Assembly (NCBI GenBank): GCA_963707915.1
Contig: OY970178.1
Coordinates: forward strand, 1,312,001 to 1,376,000
Source of the DNA: Candidatus Eiseniibacteriota bacterium
GTDB taxonomy: Bacteria; Eisenbacteria; RBG-16-71-46
Direction: 5' to 3'
DNA length: 64,000 nt
A program made the position numbers and the translations under genes. Each line of letters starts with the position of its first letter. Positions within the stretch are counted from its first letter, which is position 1. Under the pieces are notes generated by a model that worked only from the letters and a program-made list of their open reading frames with translations, searched no databases and was not told where the DNA came from. Below are positions 1-64,000 of the stretch, piece after piece.

Positions 1-343
1 CCTGGGGGATGGCCATGTAGTGGAGCGGGCGCGCCGCCGCTCCCAGCTCCCGGCGCAGCGCGTCGAAGGTCGCCGGCGCGGAGTAGTCACCCTCGACGTA
101 GCGGAGCAACCCCATCAGCCTGGGAAAGGCCACGGGGTCCGCTCCGCCCCCGTGCATCTCCACGCTTTCCCTCGCCCGGGCCCTCAGTCGCTCGAGGGTC
201 CAGCCCTGCCGCGCCACTCCGATCACCGGCACGTCGAGCACCCCGGCCCGAACCATCCGCTGCAGGGCCGGGAAGATCTTCTTGAAGGCGAGGTCACCGG
301 TCGCACCGTAGAACACCAGCGCGTCCGAACGCGGACCGCTCAC
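1..343 (-). CDS. zwf: Glucose-6-phosphate 1-dehydrogenase, N-terminal part (continues past the window edge)
   Basis: My translation from GTG at 343 reads [31 protein letters not shown], with the G6PDH GATGDLA motif. It overlaps the gnd stop as GTGA. Not in the ORF track because it is open-ended. Confidence 0.93.
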
Positions 344-1350
344 GGCCGCTCCCGGTGCCCGCCGAACGCGGACCGCATCGCCGAGAGGACCTTGTCCGCG
401 TAGTCCGCCTCCGCGCGGGAGGAGAAGCGCTCGTAGAGCGCCGTCGTGAGGACCGGCGCCGGCACGGCCTCGTCGACGGCGGCCTTCACGGTCCAGCGCC
501 CCTCGCCCGAGTCGGAGACCCGCCCCGAGAAGCTCGCAAGTTGCGCGTCCTCCGCGAGCGCGGCGGCCGTCAGGTCGAGCAGCCAGGAAGCGACGACGCT
601 GCCGCGCCGCCAGACTTCCGCGATCTCGCCGATGTCGAAGTCGAACTGGTAGTGCTCCGGGTCGCGGAGCGGAGCGGTCTCGGCATCCTGCTCGTGCTGC
701 CGCCTGCCGACATCGGCATGGTGCAGGATGTTGAGACCTTCGGCGTACGCCGCCATGAGCCCGTACTCGATGCCGTTGTGGACCATCTTCACGAAGTGCC
801 CGGCGCCGCTCGGGCCGCACTGCAGGTACCCGTGCTCGGCGGTGCGGATCGTCCCGCCGCGCCCCGCCGTGCGGGGGGCCGAGTCGAACCCGGGCGCGAG
901 TGACGCGAAGATGGGATCGAGGAGCTTCACGGTCGCGCTCTCGCCGCCGATCATCAGGCAGTACCCGCGCTCCAGGCCCCAGACCCCGCCGCTCGTCCCC
1001 ACGTCGACGTAGTGGATGCCCCGAGCTTCGAGCTCCTTCGCGCGCCGGATATCGTCGACGTAGTAGGAGTTCCCGCCGTCCACGACGATGTCCCCGGGAG
1101 CCAATCGGCCCGCCAGGTCTCCGATCGTCCGGTCCACCACCGCCGCCGGCACCATCAACCACACGATCCGGGGCGCGGCGAGCTGCTTCACGAGGTCATC
1201 GAGCGAGTCGGCACCGGTCGCGCCTTCGCCGGTCAGGGCCCGGACCGCCTCGGGCGACCGGTCGAACACGGCGCACTGGTGCCCGGCGCGCATCAGGCGC
1301 CGAACCATGTTGGCCCCCATCCGACCGAGGCCGATCATCCCGAGCTGCAT
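340..1350 (-). CDS. gnd: 6-phosphogluconate dehydrogenase, decarboxylating (short GntZ/YqeC type)
   Basis: [12 protein letters not shown]ossmann start, [37 protein letters not shown] end. GGAAGGAG RBS precedes ATG 1350. The ORF-track extension to 2667 is an antisense shadow of the NHL gene. Confidence 0.95.
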
Positions 1351-1552
1351 GTGCGCTCCTTCCCTGTTTGGCCCTGAAGAGAGCCTCACGCCGCGAGGAT
1401 CACGGGAGTCCCGCCTTCGCCGGCCCGCGCCACGGGCGCGGCCGCTCGCGGAGGAACGTACCGATGCGCCCCCCGGGTGTCCAGACTCCCCCCGGCGCCG
1501 ACTTCCGTCGGCGCAGGCGCGCGGCCACGCCGTCGACGACCGTGGCGCCAGG

Positions 1553-1561
1553 TGGTAGCAT
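1553..1561 (+). promoter_or_regulatory. Possible extended -10 element (TG-G-TAGCAT) for the NHL gene
   Basis: TGGTAGCAT lies ~80 nt upstream of ATG 1642 in a GC-rich divergent intergenic region. Confidence 0.3.
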
Positions 1562-1641
1562 CCCCGCGCGGGATCGCGGGGCGGATCCTGCGCTCGACCC
1601 ACCCGGCCCCTGCGGGCCGGGACCATCCGTCGGAGGCCGTC

Positions 1642-2634
1642 ATGCACCTGGGTAGAGCGTTCTCCCTCGCCTGCGCGGGACTGCTGTGTCTCGCGGCAGC
1701 CGGAGGGTGTGCCAAGAAGCACCCGGCGCCGACGGGGCCCCAACCCGAGCCCGAGCCCCAGCCACAGCCCCCGACCGTGACGTACGACTTCGTCCAGTCC
1801 TGGGGCGACAGCGGCGCCGGGCCCGGGCAGTTCCGCTGGCCGCAGAGCGTAGCGGTGGACGAGAGCAACTACGTCTACGTGGCGGACAACGACCACCGCG
1901 TCCAGAAGTTCACCCGCGACGGGACCTACCTCACCCAGTGGGGCACGTTCGGCACCGGGGACGGGCAGTTCTACCTGCCCACCGGCGTGGCGGTGGACGG
2001 GAATCGCGACGTCTACGTGGCGGAGTTCTTCAACCACCGCGTCCAGAAGCTCACCGCCGAGGGCGTCTACCTCGCGCAGTGGGGCACGCTCGGCAGCGGG
2101 AACGGGCAGTTCAACAACCCTCGCGACGTGGCGGTGGACGGCGGCGGCGACGTCTACGTCGCGGACATGACGAACTACCGTGTCCAGAAGTTCACCGGGG
2201 GCGGCGCCTACCTCGCCCAGTGGGGCACGCGCGGCAGCGGGAACGGGCAGTTCGAGAGTCCGGCCGGCGTGGCGGTGGACCGCAGCGGCAACGTCTACGT
2301 GGTGGATACCTCGCCGAACCACCGCGTCCAGAAGTTCACCAGTGGCGGCGCCTACCTGACGCAATGGGGCACGCTCGGCGCCGGGGACGGGCAGCTCCAC
2401 ACCCCGTACGGCGTGGCCGTGGACACCAGCGGCAACGTCTACGTGGCGGACAGCGGGAACAACCGCGTCGAGGTGTTCACGAGCAGCGGCGCCTACCTGG
2501 GACAGTGTGGCAGCTTCGGCAGCGGGAACGGGCAGTTCGACAACCCGCTGGACGTGGCGGTGGACCGAGACAGCAACGTCTACGTGGCGGACACCAACAA
2601 CCACCGCATTCAGAAGTTCGCCCGAAGGCCCTAG
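1642..2634 (+). CDS. NHL-repeat six-bladed beta-propeller lipoprotein
   Basis: GGAGG RBS; lipobox-like LAAAGGC; Pro/Gln linker; six ~47-aa repeats GQFxxPxGVAVDxxGNVYVADxxNHRVQKF. Confidence 0.9.
1790..2625 (+). repeat. Six coding NHL repeats (~141-bp unit)
   Basis: GGGCAGTTC, GTGGCGGTGGAC, GTCTACGTG and CCAGAAGTTC recur in frame. Confidence 0.85.
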
Positions 2635-2667
2635 CCGACCGGCGCCTCCGGCCCGGGCCCGCACCAC

Positions 2668-3258
2668 TCAGCGGGCGGTCGCCACCCCGCTCAGCTTCAC
2701 GGTCTGCACGTCGGCCAGCTTCAGGAAGAGGAACTTCGGCCGGCTGATGCCGTAGTCCGACAGCGCGACCGGGAACGCCGTCGCGAAGCGCAACCGGCGC
2801 CGGCCGGCCTGTTCCTCGAGGGTGACCTCGACGTTCGTGCGCAATCTGCGGCTCACCCCGTGCAACGCGAACGTGCCCTCGATCGCGAAGGTCACCGGGA
2901 CGCCTGGATCGAGCTTCGCCCCGGCGGGGCTGGCCACCGCGGCACCGGTGAAGACCGCGCTCGGATACCGGTCCGTCTCGAGATGGTTCTCGCGCATGTG
3001 GCGGTTGCGCATGGCGATGCCCGTGTCGAGGCTGGCGAGGTCGACTGCGATCCTCACGGTGATGCTGTCCCCGACCGCGGCGGGATCCCCGGCGATGCGG
3101 CCTTCCACCTGTGACGTCCTGCCCTCGAACGACTCCACGGTGGCCTTCGAGACGAATACGACCTGGTTCCCGCCGCCGGGGCCGACGACGAACTCCTCGG
3201 CGTTCGCGGCGGTGGCCAGCACGAACAACACCGGCAAGCACATCGTCCATCGGCGCAT
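2668..3258 (-). CDS. Secreted YceI-family (polyisoprenoid/quinone-binding) protein
   Basis: Signal peptide; VDLASLDTGIAMRNRHMRENHLETDRYP, GTFALHGVSR and LSDYGI motifs. Confidence 0.88.
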   Translation of the reverse strand: MRRWTMCLPVLFVLATAANAEEFVVGPGGGNQVVFVSKATVESFEGRTSQVEGRIAGDPAAVGDSITVRIAVDLASLDTGIAMRNRHMRENHLETDRYPSAVFTGAAVASPAGAKLDPGVPVTFAIEGTFALHGVSRRLRTNVEVTLEEQAGRRRLRFATAFPVALSDYGISRPKFLFLKLADVQTVKLSGVATAR

Positions 3259-3284
3259 CGTTCGGTCCTTGCAGTCGGCCAGGT

Positions 3285-4397
3285 TCAGTAAGCGACGTGC
3301 AACTGGAGCACCGTCTCGTCGAAATCGTCACCGCTCAGCGCGGGTCCTGATTCGAAATGGGTCCGCCGGTAGGTGGTGCCGAGCGCCAGGTAGGGCCGCG
3401 GCATGCAGTGCAGGCCGATCCCCCAGCGCGACTTCGACCCCGACGCGTAGTACCGGTCGGGGTCGAAGAAGTCGTACGTGGCGATCAACTCCAGGCCCCG
3501 GTGGGCGACGAAGCTCAGCTCGTGCGAGGTCACCAGCGCGGTGACGCGACTGGTGTCGGCGGGCTCGCGCCGCGCCAGGTCCAACTCGCCCAGCCAGGTC
3601 AGGCCCCGCCAGGTCAGGTAGCCGTAGGTCCCGCCGACGGCGAGATCCGAACGCCTCCCGGGCTGGAGGTAGCCCGCGACCCCCAGGCCAGCGCCCAACG
3701 CCCCGGCGCTCCAGCGGGCGATGGCGTTGGCCGACTGCGCCAGCCGGTTGTCGGTGTCGAGGGTCGAACCCCGGCTGCCGTTCACCAGCCCCAGCTGGAC
3801 ATCGAACCGCCCGGGCTGCAGGCCGACCTCGAGCCCGACATCGCTGTTGGCGGGCGGCGCGAGCCCGAGCGCGTCGCGCACGTACATCGTGTGGTCATCG
3901 AACTTCCAGCCGTACGACGGGACGAACCGGCCCGCCTTCACGTAGCCGGTCAACGGCAGCACGTATGCGGTCGCGAACAGCTCGCGGCTGTCGGTCATGC
4001 CGCGGCCGTAGTAGAGCGTGGCCCGCGGCTCGAGTTGGAACGCGAGATACAGGTCGCCCTGCATCTGGAAGAAATCCAGGTTGCGTGACGCGTCCGAGGA
4101 TCCGATGTACAGCTCGCGGAAGTCGGCTCCGACGGCCAGGCTTCGCGTGATCTGCGGATCCGGAACCAGCGCGCTCTCCGCCGTGGCGCGCGCCCAGGCG
4201 ATCTCGTCGGGCACCAGTTGCTGGCTCGCGTAGGCGGTCCGCATGCCGCCGCCCGATGGGTTCACGTGGCACAGTCCGCAGCGTTGGCCGTAGCGCGCGG
4301 AGTAGCGCGGCACGGCATCGGCGCGGAAGGCGGATGCGGCGGCCAGCAGCAGGGCCACCGCGAAGATCGCGGCGATCGTTCGAATGGCGTTCGACAT
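3285..4397 (-). CDS. Outer-membrane beta-barrel with N-terminal monoheme CxxCH (Cyc2-like cytochrome-porin fusion)
   Basis: Signal peptide, then VPRYSARYGQRCGLCHVNPSGGG; amphipathic strands (YVKAGRFVPSYG, DVGLEVGL); C-terminal aromatic beta-signal LQLHVAY. Confidence 0.75.
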   Translation of the reverse strand: MSNAIRTIAAIFAVALLLAAASAFRADAVPRYSARYGQRCGLCHVNPSGGGMRTAYASQQLVPDEIAWARATAESALVPDPQITRSLAVGADFRELYIGSSDASRNLDFFQMQGDLYLAFQLEPRATLYYGRGMTDSRELFATAYVLPLTGYVKAGRFVPSYGWKFDDHTMYVRDALGLAPPANSDVGLEVGLQPGRFDVQLGLVNGSRGSTLDTDNRLAQSANAIARWSAGALGAGLGVAGYLQPGRRSDLAVGGTYGYLTWRGLTWLGELDLARREPADTSRVTALVTSHELSFVAHRGLELIATYDFFDPDRYYASGSKSRWGIGLHCMPRPYLALGTTYRRTHFESGPALSGDDFDETVLQLHVAY

Positions 4398-4432
4398 GAT
4401 CTCGCACCCCACGCGGACGCCCCGGCGCCCGC

Positions 4433-4882
4433 TCAGTTGTCCCGCGCGCCCTCGAGGATCCACGCGCGGATCCGCTCGCGTTCGACCTGCGGCAGGCTGC
4501 CGCCGAAGGGCATCTGGGCACCGTACGAGCCGGTCCCGAAGACCTTGTGGAAGAGCACCGAGGCACTCGTGTCGGCCGGCGCGACGCGAAGCGCCGGCGC
4601 GTAGCCGGAGCTCACGACATTGACCAGGTTCGCGCGGCTCGCCCCCGCGCTGAGATCCAGGTTCGCGGTCGGAGCGACCGACCCGTGGCAGCCGATGCAA
4701 TTGCTGGTGAGGATCGGCTGGATGTCGGCGGCGAAGGAGACCGTGACCGCCGGTGGCGCCGGTGGGCGGGCGGGGCGCAACGGCTCACCCAGGTCCGAAC
4801 ACCCGGGCAGCAGTACCACGCCCAGGAGCGCCGATCCGCACGCCACCGTTGCAGCCCGCCGACCGCGAGAAGGACCACGCAT
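4433..4882 (-). CDS. Monoheme cytochrome c lipoprotein (planctomycete cytochrome c-like)
   Basis: Lipobox LLPGC; VSFAADIQPILTSNCIGCHG; distal MP; ends IRAWILEGARDN. Confidence 0.85.
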   Translation of the reverse strand: MRGPSRGRRAATVACGSALLGVVLLPGCSDLGEPLRPARPPAPPAVTVSFAADIQPILTSNCIGCHGSVAPTANLDLSAGASRANLVNVVSSGYAPALRVAPADTSASVLFHKVFGTGSYGAQMPFGGSLPQVERERIRAWILEGARDN

Positions 4883-5030
4883 CCCGAAACCTATACTGCC
4901 GCCGGGCCCGCCAAGGCAAGAGCAGAAGCGGGTCTTCAGGCCTGCGCCGTGGACGTCCCACCCGATCCCTGCCATCGCACTGCCGGGCCGCTCCATGCGT
5001 GCATCGGGCATGCCGAGTACCGGGACCCGA

Positions 5031-5990
5031 TCAATGGATCAGGACGAATCGCTGCGTCCTTCGCGAGCCTCCGGCGTCCATCGCGAGGAAGTACATTCCG
5101 CTCGAGAGCCGGGGACCCGCCTGGCCCGCCGCGTCCCAGGACAGATGGTGCTGGCCACCCGACAGCGTCTCGTCAAGGATCGTGCTGACCACACGACCGA
5201 AGACATCGATGACGCGTAGCTGCACCCGGGTTTCCCGTGGCAGCCTCACGTCGAAGGCCAGCGAGTTCCTGGCCGGGTTCGGGGCGGGCGGCCCCAGCGC
5301 CAGCAGGTTCTCGGGCGCGCCCCCATCGACCGCGGCAAGGCTGTTGATCGTTCCGCTGGCGCGCGTATTGTTCGTGAACGTCGCCGCGCCGGCCGTGAGC
5401 GCGTAGTCGTTGGCGTTGTTCGTGCTCGCAGCATTGGCAGCGAACTTGAAGAGGAGCGCCTGCGCCGTGCTCGACGGCAGGGGTCCCGCGAACGGCGGGG
5501 AGAAGTTGCCGTCGGCGTCGTTGGTGATCGCCCCCGTGCCCGGGCCCGTGTAGCCGGCGCCCCCCCAGCTCAGCCGCCAGAGGACGGTCCCGGTGTTCTG
5601 CTCGTAGGTGAGCGAGCCGGCTGCGAGGTACGAGGCGGGGATCGGGTTGGTGAGGATGAAGTCCGGGGTCAGGGACGGGACCGTGGCGCTCGCGAAGGCC
5701 GACGTCGCGACCAGGACCCGGTCACCGGCTGACCCGTTCGTGACGTTCGCGGGGAACGCGATCAGGACTACCGGGTTGGCGCCGCTCGCATCCCGCACCA
5801 CGAGGCGCGCGTTCGACACGAGGTTCTCGCCCAGGTTCCGCATCCGCAACTGGATGGCCTGGATGCCGGTCGAGCCATTGACGCCGGCGATCACCTGCTC
5901 GACCTGCATCAGGTGAAACGTGGCGGACGCGGGCTGGGCGGCGAACAGCCCGACGGCGACCGCGGCCATGACGGCGTGGTGGATCCTCAC
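5031..5990 (-). CDS. Secreted protein with C-terminal FlgD-Ig/CTD-like domain
   Basis: GGAGG RBS and GTG 5990; signal peptide ending ASA; tail PAPNP...VIDVFGRVV...LSWD...SGMYFL. Confidence 0.85.
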   Translation of the reverse strand: MRIHHAVMAAVAVGLFAAQPASATFHLMQVEQVIAGVNGSTGIQAIQLRMRNLGENLVSNARLVVRDASGANPVVLIAFPANVTNGSAGDRVLVATSAFASATVPSLTPDFILTNPIPASYLAAGSLTYEQNTGTVLWRLSWGGAGYTGPGTGAITNDADGNFSPPFAGPLPSSTAQALLFKFAANAASTNNANDYALTAGAATFTNNTRASGTINSLAAVDGGAPENLLALGPPAPNPARNSLAFDVRLPRETRVQLRVIDVFGRVVSTILDETLSGGQHHLSWDAAGQAGPRLSSGMYFLAMDAGGSRRTQRFVLIH

Positions 5991-6162
5991 GGCGGATTCC
6001 CTCCTGGTGGCTCGTCTTGCCGCTGACCGAGGTGCTTCCCCGGACTGAATGGGCGGCGCGGGTGCCGGAAGAACCGCCCACGCGCCGCGGCGTGGCCTGC
6101 CTGCCGCGCGGAGGCCGGCCGGCGTTGCGATCGGCCCGTCGCCACCGCCGTTCACACCCCGC

Positions 6163-6573
6163 CTAGTTGCTGGTCACCGTGTGCGTGCCCCCCGTGACCG
6201 ACCAGTGCACGGTGCCCCCCGGCATGATCGTGACCGAGGCGGGGCTGAAGCTCGTCCCGCTCGCGGTGACGGTCGCCGAGCTGGGGCCACCGGCGGACAC
6301 GACCACCGTACCGACCATGCCCATGGCCTGGTGGAAGGTGCAGTGGTAGCCCACGCTCCCCGCCACCGGGAACGTGTGATCGAACGACGCGGGCGCCGTG
6401 AGGCTGCCCGAGTCGAACGGCGTATTGCTCGCCCCGCCCCCACCACCCGTCATGTTCATGGAGCCTGCGGGGCTGGTGGGACTGGAGCTCTTGCTGCCGC
6501 ATCCGGCCGCCAGCAGGGACATGGCCGCAAGGCCTGCCACTGCGATGACGAGCGGAAGCTTGAGACTCTTCAT
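6163..6573 (-). CDS. Cupredoxin (plastocyanin/amicyanin-like) lipoprotein, circularly permuted
   Basis: Lipobox LLAAGC; type-1 Cu motif YHCTFHQAMGM comes before FSPASVTIMPGGTVHW...HTVTS. Confidence 0.85.
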   Translation of the reverse strand: MKSLKLPLVIAVAGLAAMSLLAAGCGSKSSSPTSPAGSMNMTGGGGGASNTPFDSGSLTAPASFDHTFPVAGSVGYHCTFHQAMGMVGTVVVSAGGPSSATVTASGTSFSPASVTIMPGGTVHWSVTGGTHTVTSN

Positions 6574-6856
6574 ACATCCTCCCGACTGGATCGGCCTGGT
6601 GTCCGCTGTGCTTCCGGGCACTCATTCTGATTCGTCCAGCTCGAGCCCGGTGCGCTTCACGCGCAAGCGACCTGTGCCGGAGCAGAGTCCAGCCCTCCGA
6701 TAAGTCCGGCTCCGGTCGTCGTGCGAGTCCGGCGGTTGGTGTCCCCGGAGGCCGGCATCGGCAAGCCCGGGCGCCGTCGGGGCGGGCGTCCTCGAACGGA
6801 GAAGCGGGAAGCGGCGACGGGCGCGCTCCCGCCCGGGTAAGCCCGCCGGCCGGGAG

Positions 6857-7960
6857 CTACGACAGCGCCGCCTTCATGAGGCGATCCACCACGCGGGGGA
6901 CGAGGCACAGCGAGCGCGTGAGACCCCGGCGCAGCCGTGGATGGCGCGACAGCGCGAGCATCGTGCGCGCGATGGACGCGTGCCGGCGGAAGGCGCTCTC
7001 GAACTCCCGCGCGAAGGGTTCGAGCGAGCCCTTGGTCGCCCCTTGCGCCAGGGCGCCCGGCAGGAGCCTGCCGAGCGCGGCGGCACAGGAGAAGGCGAGC
7101 GTGACCCCTTCCGCCGTGATGGCGTCTTCGAATCCGGCGGCGTCACCCACCAGCACGAGCCGGTCGGCGACGGGCGTACGGCAACGTTGCGCGAAGGGCC
7201 CGGCCCCCTTCGCGTCCGAATCGGGCTCGCTGTCGCCGACGCGCTCGGCCACGCGCGGGAAGAGCGCGAGGAAGGCATCGAAGTCCGGCTCGACCCCGAC
7301 CGCCCCCGGTTCCCACAGGAAGGCGATTCCGATGCGCCGGTCCCCCGCCGGCGTCACGAAGGCCTCGATGCCCGGCCGCAGGTGCACTTCCACGGCGCGC
7401 CCCCACGGTGCGATCCGGAAGTGCCGCCGCAGACCGAAGCGACGCGGTGAGGCGAGGGGACGATCGAGCCCTGCCGCACGGCGGATCGGCGAGTGGAGTC
7501 CATCCGCGGCCACGAGTAGCGCCGCGCGAACCTCCTCCCCGTCGGTCTGCAGCGCGACTCCCTCCGCCGTCCGCGCGTGGCGGCGCACCGGGCATCCGAA
7601 GCTCAACTCCGCCCCGCATTCCGCCGCCCGCCGGGCCAGGGCGGCGGTCAGCGCCGTCCGGCGCACGCCCAGCGCGCCCGGCGCCGGGAGGCGGCCTTCC
7701 ACCGGGCGCCCGTCCGCTTCGATCCAGCGGATGGTCTCGATGGGCGTGCAGTCGGCGGGGCCAAGCAGGGGCCGCACCCCCGCAGCCTCGAGCCAGGTCA
7801 CGCCCCGGGGCATCAAGCCCTCGCCGCACGCCTTGTCGGGGGGCCCGGACGAGCGCTCGAGGACGACCGTGGCAAGGCCGCGGCGCGCGGACTCGATGGC
7901 GACGGCGAGGCCCGCGGGCCCGGCGCCCACGATCGCCACGTCGTACCCGGCGCCGCTCAC
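6857..7960 (-). CDS. FAD-dependent oxidoreductase/monooxygenase (SrsC/FtpE-like)
   Basis: DVAIVGAGPAGL, DKACGEGLMP, AADGLHS, LVGDAAGFEDAITAEG; GTGA overlap with the FAAL stop. Confidence 0.88.
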   Translation of the reverse strand: MSGAGYDVAIVGAGPAGLAVAIESARRGLATVVLERSSGPPDKACGEGLMPRGVTWLEAAGVRPLLGPADCTPIETIRWIEADGRPVEGRLPAPGALGVRRTALTAALARRAAECGAELSFGCPVRRHARTAEGVALQTDGEEVRAALLVAADGLHSPIRRAAGLDRPLASPRRFGLRRHFRIAPWGRAVEVHLRPGIEAFVTPAGDRRIGIAFLWEPGAVGVEPDFDAFLALFPRVAERVGDSEPDSDAKGAGPFAQRCRTPVADRLVLVGDAAGFEDAITAEGVTLAFSCAAALGRLLPGALAQGATKGSLEPFAREFESAFRRHASIARTMLALSRHPRLRRGLTRSLCLVPRVVDRLMKAALS

Positions 7961-9735
7961 CCGGGCTCGGACCGCGGCCCCGACCGGGCGCGAGCGAAGC
8001 CCAGCGCGGAGCGCACGAGCGCGCCGGCCACGCGCAGCGGGCCGGCCTCCGCGGCGGGCACGAGCGCCCCGGAGAGGTGGAGTTCGAGCGCGTGCGCCCG
8101 GCGCAGCTTGCCGCTCGAGGTGCGCGGTAGCGTCCCGGGCGCGAGCAGCGCGACCGTGTGCGGCGCGACGCCGGTGGCCCCGAGCACCGCGTCCCTGGCC
8201 CGCGCCACCACCAACCCGTCGGCCGCGGTCGGGCGATCCGGGTCCCGCTCGGCGAGGATGAGGAGGACCTCGGCATCCTCGCCGCGCGGCGTGAAGCCGA
8301 CTGCGATCGCGCAGCCAGGCCTGATCCCCGCGACCCCGGCCAGGCAGTCCTCGAACTCCTGCGGATCGTGGTTGGCCCCGCGGATGATGACCAGGTCCTT
8401 CGCGCGGCCGGAGATGTAGAGCTCCCCGTCGGCGATGAATCCGAGATCGCCGGTGTCGAGCCAGCCGTCGCTCAGCGCCGCGGCCGTGGCCTCGGGACGG
8501 CCGACGTAGCCGGACATGAGCGATGGGCTCTTCAGGTACACGCGCCCGACGCGGCGCTCGGGACGGATCCCGGTGTCGGGACCGCGCACTTCGATCTCGA
8601 CCCCGGGGACCGGCACCCCGACGGAGACGATCGCCCGGCCGCCTTCGACCACCTCCCCGGTTCGAGCCAGACGGGCGCCGTCGACCTGCATCGCCCGCAC
8701 CGGACGGCCGACCGGACAGAAGGTCACGGCGAGCGCGGCCTCCGACAGGCCGTAGACCGGGCAGACGACCTCCGGGTCGAGACCGTGCGCCGCGAAGCGC
8801 CGGGCGAAGCGCTGGACCGTGTCGTGGGAGATCGGCTCGGCTCCACAGGTGAGGAGCCGCAGGCTGGAGAGATCCACGCCGTCGAGTTCCGCCTCCGGGA
8901 TGCGACGCGTGCACATCCCGAGGGCGAAGGGCGGAGACGGCGTGAGGGTGGCGCGGTGACGGGCGATCGCGCGCAGCCACAGCGCGGGGCGCGCGAGGAA
9001 GTGCTCCGGCGGGATGAGGACCAGCGGCCCGGGGACGTAGGCGGCTAGCAGCGGCCCGGCGATGAGCCCCATGTCATGGTAGAGCGGCAGCCACGATACC
9101 CCGCGGGCCTCGTCCTTCCCGCCCTGCGGCAGCATCGCGTCGAGCATCGCGCACTGGCTCACGACCGCGCGGTGCGTGAGCCCCACCGGCTTCGGCTCGA
9201 CGGTGGCGCCCGAGGAGAACTGGATGAGCGCGAGGTCGTCGGGCATGGGCGCGGGCGCCGCCGGCCGCCCTGCCCCGCGCGGCAGCCCCTCGACGGTGCG
9301 GCACCCGAGCCGCGGCCGCGCCCGCTCGATGGTCTCGCCGAGCACGGTGCGGACCCGCGCATCGGTCAGCACGAGCGCCGCCTGCACCGCGCCGATCAGC
9401 CGTGCCGTGGCCGTGCCGTACTCGGCGAGCCGTCCGAGGCGTGCCGGCGGGTACAAGGGCACGGGAACGGCGCCGGCCAGCAGCACGCCGAAGAACGCGC
9501 TCACGAACCCCGGCGAGGTCGGCAGGACGAGCGCGACCCGCTCCTCGCGCTCCAGGCCCAGGGAGCGAAGTCCGGCCGCCACGCGCCCGGCCTGCTCGCG
9601 GATCTCGCCCCAGCCGAGCGTCACCTCGCGCTCGCGCAGGTCCACGAAGGTGAGTCCCGAGGGATGCCGGGCGGCCGCCTCCAGCACCTGGTCGAGCGTG
9701 CCGAAGCGCGGCGGCGGGAGCGGCGGGCCCTTCAC
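7957..9735 (-). CDS. Fatty acyl-AMP ligase (FAAL)
   Basis: IQFSSGATVEPK, SWLPLYHDMGLI, YGLSEAALAV, TGDLGF, GRAKDLVIIRG, PRTSSGK; FAAL-type insertion after YGLSE. Confidence 0.92.
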   Translation of the reverse strand: MKGPPLPPPRFGTLDQVLEAAARHPSGLTFVDLREREVTLGWGEIREQAGRVAAGLRSLGLEREERVALVLPTSPGFVSAFFGVLLAGAVPVPLYPPARLGRLAEYGTATARLIGAVQAALVLTDARVRTVLGETIERARPRLGCRTVEGLPRGAGRPAAPAPMPDDLALIQFSSGATVEPKPVGLTHRAVVSQCAMLDAMLPQGGKDEARGVSWLPLYHDMGLIAGPLLAAYVPGPLVLIPPEHFLARPALWLRAIARHRATLTPSPPFALGMCTRRIPEAELDGVDLSSLRLLTCGAEPISHDTVQRFARRFAAHGLDPEVVCPVYGLSEAALAVTFCPVGRPVRAMQVDGARLARTGEVVEGGRAIVSVGVPVPGVEIEVRGPDTGIRPERRVGRVYLKSPSLMSGYVGRPEATAAALSDGWLDTGDLGFIADGELYISGRAKDLVIIRGANHDPQEFEDCLAGVAGIRPGCAIAVGFTPRGEDAEVLLILAERDPDRPTAADGLVVARARDAVLGATGVAPHTVALLAPGTLPRTSSGKLRRAHALELHLSGALVPAAEAGPLRVAGALVRSALGFARARSGPRSEPG

Positions 9736-9986
9736 GAGGCGCCCTCCTCCACTCGCCGGGCCACCAGCCGGACCAGGTCGCCGACCGTCTCGACGCGCGC
9801 GGCATCCGAGTCGGAGAGCAGGACGTGGAAGCGGTCCTCGAGGGCCACCGCGAGCGTGAGCGCACCGACCGAATCGAGCCGGAGGTCCCGAACCAGGTGA
9901 TGCCCGACCTCGACCGGGAGCGCGATCCGGAGATCGGCGGCGACGCGGCGGACCTCGGCCAGGATCTCGGCCTCGAGTTCAGGCAC
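9732..9986 (-). CDS. Acyl carrier protein
   Basis: LVRDLRLDSV (Ppant Ser), LEDRFHV, VETVGDLV; 84 aa, coupled to both neighbours. Confidence 0.88.
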   Translation of the reverse strand: MPELEAEILAEVRRVAADLRIALPVEVGHHLVRDLRLDSVGALTLAVALEDRFHVLLSDSDAARVETVGDLVRLVARRVEEGAS

Positions 9987-10551
9987 GGTGCCTCCCCGGC
10001 AGGAGCCGCGGCCGGCGGGCGAAGGCCGCCTGCCACGCGCCCCCCAGCGCCTGCTCCTCGCCGCGGATGCGCGCGACCAGGAGGGCGGCGTTGACGGCCG
10101 AAGCCGCGAGCGCGACCAGCCAGGCCCCGTGGACCAGCGGCAGCGCGGCGACCTCGACGATGACGGCGAGGTAGTTCGGGTGGCGCTGCAGGCGGTAGGG
10201 CCCGACGACGACGGGCGACGCGCCCGGCACGACGATGATCCGGGTCGTCCATCGTCCGGCCAGCGTGCGGATGCACCACCACCGGAGCGCTTGCGCCCCG
10301 AGCACGAGGACGAGGGCGCCCCAGCCGAGGAGACCGGGAAACGGACGGCGCAGCCACAGGACCTCCGCCACGCAGGCTGCCGGAAAGACCGCGTGGAAGA
10401 CAACCATGGCCGGGTAGTGAGCGCGACCGGTTTCCGTGCCCCCCATCGACAGCATCCGGCGGGCGTTGCGTCCCGAGACCAGGAGTTCCACCAGCCGTTC
10501 GGCATAGACCGCGCCGATCAGGACCAGGAACCACGCGACCGAGGTCACCAT
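9979..10551 (-). CDS. Isoprenylcysteine carboxyl methyltransferase family (SrsB/BpsB-like)
   Basis: ERLVELLVSGRN, HYPAMVVFH, LRWWCIRTLAGRWTTR, GPYRLQRHPNY, RIRGEEQAL. Confidence 0.9.
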   Translation of the reverse strand: MVTSVAWFLVLIGAVYAERLVELLVSGRNARRMLSMGGTETGRAHYPAMVVFHAVFPAACVAEVLWLRRPFPGLLGWGALVLVLGAQALRWWCIRTLAGRWTTRIIVVPGASPVVVGPYRLQRHPNYLAVIVEVAALPLVHGAWLVALAASAVNAALLVARIRGEEQALGGAWQAAFARRPRLLPGRHRA

Positions 10552-11630
10552 CGCAGCAGCACCAGTTCGGCGCAGAAGCCCGGCCCCATGGCCGCCAGCA
10601 GGCCGAGGTCGCCCGGCCGGGCCTCCCCCGACTCGAGCAGCTCGCCCAGCACGAACAAGACCGCCGCGGATGACAGGTTGCCGACCTCGGCGAGTGAACG
10701 GTGCGAGCGCGCGAGCGCCGCGGGCGGCAGCCCGAGCGCGTCCTCGAAGGCGTGCAGGACCCTCGGCCCGCCCGTGTGGGCCAGCCAGTGACGGATGTCC
10801 GCGCGCGAGCGCCCATGTCGCGCCAGGAAACGGTCCACATCCCCACCGACACGCGCGCGGACGACGTCCGGCACGCTGGCCGAGAGCACGATCTTGAAGC
10901 CACTGTCCACGATGTCCCACCCCATCACGCGCTCGGTGTCACGATAGAAGGAGGACGCGGACGCGACGACGCGCGGGCCGTCGTCCGAACGCGAGGGGCC
11001 CGTCAGCACGGCCGCAGCAGCGCCGTCCCCGAAGAGACCCGAGGCGATGATGTTGGGGATCGAGAGGTCCTCACGCTGGAGGGTCAGTGAGCAGAGCTCG
11101 ACCGAGAGCACGACGGCGACGCCGCCGGGAGCGGACGCCAGCCAATCCGCCGCGCGGCCCAGCGCGGCCGCGCCCCCGGCGCAACCGAGACCGAAGAGCG
11201 GCGAGCGGCGCACGTCGGTACGCAGGCCCAGGCGGTTGACGAGCAGGGCATCGACGCTGGGGGTCGCGAGGCCGGTCGTGGTCACGAAGAAGAGGTGGTC
11301 CACGTCGTGCGGCGCCAGGCCGGCGCTCCGCAGCGCCTCTCCCACGGCTTGTGCCCCGATCTCGACCGCGCAGCGCCGCCACGCCTCGTTCCGCGCGGCG
11401 AACGAGACCAGGCCCGGGTACTCGCCGATGGGCAACGCCAGGTACCTGCCCTTCACCTGGACGGCACGGTGGAGTTCTGCCAGCCGCTCGACGTTGAAGT
11501 GGGCGCCGGCCCAGGCGTGCCGGAACGCCGCGATCAGCGTCTCCTGGTCCGCGTAGTGGGGGGGCAGCGCGCGCGCCACCGCGCGGATCCGCGGCGGGCT
11601 GGGGGCTACGCCTTGACCGGAGGGAGTCAC
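10545..11630 (-). CDS. Type III polyketide synthase (SrsA/BpsA/FtpA-like)
   Basis: Cys-His-Asn triad in GLGCAGG, AHTGGPRV and GNLSSA; VELCSL; LFGDGAAA; MGPGFCAELVLLRW. Confidence 0.95.
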   Translation of the reverse strand: MTPSGQGVAPSPPRIRAVARALPPHYADQETLIAAFRHAWAGAHFNVERLAELHRAVQVKGRYLALPIGEYPGLVSFAARNEAWRRCAVEIGAQAVGEALRSAGLAPHDVDHLFFVTTTGLATPSVDALLVNRLGLRTDVRRSPLFGLGCAGGAAALGRAADWLASAPGGVAVVLSVELCSLTLQREDLSIPNIIASGLFGDGAAAAVLTGPSRSDDGPRVVASASSFYRDTERVMGWDIVDSGFKIVLSASVPDVVRARVGGDVDRFLARHGRSRADIRHWLAHTGGPRVLHAFEDALGLPPAALARSHRSLAEVGNLSSAAVLFVLGELLESGEARPGDLGLLAAMGPGFCAELVLLRW

Positions 11631-11695
11631 ATGGTCTCCGAGCGGCTCGTGTTCGGATCGGGGTGCCGTCCGCGGCTCGCGGACCCACCCCCGGA

Positions 11696-12481
11696 CTATC
11701 GCACGTTCCGCCGCAGGTCGGCGAGCGCGCGCCGGGCCTTCGCCCGGTACTGCTCATCGGTGATCCAGGTGGTGCGCAGGCCCAGCGCGCCTTCGAGCTC
11801 CACTTGCGCCTCCCGGTAGCGACGGGCCGCCGCCAGGGTGATGCCCAGCTCGACGTGGTGCGGGATGACCTCGGGGCGCAGGGCCGCGGCCCTGCCGAGA
11901 TGATCGAGGGCCGCGTCGAGCGAAGCCTGCGGCAGCCTGCCGTAGAGCACGGTGGCGAAGAACCGGAGGATCCCCGGCAACCCAACGACCTCCCGGTTCC
12001 AGACGCCGAGGACGTGGTGCGCCAGGTCCTCGTTTGGATCGAGCGCCAGCGCCGTGTCCGCCTCGGCCTCGATCTCGCGCGACAGCCGCACCTTGCGCTT
12101 CCCGCCCTCGAAGAGCGCGAGCTTGCCGAGCGCGATCGCGAGGAAGACATGACCCTTCGCACCACCCGGCTCCAGGGCCACGGCCGCACGCGCCAGTGAC
12201 TCCGCCTGCTGGCAGAGGCGCTTCTGGTCAGCCGCCTTCGTGCTCAGGGTCGCCTGGTCGGCCAGGGCCCGGGCGAGTTTCCAGGCCGCCTCGTAGCTCG
12301 CCGGGGCGATGCGATGCGCCTGACCGTAGGCGGCGCTCGCCGCGTCCAGGTCCAGCACGGCGAGCGAGGAATCCCCCGCCGCCAGGAGCACGGCGACCGT
12401 CGGGTCCCGGGCGGGCGGTGACGCACCGGCCGGCGCGACGAACCCGGCAAGCAGCAGGACGGTCGCGCAGCTCCTCACCAT
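11696..12481 (-). CDS. Secreted TPR-like helical-repeat protein
   Basis: Signal peptide; TPR-like units AVALEP, ALALDPNEDLAHHVLG, AAALRPEVIPHHVELG. Confidence 0.8.
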   Translation of the reverse strand: MVRSCATVLLLAGFVAPAGASPPARDPTVAVLLAAGDSSLAVLDLDAASAAYGQAHRIAPASYEAAWKLARALADQATLSTKAADQKRLCQQAESLARAAVALEPGGAKGHVFLAIALGKLALFEGGKRKVRLSREIEAEADTALALDPNEDLAHHVLGVWNREVVGLPGILRFFATVLYGRLPQASLDAALDHLGRAAALRPEVIPHHVELGITLAAARRYREAQVELEGALGLRTTWITDEQYRAKARRALADLRRNVR

Positions 12482-12665
12482 GCCCAGGCACCTGGACGGG
12501 CCGTCCGGACGCGACGCGGCGCAACTCGTCGACACGGTCTCCCTCCCTTCACCCGGACCCAGGCAGGTGTACGTGCCCGGTTGGATGCCCGAGCGGGGGC
12601 GGAACGATGCACGGAACCGTAACCCCGGCTGGACGCCCCCGCCGGCGACGACAGTCGCCAGGCGG

Positions 12666-13439
12666 TCAGAGCTTCGCGGGTGGAACCTCGCTGGCGAGCG
12701 CGATCTTCGTGTAGCCGCGCGGCACGGTCCAGGCCGAATCCGGGATCCTGGCCCCGATCACTCGCACGGCCTCCCAGTGGAAGCTGCCGTTCATCGTCGG
12801 CGTGGTGAAGTTCACCGACGCGGCCAGGCACAATCCGGTCGCGTCCTGCGTCTCCCAGAACATGGTCATGATCGCGCGCGCGACCGGGTCCAGGACCGCG
12901 GCAAGGACGACGTCGTCGGTAGTCTCGTCGTAGGGCTCGATCTGGAGCGAAGCGGCCGTCCAGCGTTCCACCGCCATCTCGGGGCCGGCCCGGATCGTCC
13001 ATCGATTGCAGGGATAGCCGGCGATCATCTTCGTCTTGAACCCGTCGTCCATCTGGATCGAATCGGGCGAGAAGTCCACGTCCCGGGCCCATTCCGACTT
13101 CAACTCCTCGTTGGCGTCCCGCAGCATCATGTCCCAGCGGCTGCCGTCCGTGACGTCCACGATGCTGTCCGCCCGGGCCAGGGGCCCTTCCCAGTAGACC
13201 CTGCGCCGGTGGTCGATGAGCGTGATGCGCTGGTCCTTCGAGTCGAAGACCACCTCCCGGCCGTCGGGAGTCGAGACCCGGATCCTCCGCGAGGTGAAGT
13301 AGCTGGCGCGGGTGGCGGTGTCACCGTCCACGAACGTGAAGCTCCCGATGACGGTGATGTCGGCGCGCACCGGCTGGGCCGCGAACATCGCGAGGCCCGC
13401 GCAGGTGAGACCCAAACGGGCTACGGAAGCGAGACGCAT
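12666..13439 (-). CDS. Secreted DUF4412-like protein
   Basis: Signal peptide ending VRA; ITLIDHRRRVY, TKMIAGYPCNRW, IPDSAWTVPRGYTK. Confidence 0.7.
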   Translation of the reverse strand: MRLASVARLGLTCAGLAMFAAQPVRADITVIGSFTFVDGDTATRASYFTSRRIRVSTPDGREVVFDSKDQRITLIDHRRRVYWEGPLARADSIVDVTDGSRWDMMLRDANEELKSEWARDVDFSPDSIQMDDGFKTKMIAGYPCNRWTIRAGPEMAVERWTAASLQIEPYDETTDDVVLAAVLDPVARAIMTMFWETQDATGLCLAASVNFTTPTMNGSFHWEAVRVIGARIPDSAWTVPRGYTKIALASEVPPAKL

Positions 13440-13614
13440 CGGTTCCTACCCCCTTCTGCCAACCATGGCTGCCCGAGAGACGTTCCTGCACCCGCAGGCG
13501 CCCGTGCGGCACGGACGCCTGCAGCTGCCTTCCTCGATCGACTCGTCCGGGGCCCCGGATGCGGATATCGCTCCTCAGGCGGCACCCGCGGCGAACCCGG
13601 CGGGCCGAGGGTCC

Positions 13615-14034
13615 TCAACGACGGCGCGAGCCGTGGCCCGAACCGGCAAAGCCGTGGTAGCCGAACCCCGGCCGCACGTGGACGGTGTGGTAGTACGGCG
13701 CGTAGAAGTCGAAATCGAAGTCCCAGGACCACGGCGAGTAGTACGGCCACCAGTAGTAACTGTCGCGGTAGACGCCTGCGTGGCCGCTGTCTTCCGTGCG
13801 CAACATGGCCAGGACGACGTCGTTGGACACCCCCGCCTCCTTGAGGACGTGGAAGTCCTTGGCGTCCAGGTCGAACCGCGTGTCGCCGTGCCTGATCTTC
13901 GCGATGATCAGCGAATCGGGGACCCCGTCCCGGCTCATCGTCACGACGTCCTTCACCCCGAAGGCCAGGGCGTCATGCGGCAGGAGGAAGGACAGGACAA
14001 GCCCGGCGGCCACCACGACCAGGGTGCGTTTCAT
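13615..14034 (-). CDS. Small secreted hypothetical protein with aromatic-rich tail
   Basis: Signal peptide; DVVTMSRDGVPDSLIIAKI...LKEAGVSNDVVLAM; Y/W/F-rich C-terminus. Confidence 0.75.
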   Translation of the reverse strand: MKRTLVVVAAGLVLSFLLPHDALAFGVKDVVTMSRDGVPDSLIIAKIRHGDTRFDLDAKDFHVLKEAGVSNDVVLAMLRTEDSGHAGVYRDSYYWWPYYSPWSWDFDFDFYAPYYHTVHVRPGFGYHGFAGSGHGSRRR

Positions 14035-14345
14035 AGGATGCCTCACTCTCCGCCCGGCCCCTGGCGAGCCCCTCGTGCTGTTCGCCAAGAGCCTGGCCGA
14101 CTGACCCTTGCGGCCCCGCCTTCGAGCAACCGCTGATGGGGCCGGCCGTTCCGCCGCCCCCGTTCCGGGGCCCCCGTTCGCCTCCTTCCGTCCCGGCGGT
14201 CCAGCGCCCCACGAGACCCGTTGCTCTCATCCATTTCGATACCGGATGTGCCCGGGCGGTGTCACGGGGAGGTGACAGGCGCATGGTATTTCGTGGCCGC
14301 GGCCGGCCACCGGCGGCACGTCCGAGAGGTGCGCGTCCCCGGCCG

Positions 14346-15125
14346 TCACTTCGCCAGTGTCTCCTCCAGGAAGTCGCGCATCGCGCGCCACGACCGCCGG
14401 TCGGCGGCCGCGTTGTAGGCGGCGCCCTTGCTGTTGTCGTCCCCCGCGCGCCGGTCCGTGAAGCTGTGGACGGCACCGCTGTACTGGACGACCTGCCAGT
14501 CCACGTGCCCCGCGCGCATCTCGTTCATGAAGGCCTGGACCTCGTCCTGCTTCACGAACGGGTCGTCGGCGCCGTGCAGCACGAGCACCTTGGCCCTGAT
14601 GTTCCTGGCGTCGCTCGTGTCGGCCGCCGACAGCGAGCCGTGGAAGGTGACGACCGCGCGCAGCGGCGCGCCGCTCCTCGCCAGCTCGAGGGCGCCGGCC
14701 CCGCCGAAGCAGTAGCCGATCGCCGCCAGTCGCGCCGGGTCCGCCTGCGGCTGCCCGGCGAGGCAGTCCAGCCCCGCGCGCACGCGGGACCGGAGCAGCG
14801 CGCGGTCCTTGTAGAAGCCGCCCGCCAGCGCCGCGGCCTCGTCCCGGTTCGCCGGCCGCACGCCCTTGCCGTAGACGTCCGCCGCGAGCGCCACGTAGCC
14901 GAGCGCCGCGAGTTGCTCCGCGCGCATCTTCTGGTAGTCCGATACCCCCATCCAGTCGTGCACGATCAGGATGGCGGGCCGCCTTCCCGCCACGGCGTCG
15001 TCGTACGACAGGTAGCCCTGGCAGGTGGTCTCGCCCTGCCGGTACTCGACCGTCCGGGTGATCACCTTGGCCATGGACACGCTCGAGATGGAGAGGAACG
15101 CGATCGACAGCAGGAGTCGCTTCAC
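14346..15125 (-). CDS. Dienelactone hydrolase family protein (exported)
   Basis: HDWMG, GYCFGG nucleophile elbow, HGADD, YSGAVHSF; signal peptide. Confidence 0.93.
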   Translation of the reverse strand: MKRLLLSIAFLSISSVSMAKVITRTVEYRQGETTCQGYLSYDDAVAGRRPAILIVHDWMGVSDYQKMRAEQLAALGYVALAADVYGKGVRPANRDEAAALAGGFYKDRALLRSRVRAGLDCLAGQPQADPARLAAIGYCFGGAGALELARSGAPLRAVVTFHGSLSAADTSDARNIRAKVLVLHGADDPFVKQDEVQAFMNEMRAGHVDWQVVQYSGAVHSFTDRRAGDDNSKGAAYNAAADRRSWRAMRDFLEETLAK

Positions 15126-15173
15126 GGGACACCTCGCTTCGAGAGGCCGGCGGGCCGGCCGCTCCCCGCGCCG

Positions 15174-16634
15174 TCAGCCGCGCTGCGTCCGGGCGGAGAG
15201 CCCCCAGTAGAGCAGGCCGGCGGCGAAGAAGCCGACGAACCACGCGTAGGAATAGAGCGGCTTGAGCCCGGGCACGACCAGTCCACCCCACGCCAGGGCG
15301 CAGCCGACGACCGTCGCGACGACCGCCTTCCAGTTCCAGCCACCGCGATAGCGATAGATGCCGGTCGCGAGGTAAAGATCCTCGAGCACCAGCCGCCGCC
15401 TGCGGACCAGCCAGTAGTCGGCGATCAGCACCCCCGCGATCGAGCCCAGCCCGCCCGAGTAGCCGAGCAGCCAGGCGAAGATGTAGCCCGAGGGGTCGGC
15501 GAGCAACCGCCAGGGCTGCATCAGGATCCCGATGATCCCGGTGATCAACCCGCCGGTCTTGAAGCGGATCGCCCGCGGGAAGGCGTTCGCGAAGTCGTTC
15601 GCCGGGGACACCACGTTCGCGGCGATGTTGACCGCCAGCGTGGCGACCACCACGGTGAACATCGAGACCGCCACCACCACCGGCGACCGGAAGTTGCCGA
15701 CCAGCTGGACCGGGTCCCAGATCGCGCGGCCGTAGATCAGCACGGTCGCGCTGGTGATGAGCACGCCCATCCCGGCGAACACCGACATGGTCGTGGGCAG
15801 GGCGACCACCTGCCCGATCGCCTGGTCGCGCTGGCTCCGGCCGTAGCGCGTGAAGTCCGGCATGTTGAGCGACAGCGTCGCCCAGTAGCCGATCATCGCG
15901 GTGAGCGAGGGGACGAACACCGGCATCAACTCGCCGAAGGTGTGGAACCTACCGGGCTGCGCGAGCAGCGGGCCGAACCCGTGCGCCTGCCGCACCGCCC
16001 AGGCGAGGAGGACGCCCGCCATCACGAGCACGAAGGGCGCGGCCCAGTTCTCGACCTTCCGCAGCAGGTCGATGCCGCGGTAGATGATGAACACATTCAT
16101 CCCCCAGAACAGCAGGAACGCGAGCCAGGCCGTCGTCGTGTGCCCGCCGAAGCCCGGCCCGAGCAGGCCGTGCCAGCCCGGAACGAGTACCGCGGCGAGC
16201 GTGTCGAGCGCCTCGCCGCCGATCCACGACTGGATCCCGAACCAGCCGCAGGCGACCAGCGCCCTCATCAACGCGGGAAGGTTCGAGCCGATCGTCCCGT
16301 AGGCGGCTCGCGCGAACACCGGGAACGGGATGCCGTACTTGGTGCCCGGGTGCGAGTTCAGGAGGATCGGCACCAGCACGATGGTGTTGCCCAGCAGGAT
16401 CGTGGCCAGCGCCTGCATCCAGTTCATGCCCGCCACCATGAGGCCCGAGGCCAGCATGTAGGTCGGGATGCAGTGCGCCATGCTGATCCACAGCGCTGCG
16501 TAGTTGTAGGTCGTCCAGTTGCGGCCGCTCACCGGCACCGGAGCGAGGTCGGGGTTCGAGAGCGGGCTCGCCTGGATCCGCGTGGGATCCGCCAGCTCGA
16601 TGCGGCCGTCCGAATGCCGGATCTCGTTCGTCAT
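15174..16634 (-). CDS. NCS1 nucleobase:cation symporter
   Basis: SNPDLAP, YGIPFPVFARAAYG, ACGWFGIQSW, WATLSLNMPDFTRY, NIAANVVSPAND; ~12 TM segments. Confidence 0.93.
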   Translation of the reverse strand: MTNEIRHSDGRIELADPTRIQASPLSNPDLAPVPVSGRNWTTYNYAALWISMAHCIPTYMLASGLMVAGMNWMQALATILLGNTIVLVPILLNSHPGTKYGIPFPVFARAAYGTIGSNLPALMRALVACGWFGIQSWIGGEALDTLAAVLVPGWHGLLGPGFGGHTTTAWLAFLLFWGMNVFIIYRGIDLLRKVENWAAPFVLVMAGVLLAWAVRQAHGFGPLLAQPGRFHTFGELMPVFVPSLTAMIGYWATLSLNMPDFTRYGRSQRDQAIGQVVALPTTMSVFAGMGVLITSATVLIYGRAIWDPVQLVGNFRSPVVVAVSMFTVVVATLAVNIAANVVSPANDFANAFPRAIRFKTGGLITGIIGILMQPWRLLADPSGYIFAWLLGYSGGLGSIAGVLIADYWLVRRRRLVLEDLYLATGIYRYRGGWNWKAVVATVVGCALAWGGLVVPGLKPLYSYAWFVGFFAAGLLYWGLSARTQRG

Positions 16635-16849
16635 CACCGTCGGTGCCTCCCGGTCGGCCGGTCCCCGTCGCTCCTCCGCGCTGGGCGCGCATCTTCGCAC
16701 AGCCGCGGTCCGGGCCGCGAGGGAAATCCGGGAACGGGGCAGGCGCGGAAGCGCCCCGTCAGGGGAGCACCGGAGGCGTGGAGGCGGGCGGAGGGCCGGG
16801 GTCCGCGCGGTGCGCGGCTCGGGTGGTTGATGCGGCGGCGGACCCCGGC

Positions 16850-17518
16850 CTATCGAATCACGACCAACCGACTCGTCCAGGCCGCCGAGCCGAGGCGGGC
16901 GGTCACGAAGTAGATCCCCGCGCCGACCGGGCTGCCGCCGGCGTCACGGAGGTCCCAGGACAGCTCGCCCTGGCCCGCCGCCCGCTCGCCGTCGGCGAGG
17001 GTCCGCACGCGGCGACCCTGGGCGTCGAACACGTCGACCTGGACCCGCGCCGGCTGCGGCATCGAGTAGACCCAGCGCGCGGACGCGCGCGCGGGGTTGG
17101 GCCGCGGCGGAGAGAACGAGAGCGAAAGCGCGGCCGGGTCGACGCCCACGGTCATCACCTGGCGGATCCACAGATTCGACAGCTTCGACCAGTTCCCGGC
17201 GCCATCCGCCGCCTTGATGGCCATGAAGTACGTCACGTCGTCGGACAGGCCCGAGACCACGAACGACTCCAGCGTCCCGGCGACCGCGGGCGACGGCAGC
17301 CCCGTGACCTTCGTGGCCAGCAGGAAGTTCGAAGTCGTGATCGGGAGGCGCGAGTAGCGCAGGTCGTAGACCTGGGCTCGCCCGAAGACGCTGTCGGCGC
17401 CGGGGGCGGTCCAGTGAAGCGTAATCGGAGTGGAGGAAGCCAGTGCGACCGAAGCGAGCACCGTCATGCCGACGGCGTTCGAGATCGCCAGCATGGCCAC
17501 GCGCCGTGCGAGACTCAT
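16850..17518 (-). CDS. Secreted FN3-like plus FlgD-Ig protein
   Basis: ITLHWTAPGAD...YDLRYS...YFMAIKAADGAGNWSKLSN (FN3-like); PRPNP...FDAQGRRVRTL...WDLRD...GIYFV tail. Confidence 0.85.
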   Translation of the reverse strand: MSLARRVAMLAISNAVGMTVLASVALASSTPITLHWTAPGADSVFGRAQVYDLRYSRLPITTSNFLLATKVTGLPSPAVAGTLESFVVSGLSDDVTYFMAIKAADGAGNWSKLSNLWIRQVMTVGVDPAALSLSFSPPRPNPARASARWVYSMPQPARVQVDVFDAQGRRVRTLADGERAAGQGELSWDLRDAGGSPVGAGIYFVTARLGSAAWTSRLVVIR

Positions 17519-18096
17519 CAGCCCCCCAGTTGGCCGGGCCCGGGATCGGCGGATCTTGCGGGCAGGCCTGACACTTCCCCGGCACGTGTGCGCCCGGGGC
17601 GACCTTGCTTTGAACCAAGCCGAGGGGGCTCGTGGGCTGCCGGTCGCGGATCGGCCCGAGCCACGTGCGGTGGCTCGATCCACGCTGCGGCGCGGCGCGA
17701 GCGGAAGGTGAGAAGCGGGCCACTCGTGCGCCGACGTCCGGCGGTTCCGGCCTACGCAATTCCGGCGCCAACCGCGAGGGGATCGCGAGCGGACGGCCAA
17801 ACGTCAGCCGGGCATCAGGATGTCGGATCGGACCGAAACGAACTCATCCGGTCCGGTGACCTCGGTGCGCGGAGCGCGCACACACGGTGAGGCGCGGTCG
17901 CTACGGGGCACGGCCAGGGTGGCGCAGCTTCACCGCTGGCGGTCGCGGGTGAGCCCGCCAGGGCCGGGAGGCGGACGAGGAGCGTGACGAGCGCGGGAGC
18001 AACGTCCGACGACGAATCCCGCCGGCGCACGCGCACCGGCGGGAGGTCGAATCCAGTGACCGGGATCGGCGAGTCGTGCCTAGCCCCTCAACGCCT

Positions 18097-18124
18097 GAGG
18101 CGGCGTCCGGGGGGACGCCGCCTC
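18097..18124 (-). terminator. Terminator-like hairpin after the csp gene
   Basis: Perfect 12-bp inverted repeat GAGGCGGCGTCC-4nt-GGACGCCGCCTC, ~30 nt past the stop; weak U-tract. Confidence 0.55.
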
Positions 18125-18152
18125 GATGGCGTGAAGTGGTACCCGGAGCGGA

Positions 18153-18353
18153 TCAGGCCTTGCGGACGTTCGCTGCCTGCAGGCCCTTCGGGCCCTGCGT
18201 CACGTCGAACTCCAGCGCCTCGCCCTCGGCCAGCGTCTTGAAGCCGTCGCCCGAGATCGCGGAGAAGTGGACGAACACGTCCTCGCCACCCTCCTGAGAG
18301 ATGAATCCGAACCCCTTCGCTTCGTTGAACCACTTCACGGTGCCACGAGCCAC
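18153..18353 (-). CDS. cspA: Cold-shock protein (CspA family)
   Basis: [15 protein letters not shown] (RNP1), DVFVHFSAI (RNP2), [22 protein letters not shown] start. Confidence 0.95.
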
Positions 18354-18625
18354 TTGGAACTCCTTGATGCCGGGTCCGAAGACCCTGTGCTTTGCCGCCC
18401 GAACACGTGGCGGCGACGGCCGGTCAGGCTGACCGGAACTCCGGCGGCTGGAACGGGCCAAGCAGAAACGCCAGGGACTTGTCCCTGGCGGAATCGAACC
18501 GACTGGCTCGCATCCCAATCAACCGAAGACAAAGGGGACTTTGCACCTTCCGGGCCCGGAACGCAAGCCGCCCCGGGGGGGGGCGGCTTGCCCTGCGGGT
18601 CGCCGGCGGCGCGCAGGCACCGGGC

Positions 18626-18653
18626 TTGACGTTCGGGCGATTGGGGCTAGTAT
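18626..18653 (+). promoter_or_regulatory. Sigma70-like promoter for the riboswitch-CaCA transcript
   Basis: TTGACG-16nt-TAGTAT; predicted +1 falls at the riboswitch 5' end (~18660). Confidence 0.6.
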
Positions 18654-18660
18654 GGCCCCG

Positions 18661-18770
18661 CACAAAGGGGAGTAGTTCACGCCGCCCTCACGCGGCGTCG
18701 GGGAGATCGACAAACCGGCCGCTGGCCCGGTCCCCCACCTCGCGCACCGAGGCGAACGAGACCTTCAGGC
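18661..18770 (+). ncRNA. yybP-ykoY (Mn2+-sensing) riboswitch
   Basis: 5' AAAGGGGAGTAG and 3' CGAGACCTT hallmark strands; L3-like CGACAAAC with a P4 hairpin; sits in the 5' leader of a cation transporter. Confidence 0.82.
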
Positions 18771-18835
18771 AGGGAGGATTCCCGCCGGGGTTTCGGTGTT
18801 CGCCGCGACACCTCGGTCACCACCGGAGGCCGAGC

Positions 18836-20032
18836 ATGTCGCAGGGCTGGTTCCCCAAGGTGTCGCTCGCGGTCGCCGTCGCCGTTCCGAGCCTGGTCGT
18901 CCGCTTCGGCCATGTCCCGATCAGCCCGGAGTGGTCGCTGCTCGTCTTCGGTTCCGCCGTGGTCACGGCCGCGTTCCTGCTGACCTGGGCCGCCGAGACC
19001 GCCCAGGTCGACATCTCGGCCAGCCTCGCGATCGCCATCCTCGCGCTGATCGCCGTCCTGCCCGAGTACGCCGTCGACCTCTACTTCGCGTTCACGGCCG
19101 GGCACCGGCCCGAGTACACGCAGTACGCGGCGGCCAACATGACCGGCAGCAACCGGCTGCTGCTCGGCCTGGGCTGGCCGCTCGTCGCGCTGGTCTTCCT
19201 CTGGGGCGCGCGGCGCCGGGGTGGCCTGGAGACCGTCGTCCGCCTGGAGCCGAGGCGCGGGGTCGAGTTGGCCTTCCTGGCCGCCGCGGGCATCTACGCG
19301 TTCCTGATCCCGTTGACCCGGCGCATCTCGCTGCTGGACTCGGTCGTCCTGCTCGCGCTGTTCGTCGCCTACGCCTGGCGCGTCGCCCAGGAGGAACGCA
19401 GCGAGCCCGACCTGGAGGGCGTGGCCGAGGAGCTGGCCGCTCTGCCGGCGGGCGCGAGGCGGGGCGCCGTGGTCGTCATGTTCGTCCTGGCGGCGGTGTT
19501 CATCGTCTGCGCGGCGGAGCCGTTCGCCAACGCGCTGGTCGAGGCGGGCAAGGACCTGGGCATCGACGAGTTCCTGCTCGTCCAGTGGCTGGCGCCGCTG
19601 GCGTCCGAGGCGCCCGAGTTCATCGTCGCGATGATGCTGGCGTGGCGAGGGAAGGGCGACCTGGCGATGGGCACGTTGCTCTCGTCCAAGGTGAACCAGT
19701 GGACGCTGCTCGTGGGGTGCCTCCCGATCGCGCACTGCTTCGGCGGCGGCGGCTGGCACCTGCCCCTGGACGCTCGCCAGAACGAGGAGTTCTTCCTCAC
19801 CGCGGCGCAGACCGTCCTGGGCTTCGCGGTCGTCGTCGACCTCGCCTTCGGCGCGTGGGAGGCGGTGGCGCTCCTGCTCCTCTTCGTCCTGCAGTTCTTC
19901 TTCCCGCAGCAGGACGTCCGCCTCGGTTTCGCCACGGCCTACCTCGTGCTGGCGGCGATCATCCTGTTCAAGCGGCGGGCGAGCCTGGTGAACCTCGCCC
20001 GCTCGCTGCGGGTCGTGCGTCGCGGCCCCTAA
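18836..20032 (+). CDS. CaCA-superfamily cation (Na+/Ca2+-type) exchanger, candidate Mn2+ exporter
   Basis: Alpha-repeats AVLPEYAVD...AANMTGSN and APLASEAPE...LLSSKVNQ; polytopic membrane protein; GGAGG RBS. Confidence 0.88.
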   Translation: MSQGWFPKVSLAVAVAVPSLVVRFGHVPISPEWSLLVFGSAVVTAAFLLTWAAETAQVDISASLAIAILALIAVLPEYAVDLYFAFTAGHRPEYTQYAAANMTGSNRLLLGLGWPLVALVFLWGARRRGGLETVVRLEPRRGVELAFLAAAGIYAFLIPLTRRISLLDSVVLLALFVAYAWRVAQEERSEPDLEGVAEELAALPAGARRGAVVVMFVLAAVFIVCAAEPFANALVEAGKDLGIDEFLLVQWLAPLASEAPEFIVAMMLAWRGKGDLAMGTLLSSKVNQWTLLVGCLPIAHCFGGGGWHLPLDARQNEEFFLTAAQTVLGFAVVVDLAFGAWEAVALLLLFVLQFFFPQQDVRLGFATAYLVLAAIILFKRRASLVNLARSLRVVRRGP

Positions 20033-20076
20033 GGGCCCGCGGCGAAGCGGTGAGCGGCCCGTCCGGGAGGGCAGGC

Positions 20077-20346
20077 GTGGCGGCGGCCCTGATCGCGGCC
20101 GTCGGACCGAAGCGGACCTTCCAGTACATGGGGGCGGCCTTCCTCGCCGTCATGCTCGTCCTCTTCCTCCCGTTCCGCTTCCCCAGGGACGGATGGACGC
20201 TCGCCGGATGGCGGCCGGGCGGCGCCGCGAGGGCCGCCCCGGTGGAGATGGACACGGCGCACATGGCGCGGACCTCCTCCTTCCTGGGCCTCTTCCTCTG
20301 CTACGTGATCGGCACGCTCGCGGGGCTCATGGCCATCGGGATCTCC
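20077..20346 (+). pseudogene. Internal fragment of an OFA-family MFS transporter
   Basis: AAALIAAVGPKRTFQYMGAAFL...GWRP...MARTSSFLGLFLCYVIGTLAGLMAIG resembles the TM6-loop-TM7 region of OFA MFS; no N- or C-terminal halves. Confidence 0.6.
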
Positions 20347-21476
20347 GACGTCCGTCTCAGCATCAGCAGCGTCACGTCGTCCGCGGGCGGGGCGCCGGCG
20401 GCGTGGGCCTCGAGCCGCGCCACCACGCGCTGCCGGAGCTCCGCCAGCGGGACCGCCGCTCCGCCCTGGAGCGTCTCGCGCAGCCGTTCCTCCCCGAACA
20501 TCTCCCCGCCGGGACTCATGCACTCGGTGAGCCCGTCGGTGTAAGCGACGAGCGTGTCGCCGGGGCGCATCTCGACCGCCCCCGCCACGATGGCCCGCTC
20601 CGGGAACAGCCCGAGCGGAGGACCGCCCAGCATGGGCAACACCTCGAACTCGCCGTCGGCCCCCCGCAGGAGGAAGGGCGGCGGATGACCGGCAAGCGAG
20701 AACTCGATCCGTCCGCCGGGCGGATCCAGCACCCCGAAACAGGCGGTCGCGAATCTCCCGGGCGGCACGGTCCGCGCGAGCTGGCGGCTGAGGCGCGCGA
20801 GCACCCGGTCGGGCGGGGTCAGCGCGTCCTCGGCCGAGTGCAGCAGCACGCGCATCATCGCCATCAGGACCGCCGCCTGCGGGCCGTGCCCCGATGCATC
20901 GCCGAGCAGGAATCCGGTCCGACCGCCGGGGACCGCGAAGAAGTCGTAGTAGTCTCCGCCCGCCTGCGCGCTGGTGGCGTAGTACACCTGCCACTCGTAG
21001 CCGCCGACCTCCGGGAGTTCGAGGGGCAGCATCTCCCGCTGCAGGTCGCCGACCGCCCTGACCTCCCGGTCGAGGGCCTCCTTCACCTGGTCGAGTTGCT
21101 CGAAGAGCCTGCGGTCACGCTCCCGATCGGCACGGATGAAGTCCAGGGTCAGCGCGACGGTCACGTAGATCCCCAACTCGGCCCCGAGGTTCCAGTAGAA
21201 CACGCTCGGACTGGAGAACCCCGGTCCGACCAGGCGCACCGCGATCCCCCACGCCCCCGCGCTGAGACCGGCGACGGCGATCCCCGTCCTCCAGCCCACG
21301 AACCACCCGGCGACCGCGATCCCGACCACGTAGAACAGCGACGAGGACACCTCGTTGCCGCTCAGGTAGTCCAGCCCGAACGCGGCGGCGAGGAGCGCGA
21401 GTGCCCCCACCGTCCCGACGGCCGGCCGCCAGCGCCCGGCACCGCGACCGGCCCCCGCCTGCGGGGACGCGCTCAT
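20301..21476 (-). CDS. Membrane-anchored PP2C/SpoIIE (RsbU-like) phosphatase
   Basis: N-terminal TM sensor (DUF4118-like), coiled coil, LQREMLP, GGDYYD, GDASGHG, AGHPPP, YTDGLTE, DDVT; ATGA overlap with the upstream gene. Confidence 0.9.
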   Translation of the reverse strand: MSASPQAGAGRGAGRWRPAVGTVGALALLAAAFGLDYLSGNEVSSSLFYVVGIAVAGWFVGWRTGIAVAGLSAGAWGIAVRLVGPGFSSPSVFYWNLGAELGIYVTVALTLDFIRADRERDRRLFEQLDQVKEALDREVRAVGDLQREMLPLELPEVGGYEWQVYYATSAQAGGDYYDFFAVPGGRTGFLLGDASGHGPQAAVLMAMMRVLLHSAEDALTPPDRVLARLSRQLARTVPPGRFATACFGVLDPPGGRIEFSLAGHPPPFLLRGADGEFEVLPMLGGPPLGLFPERAIVAGAVEMRPGDTLVAYTDGLTECMSPGGEMFGEERLRETLQGGAAVPLAELRQRVVARLEAHAAGAPPADDVTLLMLRRTSEIPMAMSPASVPIT

Positions 21477-22960
21477 CGGGAGCGCGGTCGGGCCCCGCCG
21501 GGGGCGGGCGGGCGGGACCGGGGCGGCGGCTGCGGAAGCTCCGCACCAGCGCTTCCGCCCAGTCGGCCGTGAGGATCCACCCGTTGAGCGTAGACGTGCA
21601 GCCCCGCCCGGCCGTCGGTCCACGCCGCGACCGCCCCTCCGGATCCGTCGGCGCAGACGGCAAGGGAACTCTGGAAGCCCGGCGCGTCGCTCACGACGAT
21701 GCCGTCCGCCTGCCAGGCCGCGGTCCCCGCGCTGTCGATCCGCTGCGCGTACAGGTCGCCGAAGGGGTCGTCGCGCGCGTCACGCCACATCACGATCGCA
21801 CCGCCCGCGTCCGCCCGGCTCACCGCGACCTCGGCCTGCGCCCCCGAAGCCCGGCACACCGCGATGCCGTCGGCGCCCCAGCGCACCGTTCCCGAGGCGC
21901 GCACGGACTGCACCCGAACGTCCGAGGCCGCGTCCTCGAAGGACCGGGTCTGCCAGGCGACGATGGCGCCGCCCCCGCCGTCCTCGACGATCGCCGGCGC
22001 CGAATCGTCGCTGGTCGAGATGTCGATGCCCTCGTCACCCCACCGGAGTCGTCCGGCAGCGTCGAGTCGCTGCGCCCGGATCGACCCGGATTCCCACGCC
22101 ACGATGACGCCGCCGCGGCCGTCGGCGAGGGACACGGGCCGCGCGTCCGACCCGGCCCCGTCGTCCACCACCACCCCGCCCGGCCCCCACGCAAGATCGC
22201 CTCCCGCATCCACCCGCTGGGCGAGGATGCCGGCGCCCGCTTCCTCGCCACTCGAGTCCCCCGCGACCCACACGAAGATGCCGCCCGAGCCGGCCGGCAC
22301 GACCTGGGGTGTCAGCCGGGCGCCCGGACCGGCGAGGAGCGGGATCCCATCCACGGACCATCGCACGCGGCCGGCGCTGTCGACGGCCTGGGCGTAGAGG
22401 TCCGCGCCGGGGCCTTCGCGCACGTCCTGCCAGCCGACGAGGGCGCCGCCATGTCCGTCCGCGGCGATCACCGGGCCGATCTGGTCGCCCGCCGCGAGGG
22501 TGATGGGCACGCCATCGCGCGGCCAGCGGAGGTTCCCCGATCGGTCGATCCGCTGGGCGAAGACGTCCCAGTCCCTGACACGCCGGTCGTCCTGCCACAC
22601 GACGATGGCCCCGCCGGAGGAGTCCGGCGCCAGCGCCGGTCGCTGCTGGTCGCTGGCCAGCGGACAGACGGCGATGCCGCCATCGCCCCACGCGGGCCGG
22701 CCATCACGATCGACGCGCTGTGCGAACACGCCCTTGACGCCGTCCGGCGCCGTCGTCTCCCAGGCCACGATCACGCCGCCCGATCCGTCGGGGACGACCT
22801 GCGGCGCTCCCTCGCTCACCGGGGCCGTGCAGATCGGCAGATTCACGGAGGGGGCGTCCGGCCAGGCGGCAAAGCAGGGCGCCACCGCCAGCATCATCAC
22901 GGCCGCGACGGCGAGCGCCGCCGCCGGTCCCGGCCACTTCATTCCCCGCTCTCGCGACAT
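21473..22960 (-). CDS. Secreted repeat protein (probable beta-propeller)
   Basis: Signal peptide; eight repeats of DGxGGAIVAW...YAQRVD..G...W; alternative start MKW at 22942. Confidence 0.82.
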   Translation of the reverse strand: MSRERGMKWPGPAAALAVAAVMMLAVAPCFAAWPDAPSVNLPICTAPVSEGAPQVVPDGSGGVIVAWETTAPDGVKGVFAQRVDRDGRPAWGDGGIAVCPLASDQQRPALAPDSSGGAIVVWQDDRRVRDWDVFAQRIDRSGNLRWPRDGVPITLAAGDQIGPVIAADGHGGALVGWQDVREGPGADLYAQAVDSAGRVRWSVDGIPLLAGPGARLTPQVVPAGSGGIFVWVAGDSSGEEAGAGILAQRVDAGGDLAWGPGGVVVDDGAGSDARPVSLADGRGGVIVAWESGSIRAQRLDAAGRLRWGDEGIDISTSDDSAPAIVEDGGGGAIVAWQTRSFEDAASDVRVQSVRASGTVRWGADGIAVCRASGAQAEVAVSRADAGGAIVMWRDARDDPFGDLYAQRIDSAGTAAWQADGIVVSDAPGFQSSLAVCADGSGGAVAAWTDGRAGLHVYAQRVDPHGRLGGSAGAELPQPPPRSRPPAPGGARPRSR

Positions 22961-22975
22961 GACACCTCCCCCCGC

Positions 22976-23470
22976 CTAGCCGTTCCTCTGCCCGAGCAGT
23001 GCGATGATCTTCTGCTGCTCCTCGAGCAGCTTGAGTTGCCGCACGTTGATGGCATGCAGGGCCGTGAGGGTCTCGTGGTCCGCCTCCGCGCGCGCGTCCT
23101 GGCTGGCCGAGATGACGTTCTGGCCGACGATGATGATCGGCAGCAGCACGAGCTGCAGGAAGGACTGGCTCAGCCACGCGATGCCGGTCACGGTGTCGCC
23201 CTTCAGGAACGCGGCCACCGCCTGCGGAAACGACACCAGCCCGATGAGGGCGAAGAGATAGGCCGCCCACATCGTCCCGACGCTCCGAGTGATCCGCACG
23301 GCCAGCCAGTTGTTGAATCGCGCGACCGGGCGATTCCGGTGCATCCGCTCGCGGACGTGGCGGGACGTCACCAGCCGCGGGACATGCGCCGCGGGGGCGG
23401 ATCTCGCGGCCGCCAGCGCCGCCGCGTGCGCGTCATCGATCCTCGCTTCGTCCGGTCTGTGGCCGTCCAT
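22976..23470 (-). CDS. DUF1003-like membrane protein
   Basis: AVRITRSVGTMW, WLSQSFLQLVLLPIIIVGQN, ARAEADHE. Confidence 0.8.
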   Translation of the reverse strand: MDGHRPDEARIDDAHAAALAAARSAPAAHVPRLVTSRHVRERMHRNRPVARFNNWLAVRITRSVGTMWAAYLFALIGLVSFPQAVAAFLKGDTVTGIAWLSQSFLQLVLLPIIIVGQNVISASQDARAEADHETLTALHAINVRQLKLLEEQQKIIALLGQRNG

Positions 23471-23554
23471 CCTGCCTCCTTCTGGCCGGTCAGGCTTCGC
23501 GGCCCGTGCCGTGCCGCCTGCCCGAGGTGGCCGCCTGCCGCGCGCGGCGCCCGC

Positions 23555-25624
<2,070 letters not shown>

Positions 25625-25953
25625 GGAGCTCTCCTGTGGTCCCGGTGGTGGCGGAGCGGCGTTTCCGTCGCGCCGTCGCACGTCGGCGGGGGCTCGCGCT
25701 TCGAGGTCCTGCGCGCTCGCGCGACGATGGGAGTCGTCGGAACTGGAAACGATCGAGCGGCAGGCGTTCCCTCGGCCGAGCGAACGGGTCACAGCGTACC
25801 CGCGGAGAGGTTAGCGCAGGCAGGCGGCAGGCGCCATCCGCCCGGCCGCGGGGAGGATCGGGCGCGGCACCCGCCGCGCCGGATCGCGTCCGCGCCCCCC
25901 GCCCTCCCGCCGAAGCGCTCGCGCCGGCGGGACGTCGGGGGGCGCGGTCGAGC

Positions 25954-26463
25954 TCAGTCGCGGCGGTGGCCCCGCCCCTCGCCGTCGGACTTCCGCCCCC
26001 GCTCGGGCGGTCCGGCCGGCCGGTCACCTTCCTGCCCGCGGCCCCGCTCATCGGACTTCCTCATCTGCCCGGGAGGGCCGCCCATGGGGTGGTGACGCCA
26101 GTGCCTGCCCGGGACGTCGAACATCGGGCGCGGCACCTTCCTCGCGTCGATCCAGCCGAACGGGCCGCGGAAGCTCCGCGCGCGGTACCAGTACCCGTCG
26201 TTGCAGACGTAGTACCAGGAGCCGTAGCGGAACATGTCGTACCCGGGGTCCTGCTCGCCGAGGACCATCACCCGCATCCCCGGGACCATCACCATCCGGG
26301 GCGCCCGGACGAACTCGACCCGCGGGGGCGGCGGCGCGTTGCCGAAGTCGATCCGGAACCCGAAGTAGGTGCGGGTCTCCGCCGAAGCCGGGACCGTGGA
26401 GACCGCGAGTGTCGACGCCACGAGCAGTGCGACCGCCGCGCTGACGACGTGAGCCTGGCGCAT
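25954..26463 (-). CDS. Small secreted Pro/aromatic-rich protein with GPPGQ tail
   Basis: AAGGAGG RBS; signal peptide; APPPPRV, YDMFRYGSWYY...WYRARSFRGP; charged low-complexity tail. Confidence 0.75.
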   Translation of the reverse strand: MRQAHVVSAAVALLVASTLAVSTVPASAETRTYFGFRIDFGNAPPPPRVEFVRAPRMVMVPGMRVMVLGEQDPGYDMFRYGSWYYVCNDGYWYRARSFRGPFGWIDARKVPRPMFDVPGRHWRHHPMGGPPGQMRKSDERGRGQEGDRPAGPPERGRKSDGEGRGHRRD

Positions 26464-26532
26464 GACATGCCTCCTTCCGACGAGGGGACGGGAACTGCCG
26501 TGGATCACGAACATGGACCGGCGGACCCCGCT

Positions 26533-26709
26533 TCACGAGCCCCGCCCGGTCGCGGCCTGGGCCGGGTCGTCCGGTCGGGGTGGCCGCGCGACCGGCGGTA
26601 GCAGGCGGCCGACACCGCCCCGGGGCGGGTCCGCCTGCCCATCCTGCAGGAGATCATCCAGCCAGTTCGCCAGCGGGACCACGAGCACTGCCGCGACGGT
26701 CCAGGTCAT
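26533..26709 (-). pseudogene. Small ORF, possibly a degraded lmo0937-like membrane peptide
   Basis: Strong AGGAGG RBS and an MTWTVAAVLVV start; hydrophobicity is lost afterwards. Confidence 0.3.
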
Positions 26710-27412
26710 CTGCCTCCTCCCTTCCCGATGGGCCGGGTTCCGGACCACCCGGCGCGGGCGGAGTCCACGCGCGGCCGTTCAGCGCGGTCCTCACCCAGGC
26801 GAACGTGGGCAGCCCGTTCCACTCGTCCACGAAGTGGCGATCGAGCCGGGCGCGCAGCGTGACGCGCGCCCGGTGCAGCCGCGCCCGCACCGCCGCCGGC
26901 TTCAGCCCCAGGATCTCCCCGGCAGCGGCGCTCGAGAGCCCCTGCAGGTCGCGCAGCACGAACACCGTGCGCAATTCCAGCGGCAGGAACTGGAGCGCCT
27001 CCGCCATCACCGCACGGGCCCGGGGCGTGAGCAGCTCCCCGGGCGGCCGGGCCGCCCAGTCGGGGAACTGCCGGGGTCCGGCGACCTCGCGAACGTCGCT
27101 CGGCGGGCCGAGCGCGACGGGGGCGTCGCGGCGCATGCGGTATCGCATCAGGCTCGCGTGGGTCGCGATCCGGTAGAGCCGGGCCGCGAACCGCTCTCCG
27201 CTCCCGAGACCGTCCAGCCCGCGGTAGGCCGCGAGGAACGTGTCCGTGAGCGCCCCGGCCGCATCGTCCTCGTCCTGGAGGAGCCGGTACGCGAGGCGGT
27301 AGACCTCGTGCTCGTGCCGTCGCACCAGCTCGTCGAAGGCGCGATCGTTCCCACGCCGGGCCAGCTCCGCCAGCCGTTCGTCGGTCGGCACCGGGTGCGG
27401 GAGGACCGTCAT
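26654..27412 (-). CDS. ECF sigma factor, divergent second copy
   Basis: GNDRAFDELVRRH...LYRIAT...LPLELRTVFVLRDLQGLS...RARLHRAR; ATGA-coupled to the first copy. Confidence 0.82.
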   Translation of the reverse strand: MTVLPHPVPTDERLAELARRGNDRAFDELVRRHEHEVYRLAYRLLQDEDDAAGALTDTFLAAYRGLDGLGSGERFAARLYRIATHASLMRYRMRRDAPVALGPPSDVREVAGPRQFPDWAARPPGELLTPRARAVMAEALQFLPLELRTVFVLRDLQGLSSAAAGEILGLKPAAVRARLHRARVTLRARLDRHFVDEWNGLPTFAWVRTALNGRAWTPPAPGGPEPGPSGREEADDLDRRGSARGPAGELAG

Positions 27413-28110
27413 GGGAGCTCCGCCGGCTGCAGCCCCGTCGTGCCTTGCCACTCGAGCGGGTCACGGACGACATCCCACCTGCGCTGCCGCCCGACCCCTG
27501 CCTGCTTCACGCGCCCCGCGAGGTAGGCGGCGAGCCGCCCGCGCAGCGCGATGCGCGCCCGGTGCAGCCGTGACTTCATCGCCGGCACCGACAGTCCGAG
27601 GATCTCGGCGACCTCCGCGTTCGCGTGCATCTCGAGGTCGCGCAGCACGAAGACCGCCCGCAGTTCGCCGGACAGTCCCTGGAGCCCCTCGGCAATGACC
27701 TCGAGCATCTCCGCCGTCAGCAGCTCGTCCGGCGGCTGGGCCGACCGGTCCGGCAGCTGCAGCGGCTCCGCTTCCCCGTTCCCGTCCTGCGATCGCTCGA
27801 GGGAGACGTGGTCGTGGCGCCGCCGGCGGTGCTTCATCAGGCTCGCGTTGGTCGCGATCCGGAAGAGCCAGGTCGAGAACCTGGCGTCCGCCCGGAAGCC
27901 CTTCAGCCCCCGGTAGGCGGAGAGGAAGGCGTCCTGCAGCGCCTCGCCGGCGTCGTCCTCGTTGCGCAGGATCCGGTACGAGAGCCGGTAGACCCGGTCC
28001 TGGTAGCGGCGCACCAGCTCGTCGAAGGCGCGGTTGTCGCCTTCCTGGGCCGCCTGCACCAACTGCTCGTCGGCCTTCGCCGACCGCGCGTCCGCCGTTC
28101 CCCTGGCCAT
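27409..28110 (-). CDS. ECF sigma factor (RpoE/SigW-like)
   Basis: GDNRAFDELVRRYQ, DAGEALQDAFL, FSTWLFRIATN, MKSRLHRAR; GGAGG RBS. Confidence 0.92.
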   Translation of the reverse strand: MARGTADARSAKADEQLVQAAQEGDNRAFDELVRRYQDRVYRLSYRILRNEDDAGEALQDAFLSAYRGLKGFRADARFSTWLFRIATNASLMKHRRRRHDHVSLERSQDGNGEAEPLQLPDRSAQPPDELLTAEMLEVIAEGLQGLSGELRAVFVLRDLEMHANAEVAEILGLSVPAMKSRLHRARIALRGRLAAYLAGRVKQAGVGRQRRWDVVRDPLEWQGTTGLQPAELP

Positions 28111-28419
28111 GGTGCGTCCTCCGTCAGCTGGCCGGTTCCGCCGCGGCGTACCGGTGATGCTGCTCCGCCTGGGTGACCGGGAGGCACCGGGTGGCGAGCG
28201 CCGGGATGACCCGGCTGGAGCCGCTCACCGGGAGCCTCCTTCGACCGCCGGGCGCCCGGCCCTTCCGCCGGGGCCCGCTCGCCGCCGGGTCGCGATGACC
28301 GGCCCGCCGGCTGGGAATGCGACCGGGGCGTGGCTCGCCGCGGCCTCATGAGCATCCTATGCGGGCCCGGTGGCCGCCGACTATCGGACCGCAGGCTGGA
28401 CCTGGGGTAGGTCGAAGTC

Positions 28420-29109
28420 CTAGCCCGACGCCGGACCGGCGGCTTCTTCGCGCAGGAATTCCACGGCGCACTGGCGCAACTCGGCGGCGGTGCCCACGCC
28501 GAGCTTGAGGCGGATGTTCACGCGGTGGGCCTCGACCGTCTTCACGCTGAGCTTGAGTTGCTCCGCGATCTCCCGGCGTCCCCGGCCCTGGCCCAGCAGC
28601 CGGAAGATCTCCAGCTCCCGGTCCGTCAGGCACTCGACGGGCCCCGCCCGGCCGTCGGGCGCCCCTCCCGCCGTCCGTGCCAGCATCCGGTTGACGACCC
28701 GCGGCCCGACGATGATGTCGCCGTTCCGCACGCGCCGGATGGCCTGCATGAGCTCCTCGGTCGGCGCGCTCTTCATCACGTAGCCCCGCGCCCCGGCTCG
28801 CAGGGCCCGTTCCGCGTACAGCGACTCGTCGTGCATGGACAGCACCAGCACCCGCGCGTGCCGGTCGCGGGCCCTGATCTCCTTGATCAGCTCGAGGCCG
28901 TCGCGGCCCGGCAGCGAGATGTCCGTGACCACCACGTCGGGCTTCGCCCGGCCGATCGCCGGGATCGCCTCCGCGGCGCTGCCGGCCTGTCCGCACACGG
29001 TCAGGTCGGGCTCCTCCTCGATGCAATCGGCCACGCCCCGCCGCATCACCGGGTGATCGTCCACGAGGAAGACGCGGACCTGCTCCGGCCTGACGACCTT
29101 ATCGCCCAC
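28420..29109 (-). CDS. NarL/LuxR-family response regulator
   Basis: VDDHP, DISLP, LSMH, GYVMK; HTH LTDRELEIF...IAEQLKLSVKTVEAHR. Confidence 0.94.
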   Translation of the reverse strand: MGDKVVRPEQVRVFLVDDHPVMRRGVADCIEEEPDLTVCGQAGSAAEAIPAIGRAKPDVVVTDISLPGRDGLELIKEIRARDRHARVLVLSMHDESLYAERALRAGARGYVMKSAPTEELMQAIRRVRNGDIIVGPRVVNRMLARTAGGAPDGRAGPVECLTDRELEIFRLLGQGRGRREIAEQLKLSVKTVEAHRVNIRLKLGVGTAAELRQCAVEFLREEAAGPASG

Positions 29110-32100
29110 TCGTCCCCTCCGCGGAGATCCGCCAATCGCAGGTGACCACCGTGCCGCCTCCGCCGCGCGCCGCGACCGCCCAGGTCGCGTCGATCTCCGA
29201 TGCGCGGTACTTCATGATCCGCATCCCCAGCCCGGTCGACGGCTTCGGGTCGGCCGGCAGGCCCCGGCCGTCGTCCTCCACGCGCAGGCGCACCCCTCCG
29301 TCGGTCTCTTCGAGCGTGATGCCGATGTGCCGGGGGCGTCCGTGCCTCACGGCGTTGTTCACGGCCTCCTGGGCGATGCGGAACAGGTTGATCGCGACCC
29401 GCGGGTCGTGGACCAGGACCGGGAACTCGCAGGTGAAGGCGCAGGGGACCCGGAAGGACTTCGCCGCGCTGCCCGCGAGCTCGTGCAGCGCCGACATCAG
29501 GCCCTCGGCGTCCGGCCGCACCGGGTGCAGCCCACGGGCGATCTGCCTCACCTCGTCGAGCGCGTGGCGCAGCTCGCGCTCGAGCTGCGACGCCCGTGCC
29601 GCCTCCGGGGACTCGTCCTTCTCCAGCCGGCGCGCCAGGGCGCTGAGCTGGTAGACGGCCCCCCCGAGGCGCTGGCCGAGCCCGTCATGCAGGTCCTGGC
29701 CGATGCGCCGCTGTTCCCGCTCGCTGATCTCCAGGACCTGCCGTTCGAGCTCGTGCCGCTGTTGCGTCTCGGTCGTCAGGTGCCGATAGGCCCGCTCGAG
29801 CGCCTGTTGCGTCTGCTTGTGCGCGGTGATGTCTCGCGCCGTGCCGGCGATGCGGTAGACCCGTCCCGACGGGTCGCGCACCGGCGCCGCATGGTCCGAG
29901 ATCCAGCACGTCGCGCCGTCGGGACGGAGGATCCGGTACTCCGCCTCCATCGAGGCCACGATCGGCGGCTGGACCAGGAAGGCCGCCCGCACCCCCGGCC
30001 GGTCCTCCGGGTGGACGAGCTCGAACCACAGCCCGGGGTCGTCGTAGACCTCCTGCGGCCGGCGCCCCCAGATCGTCTCGAAGGCCGGGCTGACGTACAG
30101 CATCTGCCGCATGTCGGCGCTCGCCAGCCAGAAGACCTCCCGCACGTTCTCGGCCATCTGCCGGAACCGCTCCTCGCTCAGACGCAGCTCCGCGGTCCGC
30201 CCGGCCACGCGGTGCTCGAGCGTCTCGTTGAGCTGGCGCAACTCCTCCTCGGCCTGCTTGCGCTCGGTGATGTCGCGGCTGAGGCCGACCAGCGCCACGG
30301 GGCGGCCGGTCGCGTCGCGGACGACCTTTCGGCTGTCGCTGAACCAGCGGTACTCGCCGCTCTTGACCTTCCAGCGGTACTCGACGGCATTGCCCGACTC
30401 CTGTCCCGAGGACAACCGCCTCTGCTGGACGACCGACCGGTCGCGGTCGTCCGGGTGGACGCGCTCGAGGGCCTCCTCGGCCGACAGGTCGCCCATCTCC
30501 TCGGCGGTGAACCCCGTCAGCTCCAGCTGGGAGGGGCTCATGATGACGTAGCGCCCCGACTCCAGGTCCAGCAGGTTGATCCCGTCGCGCGAGTTCTCGA
30601 TCACCATGCGGAACCGCTCCTCGCTCCGCTGCAGCGCCTCCTCCGCCCGCTTGCGGTCGGTGAAGTCCTGCATGGCCGAGAGGATGAATTCGCTTCCGGC
30701 GATCTCGACGCGGTCCAGGTTGGCCAGGAGGACCCGCACGTCACCCGTCCGCGTGACCACCGACATCTCGAGGTTCCGCAGCGAGCCGCGCCGGCGGACC
30801 TCGTCCAGCGCGTGCTCCCGGGCCTCCGGATCGCGCTCGACGCCCAGTTCCGCGGTGGTCCGTCCCACCGCATCCTCCCGGCGGGCGAACCCGAGCAGTT
30901 CCAGCCAGGCCCGGTTCACGTCGTACAGCACGCCCCCGGGAAGGGTGATGAGCGCCGTGGCCAGCGGCGTCGAATGGAACATGGTCGAGAACTTCTCCTC
31001 GCTGGCGCGCAGCGCCTCCATGTCCCGTTGCCGGGCCATGGCAATCTGCACCTTCGCGTCCGCGTCCCGGGCGCGGGCCTGGGCATCGCGCATGGCCTCC
31101 GTGACGTACGAGATCATCGCGCCGCTCAGCGCGAAGACGGCCATGGCCAGCCAGTCCTCCAGTTGACCGACCTTGAGCTGCCCCGGCGGCGCGACCCAGA
31201 AGTAGTCCACCATCACGGCCGAGAGGGCCGTGGCCAGCAGGCCGGCCCGTCCGCCGCCGTAGAGCGCCGCCACGACCACCGCCGGGTAGAACACCACGTA
31301 CGGGGCGTGGGTCCCCAGCACCTGCAGGAACGCCATGCGCACGGCGCCCGCGGTGAGCACCGCCACGACCGCCACGGCCTCCCCGTAGAGCGACCGGCCC
31401 GGATCCTTCCCCGGCGGGAGGAGCGACAGGTGCGACTCGCGCAGCGCGGCCGCGGCGGCGAAGAGCAGGTACACGCCGCCGAGCCACTGCGACGCGCGGC
31501 TCAGCCAGTTCACCACGCTGCCGAGCGACAGCTGGATCATGATCCCGAACAACCCCACCGCCATGAGCATCAGGGCGGGCGCGTACCAGGACGTGAACGG
31601 GACACGCGGCGCGCGCGCGCCCGGCAACAGCAGGGCGGCGGAAAGCGCGAACGCGGAGACGGCCGAGCTGAGCACGCCGTAACGCACGGGCGTGCCGCCG
31701 GTGCCCTGGACGAAGAAGACCGGCAGCCGGTGCGCCAGCGTCGCCTGCGTCACCCACCAGAGGATGGCCAGGGTGACCGCGCAGCCCACCCCCAGCCACA
31801 GCGGTGTCGAGCGCAGCGGCCGTTGCGGCCGCAGGGTCACGGCGACGGCCGCCAGGTGGCAGAGCCCCGAGAGCAGGATGCAACTGTTGAAGATGGTGAC
31901 GTTGATGTTCGCGTCGCCGTGGGAGACGGCGTCTCCCACGGTGCCGGCCGCGCTCCACAGAAGCGCCCCGCACCCCAGCAGCAACAGCCCGGGCGCTCCC
32001 GAGGCCAGGAAGCTCCGCCCGACGAGATAGAGGGTGCCCAGCGAGACCAGGGTGTAGAAGACGAAGCTCAGGACGAGCCTCAGGCGGGGCAGCTCGTAGA

Positions 32101-32254
32101 CTTCGCGCAGGCCCGCCGCCCGGGCCGAGAGGATGGCCACCAGCAACAGGAGCGCGGGCAACCAGACGAGACGGCCCGGCAGCCCCCGCGGCCGATCGAC
32201 GCGCGTCCGGCCGGACGCCGGGCCGTGGCCCGCCTTCGGCCCGGCAGCGCTCAT
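29099..32254 (-). CDS. Multi-TM, triple-PAS sensor histidine kinase (HisKA_3)
   Basis: ~8-TM N-terminal sensor, DUF4118-like TMs, three PAS/PAC domains, EREQRRIGQDLHDGLGQ, QEAVNNAVRH, DDGRG, GLG. Confidence 0.92.
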   Translation of the reverse strand: MSAAGPKAGHGPASGRTRVDRPRGLPGRLVWLPALLLLVAILSARAAGLREVYELPRLRLVLSFVFYTLVSLGTLYLVGRSFLASGAPGLLLLGCGALLWSAAGTVGDAVSHGDANINVTIFNSCILLSGLCHLAAVAVTLRPQRPLRSTPLWLGVGCAVTLAILWWVTQATLAHRLPVFFVQGTGGTPVRYGVLSSAVSAFALSAALLLPGARAPRVPFTSWYAPALMLMAVGLFGIMIQLSLGSVVNWLSRASQWLGGVYLLFAAAAALRESHLSLLPPGKDPGRSLYGEAVAVVAVLTAGAVRMAFLQVLGTHAPYVVFYPAVVVAALYGGGRAGLLATALSAVMVDYFWVAPPGQLKVGQLEDWLAMAVFALSGAMISYVTEAMRDAQARARDADAKVQIAMARQRDMEALRASEEKFSTMFHSTPLATALITLPGGVLYDVNRAWLELLGFARREDAVGRTTAELGVERDPEAREHALDEVRRRGSLRNLEMSVVTRTGDVRVLLANLDRVEIAGSEFILSAMQDFTDRKRAEEALQRSEERFRMVIENSRDGINLLDLESGRYVIMSPSQLELTGFTAEEMGDLSAEEALERVHPDDRDRSVVQQRRLSSGQESGNAVEYRWKVKSGEYRWFSDSRKVVRDATGRPVALVGLSRDITERKQAEEELRQLNETLEHRVAGRTAELRLSEERFRQMAENVREVFWLASADMRQMLYVSPAFETIWGRRPQEVYDDPGLWFELVHPEDRPGVRAAFLVQPPIVASMEAEYRILRPDGATCWISDHAAPVRDPSGRVYRIAGTARDITAHKQTQQALERAYRHLTTETQQRHELERQVLEISEREQRRIGQDLHDGLGQRLGGAVYQLSALARRLEKDESPEAARASQLERELRHALDEVRQIARGLHPVRPDAEGLMSALHELAGSAAKSFRVPCAFTCEFPVLVHDPRVAINLFRIAQEAVNNAVRHGRPRHIGITLEETDGGVRLRVEDDGRGLPADPKPSTGLGMRIMKYRASEIDATWAVAARGGGGTVVTCDWRISAEGTSGR

Positions 32255-32818
32255 GACGGGTCTCCGGCGGTCGGCGCGGATGCGGACGGGCAGCGTGGGA
32301 AGCTCCGCCGCGCGGGGAGAGCCGTCCTCCGCTCCCCGTCCGGGCCGTGCCCGCCTGGGCAGGGCACCGGGTCGACGAGCCCGGGCGAGGTGCATTCCGC
32401 ATATCCCGTCGGTGCGCTGATGTTGGAGTCGTCCATCCGCCCACCCGCATGACTGCAGCCGGGCCCCGCGCCAGGAGACCCCGGGGCCACCCTTCCACGA
32501 TCTCGAGAGATTACCGCAACCGCGCTTCGACCTGAACTCGAAACGGCCGGCGAGGGTGCACCGGGGCCGACCGGCGGGATCGGGAGTGCCGGGCGAGCCC
32601 CGTGCGAGGGAGCGTCTGCCGCCGGTCACCAGCCCGGATTTGCCGCACGGCCGCAGCATCTCTGACACACCGCGCGACTAGGCTGCAGGTGAAGCGAGCG
32701 GCGTATCCCCCCATCCGGCCGGGCCCGTGCAGCGAGCCCGGTCACCGGGGTGGTAGGCTGCAAGGGGGAAGTCCGGGATCCACGCCCGCTCATGCGAATC
32801 CGTTCCGGGAGGCACGCC

Positions 32819-35185
32819 ATGCCATCGCAAGGAATCTTCCGCTCGATCCGTCGGGCCGCAGTCGGGGCGTTCATCGCCACGCTCGTGGCGACCGCCGCGC
32901 TCGCGGTCGCCGTTCCCGCTCGCGCCGCCGATCCGGCCTGGCCGCGCCAGATCGATTCGCCGAGCGGCTCGTTCGTGATCTATCAACCGCAGCCGGAGGA
33001 TCTCGACGGCGACCTGCTCACGGCCCGCGCCGCGTTCTCGCTGCAGAAGAGCACGGATGCCGACCCGACCTTCGGCGTGCTGTGGTTCACCGAGCGCATC
33101 GCGATCGACCGCGACAGCAGCACGGTGACCGCGCGCAGCCTCGACGTGACCAAGGTCCGGCTCCCGGGCATCACGGCGGACGAGGAGAGCGGCTACGAGA
33201 AGCTCGTCGAGTCCGAGGCGGCGCAGTGGGACCTCTCCGGCTCGCTCGAGGAGTTGCGGGCGGGGCTGGCCGCGACCGAGCGGGAACGCGCGAGCGTCGC
33301 GGGCCTGGGCACCGCTCCGCCACGGATCATCTTCGCCTACGAACGCGCGATCCTGGTCCCGTACGACGGCGCACCCGCGCTCGAGCCGATCGAGGGCTCC
33401 AGCCTCCAGCGCGTCGCGAACACGCCCTACGCGGTGGTCTTCGACCCCTCGAGCCGCACCTACTACCTGAACGGGGCGAACCTCTGGTACGCGGCCCGGA
33501 GCCCGCTGGGTCCGTGGACCGACACGCTGCGTGTCCCCGCCGCGGTGCGCGCGATCGTGCCGCCCGACACCGCGGCGGCCGCCCAGGTCCAGGGCCCCCC
33601 GCCGCTGGTGCTCACCGCCACCGACCCCACCGAGCTGGTCTCGACGGACGGCCCGCCGCGCTACGCGCCGCTGGTCGGCGACGAGCTGCTCTACGTCACC
33701 AACACCGAGAGCGACGTGCTGCGCGAGGTGAGCTCGCAAGCGCTGTACGTGCTGCTGGCCGGCCGCTGGTACCGGGCTTCCTCGCCGGACGGGCCGTGGA
33801 CGTTCGTGCGGGGCGACCAGTTGCCCGCCAGCTTCGGGCGGATCCCGCCCGGCTCGCCCAAGGGCGGTCTCCTGGCGAGCGTGGCGGGCACCGACCAGGC
33901 CGAGGACGCGATCGCGGACGCCGAGATCCCGCAGACCAGCGCGATTCGGCGTAGCGAGGACGGCTTCACCGTGAGCTACGACGGCAGCCCGGAGTTCCAG
34001 CCCATCGCCGGCACGACCCTGCAATACGCCGTCAACACGGACGCCGAGGTCATCTTCGCCGACGGACGCTACTACGCCTGCGACCAGGGCGTCTGGTACA
34101 TCGCCGACGATCCGGAGGGCCCGTGGAGCGTGAGCGAGACGCGCCCGCTCGGCGTGGACGGCATCCCCCCCGACTGCCCGGTCTACAACGTCCGCTACGT
34201 CTTCATCTACGACGCGACCCCGGACGTGGTCTACATGGGCTACCTGCCCGGCTACGTCGGCTGCTATCCCTACTACGGCACGGTCGTGTACGGGACCGGC
34301 TATCGCTACGTGCCGTGGCGCGGTCGGCAGCACTACTACGCGCGACCCGCGACCTGGGGATTCTACGCCCGCTACAACCCCTGGCTGGGCCGCTGGAGCT
34401 TCGGCTTCAGCTACGGCACGGGCTTCCTCCGGGTCGGCACGCGCTGGATGTGGCCGCACGAATCCGCTCGCCACCACGGCGCGGCGGCCTGGTTCGGACC
34501 GGGCGGCTATCGCCGCCCGCTGCTGGCCGCGGACCTGACTCCCGTGCGGGCCCGGCGTGCCGGCATGACGCGAGCGACCCTCGGGGGCAGCCCGCCCGCG
34601 AACCTCTACAACCGCACGGAGAACGTCACCCGCGTGGATCGCGCGGCCTTCCGCGTGCCCCCGCGCCGGGTCGCGCGCCTCGCCCCGAAGCCGGCCCCGT
34701 CGCCCAACAACGTGCTCGCCGGCAAGGACGGCAAGGTCTACCAGCGCGACGCGCTCGGGAACTGGCGGGTGAACGATGGGCGCGCGTGGAGGCCGGCCCT
34801 GGTCCCCGCCCGGCCCTTCGTCGCGCCGCCGGCGACCGGCCGGAGAGCGCCCGGCACCGCGACGGAGGAAGTGGCCAGGCCCGCGGAGCGCCCGCCGTCG
34901 CAGCCGGCGCCCGGATCGTGGCCCAGCGAGCGCCCGGTGCGACCGCGCGCCGTGCCCCCTGCCAGCCCCGCACCACCGGCGATGGGGCCGTCACCGGGCG
35001 ACCTCGAGCGCGAGTACCGCGCTCGCGAGCGCGCCAGCGAGAAGACCGCTCCGGACGCCGTCGCGCCGGCCGAGCGTCCTGCGCCGGCCCGCGAGGAGCG
35101 TCCCGCCCCGGTCCGCGAGGAGCGTCGCGCCCCGGCCCGCGAGGAGCGTCAGCGGCCGGGGGACCCGGCCGAGCGCAGGCGATAG
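32819..35185 (+). CDS. Large secreted hypothetical protein (WPR-start family often labelled carbohydrate-binding V/XII) with Pro/Arg-rich tail
   Basis: Signal peptide; WPRQI..., LLYVTNTESD, LAGRWYRA..LDGPW-like, YLPGY.G.Y.YYGTVVYGTGY, NNVLAGKDGKVYQR. Confidence 0.82.
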   Translation: MPSQGIFRSIRRAAVGAFIATLVATAALAVAVPARAADPAWPRQIDSPSGSFVIYQPQPEDLDGDLLTARAAFSLQKSTDADPTFGVLWFTERIAIDRDSSTVTARSLDVTKVRLPGITADEESGYEKLVESEAAQWDLSGSLEELRAGLAATERERASVAGLGTAPPRIIFAYERAILVPYDGAPALEPIEGSSLQRVANTPYAVVFDPSSRTYYLNGANLWYAARSPLGPWTDTLRVPAAVRAIVPPDTAAAAQVQGPPPLVLTATDPTELVSTDGPPRYAPLVGDELLYVTNTESDVLREVSSQALYVLLAGRWYRASSPDGPWTFVRGDQLPASFGRIPPGSPKGGLLASVAGTDQAEDAIADAEIPQTSAIRRSEDGFTVSYDGSPEFQPIAGTTLQYAVNTDAEVIFADGRYYACDQGVWYIADDPEGPWSVSETRPLGVDGIPPDCPVYNVRYVFIYDATPDVVYMGYLPGYVGCYPYYGTVVYGTGYRYVPWRGRQHYYARPATWGFYARYNPWLGRWSFGFSYGTGFLRVGTRWMWPHESARHHGAAAWFGPGGYRRPLLAADLTPVRARRAGMTRATLGGSPPANLYNRTENVTRVDRAAFRVPPRRVARLAPKPAPSPNNVLAGKDGKVYQRDALGNWRVNDGRAWRPALVPARPFVAPPATGRRAPGTATEEVARPAERPPSQPAPGSWPSERPVRPRAVPPASPAPPAMGPSPGDLEREYRARERASEKTAPDAVAPAERPAPAREERPAPVREERRAPAREERQRPGDPAERRR
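35072..35150 (+). repeat. 24-bp tandem repeat x3.3 (ERPAPARE)
   Basis: GAGCGTCCTGCGCCGGCCCGCGAG / GAGCGTCCCGCCCCGGTCCGCGAG / GAGCGTCGCGCCCCGGCCCGCGAG / GAGCGTC. Confidence 0.85.
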
Positions 35186-35276
35186 GAAGAGCGGGCCCGC
35201 GGCGGGCAGGCCTGCCCTGCCTCCGCGGGCTTCACGGACCCGCAGCCGCCATCCGGGCGGCCGCGCGCCGCCCGGG

Positions 35277-35996
35277 TCACTCGTAGACCCGTTCCACCGA
35301 GCCGGGCCTGATCCATCCGCCGCTGCCGCCGGGCAGTTGCACGAGCAGGTAGCCGCCGCGCCGCTCGCGGATCCTGACCTCCGTGCCGTCGTGCAGCAGC
35401 AGGATCTGCTTGAACTCCCCCCCCGGCCCGCTCAGCGCGCTGACCTCCGGCGCGATGACCACCGCCGGCTGCGCGCTCACCTCTCCGGCCCACACCCAGC
35501 GGGTGACGAGGCAGAACAGCGAGAGCGCCGCGAACAGCGCCGCGCCGACGGCGAACGCCGCGCCGCGACGGACGATCCAGGCCGACAGGCTCAGCGCGGC
35601 CAGCAGGAAGGTCACCGCCGCCAGCAGCGCGGCCTCTCTCCGCGAGAGCAGGTGGAAGGTTGCGTCCAGGGCCGTGGCCACGGGCCCCGGGACGGTCAGC
35701 ACCTTGTCCGCCCGGTAGCCGCGCGCGAACGAGAGGTTCCGGTCGATGTCCGCGTCGCGCGGGCTCAGGGCGCGGGCCCGCCGGTATTGCACGATGGCCG
35801 CGCCGATCCTGCCGGACTTGAACAGGGCGTTGCCGAGGTTGTAGCAGGCGTCGGCGCTGGGCCCGCCCGCGAGGGCCTGCCGGTAGGCACGGACCGCGCC
35901 GGGGTAGTCCTTCCGGGCATAGAGCTGGTTGCCCTGATTGTACGGGCCGGACGGCGCGAGGACCATCACCGACAGAAGAATCAGGCTGGACAGCAT
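35277..35996 (-). CDS. batE: BatE-like TPR plus SH3 protein
   Basis: GNQLY, YNLGNALFK, YRRARALSPRDADI..NL, two TMs, LHDGTEV...GWI. Confidence 0.85.
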   Translation of the reverse strand: MLSSLILLSVMVLAPSGPYNQGNQLYARKDYPGAVRAYRQALAGGPSADACYNLGNALFKSGRIGAAIVQYRRARALSPRDADIDRNLSFARGYRADKVLTVPGPVATALDATFHLLSRREAALLAAVTFLLAALSLSAWIVRRGAAFAVGAALFAALSLFCLVTRWVWAGEVSAQPAVVIAPEVSALSGPGGEFKQILLLHDGTEVRIRERRGGYLLVQLPGGSGGWIRPGSVERVYE

Positions 35997-36021
35997 CTCG
36001 AGCGCTCCCGTTCGATCGAGG

Positions 36022-37794
36022 TCACAGCTTCCCCATGACGTCGCGCGCCTTCTGGAACAGTTCCTTCGGGTCGTCCGTGGCCCGCATCCCCGGCGAGAAG
36101 CGGGCGACCTCGCACCGCTCGATGACCTCGAGGACATCGGCCACCGTGCCCGGCGCCACCTGCAGCTGCAGCAGCTCGGCCTGCAGCCGCTCCTTGGTCA
36201 TGGCCTGGACGTCGATGTTGAAGCGGTCCCCGAGATAGCCCAGCACGGCCTGGGTCAGCGCCGCGTGGAAGCCCCGCTCGTCCTTCTTCTTCAGGGACTC
36301 CCCGGCCTGCCGGAAGCGCGCCCGCACCAGCTTCGACGATCGCACCTTGCGCGCGTAGCCGCGATCCGACAGCAATCGCTGGCTGTGCCCACGGTACCAG
36401 AAGGCCCCCGCCACCAGGCCCAGCGACACGGCATAGAGCAGGTCGGACCACCCGGGTGGATCGAAGGGCGTGACCTCCAGCCCCTTCGCGTCGGCCTTGA
36501 TGTACTCGATGTCCGTGCCGAGCACCTTCAGCCCGGTGGCCTCCACCACCGGCGCGCTCTGGATGGAGCCGCTCGCCGAACACTCGAAGGGCCCTGCCGC
36601 GAGGGTCTTGTAGACCTTCGACTGCGGGTCGAAAGTGGCGAGCCGGACTTCCGGGATGACGAACTTGCCGTCGGCCTGCGGGATGACGGGATAGCGGAAG
36701 GTCCGGCTCCCCTGCACGCCGTCCGGGCCCGCGCGGACGTCCTCCGTGATCTCGGGATCGAGGATCCGGAGCCCGGGGACCGCAGCGATCGCGGGCTTCC
36801 CGATCATCCGGACGTTGCCGCTGCCGCTGACCCGGAGCGTCAGGTTGATCGGCTCGCTGCCCGTGGTGGACGTGCGGTCGAGGGCCCCGGAGAGCGTGAA
36901 CCGGCCGACCCCGCCGGTGAACTCGGCGGGCTTGTCCCGCTCCGGCAGCGGCAGGACCTTGATGGTCACGGGCTTGGACTCGACCCGCACCGTCTGCGTG
37001 GTCCCGAACATGTCGAAGAAGTCACGCGAGGTCTGCATCACCGCCACGTTGAAGGCCATGGGCTTGACCGTGACCTCGCCGGGGGACATCGGGAAGAGGG
37101 CGACGCTCTTGAGCCGCGAGACGTCGTACGCCTTGCCGTCCAGCGTGCGGCGCTGGAAGTCGAAGCGACCGGCGTCGTAGACCTTCTCGGCCCAGAAGCC
37201 GTCGAAGGACGGCAGCTCGGCCCAGCCGCCGTCGGTGATCCGCAGCCGCGTGTAGAGCGAGACCTCGAGCATGACCGGCTCGCCGACGAAGACGGTCCTG
37301 CGACCGGGGACCGCCGACAGGAACAGGTTGCCCTCGATCGGCACGTTCGCGTCGCGGGGCCGGGCCCCGGGTCTCGCCGGCATCGGCTGGGCCTGGCCCT
37401 GGGCCGCCCTGGCGACGGTCATCTCGATCGGCTGGCTCGCGTACTCCCGTCCCTCGTAGGTCAGCTTGCACGGCGGGATGACGAGCCGCCCCGTCCTCTT
37501 CGCGGACAGGACGTACAGGAAGCTGACCGACGCCTGCTTCCTCATCTGGCCGTTGACGAACGAAATGTTCGTGGACTGGGACGACGTGCTGCCCAGCACG
37601 TCGAAGTCCGGCAGCGCCGGGAGGACCGGCCGGGGCGCCGAGACCATGTCCTCGCCCTGCACGGCCAGCTCGAGCTGGAACTGCTCGCCCACCCCCACCG
37701 TCGTCCGGTCCACCGAGGCGGAGAAGCGCACCTCGGCCGGGAAGGCCGCCGCGGGGAGCGCGAGGAGCGCAAGCAGGAGGAGGACGCGTCTCAC
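36022..37794 (-). CDS. batD: BatD family protein
   Basis: ASVDRTTVGVGEQF, SQSTNISFVNG, VFVGEPV, GGVGRF, VSGSGN, C-terminal TM. Confidence 0.88.
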   Translation of the reverse strand: MRRVLLLLALLALPAAAFPAEVRFSASVDRTTVGVGEQFQLELAVQGEDMVSAPRPVLPALPDFDVLGSTSSQSTNISFVNGQMRKQASVSFLYVLSAKRTGRLVIPPCKLTYEGREYASQPIEMTVARAAQGQAQPMPARPGARPRDANVPIEGNLFLSAVPGRRTVFVGEPVMLEVSLYTRLRITDGGWAELPSFDGFWAEKVYDAGRFDFQRRTLDGKAYDVSRLKSVALFPMSPGEVTVKPMAFNVAVMQTSRDFFDMFGTTQTVRVESKPVTIKVLPLPERDKPAEFTGGVGRFTLSGALDRTSTTGSEPINLTLRVSGSGNVRMIGKPAIAAVPGLRILDPEITEDVRAGPDGVQGSRTFRYPVIPQADGKFVIPEVRLATFDPQSKVYKTLAAGPFECSASGSIQSAPVVEATGLKVLGTDIEYIKADAKGLEVTPFDPPGWSDLLYAVSLGLVAGAFWYRGHSQRLLSDRGYARKVRSSKLVRARFRQAGESLKKKDERGFHAALTQAVLGYLGDRFNIDVQAMTKERLQAELLQLQVAPGTVADVLEVIERCEVARFSPGMRATDDPKELFQKARDVMGKL

Positions 37795-37865
37795 GCGACG
37801 GACTCTACACGACCACCGATGGGATGCCAGTCGGACCCCCGCTCGTCGTCACCGGGGCGCACGCC

Positions 37866-39581
37866 TCACCAGTCCTTGCCGCCGGGCGCCGCCTGCTTCG
37901 GCTCCTTCGGCTGCTTCTTCCGGTCCTCGCGCTCCCGGCTCTGCAGCGCCTGGAGCATGCGCTCGGCCTGGTCCTTGCCGATCTCGCCCTTGCGGGCCGC
38001 TGCCTGCTGCGGCTGCGGCGACTGCTGCGGCTGCCGGGGCGGCTGCTGCTGCGGCTGCCGGGCCCCGGTGGAATCGCTCTTCTGCTGACGGGGCTGGTCC
38101 TTCATCTTCCAGCAGTACTCGAGGTTCTGCTTGGCCTGCCGGTCGTTCGGGTCCAGCATCAGCGCCCGGGAGTAGCTGGTGATCGCGGCGTCCAGCGCGT
38201 TCTGCCGGAACTGGCAGTTGCCGATGTTGTACAGGCTCCGGGCCTTGAGCCGCCGGTCCTTCGACAGGAGACCCAGCTGGAACTCCGCCGCGGCCTCCGG
38301 ATGCTTCTTCGTCCGGTAGAGCGCGCGGCCCAGGTCGTAGCGGATCCGGACGTTGTCGGGCTCGAGCACCAGCGCGTCCTGGTACTTGCGAACCGCCTCC
38401 TCGACCTTGCCCTGCTTCTCGAGCGCAAGCCCTTCCCGCATCCGCGCGCCGACGCCGGCGCGGGCCGGCCCCGCCCACGCGGCCAGCGCCAGCACCACGA
38501 CGAGGGCGCTCCCGGCGCCGCGCCCGGCGGGGCCGTGGAGCGGACGGCCCCACGGCCGGCGGAATCCCGCGAAGGACGGCCGGGCGAACCAGCGTCCCCG
38601 GCGGTCGCTGAGGAACAGGCCCGCGAAGGTGAGCACGAAGGCGGCGGCCAGGAAGTACTGGAAGCGTTCCTCGTACTCCACGTACTCGCCGCCGACGATC
38701 TGCTTCTTCTGCATCTGGTCCAGCGCCGCCGCCAGGGCGTCGAGGTTGACGCTCTCGGAGCGGAAGTACCTGCCGCCGGTGGCCCGGGCCATCACCAGCA
38801 GCAGCCGCTCCGCGAGCCGCGAGATCACGAGCTTGTCGTCGCGGTCCTTCATGTACGTCGTGGCGGAGCCCTCGACCTCGGGGACCGTCGAGCCCTCCAG
38901 CGTGCCGACCCCCACGGCGAAGATGCGGATCCCCGCCCGCGCCGCCCGTTCCGTGGCCGCAGCGGGGTCGCCCTCGAGGTTGTCGCCGTCGGTGACCAGC
39001 AGCAGCGCCTTGGACGCCTGCTCGCGCGCGTCGAAGAGCGAGGCGGCGGTCTCGATGGCGCGCGGGATGTCGGTGCCGGGACGCGGCATGTTGTCCGGAT
39101 CGATGATGTCCAGGAAGAGCTTGGCGGCCTCCACGTCCGGCGTCAGCGGGCACATGACGTGGGCGTCGCCGGCGAAGGCCACCACGCCGACCTGGTTGGT
39201 GCTCAGGTTGTCGAGCAGCGAGGCGATCTCGGTCTTGGCGCGCGACAGCCGGCTGGGCTTGACGTCGGTGGCGAGCATGCTCTTCGAGGCGTCGAGCGCG
39301 ATGACGATGTCGATGCCGCGACCCTTGACCACCTGGAGCTTCTCACCCCACTGGGGCCGGGCCGCCGCGAGGATCATGAACGCCAGGCCCAGCACGAGGC
39401 AGACGGCCTTGGCCGCCGCCAGCTGCGGGCTGCGGCTGTCGGTCAGGCGCGGCACCAGCACCGGGTCGGCAAGGCGGCGCAGGTTCCTGCCCTTGAGCCA
39501 GTTGCCGGTGGCGATCGCCGCGACCACCAGCGGGAGCACGAACAGCAGGACCAGGTACTGCGACGCCGCCCAGCGGATCAT
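37866..39581 (-). CDS. batB: BatB VWA fused to BatC-like TPR/Gln-rich domain
   Basis: ARPQWG, DASKSM MIDAS, FAGDA..CPLT, TDGD, then TPRs (YNIGN) and QAERMLQAL...KDW. Confidence 0.88.
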   Translation of the reverse strand: MIRWAASQYLVLLFVLPLVVAAIATGNWLKGRNLRRLADPVLVPRLTDSRSPQLAAAKAVCLVLGLAFMILAAARPQWGEKLQVVKGRGIDIVIALDASKSMLATDVKPSRLSRAKTEIASLLDNLSTNQVGVVAFAGDAHVMCPLTPDVEAAKLFLDIIDPDNMPRPGTDIPRAIETAASLFDAREQASKALLLVTDGDNLEGDPAAATERAARAGIRIFAVGVGTLEGSTVPEVEGSATTYMKDRDDKLVISRLAERLLLVMARATGGRYFRSESVNLDALAAALDQMQKKQIVGGEYVEYEERFQYFLAAAFVLTFAGLFLSDRRGRWFARPSFAGFRRPWGRPLHGPAGRGAGSALVVVLALAAWAGPARAGVGARMREGLALEKQGKVEEAVRKYQDALVLEPDNVRIRYDLGRALYRTKKHPEAAAEFQLGLLSKDRRLKARSLYNIGNCQFRQNALDAAITSYSRALMLDPNDRQAKQNLEYCWKMKDQPRQQKSDSTGARQPQQQPPRQPQQSPQPQQAAARKGEIGKDQAERMLQALQSREREDRKKQPKEPKQAAPGGKDW

Positions 39582-40555
39582 GGCAGCCTCCGCATCAGCA
39601 GTGCGGTGGCCGCCAGTGCGAGCAGGAGGAGCGCGGCGGCCGGCAGCAGGAAGACCTCGGCCCGCTCGGCGTAGACCGTGTGACGGGCGACCTTGAAGGT
39701 CGTGGGCTCCATGCGGTCGATCTCGTCGTAGATCCGCTTGAGCGCCTCGTTGTCCGAGGCGAGGAACGCCTTGCCGCCGGTGATGGCCGAGATCTGGTCG
39801 AGCGTCTTCATGTCGAAATCGACCTGCATCGTCTGGGGCCGGCGCCCCCACAGCGGATCGTCGACCATCACCGTCACCGGGCCCTGGGAGCCGATGCCGA
39901 TGCAGTAGACCTTGATGCCGTAGGTGCGGGCCAGCTGCGCAGCGGTCAGCGGGTCGATCTCGCCGGTGTTGTTCAGCCCGTCGGTCAGCAGGATGATGAT
40001 CCGGTCCCTGGACTTGGAGTCCTTGATCCGGGCGACGGCGCTCGCCAGACCCATGCCGATGGCGGTCCGCGACGGGTCGAGGGTCCCCACCTGCAGCCGG
40101 TCGATGATGGCACCGAGCACCGTCCGGTCGACCGTGAGCGGGCAGCGCGCCATGGCGCCGTTGGCGAAGATCACCAGCCCGGCCCGGTCGCCGCGCCGCC
40201 TGGCGATGAACTCCCGGGCCCGTTGCCGGGCCACGGCGATCCGGCTGGGCTGGTAGTCGGCGAAGGTCATGGTCTCGGAGACGTCCATGCACAGCATGAT
40301 GTCCACGCCCCGGGACTCGACCTCCTCGTAGACGCGGCCGCGCTGCGGCCGCGCCAGGGCCAGCACCATCAGGACCAGGACCAGGGTGTTCGCCGCGAAC
40401 AGCGCCGCCTTGAGGTGCCGGCCCGGCCCCCGGTGCGCACGCAGGAACGAGACGTCCGAGAACCGCACGGCGGCGGTCCGCTTGCGCAGCTCCAGCCAGG
40501 CCATCGCGGCCACCGGGGCGAGCAGGAGCAGGTACCAGGGCGAGGCGAAGCGCAT
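39578..40555 (-). CDS. batA: BatA VWA-domain protein
   Basis: MRFASPWYL, LARPQ, DVSETM, TAIGMGL, LLTDGLNNTG, TGGKAF. Confidence 0.9.
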   Translation of the reverse strand: MRFASPWYLLLLAPVAAMAWLELRKRTAAVRFSDVSFLRAHRGPGRHLKAALFAANTLVLVLMVLALARPQRGRVYEEVESRGVDIMLCMDVSETMTFADYQPSRIAVARQRAREFIARRRGDRAGLVIFANGAMARCPLTVDRTVLGAIIDRLQVGTLDPSRTAIGMGLASAVARIKDSKSRDRIIILLTDGLNNTGEIDPLTAAQLARTYGIKVYCIGIGSQGPVTVMVDDPLWGRRPQTMQVDFDMKTLDQISAITGGKAFLASDNEALKRIYDEIDRMEPTTFKVARHTVYAERAEVFLLPAAALLLLALAATALLMRRLP

Positions 40556-40557
40556 GG

Positions 40558-41508
40558 CTACGGCCGTTCCTTCCCCGGCCCGGCCGGGACCGCTGCGGCC
40601 GGCGCCTCCGCGGCCGGCACGGGCGCCAGGGGCGCCGCGGGCCGCGTGCTCGTCACGAAGTCGCGCACCTGCGCGATGGCGGACCGCGCCTCCGCCTCCG
40701 GCGGCACCGTCTTCGCGTACTTCACGAAGTCGGACCGGGTGAGGAACCGTGCGACCTCGTCCCGCATCGGCGTGCGGGCGGCCCGCATGCTGGCGAGGAT
40801 CTCGGTCGTCGTCTGCTCCACCGCGTTGAACTCGAAGCGCCGCTCGATGTAGCGCTTGAGCACCTGCGAGAGGGCGTAGTAGAAGCGCTTGACCTGGCCG
40901 GCGGCGAGCCACTCCTGCCAGGGCATCTGGTCGAGCGCGGCCAGCGCCTGCTCCCACGGCGGCAGCGGGCTCGCGGCCAGCTCGCGGGCGCGCCGGAGCC
41001 GGCGCAGCAGGCGGGAGCCGGCATAGGCCAGGCCGGCCGCCAGCAGCAGGATGCCCGGGACGATCCACAGCCAGGGGTTGGGGAAGGTCTCCGCCGGCTT
41101 GAGGTCGTTGATGTCCTTCATTCCCGGCGGGAGCACGCTGGCGATGGTCACCGCGGTCGTGTCGCTGCGGAGCGTGTCCACCCTGGACCCGGTGCGAACC
41201 AGGAAGGTGAAGACCGGCAGCCGGTGCCGGCCGGGCTTGAAGGCCGCGAGGCTCAGGCGGTGGACCTCGGGGCCCCTCCCCCCGCGCGCCGGGGGCTTCG
41301 GCTGCCGCGCGGCCGGGAGGAACACGCCCATCGAATCGGCCAGCGGCCCGATCACCTGGCTCGAGTCGGCGCGCGTCAGCGTGAGCACCACGTCGAACGG
41401 GTCACCGACCGTGAGCCGCGCCCGGGCCTCCGTGCGCGTCGTCAGCGCGGGCCGCCCGGGGAACGGCGTCGCCAGCAGGAGCACCAGGAGGAGCCGGGCC
41501 GCGACCAT
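40558..41508 (-). CDS. DUF4381-like bat-operon membrane protein
   Basis: Signal peptide, DINDLKP, TM, LKRYIERRF, EQTTTEI, SDFVKYAK. Confidence 0.8.
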   Translation of the reverse strand: MVAARLLLVLLLATPFPGRPALTTRTEARARLTVGDPFDVVLTLTRADSSQVIGPLADSMGVFLPAARQPKPPARGGRGPEVHRLSLAAFKPGRHRLPVFTFLVRTGSRVDTLRSDTTAVTIASVLPPGMKDINDLKPAETFPNPWLWIVPGILLLAAGLAYAGSRLLRRLRRARELAASPLPPWEQALAALDQMPWQEWLAAGQVKRFYYALSQVLKRYIERRFEFNAVEQTTTEILASMRAARTPMRDEVARFLTRSDFVKYAKTVPPEAEARSAIAQVRDFVTSTRPAAPLAPVPAAEAPAAAVPAGPGKERP

Positions 41509-41510
41509 GA

Positions 41511-42485
41511 TCAGTGGAACCGGCGCGCCCGCAACCGGAAGAACTTGTGCAACCGGGGCGTGAAGTCCTCGTGCGTGTGCAGGCGGATGCTGTCGATGCC
41601 GAGCTGCCGGAACATCCGGTCGCGCCGCGACTCCAGTTCCCGCGCGTGCCGCTCGTAGGCCTGCCGCAGCCGCGCATCCGACGTGTTCACCGTGACGATC
41701 TCGCCCGTCTCCATGTCCTCCAGGTCCACGAGGCCGGCGCGCGGCAGCTCCTGCTCCGCCGGGTCGACGATGGGGATGGCCACGAGGTCGTGCCGGCGGG
41801 CCACGATCCCCAGCGGGATGCGGACGTTCTCCGGCGCGAAGCCCGGCCCCATGAAGTCGCTGATCAGGAAGACGATCGCGCGGTGCTTGAGGATGTGCAT
41901 CAGGTACTCCAGCGCCGCCGCCGGTCCGGTGCCGCGGCGCTCGGGCCGGAACAGCAGGATGTCGCGGACCAGCCGCATCACGTGCTGCCGGCCCTTGCGC
42001 GGCGGGATGAACCGCTCCACCCGGTCGGTGAAGAACAGCAGTCCCACCTTGTCGTTGTTGACCACCGCCGAGAACGCCAGCGTGGCCGCGACCTGGGCCG
42101 CCTGCTCCAGCTTGAACTGTGCCCGGGTGCCGAAGTAGCCCGAGCCCGAGGCGTCCACGCACAGGATCACCGTGAGCTCGCGCTCCTCGACGAACTTCTT
42201 GACGTAGGGCCGCGCCATCCGGGCGGTCACCTTCCAGTCGATGGCCCGGATGTCGTCGCCCGGCAGGTACTCGCGGACGTCGACGAACTCCATGCCCGTT
42301 CCCTTGAAGGTGGACCGGTACTCGCCGACGAAGCTGGTGTTGAGGATCTTCCGGGTGTGCAGCTCGATCCGGCGCAGCGTCTTCAGGAGCTCGAGGCTCC
42401 GCGTCGCCGGCGCGGGCGCCGGGGCCGGCCGGCTCCCCCGGGTCCGCGCGCGGCCGGCGCTCGTCGGCCCCGCCGGGCCGGTCAC
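41511..42485 (-). CDS. DUF58 protein
   Basis: FKGTGMEFVDVREYLPGDDIRAIDWKVTAR, EEREL, DASGS, ISDF. Confidence 0.92.
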   Translation of the reverse strand: MTGPAGPTSAGRARTRGSRPAPAPAPATRSLELLKTLRRIELHTRKILNTSFVGEYRSTFKGTGMEFVDVREYLPGDDIRAIDWKVTARMARPYVKKFVEERELTVILCVDASGSGYFGTRAQFKLEQAAQVAATLAFSAVVNNDKVGLLFFTDRVERFIPPRKGRQHVMRLVRDILLFRPERRGTGPAAALEYLMHILKHRAIVFLISDFMGPGFAPENVRIPLGIVARRHDLVAIPIVDPAEQELPRAGLVDLEDMETGEIVTVNTSDARLRQAYERHARELESRRDRMFRQLGIDSIRLHTHEDFTPRLHKFFRLRARRFH

Positions 42486-43480
42486 GGGACTTCGACCGAG
42501 GCCAGGATCCGGTGGACGATGTCGTCCGTCGTCATCTCCTCCGCCTCGGCCTCGTACGAGAGGATGATGCGATGGCGCAGGACGTCGGCCGCCAGCTCCT
42601 TGATGTCCTCGGGGATGACGAAGCCCCGCCGCCGCAGGAAGGCCATGGCCCGGGCCGCGGTCGTCAGGTAGATGGAGGCCCGCGGCGACGCCCCGAAGCG
42701 GATCAGCGGCCGGAGCTCCGGCAGGCCGTACTTCTCGGGCTCGCGCGTGGCGAACACCAGGTCGATGATGTAGTCCTGGATCTTGCTGTCGATGTAGATC
42801 GACTTGCAGAGCTCGCGCGCCCGGATGATGTCGGCGGGCTCCACCACGGCCGAGATCTTCGGCTCGCCGGCGACCGCGATGCGGTCGACGATCTCGCGCT
42901 CCTCCTGCCGGGTCGGATACGTGATCCTGATCTTCAGCAGGAAGCGGTCGAGCTGCGCCTCGGGAAGCGGGTAGGTCCCCTCCTGCTCGATCGGGTTCTG
43001 GGTGGCCAGGACCAGGAACGGGTCGTCCAGCTTGAAGGTCTTGTCCCCGATCGTGACCTGGCGCTCCTGCATCGCCTCGAGCAGCGCGCTCTGCACCTTG
43101 GGCGGCGTCCGGTTGATCTCGTCGGCGAGGATGAGGTTCGAGAAGATCGGGCCCTTGCTGGTGACGAACTCGCCGGTCTTCTGGTTGTAGATCAGCGTTC
43201 CGATGATGTCGGACGGCAGCAGGTCGGGCGTGAACTGGATGCGCTGGAAGCGGGTCCGCAGCGCGGCCGCCAGGGTCCGGACCGCGTAGGTCTTCGCCAG
43301 GCCCGGCACGCCCTCGATCAGGATGTGTCCGTCGGCCAGCAGGCCGATCAGCAGCCGGGTCACCAGGTACTGCTGGCCGACGATGGCCTTGGACACCTCG
43401 GCGGTGATGGTCTGGACGACGATGCTCTCCTTCTCGATCCGCTCGTGGACCGCCTTGATCTCGTCTGTCTGGATCTCCAT
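42482..43480 (-). CDS. moxR: MoxR-family AAA+ ATPase
   Basis: EGVPGLAKT, RIQFTPDLLPSD, ADEINRTPPKVQSALLEAM, ATQNPIEQEGTYPLPEAQLDRF, GASPR. Confidence 0.95.
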   Translation of the reverse strand: MEIQTDEIKAVHERIEKESIVVQTITAEVSKAIVGQQYLVTRLLIGLLADGHILIEGVPGLAKTYAVRTLAAALRTRFQRIQFTPDLLPSDIIGTLIYNQKTGEFVTSKGPIFSNLILADEINRTPPKVQSALLEAMQERQVTIGDKTFKLDDPFLVLATQNPIEQEGTYPLPEAQLDRFLLKIRITYPTRQEEREIVDRIAVAGEPKISAVVEPADIIRARELCKSIYIDSKIQDYIIDLVFATREPEKYGLPELRPLIRFGASPRASIYLTTAARAMAFLRRRGFVIPEDIKELAADVLRHRIILSYEAEAEEMTTDDIVHRILASVEVP

Positions 43481-43541
43481 CTTCCCTCCGATGTCGCCGG
43501 TTCCGCTCCGTCCGTCCGGGTGCCGGATCCTGCGGGCGTCG

Positions 43542-43572
43542 ATTCTACCGGGCCGGGCTCGGCCCGGGTCAA
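43542..43572 (-). promoter_or_regulatory. Promoter of the moxR-bat operon with 19-nt dyad spacer
   Basis: TTGACC-19nt-TAGAAT; the spacer holds an 8-bp inverted repeat (43548-43567). Confidence 0.55.
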
Positions 43573-43744
43573 GGCTGCGCAAACTCGCGGCAACGCCTTG
43601 GAAAAATCCCGCGGCGGTCCGGCCTCCCGGCCGCCGCGCGTCCCCGCCCGCCCGCTCCCGCGAATCGAAACGGCCTGCCCGCCGTGGCATCCGGCGGGCA
43701 GGCCCGTGTCGCTGCCGAGCCCCGGGCGACGCCCGGTCCCGGTG

Positions 43745-44833
43745 CTACGAATTGCGCTTCTGGAAGTCCGCCATGAACTGGGCGAGGCGCTCGGCGCCCT
43801 CGACCGGCATGGCGTTGTACATCGATGCGCGGCAACCGCCGACCGAGCGGTGGCCCTTGAGGCCCGACATCTCGGCCTTGCTCGCCTCGGCGATGAACTT
43901 CTCCTCGAGCTCCTCGCTCGGCAGCCGGAAGACGACGTTCATCCGCGAGCGGGACGCCTTCTCCACCGGCGAGCGGAACCAGCCGCTGGAACCGTCGATG
44001 GCCGCGTAGAGGATGTCCGAGCGCCGGCCCGCGCGCCGGTCCATCTCGGCCAGGCCGCCCACGGACTTCACCCAGTCCAGGTTGAGCTTCATCATGTAGA
44101 TCGCGAACACCGCGGGCGTGTTGTACATCGACTTGTCCGGCACGTGGCTCTTGTAGGCCAGGTAGGCCGGCATGTCCTCCCGGCACTGCTCGAGCAGGTC
44201 CTTGCGGATGATGACGACCGTGTTGCCCGCCGGACCGAGGTTCTTCTGCGCGCCGCCGTAGATCAGGGCGAAGCGCGCGAACGGCACCGGGCGGGAGAGG
44301 ATGTCCGAGCTCATGTCGGCGACCAGCGGGACCGCGCCGGTGTCCGGGTACTCGCCGAACTCGATGCCGCCGATGGTCTCGTTGCTGGTGACGTGCAGGT
44401 AGGCGGCGTCGGCGCCGGCCCTGAGCTCGGCGGCCTTCGGCATGCGCGTGAACTTGTTCGCCTCGTCGGTCCACACCACCCGGGTCGGGCCGACCTTCTT
44501 CGCGTCGGAGATGCCCTTCTTGGCCCAGGCGCCGGTGTTCACGTACTCGAAGGTCTTGCCCTCGGCGCGCAGGTTCATCGGCACCATCCCGAACTGCAGC
44601 GTGGCCCCGCCCTGCAGGAACAGGATCTCGAACGTGTCGGGCACGCCGAAGACCTCGCGCAGCGACTCCAGGGCCTGGTTGTGCACCGCGTCGTATTGCT
44701 TGCCGCGGTGGCTCATCTCGATGAGCGACATGCCCGAGCCGCCGTACTCCACGAACTCGCCGGCGGCCTTCTCCAGCGCCGGCAGCGGCAGCGTGCACGG
44801 CCCGGCGGCGAAATTGAAGATCCTCTTCGTCAT
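43745..44833 (-). CDS. serC: Phosphoserine aminotransferase
   Basis: NFAAGP, EMSHRG, LQGGA, NETIGG, DMSS, GAQKNLGPAG, YNTP, GHRSVGGCRASMYNA. Confidence 0.96.
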   Translation of the reverse strand: MTKRIFNFAAGPCTLPLPALEKAAGEFVEYGGSGMSLIEMSHRGKQYDAVHNQALESLREVFGVPDTFEILFLQGGATLQFGMVPMNLRAEGKTFEYVNTGAWAKKGISDAKKVGPTRVVWTDEANKFTRMPKAAELRAGADAAYLHVTSNETIGGIEFGEYPDTGAVPLVADMSSDILSRPVPFARFALIYGGAQKNLGPAGNTVVIIRKDLLEQCREDMPAYLAYKSHVPDKSMYNTPAVFAIYMMKLNLDWVKSVGGLAEMDRRAGRRSDILYAAIDGSSGWFRSPVEKASRSRMNVVFRLPSEELEEKFIAEASKAEMSGLKGHRSVGGCRASMYNAMPVEGAERLAQFMADFQKRNS

Positions 44834-44843
44834 CTTCCGCTCC

Positions 44844-45716
44844 TCACTTGCTCGCCCGCTTCTCGAGGATGTCGACCACCGTGTCGCCGATGCGCAGGAG
44901 GTTCTCCTTGCTCGACGCGCCGAGGTGCGGCATCACCACCGTGTTCGGCGCACCCACGATTGGGCTGCCGTAGATCTCGTCCTTGTACCAGACGTCCGTA
45001 CCGTAGCCGCCGAGCTGGCCCGAGTTCAGGGCCTCCACGATGTCCTCCTCGACGACGCACTTGCCGCGCCCGGTGTTGATCAGGATCGCGCCCTTCTTCA
45101 TCTTCGCGATCGTCTGCCGGTTGATCATGCCCCGGGTCTCGTCGGTGAGCGGCGTGTGCAGCGACAGGTAGTCGGACTCGGCCAGCACCGCGTCGAGCGG
45201 CTTGACCTGGGCGATGGCGTGCTGGGTCACGACCTTGTCGGCGGCCACGACCTTCATGCCGAAGGCCTGGGCGCGCTTCGCCACTTCCGTGCCGATGCGG
45301 CCGATGCCGATCAGCCCGAGCGTCTTCTGGTACAGCTCGGTGCGCTTGAGCTCCGACTTGAGGAACTTGCCGGCCACGATGCCGTTGTGCCCCTCGACCA
45401 GGCGGCTCGGGATGGCGATCATCAGCGCCATCGCCAACTCGGCCACCGCCACCGACGAGGCCTCCGGCGTGTTCACGGCCGTGATGCCCTTCTCCTTGCA
45501 GTACGCCGCGTCGATGTTGTCCATGCCGACGCCGCCGCGGATGAAGAGCTTCACGTTCCGGGCCTGGTCGATGTACGCGCGGTCGGCCTTGGTCTTGGAG
45601 CGGACCAGGATGACGTCCGCCTCGGCGACCCGCGCGGGATCGTCGAACACCTCGCCGAACTTCTCCAGGCGCTTGGGCAACCCCTTGTCGAAGGCGTCAG
45701 CGATCAGGATCTTCAT
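44844..45716 (-). CDS. serA: D-3-phosphoglycerate dehydrogenase-like 2-hydroxyacid dehydrogenase (short, no ACT domain)
   Basis: GVGMDNID, AVAEL, GIGRIG, LHTPLTDETRGMIN, NTGRG, PHLGAS; directly upstream of serC. Confidence 0.8.
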   Translation of the reverse strand: MKILIADAFDKGLPKRLEKFGEVFDDPARVAEADVILVRSKTKADRAYIDQARNVKLFIRGGVGMDNIDAAYCKEKGITAVNTPEASSVAVAELAMALMIAIPSRLVEGHNGIVAGKFLKSELKRTELYQKTLGLIGIGRIGTEVAKRAQAFGMKVVAADKVVTQHAIAQVKPLDAVLAESDYLSLHTPLTDETRGMINRQTIAKMKKGAILINTGRGKCVVEEDIVEALNSGQLGGYGTDVWYKDEIYGSPIVGAPNTVVMPHLGASSKENLLRIGDTVVDILEKRASK

Positions 45717-45767
45717 GGCTCTCTCTCCTCCCTGGACGGCGACCACGTACCAAGTCAGACTGGCTGG

Positions 45768-45796
45768 AATCTACTGAGTACGGCGCGGGATGACAA
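45768..45796 (-). promoter_or_regulatory. Sigma70 promoter of serA-serC
   Basis: TTGTCA-17nt-TAGATT about 50 nt upstream of ATG 45716. Confidence 0.65.
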
Positions 45797-45915
45797 CCCC
45801 GGGCGGGGCCCGGTGACGCGGTGGATCCGCGGCCCGCGCCGGAGGTCCGCCCGGCCGGGCGATGGCCTGCACGGGCGGCGCTGGAATGGCCCGGCCGCCT
45901 CCCCGGCAGGCCCCG

Positions 45916-46743
45916 TCAGGGCAGCAGGACCACGCGCCGGGACGTGACCCGGTCCCCGGCTTCGAGCGTGACCAGGTAGACGCCCGCCGACAGGCGCCCG
46001 CCGGCGTCGTCACGGCCGTCCCACGGCACGGTCCGCGAGCCGGCGGCGCACCAGCCGTCCGCCAGTCGGCGGACGGTGCGGCCCTGGACGTCGCGCACGG
46101 TGAGGCGCTGGATGCCCGCGCGGTCCGCACCCACCTCGAAGCGCAGGGCGCCCCGGCCCGGGTTGGGCACGGCGCCCAGCGCGAGAGGCGGCACCGCCCG
46201 GTCGCCGACCCCGGCCGGGGCCGCCACGCCGACGCCGACCAGGGCGCCGGTGGCGTGGACCGGTTTCACGTACATCCCGGCCCGGTAGAACTGCAATGCG
46301 ACGATCTGCACCGTGGTCACCTGCGGGGTGTCCGCGGCCCGGAAGCGGAGCCGGTACAACGGGCCCGGCCCGGGGAGATAGACGCCGTCGCACAGCAGCG
46401 CGTCCGAGATGGTGTCGGTGCTCGCGCCCCGGCCGAAGACGTGGAAGGTGCTGCCGCACGCCTCCTTCATGTACGAGCCTTCCTGGAGGGAGAACGGCGA
46501 GAGCGGTACGAAGGTCAGCGCGGCGGGGTCCCACGAGACGACGGCCCGGAACGCGTTGAAGAGGTCGCCCGCCTCGGTGCATTGCAGGACCAGTTCGAAC
46601 TCCGCCCCCGGAGCGACGGTCTGCCCGGTGGGAAGCAGCGCGGCCGTCACGCCGTCGGCGCGGAGGGCGGCCGGAGCAGCGCACAGCCCGGCCGCGGCCG
46701 CGAGCGCGACCGCGATCGCCCTTCGGAACCGTGCCAGCGCCAT
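45916..46743 (-). CDS. Secreted cohesin-like plus FlgD-Ig protein (paralog of 61248-62108)
   Basis: Signal peptide; VAPGAEFEL...VSWDPAALTF...GPGPLYRLRFRA; VPNP...DVQGRTVRRL...WDGRD...GVYLV. Confidence 0.82.
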   Translation of the reverse strand: MALARFRRAIAVALAAAAGLCAAPAALRADGVTAALLPTGQTVAPGAEFELVLQCTEAGDLFNAFRAVVSWDPAALTFVPLSPFSLQEGSYMKEACGSTFHVFGRGASTDTISDALLCDGVYLPGPGPLYRLRFRAADTPQVTTVQIVALQFYRAGMYVKPVHATGALVGVGVAAPAGVGDRAVPPLALGAVPNPGRGALRFEVGADRAGIQRLTVRDVQGRTVRRLADGWCAAGSRTVPWDGRDDAGGRLSAGVYLVTLEAGDRVTSRRVVLLP

Positions 46744-46806
46744 GGCTGCCTCCCGTCGGCCCCCGCGGGCCCGCGCGCCTCGCGCGCCGCGCCCGCGGCC
46801 GGCCCG

Positions 46807-49800
46807 CTACCTGAGATACGTCAGCGTCCGCGTGAATCCACGCTGCGCGGCCCTCAGGCGCACGTAGTAGACCCCCGCCGACATCGCGTGGCCCCGCTCA
46901 TCGCGACCGTCCCAGGTCACCCGGTATTCGCCCGGCTCGCGGGACTCCCGCACCAGGGTCCTCACCCGCCGCCCGTCCACCGAGAAGACCGCCAGCTCGA
47001 CCGGCCCGCCCTGGGCCAGGCTGAAGGCGATCGCCGTGGCCTCGCGGAACGGGTTCGGCGCCGCCGGGGCCAGCTGGGTGACCGTCGGCAGCGCCCTCGG
47101 CACGCGCAACGACGTGGCGAGGCTCACCGGTCGGTTCCGCGCATCGCGCGCGTCGACCGAGGCCAGCCGGATCTTCGGATCGCCGGCGGCGAGGGCGCGG
47201 AAGGTCACCGTGGCGGCCACGCCGTCGCCCCGGAATCCCGCACCCGGGCCGAGGACCGCGGCGTCCACCGCCCCGGGCGCGGCGGACAGCACCAGCGCGC
47301 CCAGGCTCCCGGCCAGCTCGCCCGCCCCCCAGCCCACCGGCGTCACCACGGCGGGATCCCACGCCAGCCTGGCCGCCAGGCACTGCACCGCGCCGGTGCC
47401 GCGCATCCGCAGGCCCACCTGCACGTCCCCGCCCTCCGCGACGCGGTCCACCGTCTCGAGCATCAGCTCGTCGCGGTCCGCCGCGACCGGCAGCGCGGAG
47501 GCCTGGGGCGCCGTGACGCGAGCGAAGGTCATCGCGAATACCACCAGGTCCTCGAAGTCCAGGATGTTGTCGGTGGTCGGCAGCGTGTTCGCCGAGTAGT
47601 CGGCGGTCGGTCCGACGTCCAGCGCCGTGTACCGGGAGCCCGCGACCAGCGTCGTCCCGTAGTGGGCGCCGAGCAGGGAGACGTCGGCGACGTCCACGCG
47701 GTCGTCCCCGGCGAGCAGCGAGTCCGCCGGGTCCACCACGTCGCCGAGGTGGTAGTTGAGCGTGCCCGTGGTCATGTTCGACACCGCCGAGTGCGAGCCG
47801 TACCGGTCGGTCACGACGGCGACGTAGTAGTAGAAGTCACGCAGCGGGACCAGGTCGTCGTGCGACGTGCCGGGCGACGCGACCGCGGCCGCGCGCGTCC
47901 AGCGTCCGGCCGGCGGATACGCCGTCGGCAGCGGCGGCACCGAGCCCGGGACGGGCCCGTCGTCGTACTCCGGGTAGTTGCCGAACCCGGCCCGGTAGAT
48001 CTCGACCGTGTCGCCCTCCCCCACCGCCGGCCAGGCGATGCCGATCGCCGTGGTGCTGCCCGGGGCGTTGCCGGTCTTGCGCTGTGTCGCGGTCAGCAGG
48101 GTGATCCCCGGCACCGCCGGGTTCACCGCGAAGGTCACCCGGATGGCGTGGTCCGCCCGCACGTCCGCGACCGTGTAGGGGCTCGCCGGGCCGACCGGGA
48201 CACCGTCCACCAGCAGGCTGTCGAGGTGGTACCCGGCGTCCGCGGTCGAGGTGAACGCCTGGCTCCCGCCGTACTCCACCGCCACCGCTCCGCCGGGGGA
48301 GATCGAGCCGTGGGCCCCCGCGCTCGCCGTGATGGTGAAGACGTCGATCGCGAACGTGGCGTGGAGGGTGTGGTCGGTGGTCACGTGGGTGAACGTGTAG
48401 CCCGTCGCCGGCGCCACCGGGCTGCCGTCCACGAAGAGGCTGTCGAGGTGGTACCCGGTCGCGGGCGTGATGGCGAAGCCGCGGTCCGCGCCGTAGTCCA
48501 CCGGCACCAGCCCGGCCGGGTCGATCCCGCCGTTCGGTCCGGCGCTCGCCGCGATGGTGAACACGTCGATCGCGAACGTGGCGTGGAGGGTGTGGTCGGT
48601 GGTCACGTTGGTGAACGTGTAGCTCGTCGCCGGCGCCACCGGTGCGCCGTCCACGTAGAGGCTGTCCACGTGGTAGCCGGTCCCCGGCGTGAGGGCGAAG
48701 CCCAGGCTGGAGCCGTGCGCCACGGTCACCGGGCCGCTCGGGTCGATCGCCCCGTGGGCCCCCGCGCTCGCCACGATCGAGTAGTAGTTGATGGCGAATG
48801 TCACGTGGATCGCGTGTCCGGCCTGCAGGTCGGTGAACGTGTAGCCCGGCGCCGGGGCGACCGGCACGCCGTCCACGTACAGGCTGTCCACGTGGTAGCC
48901 GGTCTCCGGCGCGAATGCGAAGGCCTGGTCCTCGCCGCGGGTGACGCCCACGGTCCCCGCCGGGCTGATGCCGCCGTGGGGACCCGCGGTCGCGGTGATC
49001 GTGAAGTCGTTGACCGCGAACGTCACGTGGATGGCGTGGCCGGCCGTCACGTTCGTGAACGTGTGACTCGTCGCCGGGGCGACCGGCACGCCGTCCACGT
49101 ACAGGCTGTCCACGTGGTAGCCCGCATCCGGCGTCAGCGTGAAGCCCTGGTCCGCGCCGTGGTCCACCGTCACCGGCCCGCTCGGGTCGATCGCACCGTG
49201 CGCCCCGGCGCTCGCCATGATCGTGTAGGTGTCGATCGCGAAGGTGGCGCGGATGGAGTGGTCCGCCGTCACGTTCGTGAACGTGTGACTCGTCGCCGGG
49301 GCGACCGGCACGTCATCCACGGTGAGGCTGTCCACGTGGTAGCCCGACGAGGGGCTGATCGCGAACCCCTGGTCCGCGCCGTAGTCCACCGCGACCCCCC
49401 CGCTCGGGTCGATCGTCCCGTGCGCGCCCGCGCTGGCCGCGATCGTGAAACGGTCGATGGCGAACGTGACGCGCACGGCGTGGTCGGACTGCACGTCGGC
49501 AAGCGAGAAGGGCAGCACCACCGGCACCGGGACGCCGTCCACGGTCAGGCTGTCCACGTGGTAACCCGGGTCCGGCGTGATCGTGTAGGGCTGGGTCGCG
49601 CCGTGCTCGACCGAGGCGCTCGGCGGGGCGATCGAACCGTGCGGACCCGCGGTGGCGGTCAGCGAGTAGAGCCCGATCGTGAAGTCGGCGTCGCTGGCGT
49701 CCGTGGCCGAGTTGCCATTCACGTCGTGCGCGGTCACGCGCACGCGGACCGTCGTGGAGAGCGTGTTCGGCACCGTCCAGAGGTGGGAGCCGGAGTTCGC

Positions 49801-52746
49801 GATGCCGGTCGCGATGGCGGCCGTGTAGCTCGCGCCGCCGTCGGTCGAGTAGGCCAGGTCCACGCTCCCCACGCCGGCGTCGTCGGTCGCGGTCCACGTG
49901 ATGCTGTGTGGCGAGCCGACGGCCCAGGACTGCCCGCCGTTCGGCGCGGTGACCGTCACCGCCGGGGCCGAGTGGTCGATGCGCACCTCGGCCGCGGTCC
50001 CGACCGCCGCCGGCAGTTTCGAGTCGTCGCAGGTGCCGAGCGACCAGCGCAGCACCGTGACGGTGTCCACCGCGCTCGCGGCCGCGCTCGACAACGCCAC
50101 GTCGAACAGCGTGGCGAGCGCCTGGTCGGAGCCGCACGGGCCGGCCACGACCGCGCCGTCCGCGCGGTACAGCCCGCCGCCGAGGTCGGTGGCCTGGAAG
50201 CTGGTGGTGCGCCCGCCGCCGGCGAGGAAGTCCCCCTCGGTGATGCTGCCCACGCCCGCGGGCAGGGCCAGGTGCGAGGAGAGCCGGAACGTCACGCTGA
50301 AGGTCCGGGCCAGGCTCGCGCCGCTCCGCGAGACCCGGACGGGCACGGTCACGGTCGGGTGGTCCGGCGAGATCGTGGTGGGCGGGGCCACCGCGTCCGC
50401 CGTGGCCGCGGGCTCGTCCACCATGAACGTCGCCCGGATGCTGTGGGCTTCGGTCACGCCCGTGAACCGGTAGGTCGTGTCCGGCGCGACCACCGTCCCG
50501 TCCACGACCAGGCTGTCGACCTGGTAGCCCGCATCCGGGGTGATGGCGAAGGCCTGGTCCGCCCCGTGAGGCACCGCCACGGACGGCGACGGGCTGATCG
50601 CGCCGTGGGCGCCCGCGCTCGAGACGACCGGGTAGGTGTTGATGGCGAAGGTGGCCCGGATCGTGTGGGGCGCGGTGACGTTCGTGAACGTGTAGGTGCT
50701 CTCCGGCGTCACCGGCGATTCGTCCACGTAGAGGCTGTCCAGGTGGTGGCCCACCGCGGGCGTCATCGTGAACACGATCGATCCGCCGTTCACCACCGAG
50801 ACCTCGCCCGCGGGATCGATGGTCCCGTTCGGGCCGGCGCTCGCCGTGATGGTCCGGCCGGTGGTCTGGCCGATGGCGAAGTCCCCGAACCCGTCGGCTC
50901 CCAGCACCTGCGTGCTCGTGGAGGCCCGCGTCCCGACCGCCGGGTACGACCAGGCGCCACCCTCGCGCCGGCCGACGATGAAGATCCCGGGGTCGGCACC
51001 CCCCTGCAGGTCGCCGCCCGTGAAGTGGAAGGTCGCGTCGTAGGGCCCGGTCACGCCGCCGCTCAGCAGCGTCCAGGCGCGCTTCACGTACCGGGCCTGG
51101 CTGATCATCGAGGAGGCGAGGTCCGGCGGCACCTCCGCCGCGACCCCGACCGTGAGGTCGCCCGCGCCCGTGCCGTCGCCGAAGGTCAGCTCCACCGGCG
51201 TGTAGTCGGTCGCGTCGCCGATCTCGAACACCGGGACCGAGGCCCCCGCGGGCACCGCGCGCTGCAGTCGGCCGACGACGTAGCCGCCGCCCGAACGCGT
51301 GAGGCTCGAACCGGCCGGCAGGATGACCTTGTTGCCGCCGGTCGTGATCCGGCCCGCGCCGAGGGCCAGCGTGCCGTTGACGGTCAGGTCGCCGGAGCCC
51401 AGCGCCATCCCGCCGCCGTCGAACGTCAGGTTCCCGGGCACGGTCCGCGGAGCGTCCGGCAGGGTCACCACGCCCTGCTCGACCACGACGTGCTGCGGGA
51501 CGCCCGCGCCGGCGGCGCCGCCCGCTCCGCTCCACTCGGGTCCCACGGCGGTGCCGCCCGGCGCGTTGTAGACCAGGTTCGAGTTCCCGCCGTAGGTCGG
51601 CGCGACGGCGAGCGAGCCGCCGGTGTCGATCCGGAGCGTGCCGTTGACCGCGGTCGTCCCGCTGTTCGTCAGCGGGGCCGCGATGGCCAGCAGGGCGCCT
51701 TCGTTCACGGTCGTCGTGCCCGGCAGGGTGAGCGCGCTCTGGACGAAGACACCGCCGGGATTGCCCACCGTGACGTTCGCGAGACCGTTGAACGTGAGCG
51801 TGCCGCCGTTGGAGACGGTCTGCGCCGAGGTCCCGCCCAGGGAAATCGCGGCCGCGGCGGTCGGGTTGAAGTCGAGAGTCGCGCCCGGGGCGACGGTGAG
51901 GTCCCCCTTGATCACGACGCTCAGGAGCTGCAGGTGCGCCGCCCCCGAGGTCATCGTGAAGTTGTCGCAGGTGAAGGGGGGCGTCCCCGTCGAGATCCGG
52001 TTGTACGCCGCGAAGTCGATCTCGAAGTCCGCGCAGGCGCGGTTGGCGAAGCTGGGGGCGGAGTTCTGCCGGAACGAGAACAGGCTCCCGCTCTGGAAAT
52101 TGACCTTCGAGTTGGGCGCGGAGAGCCCGTAGGGATTGGCGCCCGCCAGCTGGATGAACGACGAGCCCGAGGTGAACAGGATGACGTTCGCCGTCCCGGA
52201 ACTGGTGAAGACGTTGCCGGTGCAGCCGATCCCCTGGGTGAACGTCGCGCCGCTGCCGAACTGGATGGCGCTGACGCTGGCCGCGTCGAGCTTGTGGGGG
52301 CCGCCCGAGAAGGTCATCGCCCCGCCGACGGCGCCGGTCGCACCCGCGGAGAGCGCGAGGGTGAGCACGGTCGCGCCGCTCACGTTGAGCTGCGTGCCGG
52401 CCGGCACGGACAGGTCGGTTCCCGGCCCGCCGGAGATGGTGAGCACGTTGGTCGCGCCCGCCTGGAGGGTCACCGCCGAGCCGTTGGACACGAGCAACTG
52501 CTGGATCGACAGGGCCGGGACCGCCGTCACGGTGAACGTGCCGCCGCTGCCGAACTGGACGACGTCGCCTGCCGCCGGGGCCCCGCTCGGAGTCCAGTTC
52601 CCGGCCAGGGTCCACGCGCCGCCGCCGGCGTTGTTCCAGCTCTTCGTGGCCGCCCCGGCCGCGGCGCCGAACGCGACGCTGAGGGCCGCCATGAGGCCGG
52701 CGATGACCGCCAGCCGGGTTCCGAAACGACTCGCCGAGGTGTTCAC
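46807..52746 (-). CDS. Giant secreted adhesin-like protein: beta-rich N-terminus, nine InlB-B-like repeats, cohesin-like, dockerin-like, cohesin-like, FlgD
   Basis: GGAGG RBS and GTG 52746; signal peptide; WTLAGNWTPSGAP start; 74-aa repeats; shared YPEYDD/RDFYYY/GTLNYHLGDV/FEDL cassette. Confidence 0.88.
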   Translation of the reverse strand: MNTSASRFGTRLAVIAGLMAALSVAFGAAAGAATKSWNNAGGGAWTLAGNWTPSGAPAAGDVVQFGSGGTFTVTAVPALSIQQLLVSNGSAVTLQAGATNVLTISGGPGTDLSVPAGTQLNVSGATVLTLALSAGATGAVGGAMTFSGGPHKLDAASVSAIQFGSGATFTQGIGCTGNVFTSSGTANVILFTSGSSFIQLAGANPYGLSAPNSKVNFQSGSLFSFRQNSAPSFANRACADFEIDFAAYNRISTGTPPFTCDNFTMTSGAAHLQLLSVVIKGDLTVAPGATLDFNPTAAAAISLGGTSAQTVSNGGTLTFNGLANVTVGNPGGVFVQSALTLPGTTTVNEGALLAIAAPLTNSGTTAVNGTLRIDTGGSLAVAPTYGGNSNLVYNAPGGTAVGPEWSGAGGAAGAGVPQHVVVEQGVVTLPDAPRTVPGNLTFDGGGMALGSGDLTVNGTLALGAGRITTGGNKVILPAGSSLTRSGGGYVVGRLQRAVPAGASVPVFEIGDATDYTPVELTFGDGTGAGDLTVGVAAEVPPDLASSMISQARYVKRAWTLLSGGVTGPYDATFHFTGGDLQGGADPGIFIVGRREGGAWSYPAVGTRASTSTQVLGADGFGDFAIGQTTGRTITASAGPNGTIDPAGEVSVVNGGSIVFTMTPAVGHHLDSLYVDESPVTPESTYTFTNVTAPHTIRATFAINTYPVVSSAGAHGAISPSPSVAVPHGADQAFAITPDAGYQVDSLVVDGTVVAPDTTYRFTGVTEAHSIRATFMVDEPAATADAVAPPTTISPDHPTVTVPVRVSRSGASLARTFSVTFRLSSHLALPAGVGSITEGDFLAGGGRTTSFQATDLGGGLYRADGAVVAGPCGSDQALATLFDVALSSAAASAVDTVTVLRWSLGTCDDSKLPAAVGTAAEVRIDHSAPAVTVTAPNGGQSWAVGSPHSITWTATDDAGVGSVDLAYSTDGGASYTAAIATGIANSGSHLWTVPNTLSTTVRVRVTAHDVNGNSATDASDADFTIGLYSLTATAGPHGSIAPPSASVEHGATQPYTITPDPGYHVDSLTVDGVPVPVVLPFSLADVQSDHAVRVTFAIDRFTIAASAGAHGTIDPSGGVAVDYGADQGFAISPSSGYHVDSLTVDDVPVAPATSHTFTNVTADHSIRATFAIDTYTIMASAGAHGAIDPSGPVTVDHGADQGFTLTPDAGYHVDSLYVDGVPVAPATSHTFTNVTAGHAIHVTFAVNDFTITATAGPHGGISPAGTVGVTRGEDQAFAFAPETGYHVDSLYVDGVPVAPAPGYTFTDLQAGHAIHVTFAINYYSIVASAGAHGAIDPSGPVTVAHGSSLGFALTPGTGYHVDSLYVDGAPVAPATSYTFTNVTTDHTLHATFAIDVFTIAASAGPNGGIDPAGLVPVDYGADRGFAITPATGYHLDSLFVDGSPVAPATGYTFTHVTTDHTLHATFAIDVFTITASAGAHGSISPGGAVAVEYGGSQAFTSTADAGYHLDSLLVDGVPVGPASPYTVADVRADHAIRVTFAVNPAVPGITLLTATQRKTGNAPGSTTAIGIAWPAVGEGDTVEIYRAGFGNYPEYDDGPVPGSVPPLPTAYPPAGRWTRAAAVASPGTSHDDLVPLRDFYYYVAVVTDRYGSHSAVSNMTTGTLNYHLGDVVDPADSLLAGDDRVDVADVSLLGAHYGTTLVAGSRYTALDVGPTADYSANTLPTTDNILDFEDLVVFAMTFARVTAPQASALPVAADRDELMLETVDRVAEGGDVQVGLRMRGTGAVQCLAARLAWDPAVVTPVGWGAGELAGSLGALVLSAAPGAVDAAVLGPGAGFRGDGVAATVTFRALAAGDPKIRLASVDARDARNRPVSLATSLRVPRALPTVTQLAPAAPNPFREATAIAFSLAQGGPVELAVFSVDGRRVRTLVRESREPGEYRVTWDGRDERGHAMSAGVYYVRLRAAQRGFTRTLTYLR
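48121..49669 (-). repeat. Seven tandem ~222-bp coding repeats (divergent InlB B-repeat-like); two more at ~50420-50860
   Basis: Unit TIxASAGxHGxIxPxGxVxVxxGxDQxFxxTPxxGYHVDSLxVDGxPVxPxxxYTFTNVTxxHxIxxTFA. Confidence 0.85.
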
Positions 52747-52878
52747 AGAGCCTCCAGGAGACACGGCTCCCTGCCGGGACGACGCAGGAACCTGCTCGCT
52801 TCGATCGTTCACTTCTCCACCCTGGGTGCCGCCGTCGATGCGCCCCCGGAGACTCCGTCGCGCCCCGGGGGCCCGGTC

Positions 52879-55800
52879 CTATTCCACCCGCACGAGCGTC
52901 CGCGTGAAGCGGCCGTCCGGCGTGATCAGTCGTGCGTAGTACAGGCCGGGCCTGACGGTCCGGCCGCGGTCATCGGTTCCCGTCCACACGGGCCGGTACG
53001 TGCCCGCCTCCATCGTCGCGCGCGACAGCGTGCGCACCCGGCGGCCGTCCACGGCGAAGATCGCGAGTTCCACCGGCCCGGGCCGGGCCAGGCTGAACGC
53101 CAGCGTCGTCGCGCCCCGGAACGGGTTCGGCGCGGCGGCCGCCAGGGCGGTGGCCACGGGCACGGGCTCGGCCGGCCGGCCGTGGCCCAGGCTGGTCTTG
53201 CGGTTTCGCAGGTCGCGGGCGTCCACCGAGGCGATGGCCACACCCGGCGCCCCGGCGGCCAGGGCGCGGAACGTCACGGTCGCGAGCACGCCCGTCCCCG
53301 CGAGCCCGCGTTCCCGCGCGCCGATCAGCGCGGCGTCCACGACCCCGGGCCTCCCCGAGAAGACCACCCCACCCTGCGCTTCGACGAGCGCGCCGGGGCG
53401 GACCCCGAGCGGCTCCGCGATGCGGTGGTCCCAGTCGAGACGCGCGGAGAGGCCCCGCAGGTTGCCGGCCCCGGCGATGCGAAGACTGGCGACGAACACC
53501 TCCCCCGCCGCGACCTGGGTCGGTGCCAGCAGCGTCACCTCGTCGCGCTCGGCCGGCGCCGGACCGGCCTGCGGCTCGGGAGCCTGGTTGAAATTGGTGG
53601 TGAACAGCATGAGGTCCTCGAAGTCGAGCGAGTTGTCGGTGAGCGGAAGTCCTTCCTCGCTCCCGTCGCTCGTGGGCCCCACGTCGAGGCAGCCCAGCGA
53701 GTCGCCGGGCGCCAGGGCCGCGCCGTAGCGGCTGCCCAGCAGCGACAGGTCCTCGGCCCACACGCGGCCGTTCCCTTCGCACCGGGTCACGCCGTCCGAG
53801 ACGTCGCCGAGGGTGTAGCCGAGCGTTCCCGTGGTCAGGGCGGGCAGCGACACGGCGCCGCACTCGTCCTGCACGAAGACCGCGTAGTACCAGAAGTCGC
53901 GCATCCGCGGGTCGTCCTCGTAGGCGGTGCCGCCCGGCAGGCTGGCGATCTGGACCCAGCGCTCCTCGGGCGGCCACGAGGGCACGGCCGGGGCCGAGCC
54001 GCCGGCGTCGTCGTACTCGGGGTAGGCGCCGAAGCCGGTGCGGAACAACTCGATCGTCTTCCCGCTGCCGGGCGCGTCCCAGCTGACCGTGACCTTCGAC
54101 GTGCCGCCGCCGGTGCCCGGGGCCTGCTGCGTCGCGACCAGTCCGCTGACCGGGGCGGGGCGCACGTTCTCGATGACGATGGAACCCGCCGGGCCCGCGT
54201 CCGCGGCGACCGCGCGGTTGTCGCAATCGCGCAGGGCGACCGCGACCGGGGTCACCGTGCCGGTGCCGCTGACGGCGTCGCTCGCGAGGTGGAGCAGGAA
54301 CAGGGTCCCGCTCGACGCGGTCGGCCCGCAGGGCGGGCCAAGGATGACGCCGTCGACGGTGACCAGGCCGCCGCCCAGGTCACGGACCTGCAGCGAGCTC
54401 GCGGGGTTGAAGGAGCCGAAGTAGCCGCCCTCGCTGACCCGCGCGCCGCCGAGCCGCAGGTTCGCGGAGAGCTGCAGTCTCACGCTGAACCCGATCAGCG
54501 GCTCGGCCGTCGTCCGCTGGATGAGCACCGGCATCGCCACGCAGGAGTCCGTGGCGGTGAGGCAGCCCGCGGGCGGCCCGAGCGTCACGGGATTGTCGGG
54601 CGGCAGGATGGGGACCGTGACCATGCCCGGCGACGCCACGCGGCAGGGGATGCCGTCGTTGGCGCAGTCGCGCATCGTGACCGACGAGAGGGTGACGCGG
54701 CCGATGCCGCTGCTCGAATCGCTCGCCAGGCGGAGGGTGAAGAGCGTCCCGCCGGAGGCGGTCGCGCCGCAGGGCTCGCCGAGGATGGCGCCGTCGATGC
54801 TGTAGACGCCGCCGCCCCGGTCCACGACGCCCAGCTGAACGTTGGGATTGGCACCGCTCAGGTAGCCGCCCTCCTCCGCGCGCGCGCCGCACAGGCGCAG
54901 CGACGCGGACAGACGCACGGTGGCGCTGAAGCCGAGCACCGGCTCGGCCGAGGTGCGCTGGATCGTCACCGGCACGCTGACGCAACCGGCCTCGGGCGTG
55001 ATCGACCCGGAGATCGGGCCGAGGGTCACGGGGTTCGCCATCGGTGGCGGCGCGGCGTTCAGCAGCACCGTCACGGTGTTGGTCGAGAAGCAGGCCACGA
55101 CCAGGTCCTCGCCCTGGTCGTCGTTCACGTCCGCGGCCACCACTGAGCGCGCGTAGGTGCCCGCGCCGTACGCGGTCTTGGGAGCGAAGGTGCCGTCGCC
55201 GTTGCCCAGGAACACCGAGACCGAGTTCGACTGCTCGTTCGCCACGACCAGGTCGGGGTGGCTGTCCCGGTCGAGGTCCTTGACGATGACCGACTGGGGG
55301 AAGAGCCCCGCCAGGTGGTCGGTGCGCGGCGCGAAGGTCCCGTCGCCGTTGCCCAGCAGCACCGAGACCGAGTTGGTGCCGCGGTTGGCCACGGCCAGGT
55401 CGAGCCGCGCGTCGCCGTCCAGGTCCGCGATCGCCACCGAGTAGGGCTGCCCGCCGGTGGCGAAGTCGGTCTTCGCCTGCAACGTGCCGTCGCCGTTGCC
55501 CAGCAGCACCGAGACCGTGTTGGAGCTGCTGTTCGCGACCACGACGTCGGGCTTCCCGTTCCCGTCCAGGTCGCCGACCGCCACCGCGAAGGGATCCGGG
55601 CCGGTGGCGTGGTCGGTCCGCGCACGGAACGTGCCGTCGCCGTTGCCGGGCAGCACCGAGACCGTGCCCGCGCCGCGATTGACGACCACCAGGTCCGGCC
55701 AGCCGTCCCCGTTCAGGTCGCCGGTCGCCACGCACATCGGGCTCGTGCCGACCGCGAAGTCGCGCCGGGGCGCGAACGAGCCGTCGCCGAGGCCGAGCAG

Positions 55801-57210
55801 CACGGAGACCGTGGTGGCGCCCCGGTTGGCGATCGCCAGGTCGAGCCGGCCGTCCGCGTTGAAGTCGCACAGCGCCACGCTGACGGGATTCACGCCGGTG
55901 GCGAAGTCGGTCTTCGGCGCGAAGGTCGCGTCGCCGTTGCCGAGCAGGACGGAAACGGTGCTGGCGCCGTAGTTCGCCACCACCAGGTCGGGGGTCCCGT
56001 CCCGGTTCAGGTCGCCGCTCACCACCGCCCAGGGATCGGCCCCGGTGGCAAGATGCCGCTGCACGCCGAACGTCCCGTCGCCGTTGCCGTGCAACACCGC
56101 GACCGTGGCGAAGTCCCAGGTGAACCAGTCGCTCACCGCGAGGTCCGCGTCCCCGTCGCCGTCCAGGTCGCCAATGGCCAGGGCGTTGGGCTGGTTCCCG
56201 GCCCGGTAGTCGGCCCTCGCGGCGAAGGTCCCGTTGCCACGCCCGAGCAGGACCGAGCTGGTGTTCGCGGAGTAGTTCGCGGTCGCCAGGTCCAGGCTGC
56301 CGTCGTGGTCGAGGTCGGCGACCGCCACGGCCTGCGGGTTGGCGCCGACCGCCTGGCTGGTCCTTGGGCCGAAGGTCCCGTTGCCGTTGCCGAGCAGGAC
56401 CGAGACCGTGGACGGCGAGGCGTTCGCCACCGCCAGGTCGAGACGCCCGTCCCCGTTCAGGTCGCCGAGCGCCAGCGAGCGCGGCGCGGCGCCCACGCTG
56501 ACGTCGGTCTTCGGCTGGAAGGTCCCGTTGCCGTTGCCGGGCAGCATCGAGACCGTGCCCGCGCCGCTGTTGGCGACCAGCAGTTCGGGGTTCGTGTCCC
56601 CGTTCAGGTCGCCGATCGCGACCCACATCGGGGTGGCCCCGGCCGCGTACTGGGTCCGGGCCGCGAAGGTCCCGTTGCCGTTCCCGAGCAACACCGAGAC
56701 CGAGTTCGTCCCCCGGTTGGTGACCGCCACGTCCAGTCGCCCGTCGTGGTTGAGGTCGGCCAGCGCGAGGTGCTGGGGGTACGAGCCCGCGGCGTAGTCC
56801 GTCTTCGCGCGGAACGTGCCGTCCCCGTTGCCGAGCAAGACCGAGATCGTGTGGACGGAGTAGTTCGTGACGACCAGGTCCGCGCGGCCGTCGCCGTCGA
56901 GGTCGCCGATCGCGACCGTCTGGGGGTTCCGGCCGGTGGCGAAGTCGGTCCTCGCGCCGAACGACCCGCCGCCGTCACCGAGCAGAACCGAGATCGCGTC
57001 CGAGTTGTAGACGCTCACGGCCAGGTCGGGGTGGCCGTCGCCGTTCAGGTCGCCGATCGCGACGGAGGAAGGGCTGCGGCTGACGTCGAATGGCAGGAAC
57101 GGCGCGTCGAACAGCACCCCGGCACGAACGGGGAACGCAGCGAGCAGGAGCATGGCCCCGGCCACGAGCGCGGCGCTTCCATGGGAAGCCGGCCCCCGAT
57201 CCGCTCTCAT
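52879..57210 (-). CDS. Large secreted FG-GAP/VCBS-repeat protein with two cohesin-like domains and the shared dockerin-cohesin-FlgD cassette
   Basis: 14 repeats PxxVAxGDLNGDGxxDLxV.N...VSVLLGNGDGTF; duplicated NPVTLGP domain; YPEYDD cassette. Confidence 0.9.
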   Translation of the reverse strand: MRADRGPASHGSAALVAGAMLLLAAFPVRAGVLFDAPFLPFDVSRSPSSVAIGDLNGDGHPDLAVSVYNSDAISVLLGDGGGSFGARTDFATGRNPQTVAIGDLDGDGRADLVVTNYSVHTISVLLGNGDGTFRAKTDYAAGSYPQHLALADLNHDGRLDVAVTNRGTNSVSVLLGNGNGTFAARTQYAAGATPMWVAIGDLNGDTNPELLVANSGAGTVSMLPGNGNGTFQPKTDVSVGAAPRSLALGDLNGDGRLDLAVANASPSTVSVLLGNGNGTFGPRTSQAVGANPQAVAVADLDHDGSLDLATANYSANTSSVLLGRGNGTFAARADYRAGNQPNALAIGDLDGDGDADLAVSDWFTWDFATVAVLHGNGDGTFGVQRHLATGADPWAVVSGDLNRDGTPDLVVANYGASTVSVLLGNGDATFAPKTDFATGVNPVSVALCDFNADGRLDLAIANRGATTVSVLLGLGDGSFAPRRDFAVGTSPMCVATGDLNGDGWPDLVVVNRGAGTVSVLPGNGDGTFRARTDHATGPDPFAVAVGDLDGNGKPDVVVANSSSNTVSVLLGNGDGTLQAKTDFATGGQPYSVAIADLDGDARLDLAVANRGTNSVSVLLGNGDGTFAPRTDHLAGLFPQSVIVKDLDRDSHPDLVVANEQSNSVSVFLGNGDGTFAPKTAYGAGTYARSVVAADVNDDQGEDLVVACFSTNTVTVLLNAAPPPMANPVTLGPISGSITPEAGCVSVPVTIQRTSAEPVLGFSATVRLSASLRLCGARAEEGGYLSGANPNVQLGVVDRGGGVYSIDGAILGEPCGATASGGTLFTLRLASDSSSGIGRVTLSSVTMRDCANDGIPCRVASPGMVTVPILPPDNPVTLGPPAGCLTATDSCVAMPVLIQRTTAEPLIGFSVRLQLSANLRLGGARVSEGGYFGSFNPASSLQVRDLGGGLVTVDGVILGPPCGPTASSGTLFLLHLASDAVSGTGTVTPVAVALRDCDNRAVAADAGPAGSIVIENVRPAPVSGLVATQQAPGTGGGTSKVTVSWDAPGSGKTIELFRTGFGAYPEYDDAGGSAPAVPSWPPEERWVQIASLPGGTAYEDDPRMRDFWYYAVFVQDECGAVSLPALTTGTLGYTLGDVSDGVTRCEGNGRVWAEDLSLLGSRYGAALAPGDSLGCLDVGPTSDGSEEGLPLTDNSLDFEDLMLFTTNFNQAPEPQAGPAPAERDEVTLLAPTQVAAGEVFVASLRIAGAGNLRGLSARLDWDHRIAEPLGVRPGALVEAQGGVVFSGRPGVVDAALIGARERGLAGTGVLATVTFRALAAGAPGVAIASVDARDLRNRKTSLGHGRPAEPVPVATALAAAAPNPFRGATTLAFSLARPGPVELAIFAVDGRRVRTLSRATMEAGTYRPVWTGTDDRGRTVRPGLYYARLITPDGRFTRTLVRVE
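55060..57090 (-). repeat. 14 coding FG-GAP-like repeats (~49 aa)
   Basis: 14 DxxxDG-type Ca-binding loops counted in the translation. Confidence 0.85.
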
Positions 57211-57313
57211 CGATCCTCGCCCAGGTGTCGTCACGGTGAGCCAGCGGCCATCCGATCGGCCGACCCCGACCGCGCCGGGCCCGGCCGGCGGGAAGGGTTT
57301 GCCACTCCTTCAC

Positions 57314-57319
57314 ATTATA
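57314..57319 (-). promoter_or_regulatory. Consensus -10 box upstream of the FG-GAP gene
   Basis: Perfect TATAAT ~105 nt upstream of ATG 57210 in high-GC DNA; no clear -35. Confidence 0.5.
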
Positions 57320-57329
57320 CACCAGGGGG

Positions 57330-57357
57330 GGCGGGTCCCGGATTCCCGGGACCCGCC
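57330..57357. terminator. Hairpin between the 57389 and 52879 genes
   Basis: Perfect 12-bp inverted repeat GGCGGGTCCCGG-ATTC-CCGGGACCCGCC, 32 nt after the stop; no U-tract on the coding strand. Confidence 0.55.
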
Positions 57358-57388
57358 TTTCCCATGTCTCCGATTCGAGGCAGCCCGT

Positions 57389-60313
57389 CTACCGGGTCAG
57401 GACCAGGGTGCGAGTGAAGCGGCCCTCCGGCGTCGTCAGCCGCGCGTAGTACAGCCCGGGCTGCACGCCCGCGCCGTCCCAGCTCAGCCGGTAGTTGCCG
57501 GCCGCCTGCACCCCGCTCGCCAGCGTCGCCACCTTCCGCCCGTCCACCGAGTACACCGCCAGGCTCACCGCCCCGCCCTTCGCCAGCGCGTAGCTCAGCA
57601 CCGTCGACCCGCGGAACGGGTTCGGCGTCGCCGGCGCGAACTGCGTCGCCAGCGGCGCGCCCGGCACCACCGGCTTCGTTCCCGCCAGTTCCACCGGCCG
57701 GTTGCCCAGGTCACGCGCGTCCAGCTTCGCCAGCACCACCGCCGGCGCGCCGTTCGCCAGCGCCCGGAACGTCACCGTCGCCAGCACGCCCTCGCCCGCC
57801 AGCCCACGGTTCGCTCCCAGCCGCGCCACGTCCACGTTGCCCGCCCCGCTGCTCAACACCACCCCGTCCTGCTCCGTCGCCAGCGCCCCCGCCACCACCG
57901 ACACCGGCTCGGCCACCGCCGCGTCCCAGCCCAGTTGCGCCGAGATCCCCTGCAGGTCCCCCGCGCCCCGCATCCGCAGGCTCACCGCGAACGTCGTCCC
58001 GGCCGCCACCTTCGCCGGGCCCTCCAGCCACAGCTCGTCCCGCGCCACCTGCGGCGACGCCCCCGCCGCCGGCACCCCCTGCGGCGCCGACACCTGCCCG
58101 TGGTTGATCGCGAACATCATCAGGTCTTCGAAGTTGACCTTGTTGTCCGTCGTCGGCCGCGCGTTCACCGAGTAGTTCGTCGTCGGACCCACGTCGAGGC
58201 AGTTCCAGCCCGCCCCGGGCGGGACCACCGCCCCGTAGTGCGCGCCCAGGAAACTGATGTCCGCGATGTCCACCACGTTGTTCCCCGCGCAGTCCGCCAC
58301 GCTGTTGTGCACGTCTCCCAGGTGGTAGTTCAGCGTCCCGCCGGTCTGGTTCGACACCGCCGAGACGTTCCCGCAGCCGTCCTCCACGAACGCCACGTAG
58401 TACCAGAAGTCACGCGCCGTGGTCTCGTCGTCGAACACCGCCACCGGCGCGGTCAGCGTCGCCGCCAGCGTCCACGCCCCTCCCGGCGGGTACGCCGGGG
58501 TCGCCGGCACCCCGCCACCCACGTCGTCGTACTCCGGATAGTTGCCCCAGCCCGCCCGGTACAGGTGCACCTTGGCCGCGTCCGCGGGGGCGGTGAAGGT
58601 CAGCCGCACCTTCGTCGTCCCGTCCCCGTCGTTCCCTGTCCTCACCTGCGCCGCCGCCAGGTTCGCGATCGCCGCCGGTGCGGTGTTGTCGATGGTGATC
58701 GTCGCCGCCGCTCCCGGGATCCCCGCCACCGGCGCGTTGTCCACGTCGCGCACCGTCACCGAGTTCACCGTCACCGTGCCCGTGCCGGTCACCGCGCCGG
58801 CCAGGTTCAACGTGAACAGCGTCCCCGAACCGGTCGCCCCGGCGCTCCCGCCCAGGATCGCGCAGTCCACCGTGTAGACCCCGCCCCCCAGCGACACCAC
58901 CGGCCCGAACTGGGTCGGGCCCACCCCGCTCAGGTAGCCGCCCTCGACGATCCCGCTGCCGCACAGCGCCAGGCCGCCGCCCAGCGTCAGCGTCACGCTG
59001 TAGCCCCGCACCGGCGTCGTGTCCACCCGGTCGAAGTTCACCGGCACCGCCACGCACGCCAGCGCCGGCGTGATGCACGTCGCCGGCGGCTGCGGAGTGA
59101 CCGCGTCCCCCGTGAGCAGCGCCTGGACGACCTCGGCCGAGACCTCGGGGTACTCGCCGCTGCCGTCGTCCACGACGCCGCTGGCCTGGGGGAGCGCCAA
59201 CAGCCACTGCTGGCCCAGGAAGGCGGCGTGCATCGCGATCGGGTCGTCATGACGCTTCGCATACTCGCCCAGCGCCAGCACCGCGTAGGCGGTCGTCTGC
59301 GCGTCCTGCCCGTAGAAGCTGCCGCCGTACGACAGGCCCCATGAGCCGTCGGCCAACTGGCCGTTCACGAGCGTGTCCCGAATGGCGGTGGCCAGGGCGT
59401 CGTCGTCGGTCCGCTGCGACGCATCGAAGACCCGCAGCGCCCCGGCGAGGCCGGTCTGGTGGTAGTTCTGCGCGAAGTCCGACGGGTTCCAGCCCCCCGG
59501 GCCCAGGAGCCCGTTCATGTCGTCCATGAGCACCTGGGAGACCGAGTCCACTTCGGCCTCGTAGGCGGCGGCAGCGCCCGGGAAGGCCAGCGCGAGCGCC
59601 TTCGAGTCGTTCGAGAGCATATGGATGTCCCAGGGCCACATGCCGGAGAGACCCTGGCTGCGGCGGCCCAGACAGACCGTGCGCGCCCGGCCGCCGGCAC
59701 CGCCACGCACGAGGAGCTCGGTGTCGTGCCGGACCTTGATGGTGTCCTTGAGCGCGGCGTTCCCGGTCTTGCCGGCCCAGCGGATGTAGGCCGTGGCGAC
59801 GTCACCGTCCCAGATGCGGAAGTACGGAGTGCCGAGCAATCCCAGGCCGGTCTTCGAGATGCCGGCGAAGACGTCGCTCGTGCCGATGCCGAGGCGCACG
59901 TCACCGGTGAAGATGGCGGCATCGGCAAGACCGCGTCCGATCGGCCCGTAGAGGTTCTCGTACGAGGCGCCGGCCGGATGCCACGTGGCGCCCGTCGTTT
60001 CCCAGTCCCAGCCGCCGTCGTCGGCATCCGAGTCCCCGGGGTCGGCGCCATTGCCGGCGTTGTCGCTGGTGACGTCGGCCTGGAGGTCCACGAGGCGGTT
60101 GCCGACGGCGAGCGCCGCGGCGACCGGGTCGGTGAAGAAGCCGGCCGTGCTCGTCGCACCCAGCGGCGCGAGCCTGAGCGCATCCGCGGGCGCGCGCGAG
60201 GCGTCCGGAACGCCCGGGTAGGGGACGGCGCGCGGGGGGGCTGCATGCGCGAGCGTGACGAAGGCGCAGGCGAGGAGTACCAGGAGAATCGGGAAGAATC
60301 CGGTGCTTCTCAT
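57389..60313 (-). CDS. Large secreted protein: alpha/alpha-barrel-like N-terminal domain plus the shared cohesin-dockerin-cohesin-FlgD cassette
   Basis: GAAAGGA RBS; signal peptide; LVDLQ...DGGW, LVNGQLADGSW, TTAYAVLAL; YPEYDD cassette. Confidence 0.86.
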   Translation of the reverse strand: MRSTGFFPILLVLLACAFVTLAHAAPPRAVPYPGVPDASRAPADALRLAPLGATSTAGFFTDPVAAALAVGNRLVDLQADVTSDNAGNGADPGDSDADDGGWDWETTGATWHPAGASYENLYGPIGRGLADAAIFTGDVRLGIGTSDVFAGISKTGLGLLGTPYFRIWDGDVATAYIRWAGKTGNAALKDTIKVRHDTELLVRGGAGGRARTVCLGRRSQGLSGMWPWDIHMLSNDSKALALAFPGAAAAYEAEVDSVSQVLMDDMNGLLGPGGWNPSDFAQNYHQTGLAGALRVFDASQRTDDDALATAIRDTLVNGQLADGSWGLSYGGSFYGQDAQTTAYAVLALGEYAKRHDDPIAMHAAFLGQQWLLALPQASGVVDDGSGEYPEVSAEVVQALLTGDAVTPQPPATCITPALACVAVPVNFDRVDTTPVRGYSVTLTLGGGLALCGSGIVEGGYLSGVGPTQFGPVVSLGGGVYTVDCAILGGSAGATGSGTLFTLNLAGAVTGTGTVTVNSVTVRDVDNAPVAGIPGAAATITIDNTAPAAIANLAAAQVRTGNDGDGTTKVRLTFTAPADAAKVHLYRAGWGNYPEYDDVGGGVPATPAYPPGGAWTLAATLTAPVAVFDDETTARDFWYYVAFVEDGCGNVSAVSNQTGGTLNYHLGDVHNSVADCAGNNVVDIADISFLGAHYGAVVPPGAGWNCLDVGPTTNYSVNARPTTDNKVNFEDLMMFAINHGQVSAPQGVPAAGASPQVARDELWLEGPAKVAAGTTFAVSLRMRGAGDLQGISAQLGWDAAVAEPVSVVAGALATEQDGVVLSSGAGNVDVARLGANRGLAGEGVLATVTFRALANGAPAVVLAKLDARDLGNRPVELAGTKPVVPGAPLATQFAPATPNPFRGSTVLSYALAKGGAVSLAVYSVDGRKVATLASGVQAAGNYRLSWDGAGVQPGLYYARLTTPEGRFTRTLVLTR

Positions 60314-60692
60314 GGAACGTGTCCTTTCACGCGGCCACGCCGCAGGGCATGCGGCCCTGGGCATGCGGCCCCGCTCTGGAGGTGGGACGACGCTCCGCGC
60401 ATCGGGACTGCCGGTACAACTGCGATCGGGGGGCCACAGGTGAGGCCGGACCTTCGGAACGATCGCGGAGCGATTCAAGGCGAAATAGGGTCAGCGCTTC
60501 CCGGGGGGCGACCTCGGGACCACATCGGTGGCGATCCTGTGGCACATGGGGTACGGCCTCCCACAACGACGGGCACCTTCTGCGTCGGGCGTCGGGGCCA
60601 TAGCGGGGGACGGATGTGAATCCAGGGCCCTCGACCATTCGACCCGCGGGGTTCCGGAGCGATCCGGACAGGTCGAAGTCATGCGAATCCGG

Positions 60693-61229
60693 TCAACGGT
60701 AGAGCGTCTTGACCCTCCCCCAACTCGCCACGCGCGCGGGCGTGGCGGCAATGATGTGCACGATCCCGCCGGTGCAGTCCGGCAGCGTGATGGCGTTGTC
60801 CGAATCGCGGAAGTCCGCTTCGATGCACGGCACCGGGGCTTCCCCGACCGAGACCGCCTTGAAGCGGAAGGACACCAGGACACCGGGCCCCGCGGTCGAG
60901 CCGGTCAACACGGCCGCGTCGTAGAGGACCGAATCCGCGCCCGCACCCGGCGTCACGATGACGTAGTCCGTGTACGGCCTGCCCGTGCCCGTCAGCACGC
61001 CTCCCGCGTCGGCGCCGAGGAACTGCAGCTTCGCCGGATCGAATTGGAACCGGAGGTGGAACCCCTTGAGGTCCTCGAAGGCGTCGGTCACGATCCGCAG
61101 TTCGAGCTCGTCCCCGACGTAGACGCTGGTGTCGGCGGGCGACATGCCGACGGTGACCGCCCGGGCGGGCGCACCGGGGAGCACCACGAAGCAGAGCAGG
61201 ATGAGGACGACCCGCGGCAGATGCTTCAT
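60693..61229 (-). CDS. Stand-alone cohesin-like secreted protein with C-terminal SWGxxKxLYR motif
   Basis: VYVGDELEL...FQFDPAKLQFLGADAG...GPGVLVSFRFKA; ends TPARVASWGRVKTLYR. Confidence 0.82.
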   Translation of the reverse strand: MKHLPRVVLILLCFVVLPGAPARAVTVGMSPADTSVYVGDELELRIVTDAFEDLKGFHLRFQFDPAKLQFLGADAGGVLTGTGRPYTDYVIVTPGAGADSVLYDAAVLTGSTAGPGVLVSFRFKAVSVGEAPVPCIEADFRDSDNAITLPDCTGGIVHIIAATPARVASWGRVKTLYR

Positions 61230-61247
61230 TGCGGCCTTCTCTCGAGG

Positions 61248-62108
61248 CTAGGGCAACAGGACGACCTTCGCGACGGCGCTCGCACCGGGGGATCCCACCA
61301 GCACTCGGTAGACGCCGGGCGCGAGCCTGGTCCCGGCGTCGTCTCGTCCATCCCAGGCGATGCGCCGCGTGCCCGGCGCCGTCGCCCCGTCCTCGAGGTG
61401 CCGCACCGTGCGGCCCTGCACGTCACAGACGATGACCCGCTGCCAGCCGGCGGCCGCGGTCTCGACGAACACGGTCGCGGCCGCCCGGCACGGGTTCGGG
61501 GTCACCCTCAAGCGGGTCTTCCCGGGAGGGGCTCCGGAACCGGGCACTCCCACCGGGACCCCCATCGCGATCGCCGCGTCGGAGGAATGCGAGGGGTTCA
61601 CGAAGAATCCGGCGTTGTAGAACTGGATGTTCCGGATGCTCACCGAGGTCCACTGGGGCGGACCGGAGGAGCGGAAGCGAAGCTTGTAGAGCTGGCCGGG
61701 ACCCGGCAGGAAGAGGCCGTTGCACAGCAGCGAGTGCACGATCACGAGCGAGTCGGCGGCAGTCGTGAAGTTGTGGCTCGTACTCCCGCACGCCGTCTTC
61801 ATGTACGCGCCCTCCTGCAGGGAGAGCGGTGAGGTCGGGAGGAGCGTGAGCGCCGCGGGGTCGTACGCGATGGTCGCGACGTAGGCGTTGAAGAGGCTGC
61901 CGGCCTCGGTCACCTGGAGCTCGAGGGTGAACTCGCTGCCGGGACTCACGTACGCCGAGTCGGGAAGGACGGCGACGGTCACACCCGAGGCGTTCGCGAT
62001 CGCGTGCGGCAGGCATGCCAGCAGCAAGGCCGCGACCCAGCCGAGCACCGGCGGGGAGCCGCGTGGATGCACCTTCGCCCGGAAGTCGTTCGCGCGCTCC
62101 ACCGTCAT
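61248..62108 (-). CDS. Secreted cohesin-like plus FlgD-Ig protein (paralog of 45916-46743)
   Basis: VSPGSEFTL...IAYDPAALTL...LQEGAYMKTACGST...GPGQLYKLRFRS; FlgD tail. Start uncertain (62108, or GTG near 62072). Confidence 0.8.
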   Translation of the reverse strand: MTVERANDFRAKVHPRGSPPVLGWVAALLLACLPHAIANASGVTVAVLPDSAYVSPGSEFTLELQVTEAGSLFNAYVATIAYDPAALTLLPTSPLSLQEGAYMKTACGSTSHNFTTAADSLVIVHSLLCNGLFLPGPGQLYKLRFRSSGPPQWTSVSIRNIQFYNAGFFVNPSHSSDAAIAMGVPVGVPGSGAPPGKTRLRVTPNPCRAAATVFVETAAAGWQRVIVCDVQGRTVRHLEDGATAPGTRRIAWDGRDDAGTRLAPGVYRVLVGSPGASAVAKVVLLP

Positions 62109-62272
62109 CTCGAGCGGGAACGCGCTGACGTCACGTCCCCTGTTGGAGTCGAGTAGCTGGACACGCCCGGGGCCGGTCGAATCCGGACCGGGCGGCCACC
62201 AGTTCCCTCGAAGACAAGCTCGAATCCGCGGGGCGCAGGAAGCTCCACGAACCTGGGGGAGGAACGCAAACA

Positions 62273-62301
62273 ACCATACGGCCTGAGCCGTGGCCGTTCA
62301 A
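62273..62301 (-). promoter_or_regulatory. Sigma70 promoter heading the cohesin cluster
   Basis: TTGAAC-17nt-TATGGT in the gap between lon and the cluster. Confidence 0.65.
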
Positions 62302-62416
62302 GCAATGATTCCGCCGTCTCCCATCGGAGGCACCGCCTACCTGACCGTGGCACCCCGTGCCGGCCGGGCGACCGTGCCTGCGTCGCGGGAACGATCACGC
62401 CGGGCGCGGCCCCGGG

Positions 62417-64000
<1,584 letters not shown>

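Follow-up and report, generated by a model that had tools for sequence, protein, structure and literature searches.

A cohesin–dockerin cassette with a probable cis cap and T9SS-like sorting tails in secreted proteins of Candidatus Eisenbacteria

Cohesin–dockerin pairs are links between separate proteins, and at the C-terminus of CipA from Clostridium thermocellum (3KCP, 4FL4) a cohesin, an Ig/Fn3-like X module and a dockerin follow one another in the order also found here, chain A of 3KCP being, as we take it, CohI9-X-DocII. X modules are described as stabilising the neighbouring dockerin, as in X60-dockerin dyads (PMC5590126). In Ruminococcus flavefaciens, ScaH carries one cohesin and one dockerin, and this dockerin recognises its own cohesin (PMC5301203); a ScaH-type adaptor can serve as a variable-length spacer (PMC12484212), and standalone single cohesins of the ScaG kind have been proposed as shuttles (PMC5590126). 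The uncultured diderm Ca. Stygibacter (Cloacimonadota) is described as having a cohesin scaffold with a C-terminal surface-attachment domain, one multi-cohesin scaffoldin being accompanied by dockerin-bearing hydrolases and peptidases (PMC8542988). Outside cellulolysis, cohesins and dockerins are reported from ANME archaea, Archaeoglobus (2XDH) and Chlorobium chlorochromatii (Cag_2037/Cag_2038), and the parts of these accounts available to us describe no invariant five-domain cassette, built-in cap or T9SS-type export (PMC9012536; 10.64898/2026.03.19.712371).

The locus analysed here occupies positions 45916-62273 of a 64,000-nt window (the whole stretch of DNA that was analysed), flanked by lon and serA-like/serC-like genes, and holds six co-oriented genes for secreted proteins, all on the minus strand: three giants (g1, g2, g3) and three small proteins (sA, sB, sC; Table 1). 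The earlier note had placed all six behind one promoter; their common orientation and secretion hold, but the proposed promoter at 62273..62301 (minus strand, TTGAAC-N17-TATGGT) is not supported: it matches the consensus at 8/12 positions, below the scan threshold, and a weak hairpin from the scan (62278-62297) overlaps it. Since 380 bp separate sB from the start of g1, we do not call the cluster one transcript.

Table 1. Features of the locus (window positions; residue 1 of the cassette numbering is at 59113 in g1)
Feature	Position	Strand	Remarks
sA ORF	61248-62273	-	ORF list
sA	61248..62108	-	signal peptide, cohesin-like and sorting domain; start ATG 62108 or GTG 62072
sA sC-type cohesin-like domain	61560-61991	-	
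sA T9SS-like sorting domain	61251-61520	-	
sB ORF	60693-61229	-	ORF list
sB cohesin	60750-61160	-	PF00963 26.2 bits, over cut-off; signal peptide precedes
sB WGxxKxxYR tail	60696-60743	-	
g1 ORF	57389-60478	-	ORF list
g1 protein, 974 aa	57389..60313	-	alpha-barrel-like head, then full cassette; plausible signal-peptide start 60313 (~974 aa)
g1 alpha-barrel-like head	59114-60241	-	
g1 cohesin A	58691..59113	-	hhalign to B, model, conservation
g1 X module	58334..58690	-	Fn3-like sandwich with YPEYDD insertion, packed on dockerin
g1 divergent dockerin	58094..58333	-	two Asp-bounded loops with insertions; M332 at 58118-58120
g1 dockerin-B linker	58040..58093	-	predicted disordered
g1 cohesin B, predicted cis cap	57680..58039	-	G389 at 57947-57949
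g1 T9SS type-A-like C-terminal sorting domain (FlgD_ig-like)	57392..57658	-	TIGR04183 31.4 bits
g2 ORF	52879-57234	-	ORF list
g2 protein, about 1443 aa	52879..57210	-	plausible signal-peptide start 57210 (~1443 aa)
g2 FG-GAP repeats	55045-57120	-	
g2 A1	54631-55038	-	
g2 A2	54175-54594	-	
g2 X	53824-54159	-	
g2 dockerin, M type	53584-53823	-	
g2 B	53185-53544	-	
g2 sorting domain	52882-53154	-	
g3 ORF	46807-52812	-	ORF list
g3 protein, about 1979 aa	46807..52746	-	plausible signal-peptide start 52746 (~1979 aa)
g3 A	49969-50403	-	without conserved Arg-Asp of strand 8
g3 X	47761-48105	-	
g3 dockerin, V type	47518-47760	-	
g3 B	47113-47475	-	Cys at 389 position
g3 sorting domain	46810-47082	-	
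sC ORF	45916-46743	-	ORF list
sC single cohesin-like domain, different face	46225-46656	-	signal peptide precedes
sC T9SS-like sorting domain	45919-46185	-	

The motifs YPEYDD, RDF(W/Y)YY, FEDL, LxWD and ATVTFRAL are, as had been claimed, present in all three giants, whose common C-termini share 46-50% identity across 429-577 aa (lowest E 1e-137) and which, alone in the genome, carry a cassette of cohesin A, an Fn3-like X module, a divergent dockerin, cohesin B and a tail, in this order. A shared C-terminal cassette is therefore the right description for every giant, but it is not contiguous in g3, where A (aa 804-948) lies ~620 residues from the rest (X from about 1570), with Ig and Flg_new_2 repeats between A and X, and A is not single in g2, which has two copies and reads FRTG instead of YRAG. 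As for the heads, Pfam confirms the FG-GAP repeats of g2 and places Flg_new_2 repeats behind the beta-rich head of g3, and the alpha-barrel proposed for g1 resembles (alpha/alpha)6 barrels in the Atlas, at the level of a lead. No glycoside hydrolase family was found among 70 homologues, which agrees with the proposal of non-CAZyme payloads, yet right-handed beta-helix heads (Beta_helix) in 13/70 keep that proposal incomplete. A cellulosome in the sense of a multi-cohesin scaffoldin with many dockerin-bearing glycoside hydrolases was not found; in contrast to Ca. Stygibacter, the two modules sit together on every subunit here, and hydrolases were not found.

Cohesin B of g1 is indeed a cohesin (Pfam PF00963, 32.9 bits, over the cut-off); the 37/37 Foldseek matches listed for the dockerin-B model are all cohesin entries, 2XDH, the Archaeoglobus cohesin, being the best fold match of B among those listed, and the B model is without the long ninth strand. 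Cohesin A has no Pfam match of its own and is homologous to B, as had been supposed (hhalign 96%, E 1.5e-9). Its face residues (G37, S39, D83, A85, L87, R122, N126) are conserved to the same degree as the face of B; across the whole cassette, R122, R467, D83, D428, F328 and E329 are conserved at 96-100%. Against A as a socket, the g2 copies of A lack R36 and the A of g3 has lost the strand-8 Arg-Asp. The small proteins are single cohesin-like domains with a tail, as first described, but of two kinds. The sB cohesin has a face motif identical to that of A and B, and its WGxxKxxYR tail is common to 27 ORFs of the genome. sA and sC, 53% identical, both carry the sorting domain; PF00963 has zero Pfam matches in either and is carried by 13/75 homologues, and their cohesin-like domain matches B at a BLAST E of about 1e-9 in an alignment including the tail. 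In sC the D83/R122 pair is absent.

The dockerin assignment finds no backing in the PF00404 profile (Dockerin_1 has no Pfam match in the six proteins, none over the cut-off genome-wide and none in 70 homologues), and it stands on other evidence. Each of two loop-helix repeats has Asp at its positions 1 and 12, the pairs D267/D285 and D307/D330 being invariant or almost so, the modelled helices spanning 283-291 and 328-337, the latter being the FEDL helix, and the X-dockerin model resembles Fn3 plus Dockerin_1, with 17/30 Atlas matches within the Dockerin_1 set. Canonical dockerins are described with 12-residue Ca loops bearing Asn/Asp at 3, 5 and 9 (PMC5590126); such loops are absent here: insertions of ~7 and ~12 residues interrupt the two loops, and position 5 is retained whereas 3 and 9 vary. 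Couplings join X to the dockerin (R158-N317, T231-N262, F236-A318), and the genome has three dockerins, all within the locus. Compared with CipA, then, a second cohesin, the predicted cap, follows the dockerin, the loops have insertions, the tail is T9SS-like where CipA systems have SLH or sortase anchors, there is no enzyme-bearing partner set, and the cassette has no sequence-level match in the PDB.

As a single chain with its native linker, dockerin-linker-B is predicted by AlphaFold to close in cis (pTM 0.87, from which docking is read), and in the whole-cassette model (pTM 0.78) the linker, 23-44 residues long across 114 homologues, is the sole disordered part. The best inter-domain coupling in 228 cassettes is M332-G389, between dockerin and B (rank 7 overall, z 12.8), the equivalent dockerin-A coupling G37-M332 standing at rank 110 (z 5.9); the alignments of AlphaFold and the coupling analysis overlap, so that the two are not independent. 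In the 208 rows left after 95% de-duplication, a small residue at 332 goes with a non-Gly residue at B389 in 17/19 vs 6/189, and at A37 in 16/19 vs 39/188, the 39 exceptions making the A signal the looser one. Tree-independent pairs give 8.4 same/0 opposite for 332-B389 (p 0.008) and 6.7 same/0.3 opposite for 332-A37 (p 0.016), and B389 and A37 rank first and second of 228 A and B positions (4e-18 and 5e-8; third 0.016). In a held-out set, not de-duplicated, the counts were 27/30 vs 5/38 for B and 9/17 vs 1/22 for A, where Gly retained in 8/17 A domains on small-residue chains speaks against the A signal; a third set gave 2/4 vs 0/25 for B and zero informative cases for A. Residues 332/B389/A37 are M/G/G in g1 and V/C/T in g3, and one sequence has Ala332 with Met389 and Leu37. 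The dockerin helix is therefore predicted to contact B on the strand 8-3-6-5 face, which we take to be the cohesin face that dockerin helices contact, the A signal being equivalent but weaker.

The best-supported dockerin partner is thus predicted to be the adjacent cohesin B of the same chain, as in ScaH, which likewise has cohesin and dockerin in one chain, matched to each other. ScaH and ScaG serve a cellulosome in a monoderm, whereas one chain here has two copies of the self-matched cohesin, the payload sits on the unit itself and the phylum is diderm. The earlier note had itself named binding to the adjacent cohesin only as an outcome against its reading; this is partly what we see, but not fully, because A retains the binding face and varies together with dockerin position 332 as B does, and because there are stalk proteins that bear cohesins of the A, sB or sC kind but no dockerin (A-A-tail, sC-stalk-tail and sB-stalk-tail). 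Cohesin A probably cannot reach the dockerin of its own chain, since a fixed joint of 13 residues holds it behind X, or it sits far off on a stalk, so any A-dockerin binding must be inter-chain. Taken together, the A face, its co-variation and the dockerin-less stalks make assembly between separate chains likely on sequence grounds; branching would require subunits with more than one A or more than one dockerin, and such subunits are in the minority.

The tail, earlier called FlgD, is instead a T9SS type-A-like sorting domain, the flagellar genes lying elsewhere in the genome. It is common to 92 ORFs of the genome, and TIGR04183 is over the cut-off in g1 and sC, below it in g2 and g3, and not listed for sA. 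T9SS cargo is described as folding in the periplasm, with the tail cut at the surface by PorU, whose specificity is low (PMC5445135). As in type A cargo, a signal peptide and a C-terminal sorting domain are both present here, and SprA, PorU and 8 PorV-family ORFs are over the cut-off in the genome; GldM and GldN had no match with the queries used, whose controls were also silent. We consider export of the giants by a T9SS-type pathway likely. In contrast to type A cargo, the giants mostly lack the pre-tail motif, which, as defined by eye on the tails of this genome, occurs in 59/68 of the sC family, 50/71 other tail proteins and 67/223 giants.

The X-dockerin is present in 86/153 genomes of the phylum, and the sC-type gene in 76/86 dockerin-positive and 0/67 negative genomes, a co-occurrence partly due to linkage in one locus and kinship. 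The module belongs to Ca. Eisenbacteria, the name most homologue records bear, and relatives (940 clusters at E 1e-10 or better). In every case a domain of cohesin length separates the dockerin from the tail, whereas A may be missing, repeated or N-terminal on a stalk, and in one natural protein, P0296, an sC-type domain takes the place of B.

We propose, at even chances, that B caps the dockerin of its own chain in these secreted modular proteins and that after export the dockerin swaps onto A or sB elsewhere, giving surface chains. The starting parts, signal peptides, T9SS-like tails and SprA, PorU and PorV-family genes, are observed. The FEDL helix is predicted to bind B of the same chain type, as co-variation supports, and A of another chain may bind the same helix, given its conserved face and equivalent-residue co-variation. 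The cap would block premature assembly in the periplasm, and cleavage that removes the sorting domain, alone or together with B, would release it; the dockerin would then swap, likely to A, or to sB, of another subunit. Linked subunits with different heads would form surface chains, for which an sC-type protein may be the tether and covalently anchored base, the weakest step, suggested because sC keeps the usual pre-tail motif missing in most giants. Against the swap, tethered B would out-compete A unless released. A stronger form is possible but rather unlikely: a secretion-triggered self-polymerising system in ~half of the phylum genomes, with a T9SS-fused cohesin latch, sortase unlatching and A-mediated head-to-tail filaments or branched mesh, in which Met/Gly and Val/Ala knob-and-hole classes order the heads.

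Improbable, in our judgement, are closed monomers, in which dockerin-B stays permanently closed as a clasp within the chain and stiffens the base of each anchored adhesin or shields it mechanically, A being a spacer or relic and no polymer forming. Dockerin-B is the strongest coupling and the predicted docking, B always adjoins the dockerin, and 24/126 new representatives (X-dockerin-B-tail, some of them fragments) lack A; but A has the equally conserved, co-varying face, cohesin carriers without a dockerin exist, and between distant lineages A-X-dockerin stays at 45-56% while B falls to 24%. Quite doubtful is a domain swap in which the dockerin enters B of the next same-type subunit, nothing being cleaved and A serving as branch points: within-chain co-variation fits cis and same-type trans binding alike and the linker of 23-44 residues is disordered, yet dockerin-linker-B modelled as one chain closes in cis, which should favour the tethered partner, and the scarcity of the pre-tail motif in giants is left unexplained. 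We give a similarly low probability to each giant docking once, to a small cohesin that is itself anchored (sC/sA or sB), and never to another giant, like enzymes on monovalent anchoring scaffoldins; the sC gene is a near-constant neighbour with its pre-tail motif, sC occurs on long stalks and P0296 fits, against which stand the missing D83/R122 pair and the unexplained A co-variation. Generic Ig-like stalk domains with an EF-hand-like insert and no cohesin–dockerin interface are scarcely credible and largely refuted: there are zero Dockerin_1 and PDB sequence matches, and many Foldseek matches of the whole-cassette model are unrelated Ig arrays, but that model also matches 3KCP_A (rank 4, TM 0.46 by target), 2W1N and 2XDH, and the exclusively cohesin matches listed for dockerin-B, the Atlas dockerin set, the helix-to-strand coupling and the pTM of 0.87 oppose it.

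The job of the capped and swapping proteins that we prefer is likely the display of adhesin-, lectin- and propeller-type heads, for attachment or for a floc or biofilm matrix, and not cellulolysis. If true, a dockerin co-evolving with two cohesins of its own chain, a probable cis cap and a probable trans socket, would be a regulated form of cohesin–dockerin pairing tied to T9SS export, and a highly conserved surface module of Ca. Eisenbacteria and relatives that so far has no annotation would gain a function. It makes the role of non-cellulosomal cohesins and dockerins testable with small recombinant domains, g1 and g3 being natural specificity variants within one locus, and the locus may be a source of new pairs, orthogonal or activatable, with which to assemble proteins.

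The six minus-strand ORFs of the locus, flanked by lon and serA-like/serC-like genes, follow the order sA, sB, g1, g2, g3, sC, where sA, sB and sC are small secreted cohesin-like proteins and g1, g2 and g3 are giants of about 974, 1443 and 1979 aa. In line with the earlier note, all three giants carry the named motifs and a common C-terminal cassette (cohesin A, a Fn3-like X module, a dockerin, a linker, cohesin B and a FlgD-like tail), 46–50% identical over 429–577 residues, and profiles built from them found it in no other protein of the 3.62-Mb genome. The idea of one common cassette holds for its modules, present in every giant, but not for its layout, given that cohesin A of g3 lies ~620 residues upstream of the remainder and that of g2 is doubled. 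The single promoter proposed at 62273–62301 was not supported, matching at 8 of 12 positions and being absent from the scan's calls.

Coordinates of the cassette parts (residues of g1, residue 1 at window position 59113) and of other features
Feature	Position	Observation
Cohesin A	1–141	
X module	142–260	
Dockerin	261–340	
Linker		between dockerin and B
Cohesin B	about 360–478	
FlgD-like tail	486–574	
g1 head	window 59114–60241	conserved, alpha-barrel-like; nearest Atlas neighbours unnamed clusters, further ones prenyltransferase/TED/GH127-type barrels, scores below 0.9
sB tail	window 60696–60743	WGxxKxxYR type
Bat-type cluster	window 36022–43690	directly downstream of serC; MoxR AAA, DUF58, two VWA/BatA-type and BatD genes
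Two more FlgD-like-tailed proteins	window 5031–6155; 16850–17800	no other Pfam family on either
Same-locus paralogues	L011:7007–9433 + 12780–15866; L028:2859–6761 + 7702–11739	identical dockerin or cassette segments
sB or sC on stalk	L033:11376–13505; L019:7407–9611	460–470-residue stalk with tail
Two A cohesins	L016:13742–19306	dockerin absent
Possible T9SS regions with PorU next to PorV, and SprA	G000:C1:472003–476676; 3488116–3492663	

The cassette was modelled with a pLDDT of 93.5 and a pTM of 0.78, with disorder only at residues 349–354, and Foldseek placed 3KCP_A, which we take to be the CipA cohesin-X-dockerin, at rank 4, among hits that also include 2W1N, 4FL4, the cohesin 2XDH from Archaeoglobus and many unrelated Ig arrays. 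A is homologous to B (96%), the long ninth strand is not formed in the model of B, and the X-dockerin part corresponded in the Atlas to Fn3 plus Dockerin_1 (17 of 30 hits, top scores 0.90). Both dockerin loops retain Asp at positions 1, 5 and 12, though with insertions and with variation at positions 3 and 9, departing from the pattern described in PMC5590126. PF00404 gave no match for it in the six proteins and none over the cut-off in the genome, nor did Dockerin_1 match in the 70 homologues scanned; by its anatomy, and without profile support, this is a divergent dockerin. The X module is repeated with a 240-residue insert in P0027 and P0042, two g1-orthologue-like proteins.

An X-dockerin-B search returned 466 proteins, and all five modules (A, X, dockerin, B and tail) occur in 118 of the best 120 of them, six of the 120 listed being the cassette alone with no head. 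The X-dockerin profile reached 1207 clusters at E 0.001 and 940 at 1e-10, and is present in 86 of the 153 genomes of the phylum, with 1–9 matches per genome and none in the 30 genomes of one family. By record label, 78 loci came mostly from Ca. Eisenbacteria or from bacteria without a name, with some Ca. Krumholzibacteriota, two Gemmatimonadota, a single Bryobacterales and a single Fibrobacteraceae. The sC type was found in 76 of the 153 genomes, every one dockerin-positive, leaving 10 with the dockerin only, none with sC only and 67 with neither; this co-occurrence, inflated by linkage and kinship, marks one system, and sC lay in the locus in all of the first nine genomes inspected, with sB too in four. 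The heads of 70 homologues (40 of the 120 and 30 of 126) included beta-helix (13), FG-GAP, NHL, PD40, laminin G, PA, MAM and Ig repeats, others being unassigned. No glycoside hydrolase was present among these 70, in agreement with the earlier note, and the system is not a cellulosome. Heads are exchanged, because the equivalent lon–serA site of a same-genus genome carries different giants, and the identical segments behind different or duplicated heads at L011 and L028 suggest recent conversion or duplication.

Modelled alone, dockerin, linker and B reached a pTM of 0.87, the linker itself being of low confidence, while by our own estimate roughly 0.55–0.6 would be expected for two independent domains of these sizes; the model thus docks the dockerin on B, and its fold matches were cohesin entries in 37 of 37 listed. 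When residue couplings were computed over 228 cassettes (effective number 187), the top inter-domain pair joined M332, on the second dockerin helix (FEDL helix, residues 328–337), with G389 on strand 3 of B, a strand that belongs to the dockerin-binding face of known cohesins. This variation is compensatory: after dropping 20 near-identical rows, as for position 37 below, a larger residue at B389 accompanied Val/Ala332 in 17/19 cases vs 6/189 otherwise; 8.4 of 10 tree-independent pairs agreed and none opposed (p 0.008), with 27/30 vs 5/38 in a held-out set that includes some duplicates and 2/4 vs 0/25 in a third set. Model and couplings draw on overlapping alignments and make a single line of evidence; with the tree test added, in silico support for cis capping of the dockerin by B is good.

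In the case of cohesin A, G37, the equivalent of G389, ranked second of 228 positions against 332, with counts of 16/19 vs 39/188, independent pairs of 6.7 in the same sense and 0.3 opposite (p 0.016), and 9/17 vs 1/22 in the held-out set. Residues 332/B389/A37 are Met/Gly/Gly in g1, Val/Cys/Thr in g3 and Ala/Met/Leu in the homologue P0223. The face motifs G-x-S/H, D-x-A-x-L and R-D-x-x-N are common to A, B and sB, and sC is without the face Asp/Arg pair. The A-X joint measures exactly 13 residues in 114/114 sequences, so A would be unlikely to reach its own dockerin across X. The dockerin likely engages A between chains, although the signal is looser than that of B, distal A copies often retain Gly, and A of g3 has lost the strand-8 Arg-Asp. 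In every whole chain among the 32 regions fetched and the 126 new representatives, dockerin and tail have a domain of cohesin length between them. A, by contrast, is variously missing, present in two or three copies, or placed N-terminally on a stalk. Identity between near and far lineages is 45–56% for A, X and dockerin and drops to 24% for B. Dockerin-less A-A-tail, sC-stalk-tail and sB-stalk-tail proteins were also found; sC occupies the place of B in P0296, P0288 has an N-terminal sB-like cohesin, and P0196 (2234 aa), with a FG-GAP head, four divergent X-dockerin units with Ig/cadherin-like spacers and a tail, amounts to a multi-dockerin hub.

The FlgD module of the earlier note is indeed a FlgD-like domain, but one that scores on TIGR04183 (g1 and sC over the cut-off); it terminates 92 ORFs genome-wide and, judged from its sequence, is a T9SS-type export signal. 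Flagellar genes are located away from the six-gene locus. SprA, PorU and eight PorV-family ORFs, one adjoining porU, scored over the cut-off, and two more PorU-like C25 proteins were found; GldM and GldN gave no match in the genome with the queries used, control queries being equally silent. This presence of PorU, PorV and SprA, with GldM/GldN not found, possibly indicates a T9SS with a divergent motor. The sB protein ends in a WGxxKxxYR tail instead, and the pattern [ST]WGx[LIVM]KxxY[RK] ends 27 ORFs genome-wide, serving as an alternative C-terminal tag of small secreted proteins. Related loci are also flanked by WGK-tailed genes.

According to PMC5445135, cargo of the T9SS reaches its fold in the periplasm, and its tail is removed at the surface. 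B and the PNP motif of the tail are 22–30 residues apart in most chains and 36–37 in most sC, and a short pre-tail motif occurs in 59/68 sC proteins, 50/71 other tail proteins and 67/223 giants (20, 16 and 39 when shuffled). B would be a cap coupled to the tail and sC the likelier covalent anchor; we offer trigger, anchor and mesh as hypotheses. The cassette system would work like a cohesin-dockerin assembly, the closest including the CipA cohesin-X-dockerin end, R. flavefaciens ScaH, in which the dockerin recognises the protein's own cohesin (PMC5301203; PMC12484212), monovalent shuttle cohesins (PMC5590126), and the non-cellulosomal systems of Cloacimonadota, ANME archaea and Chlorobium. A literature search naming the phylum, with most subscription journals outside it, found no published work on Eisenbacteria, and the cohesin-dockerin module on T9SS-type cargo is real, phylum-wide and apparently undescribed.
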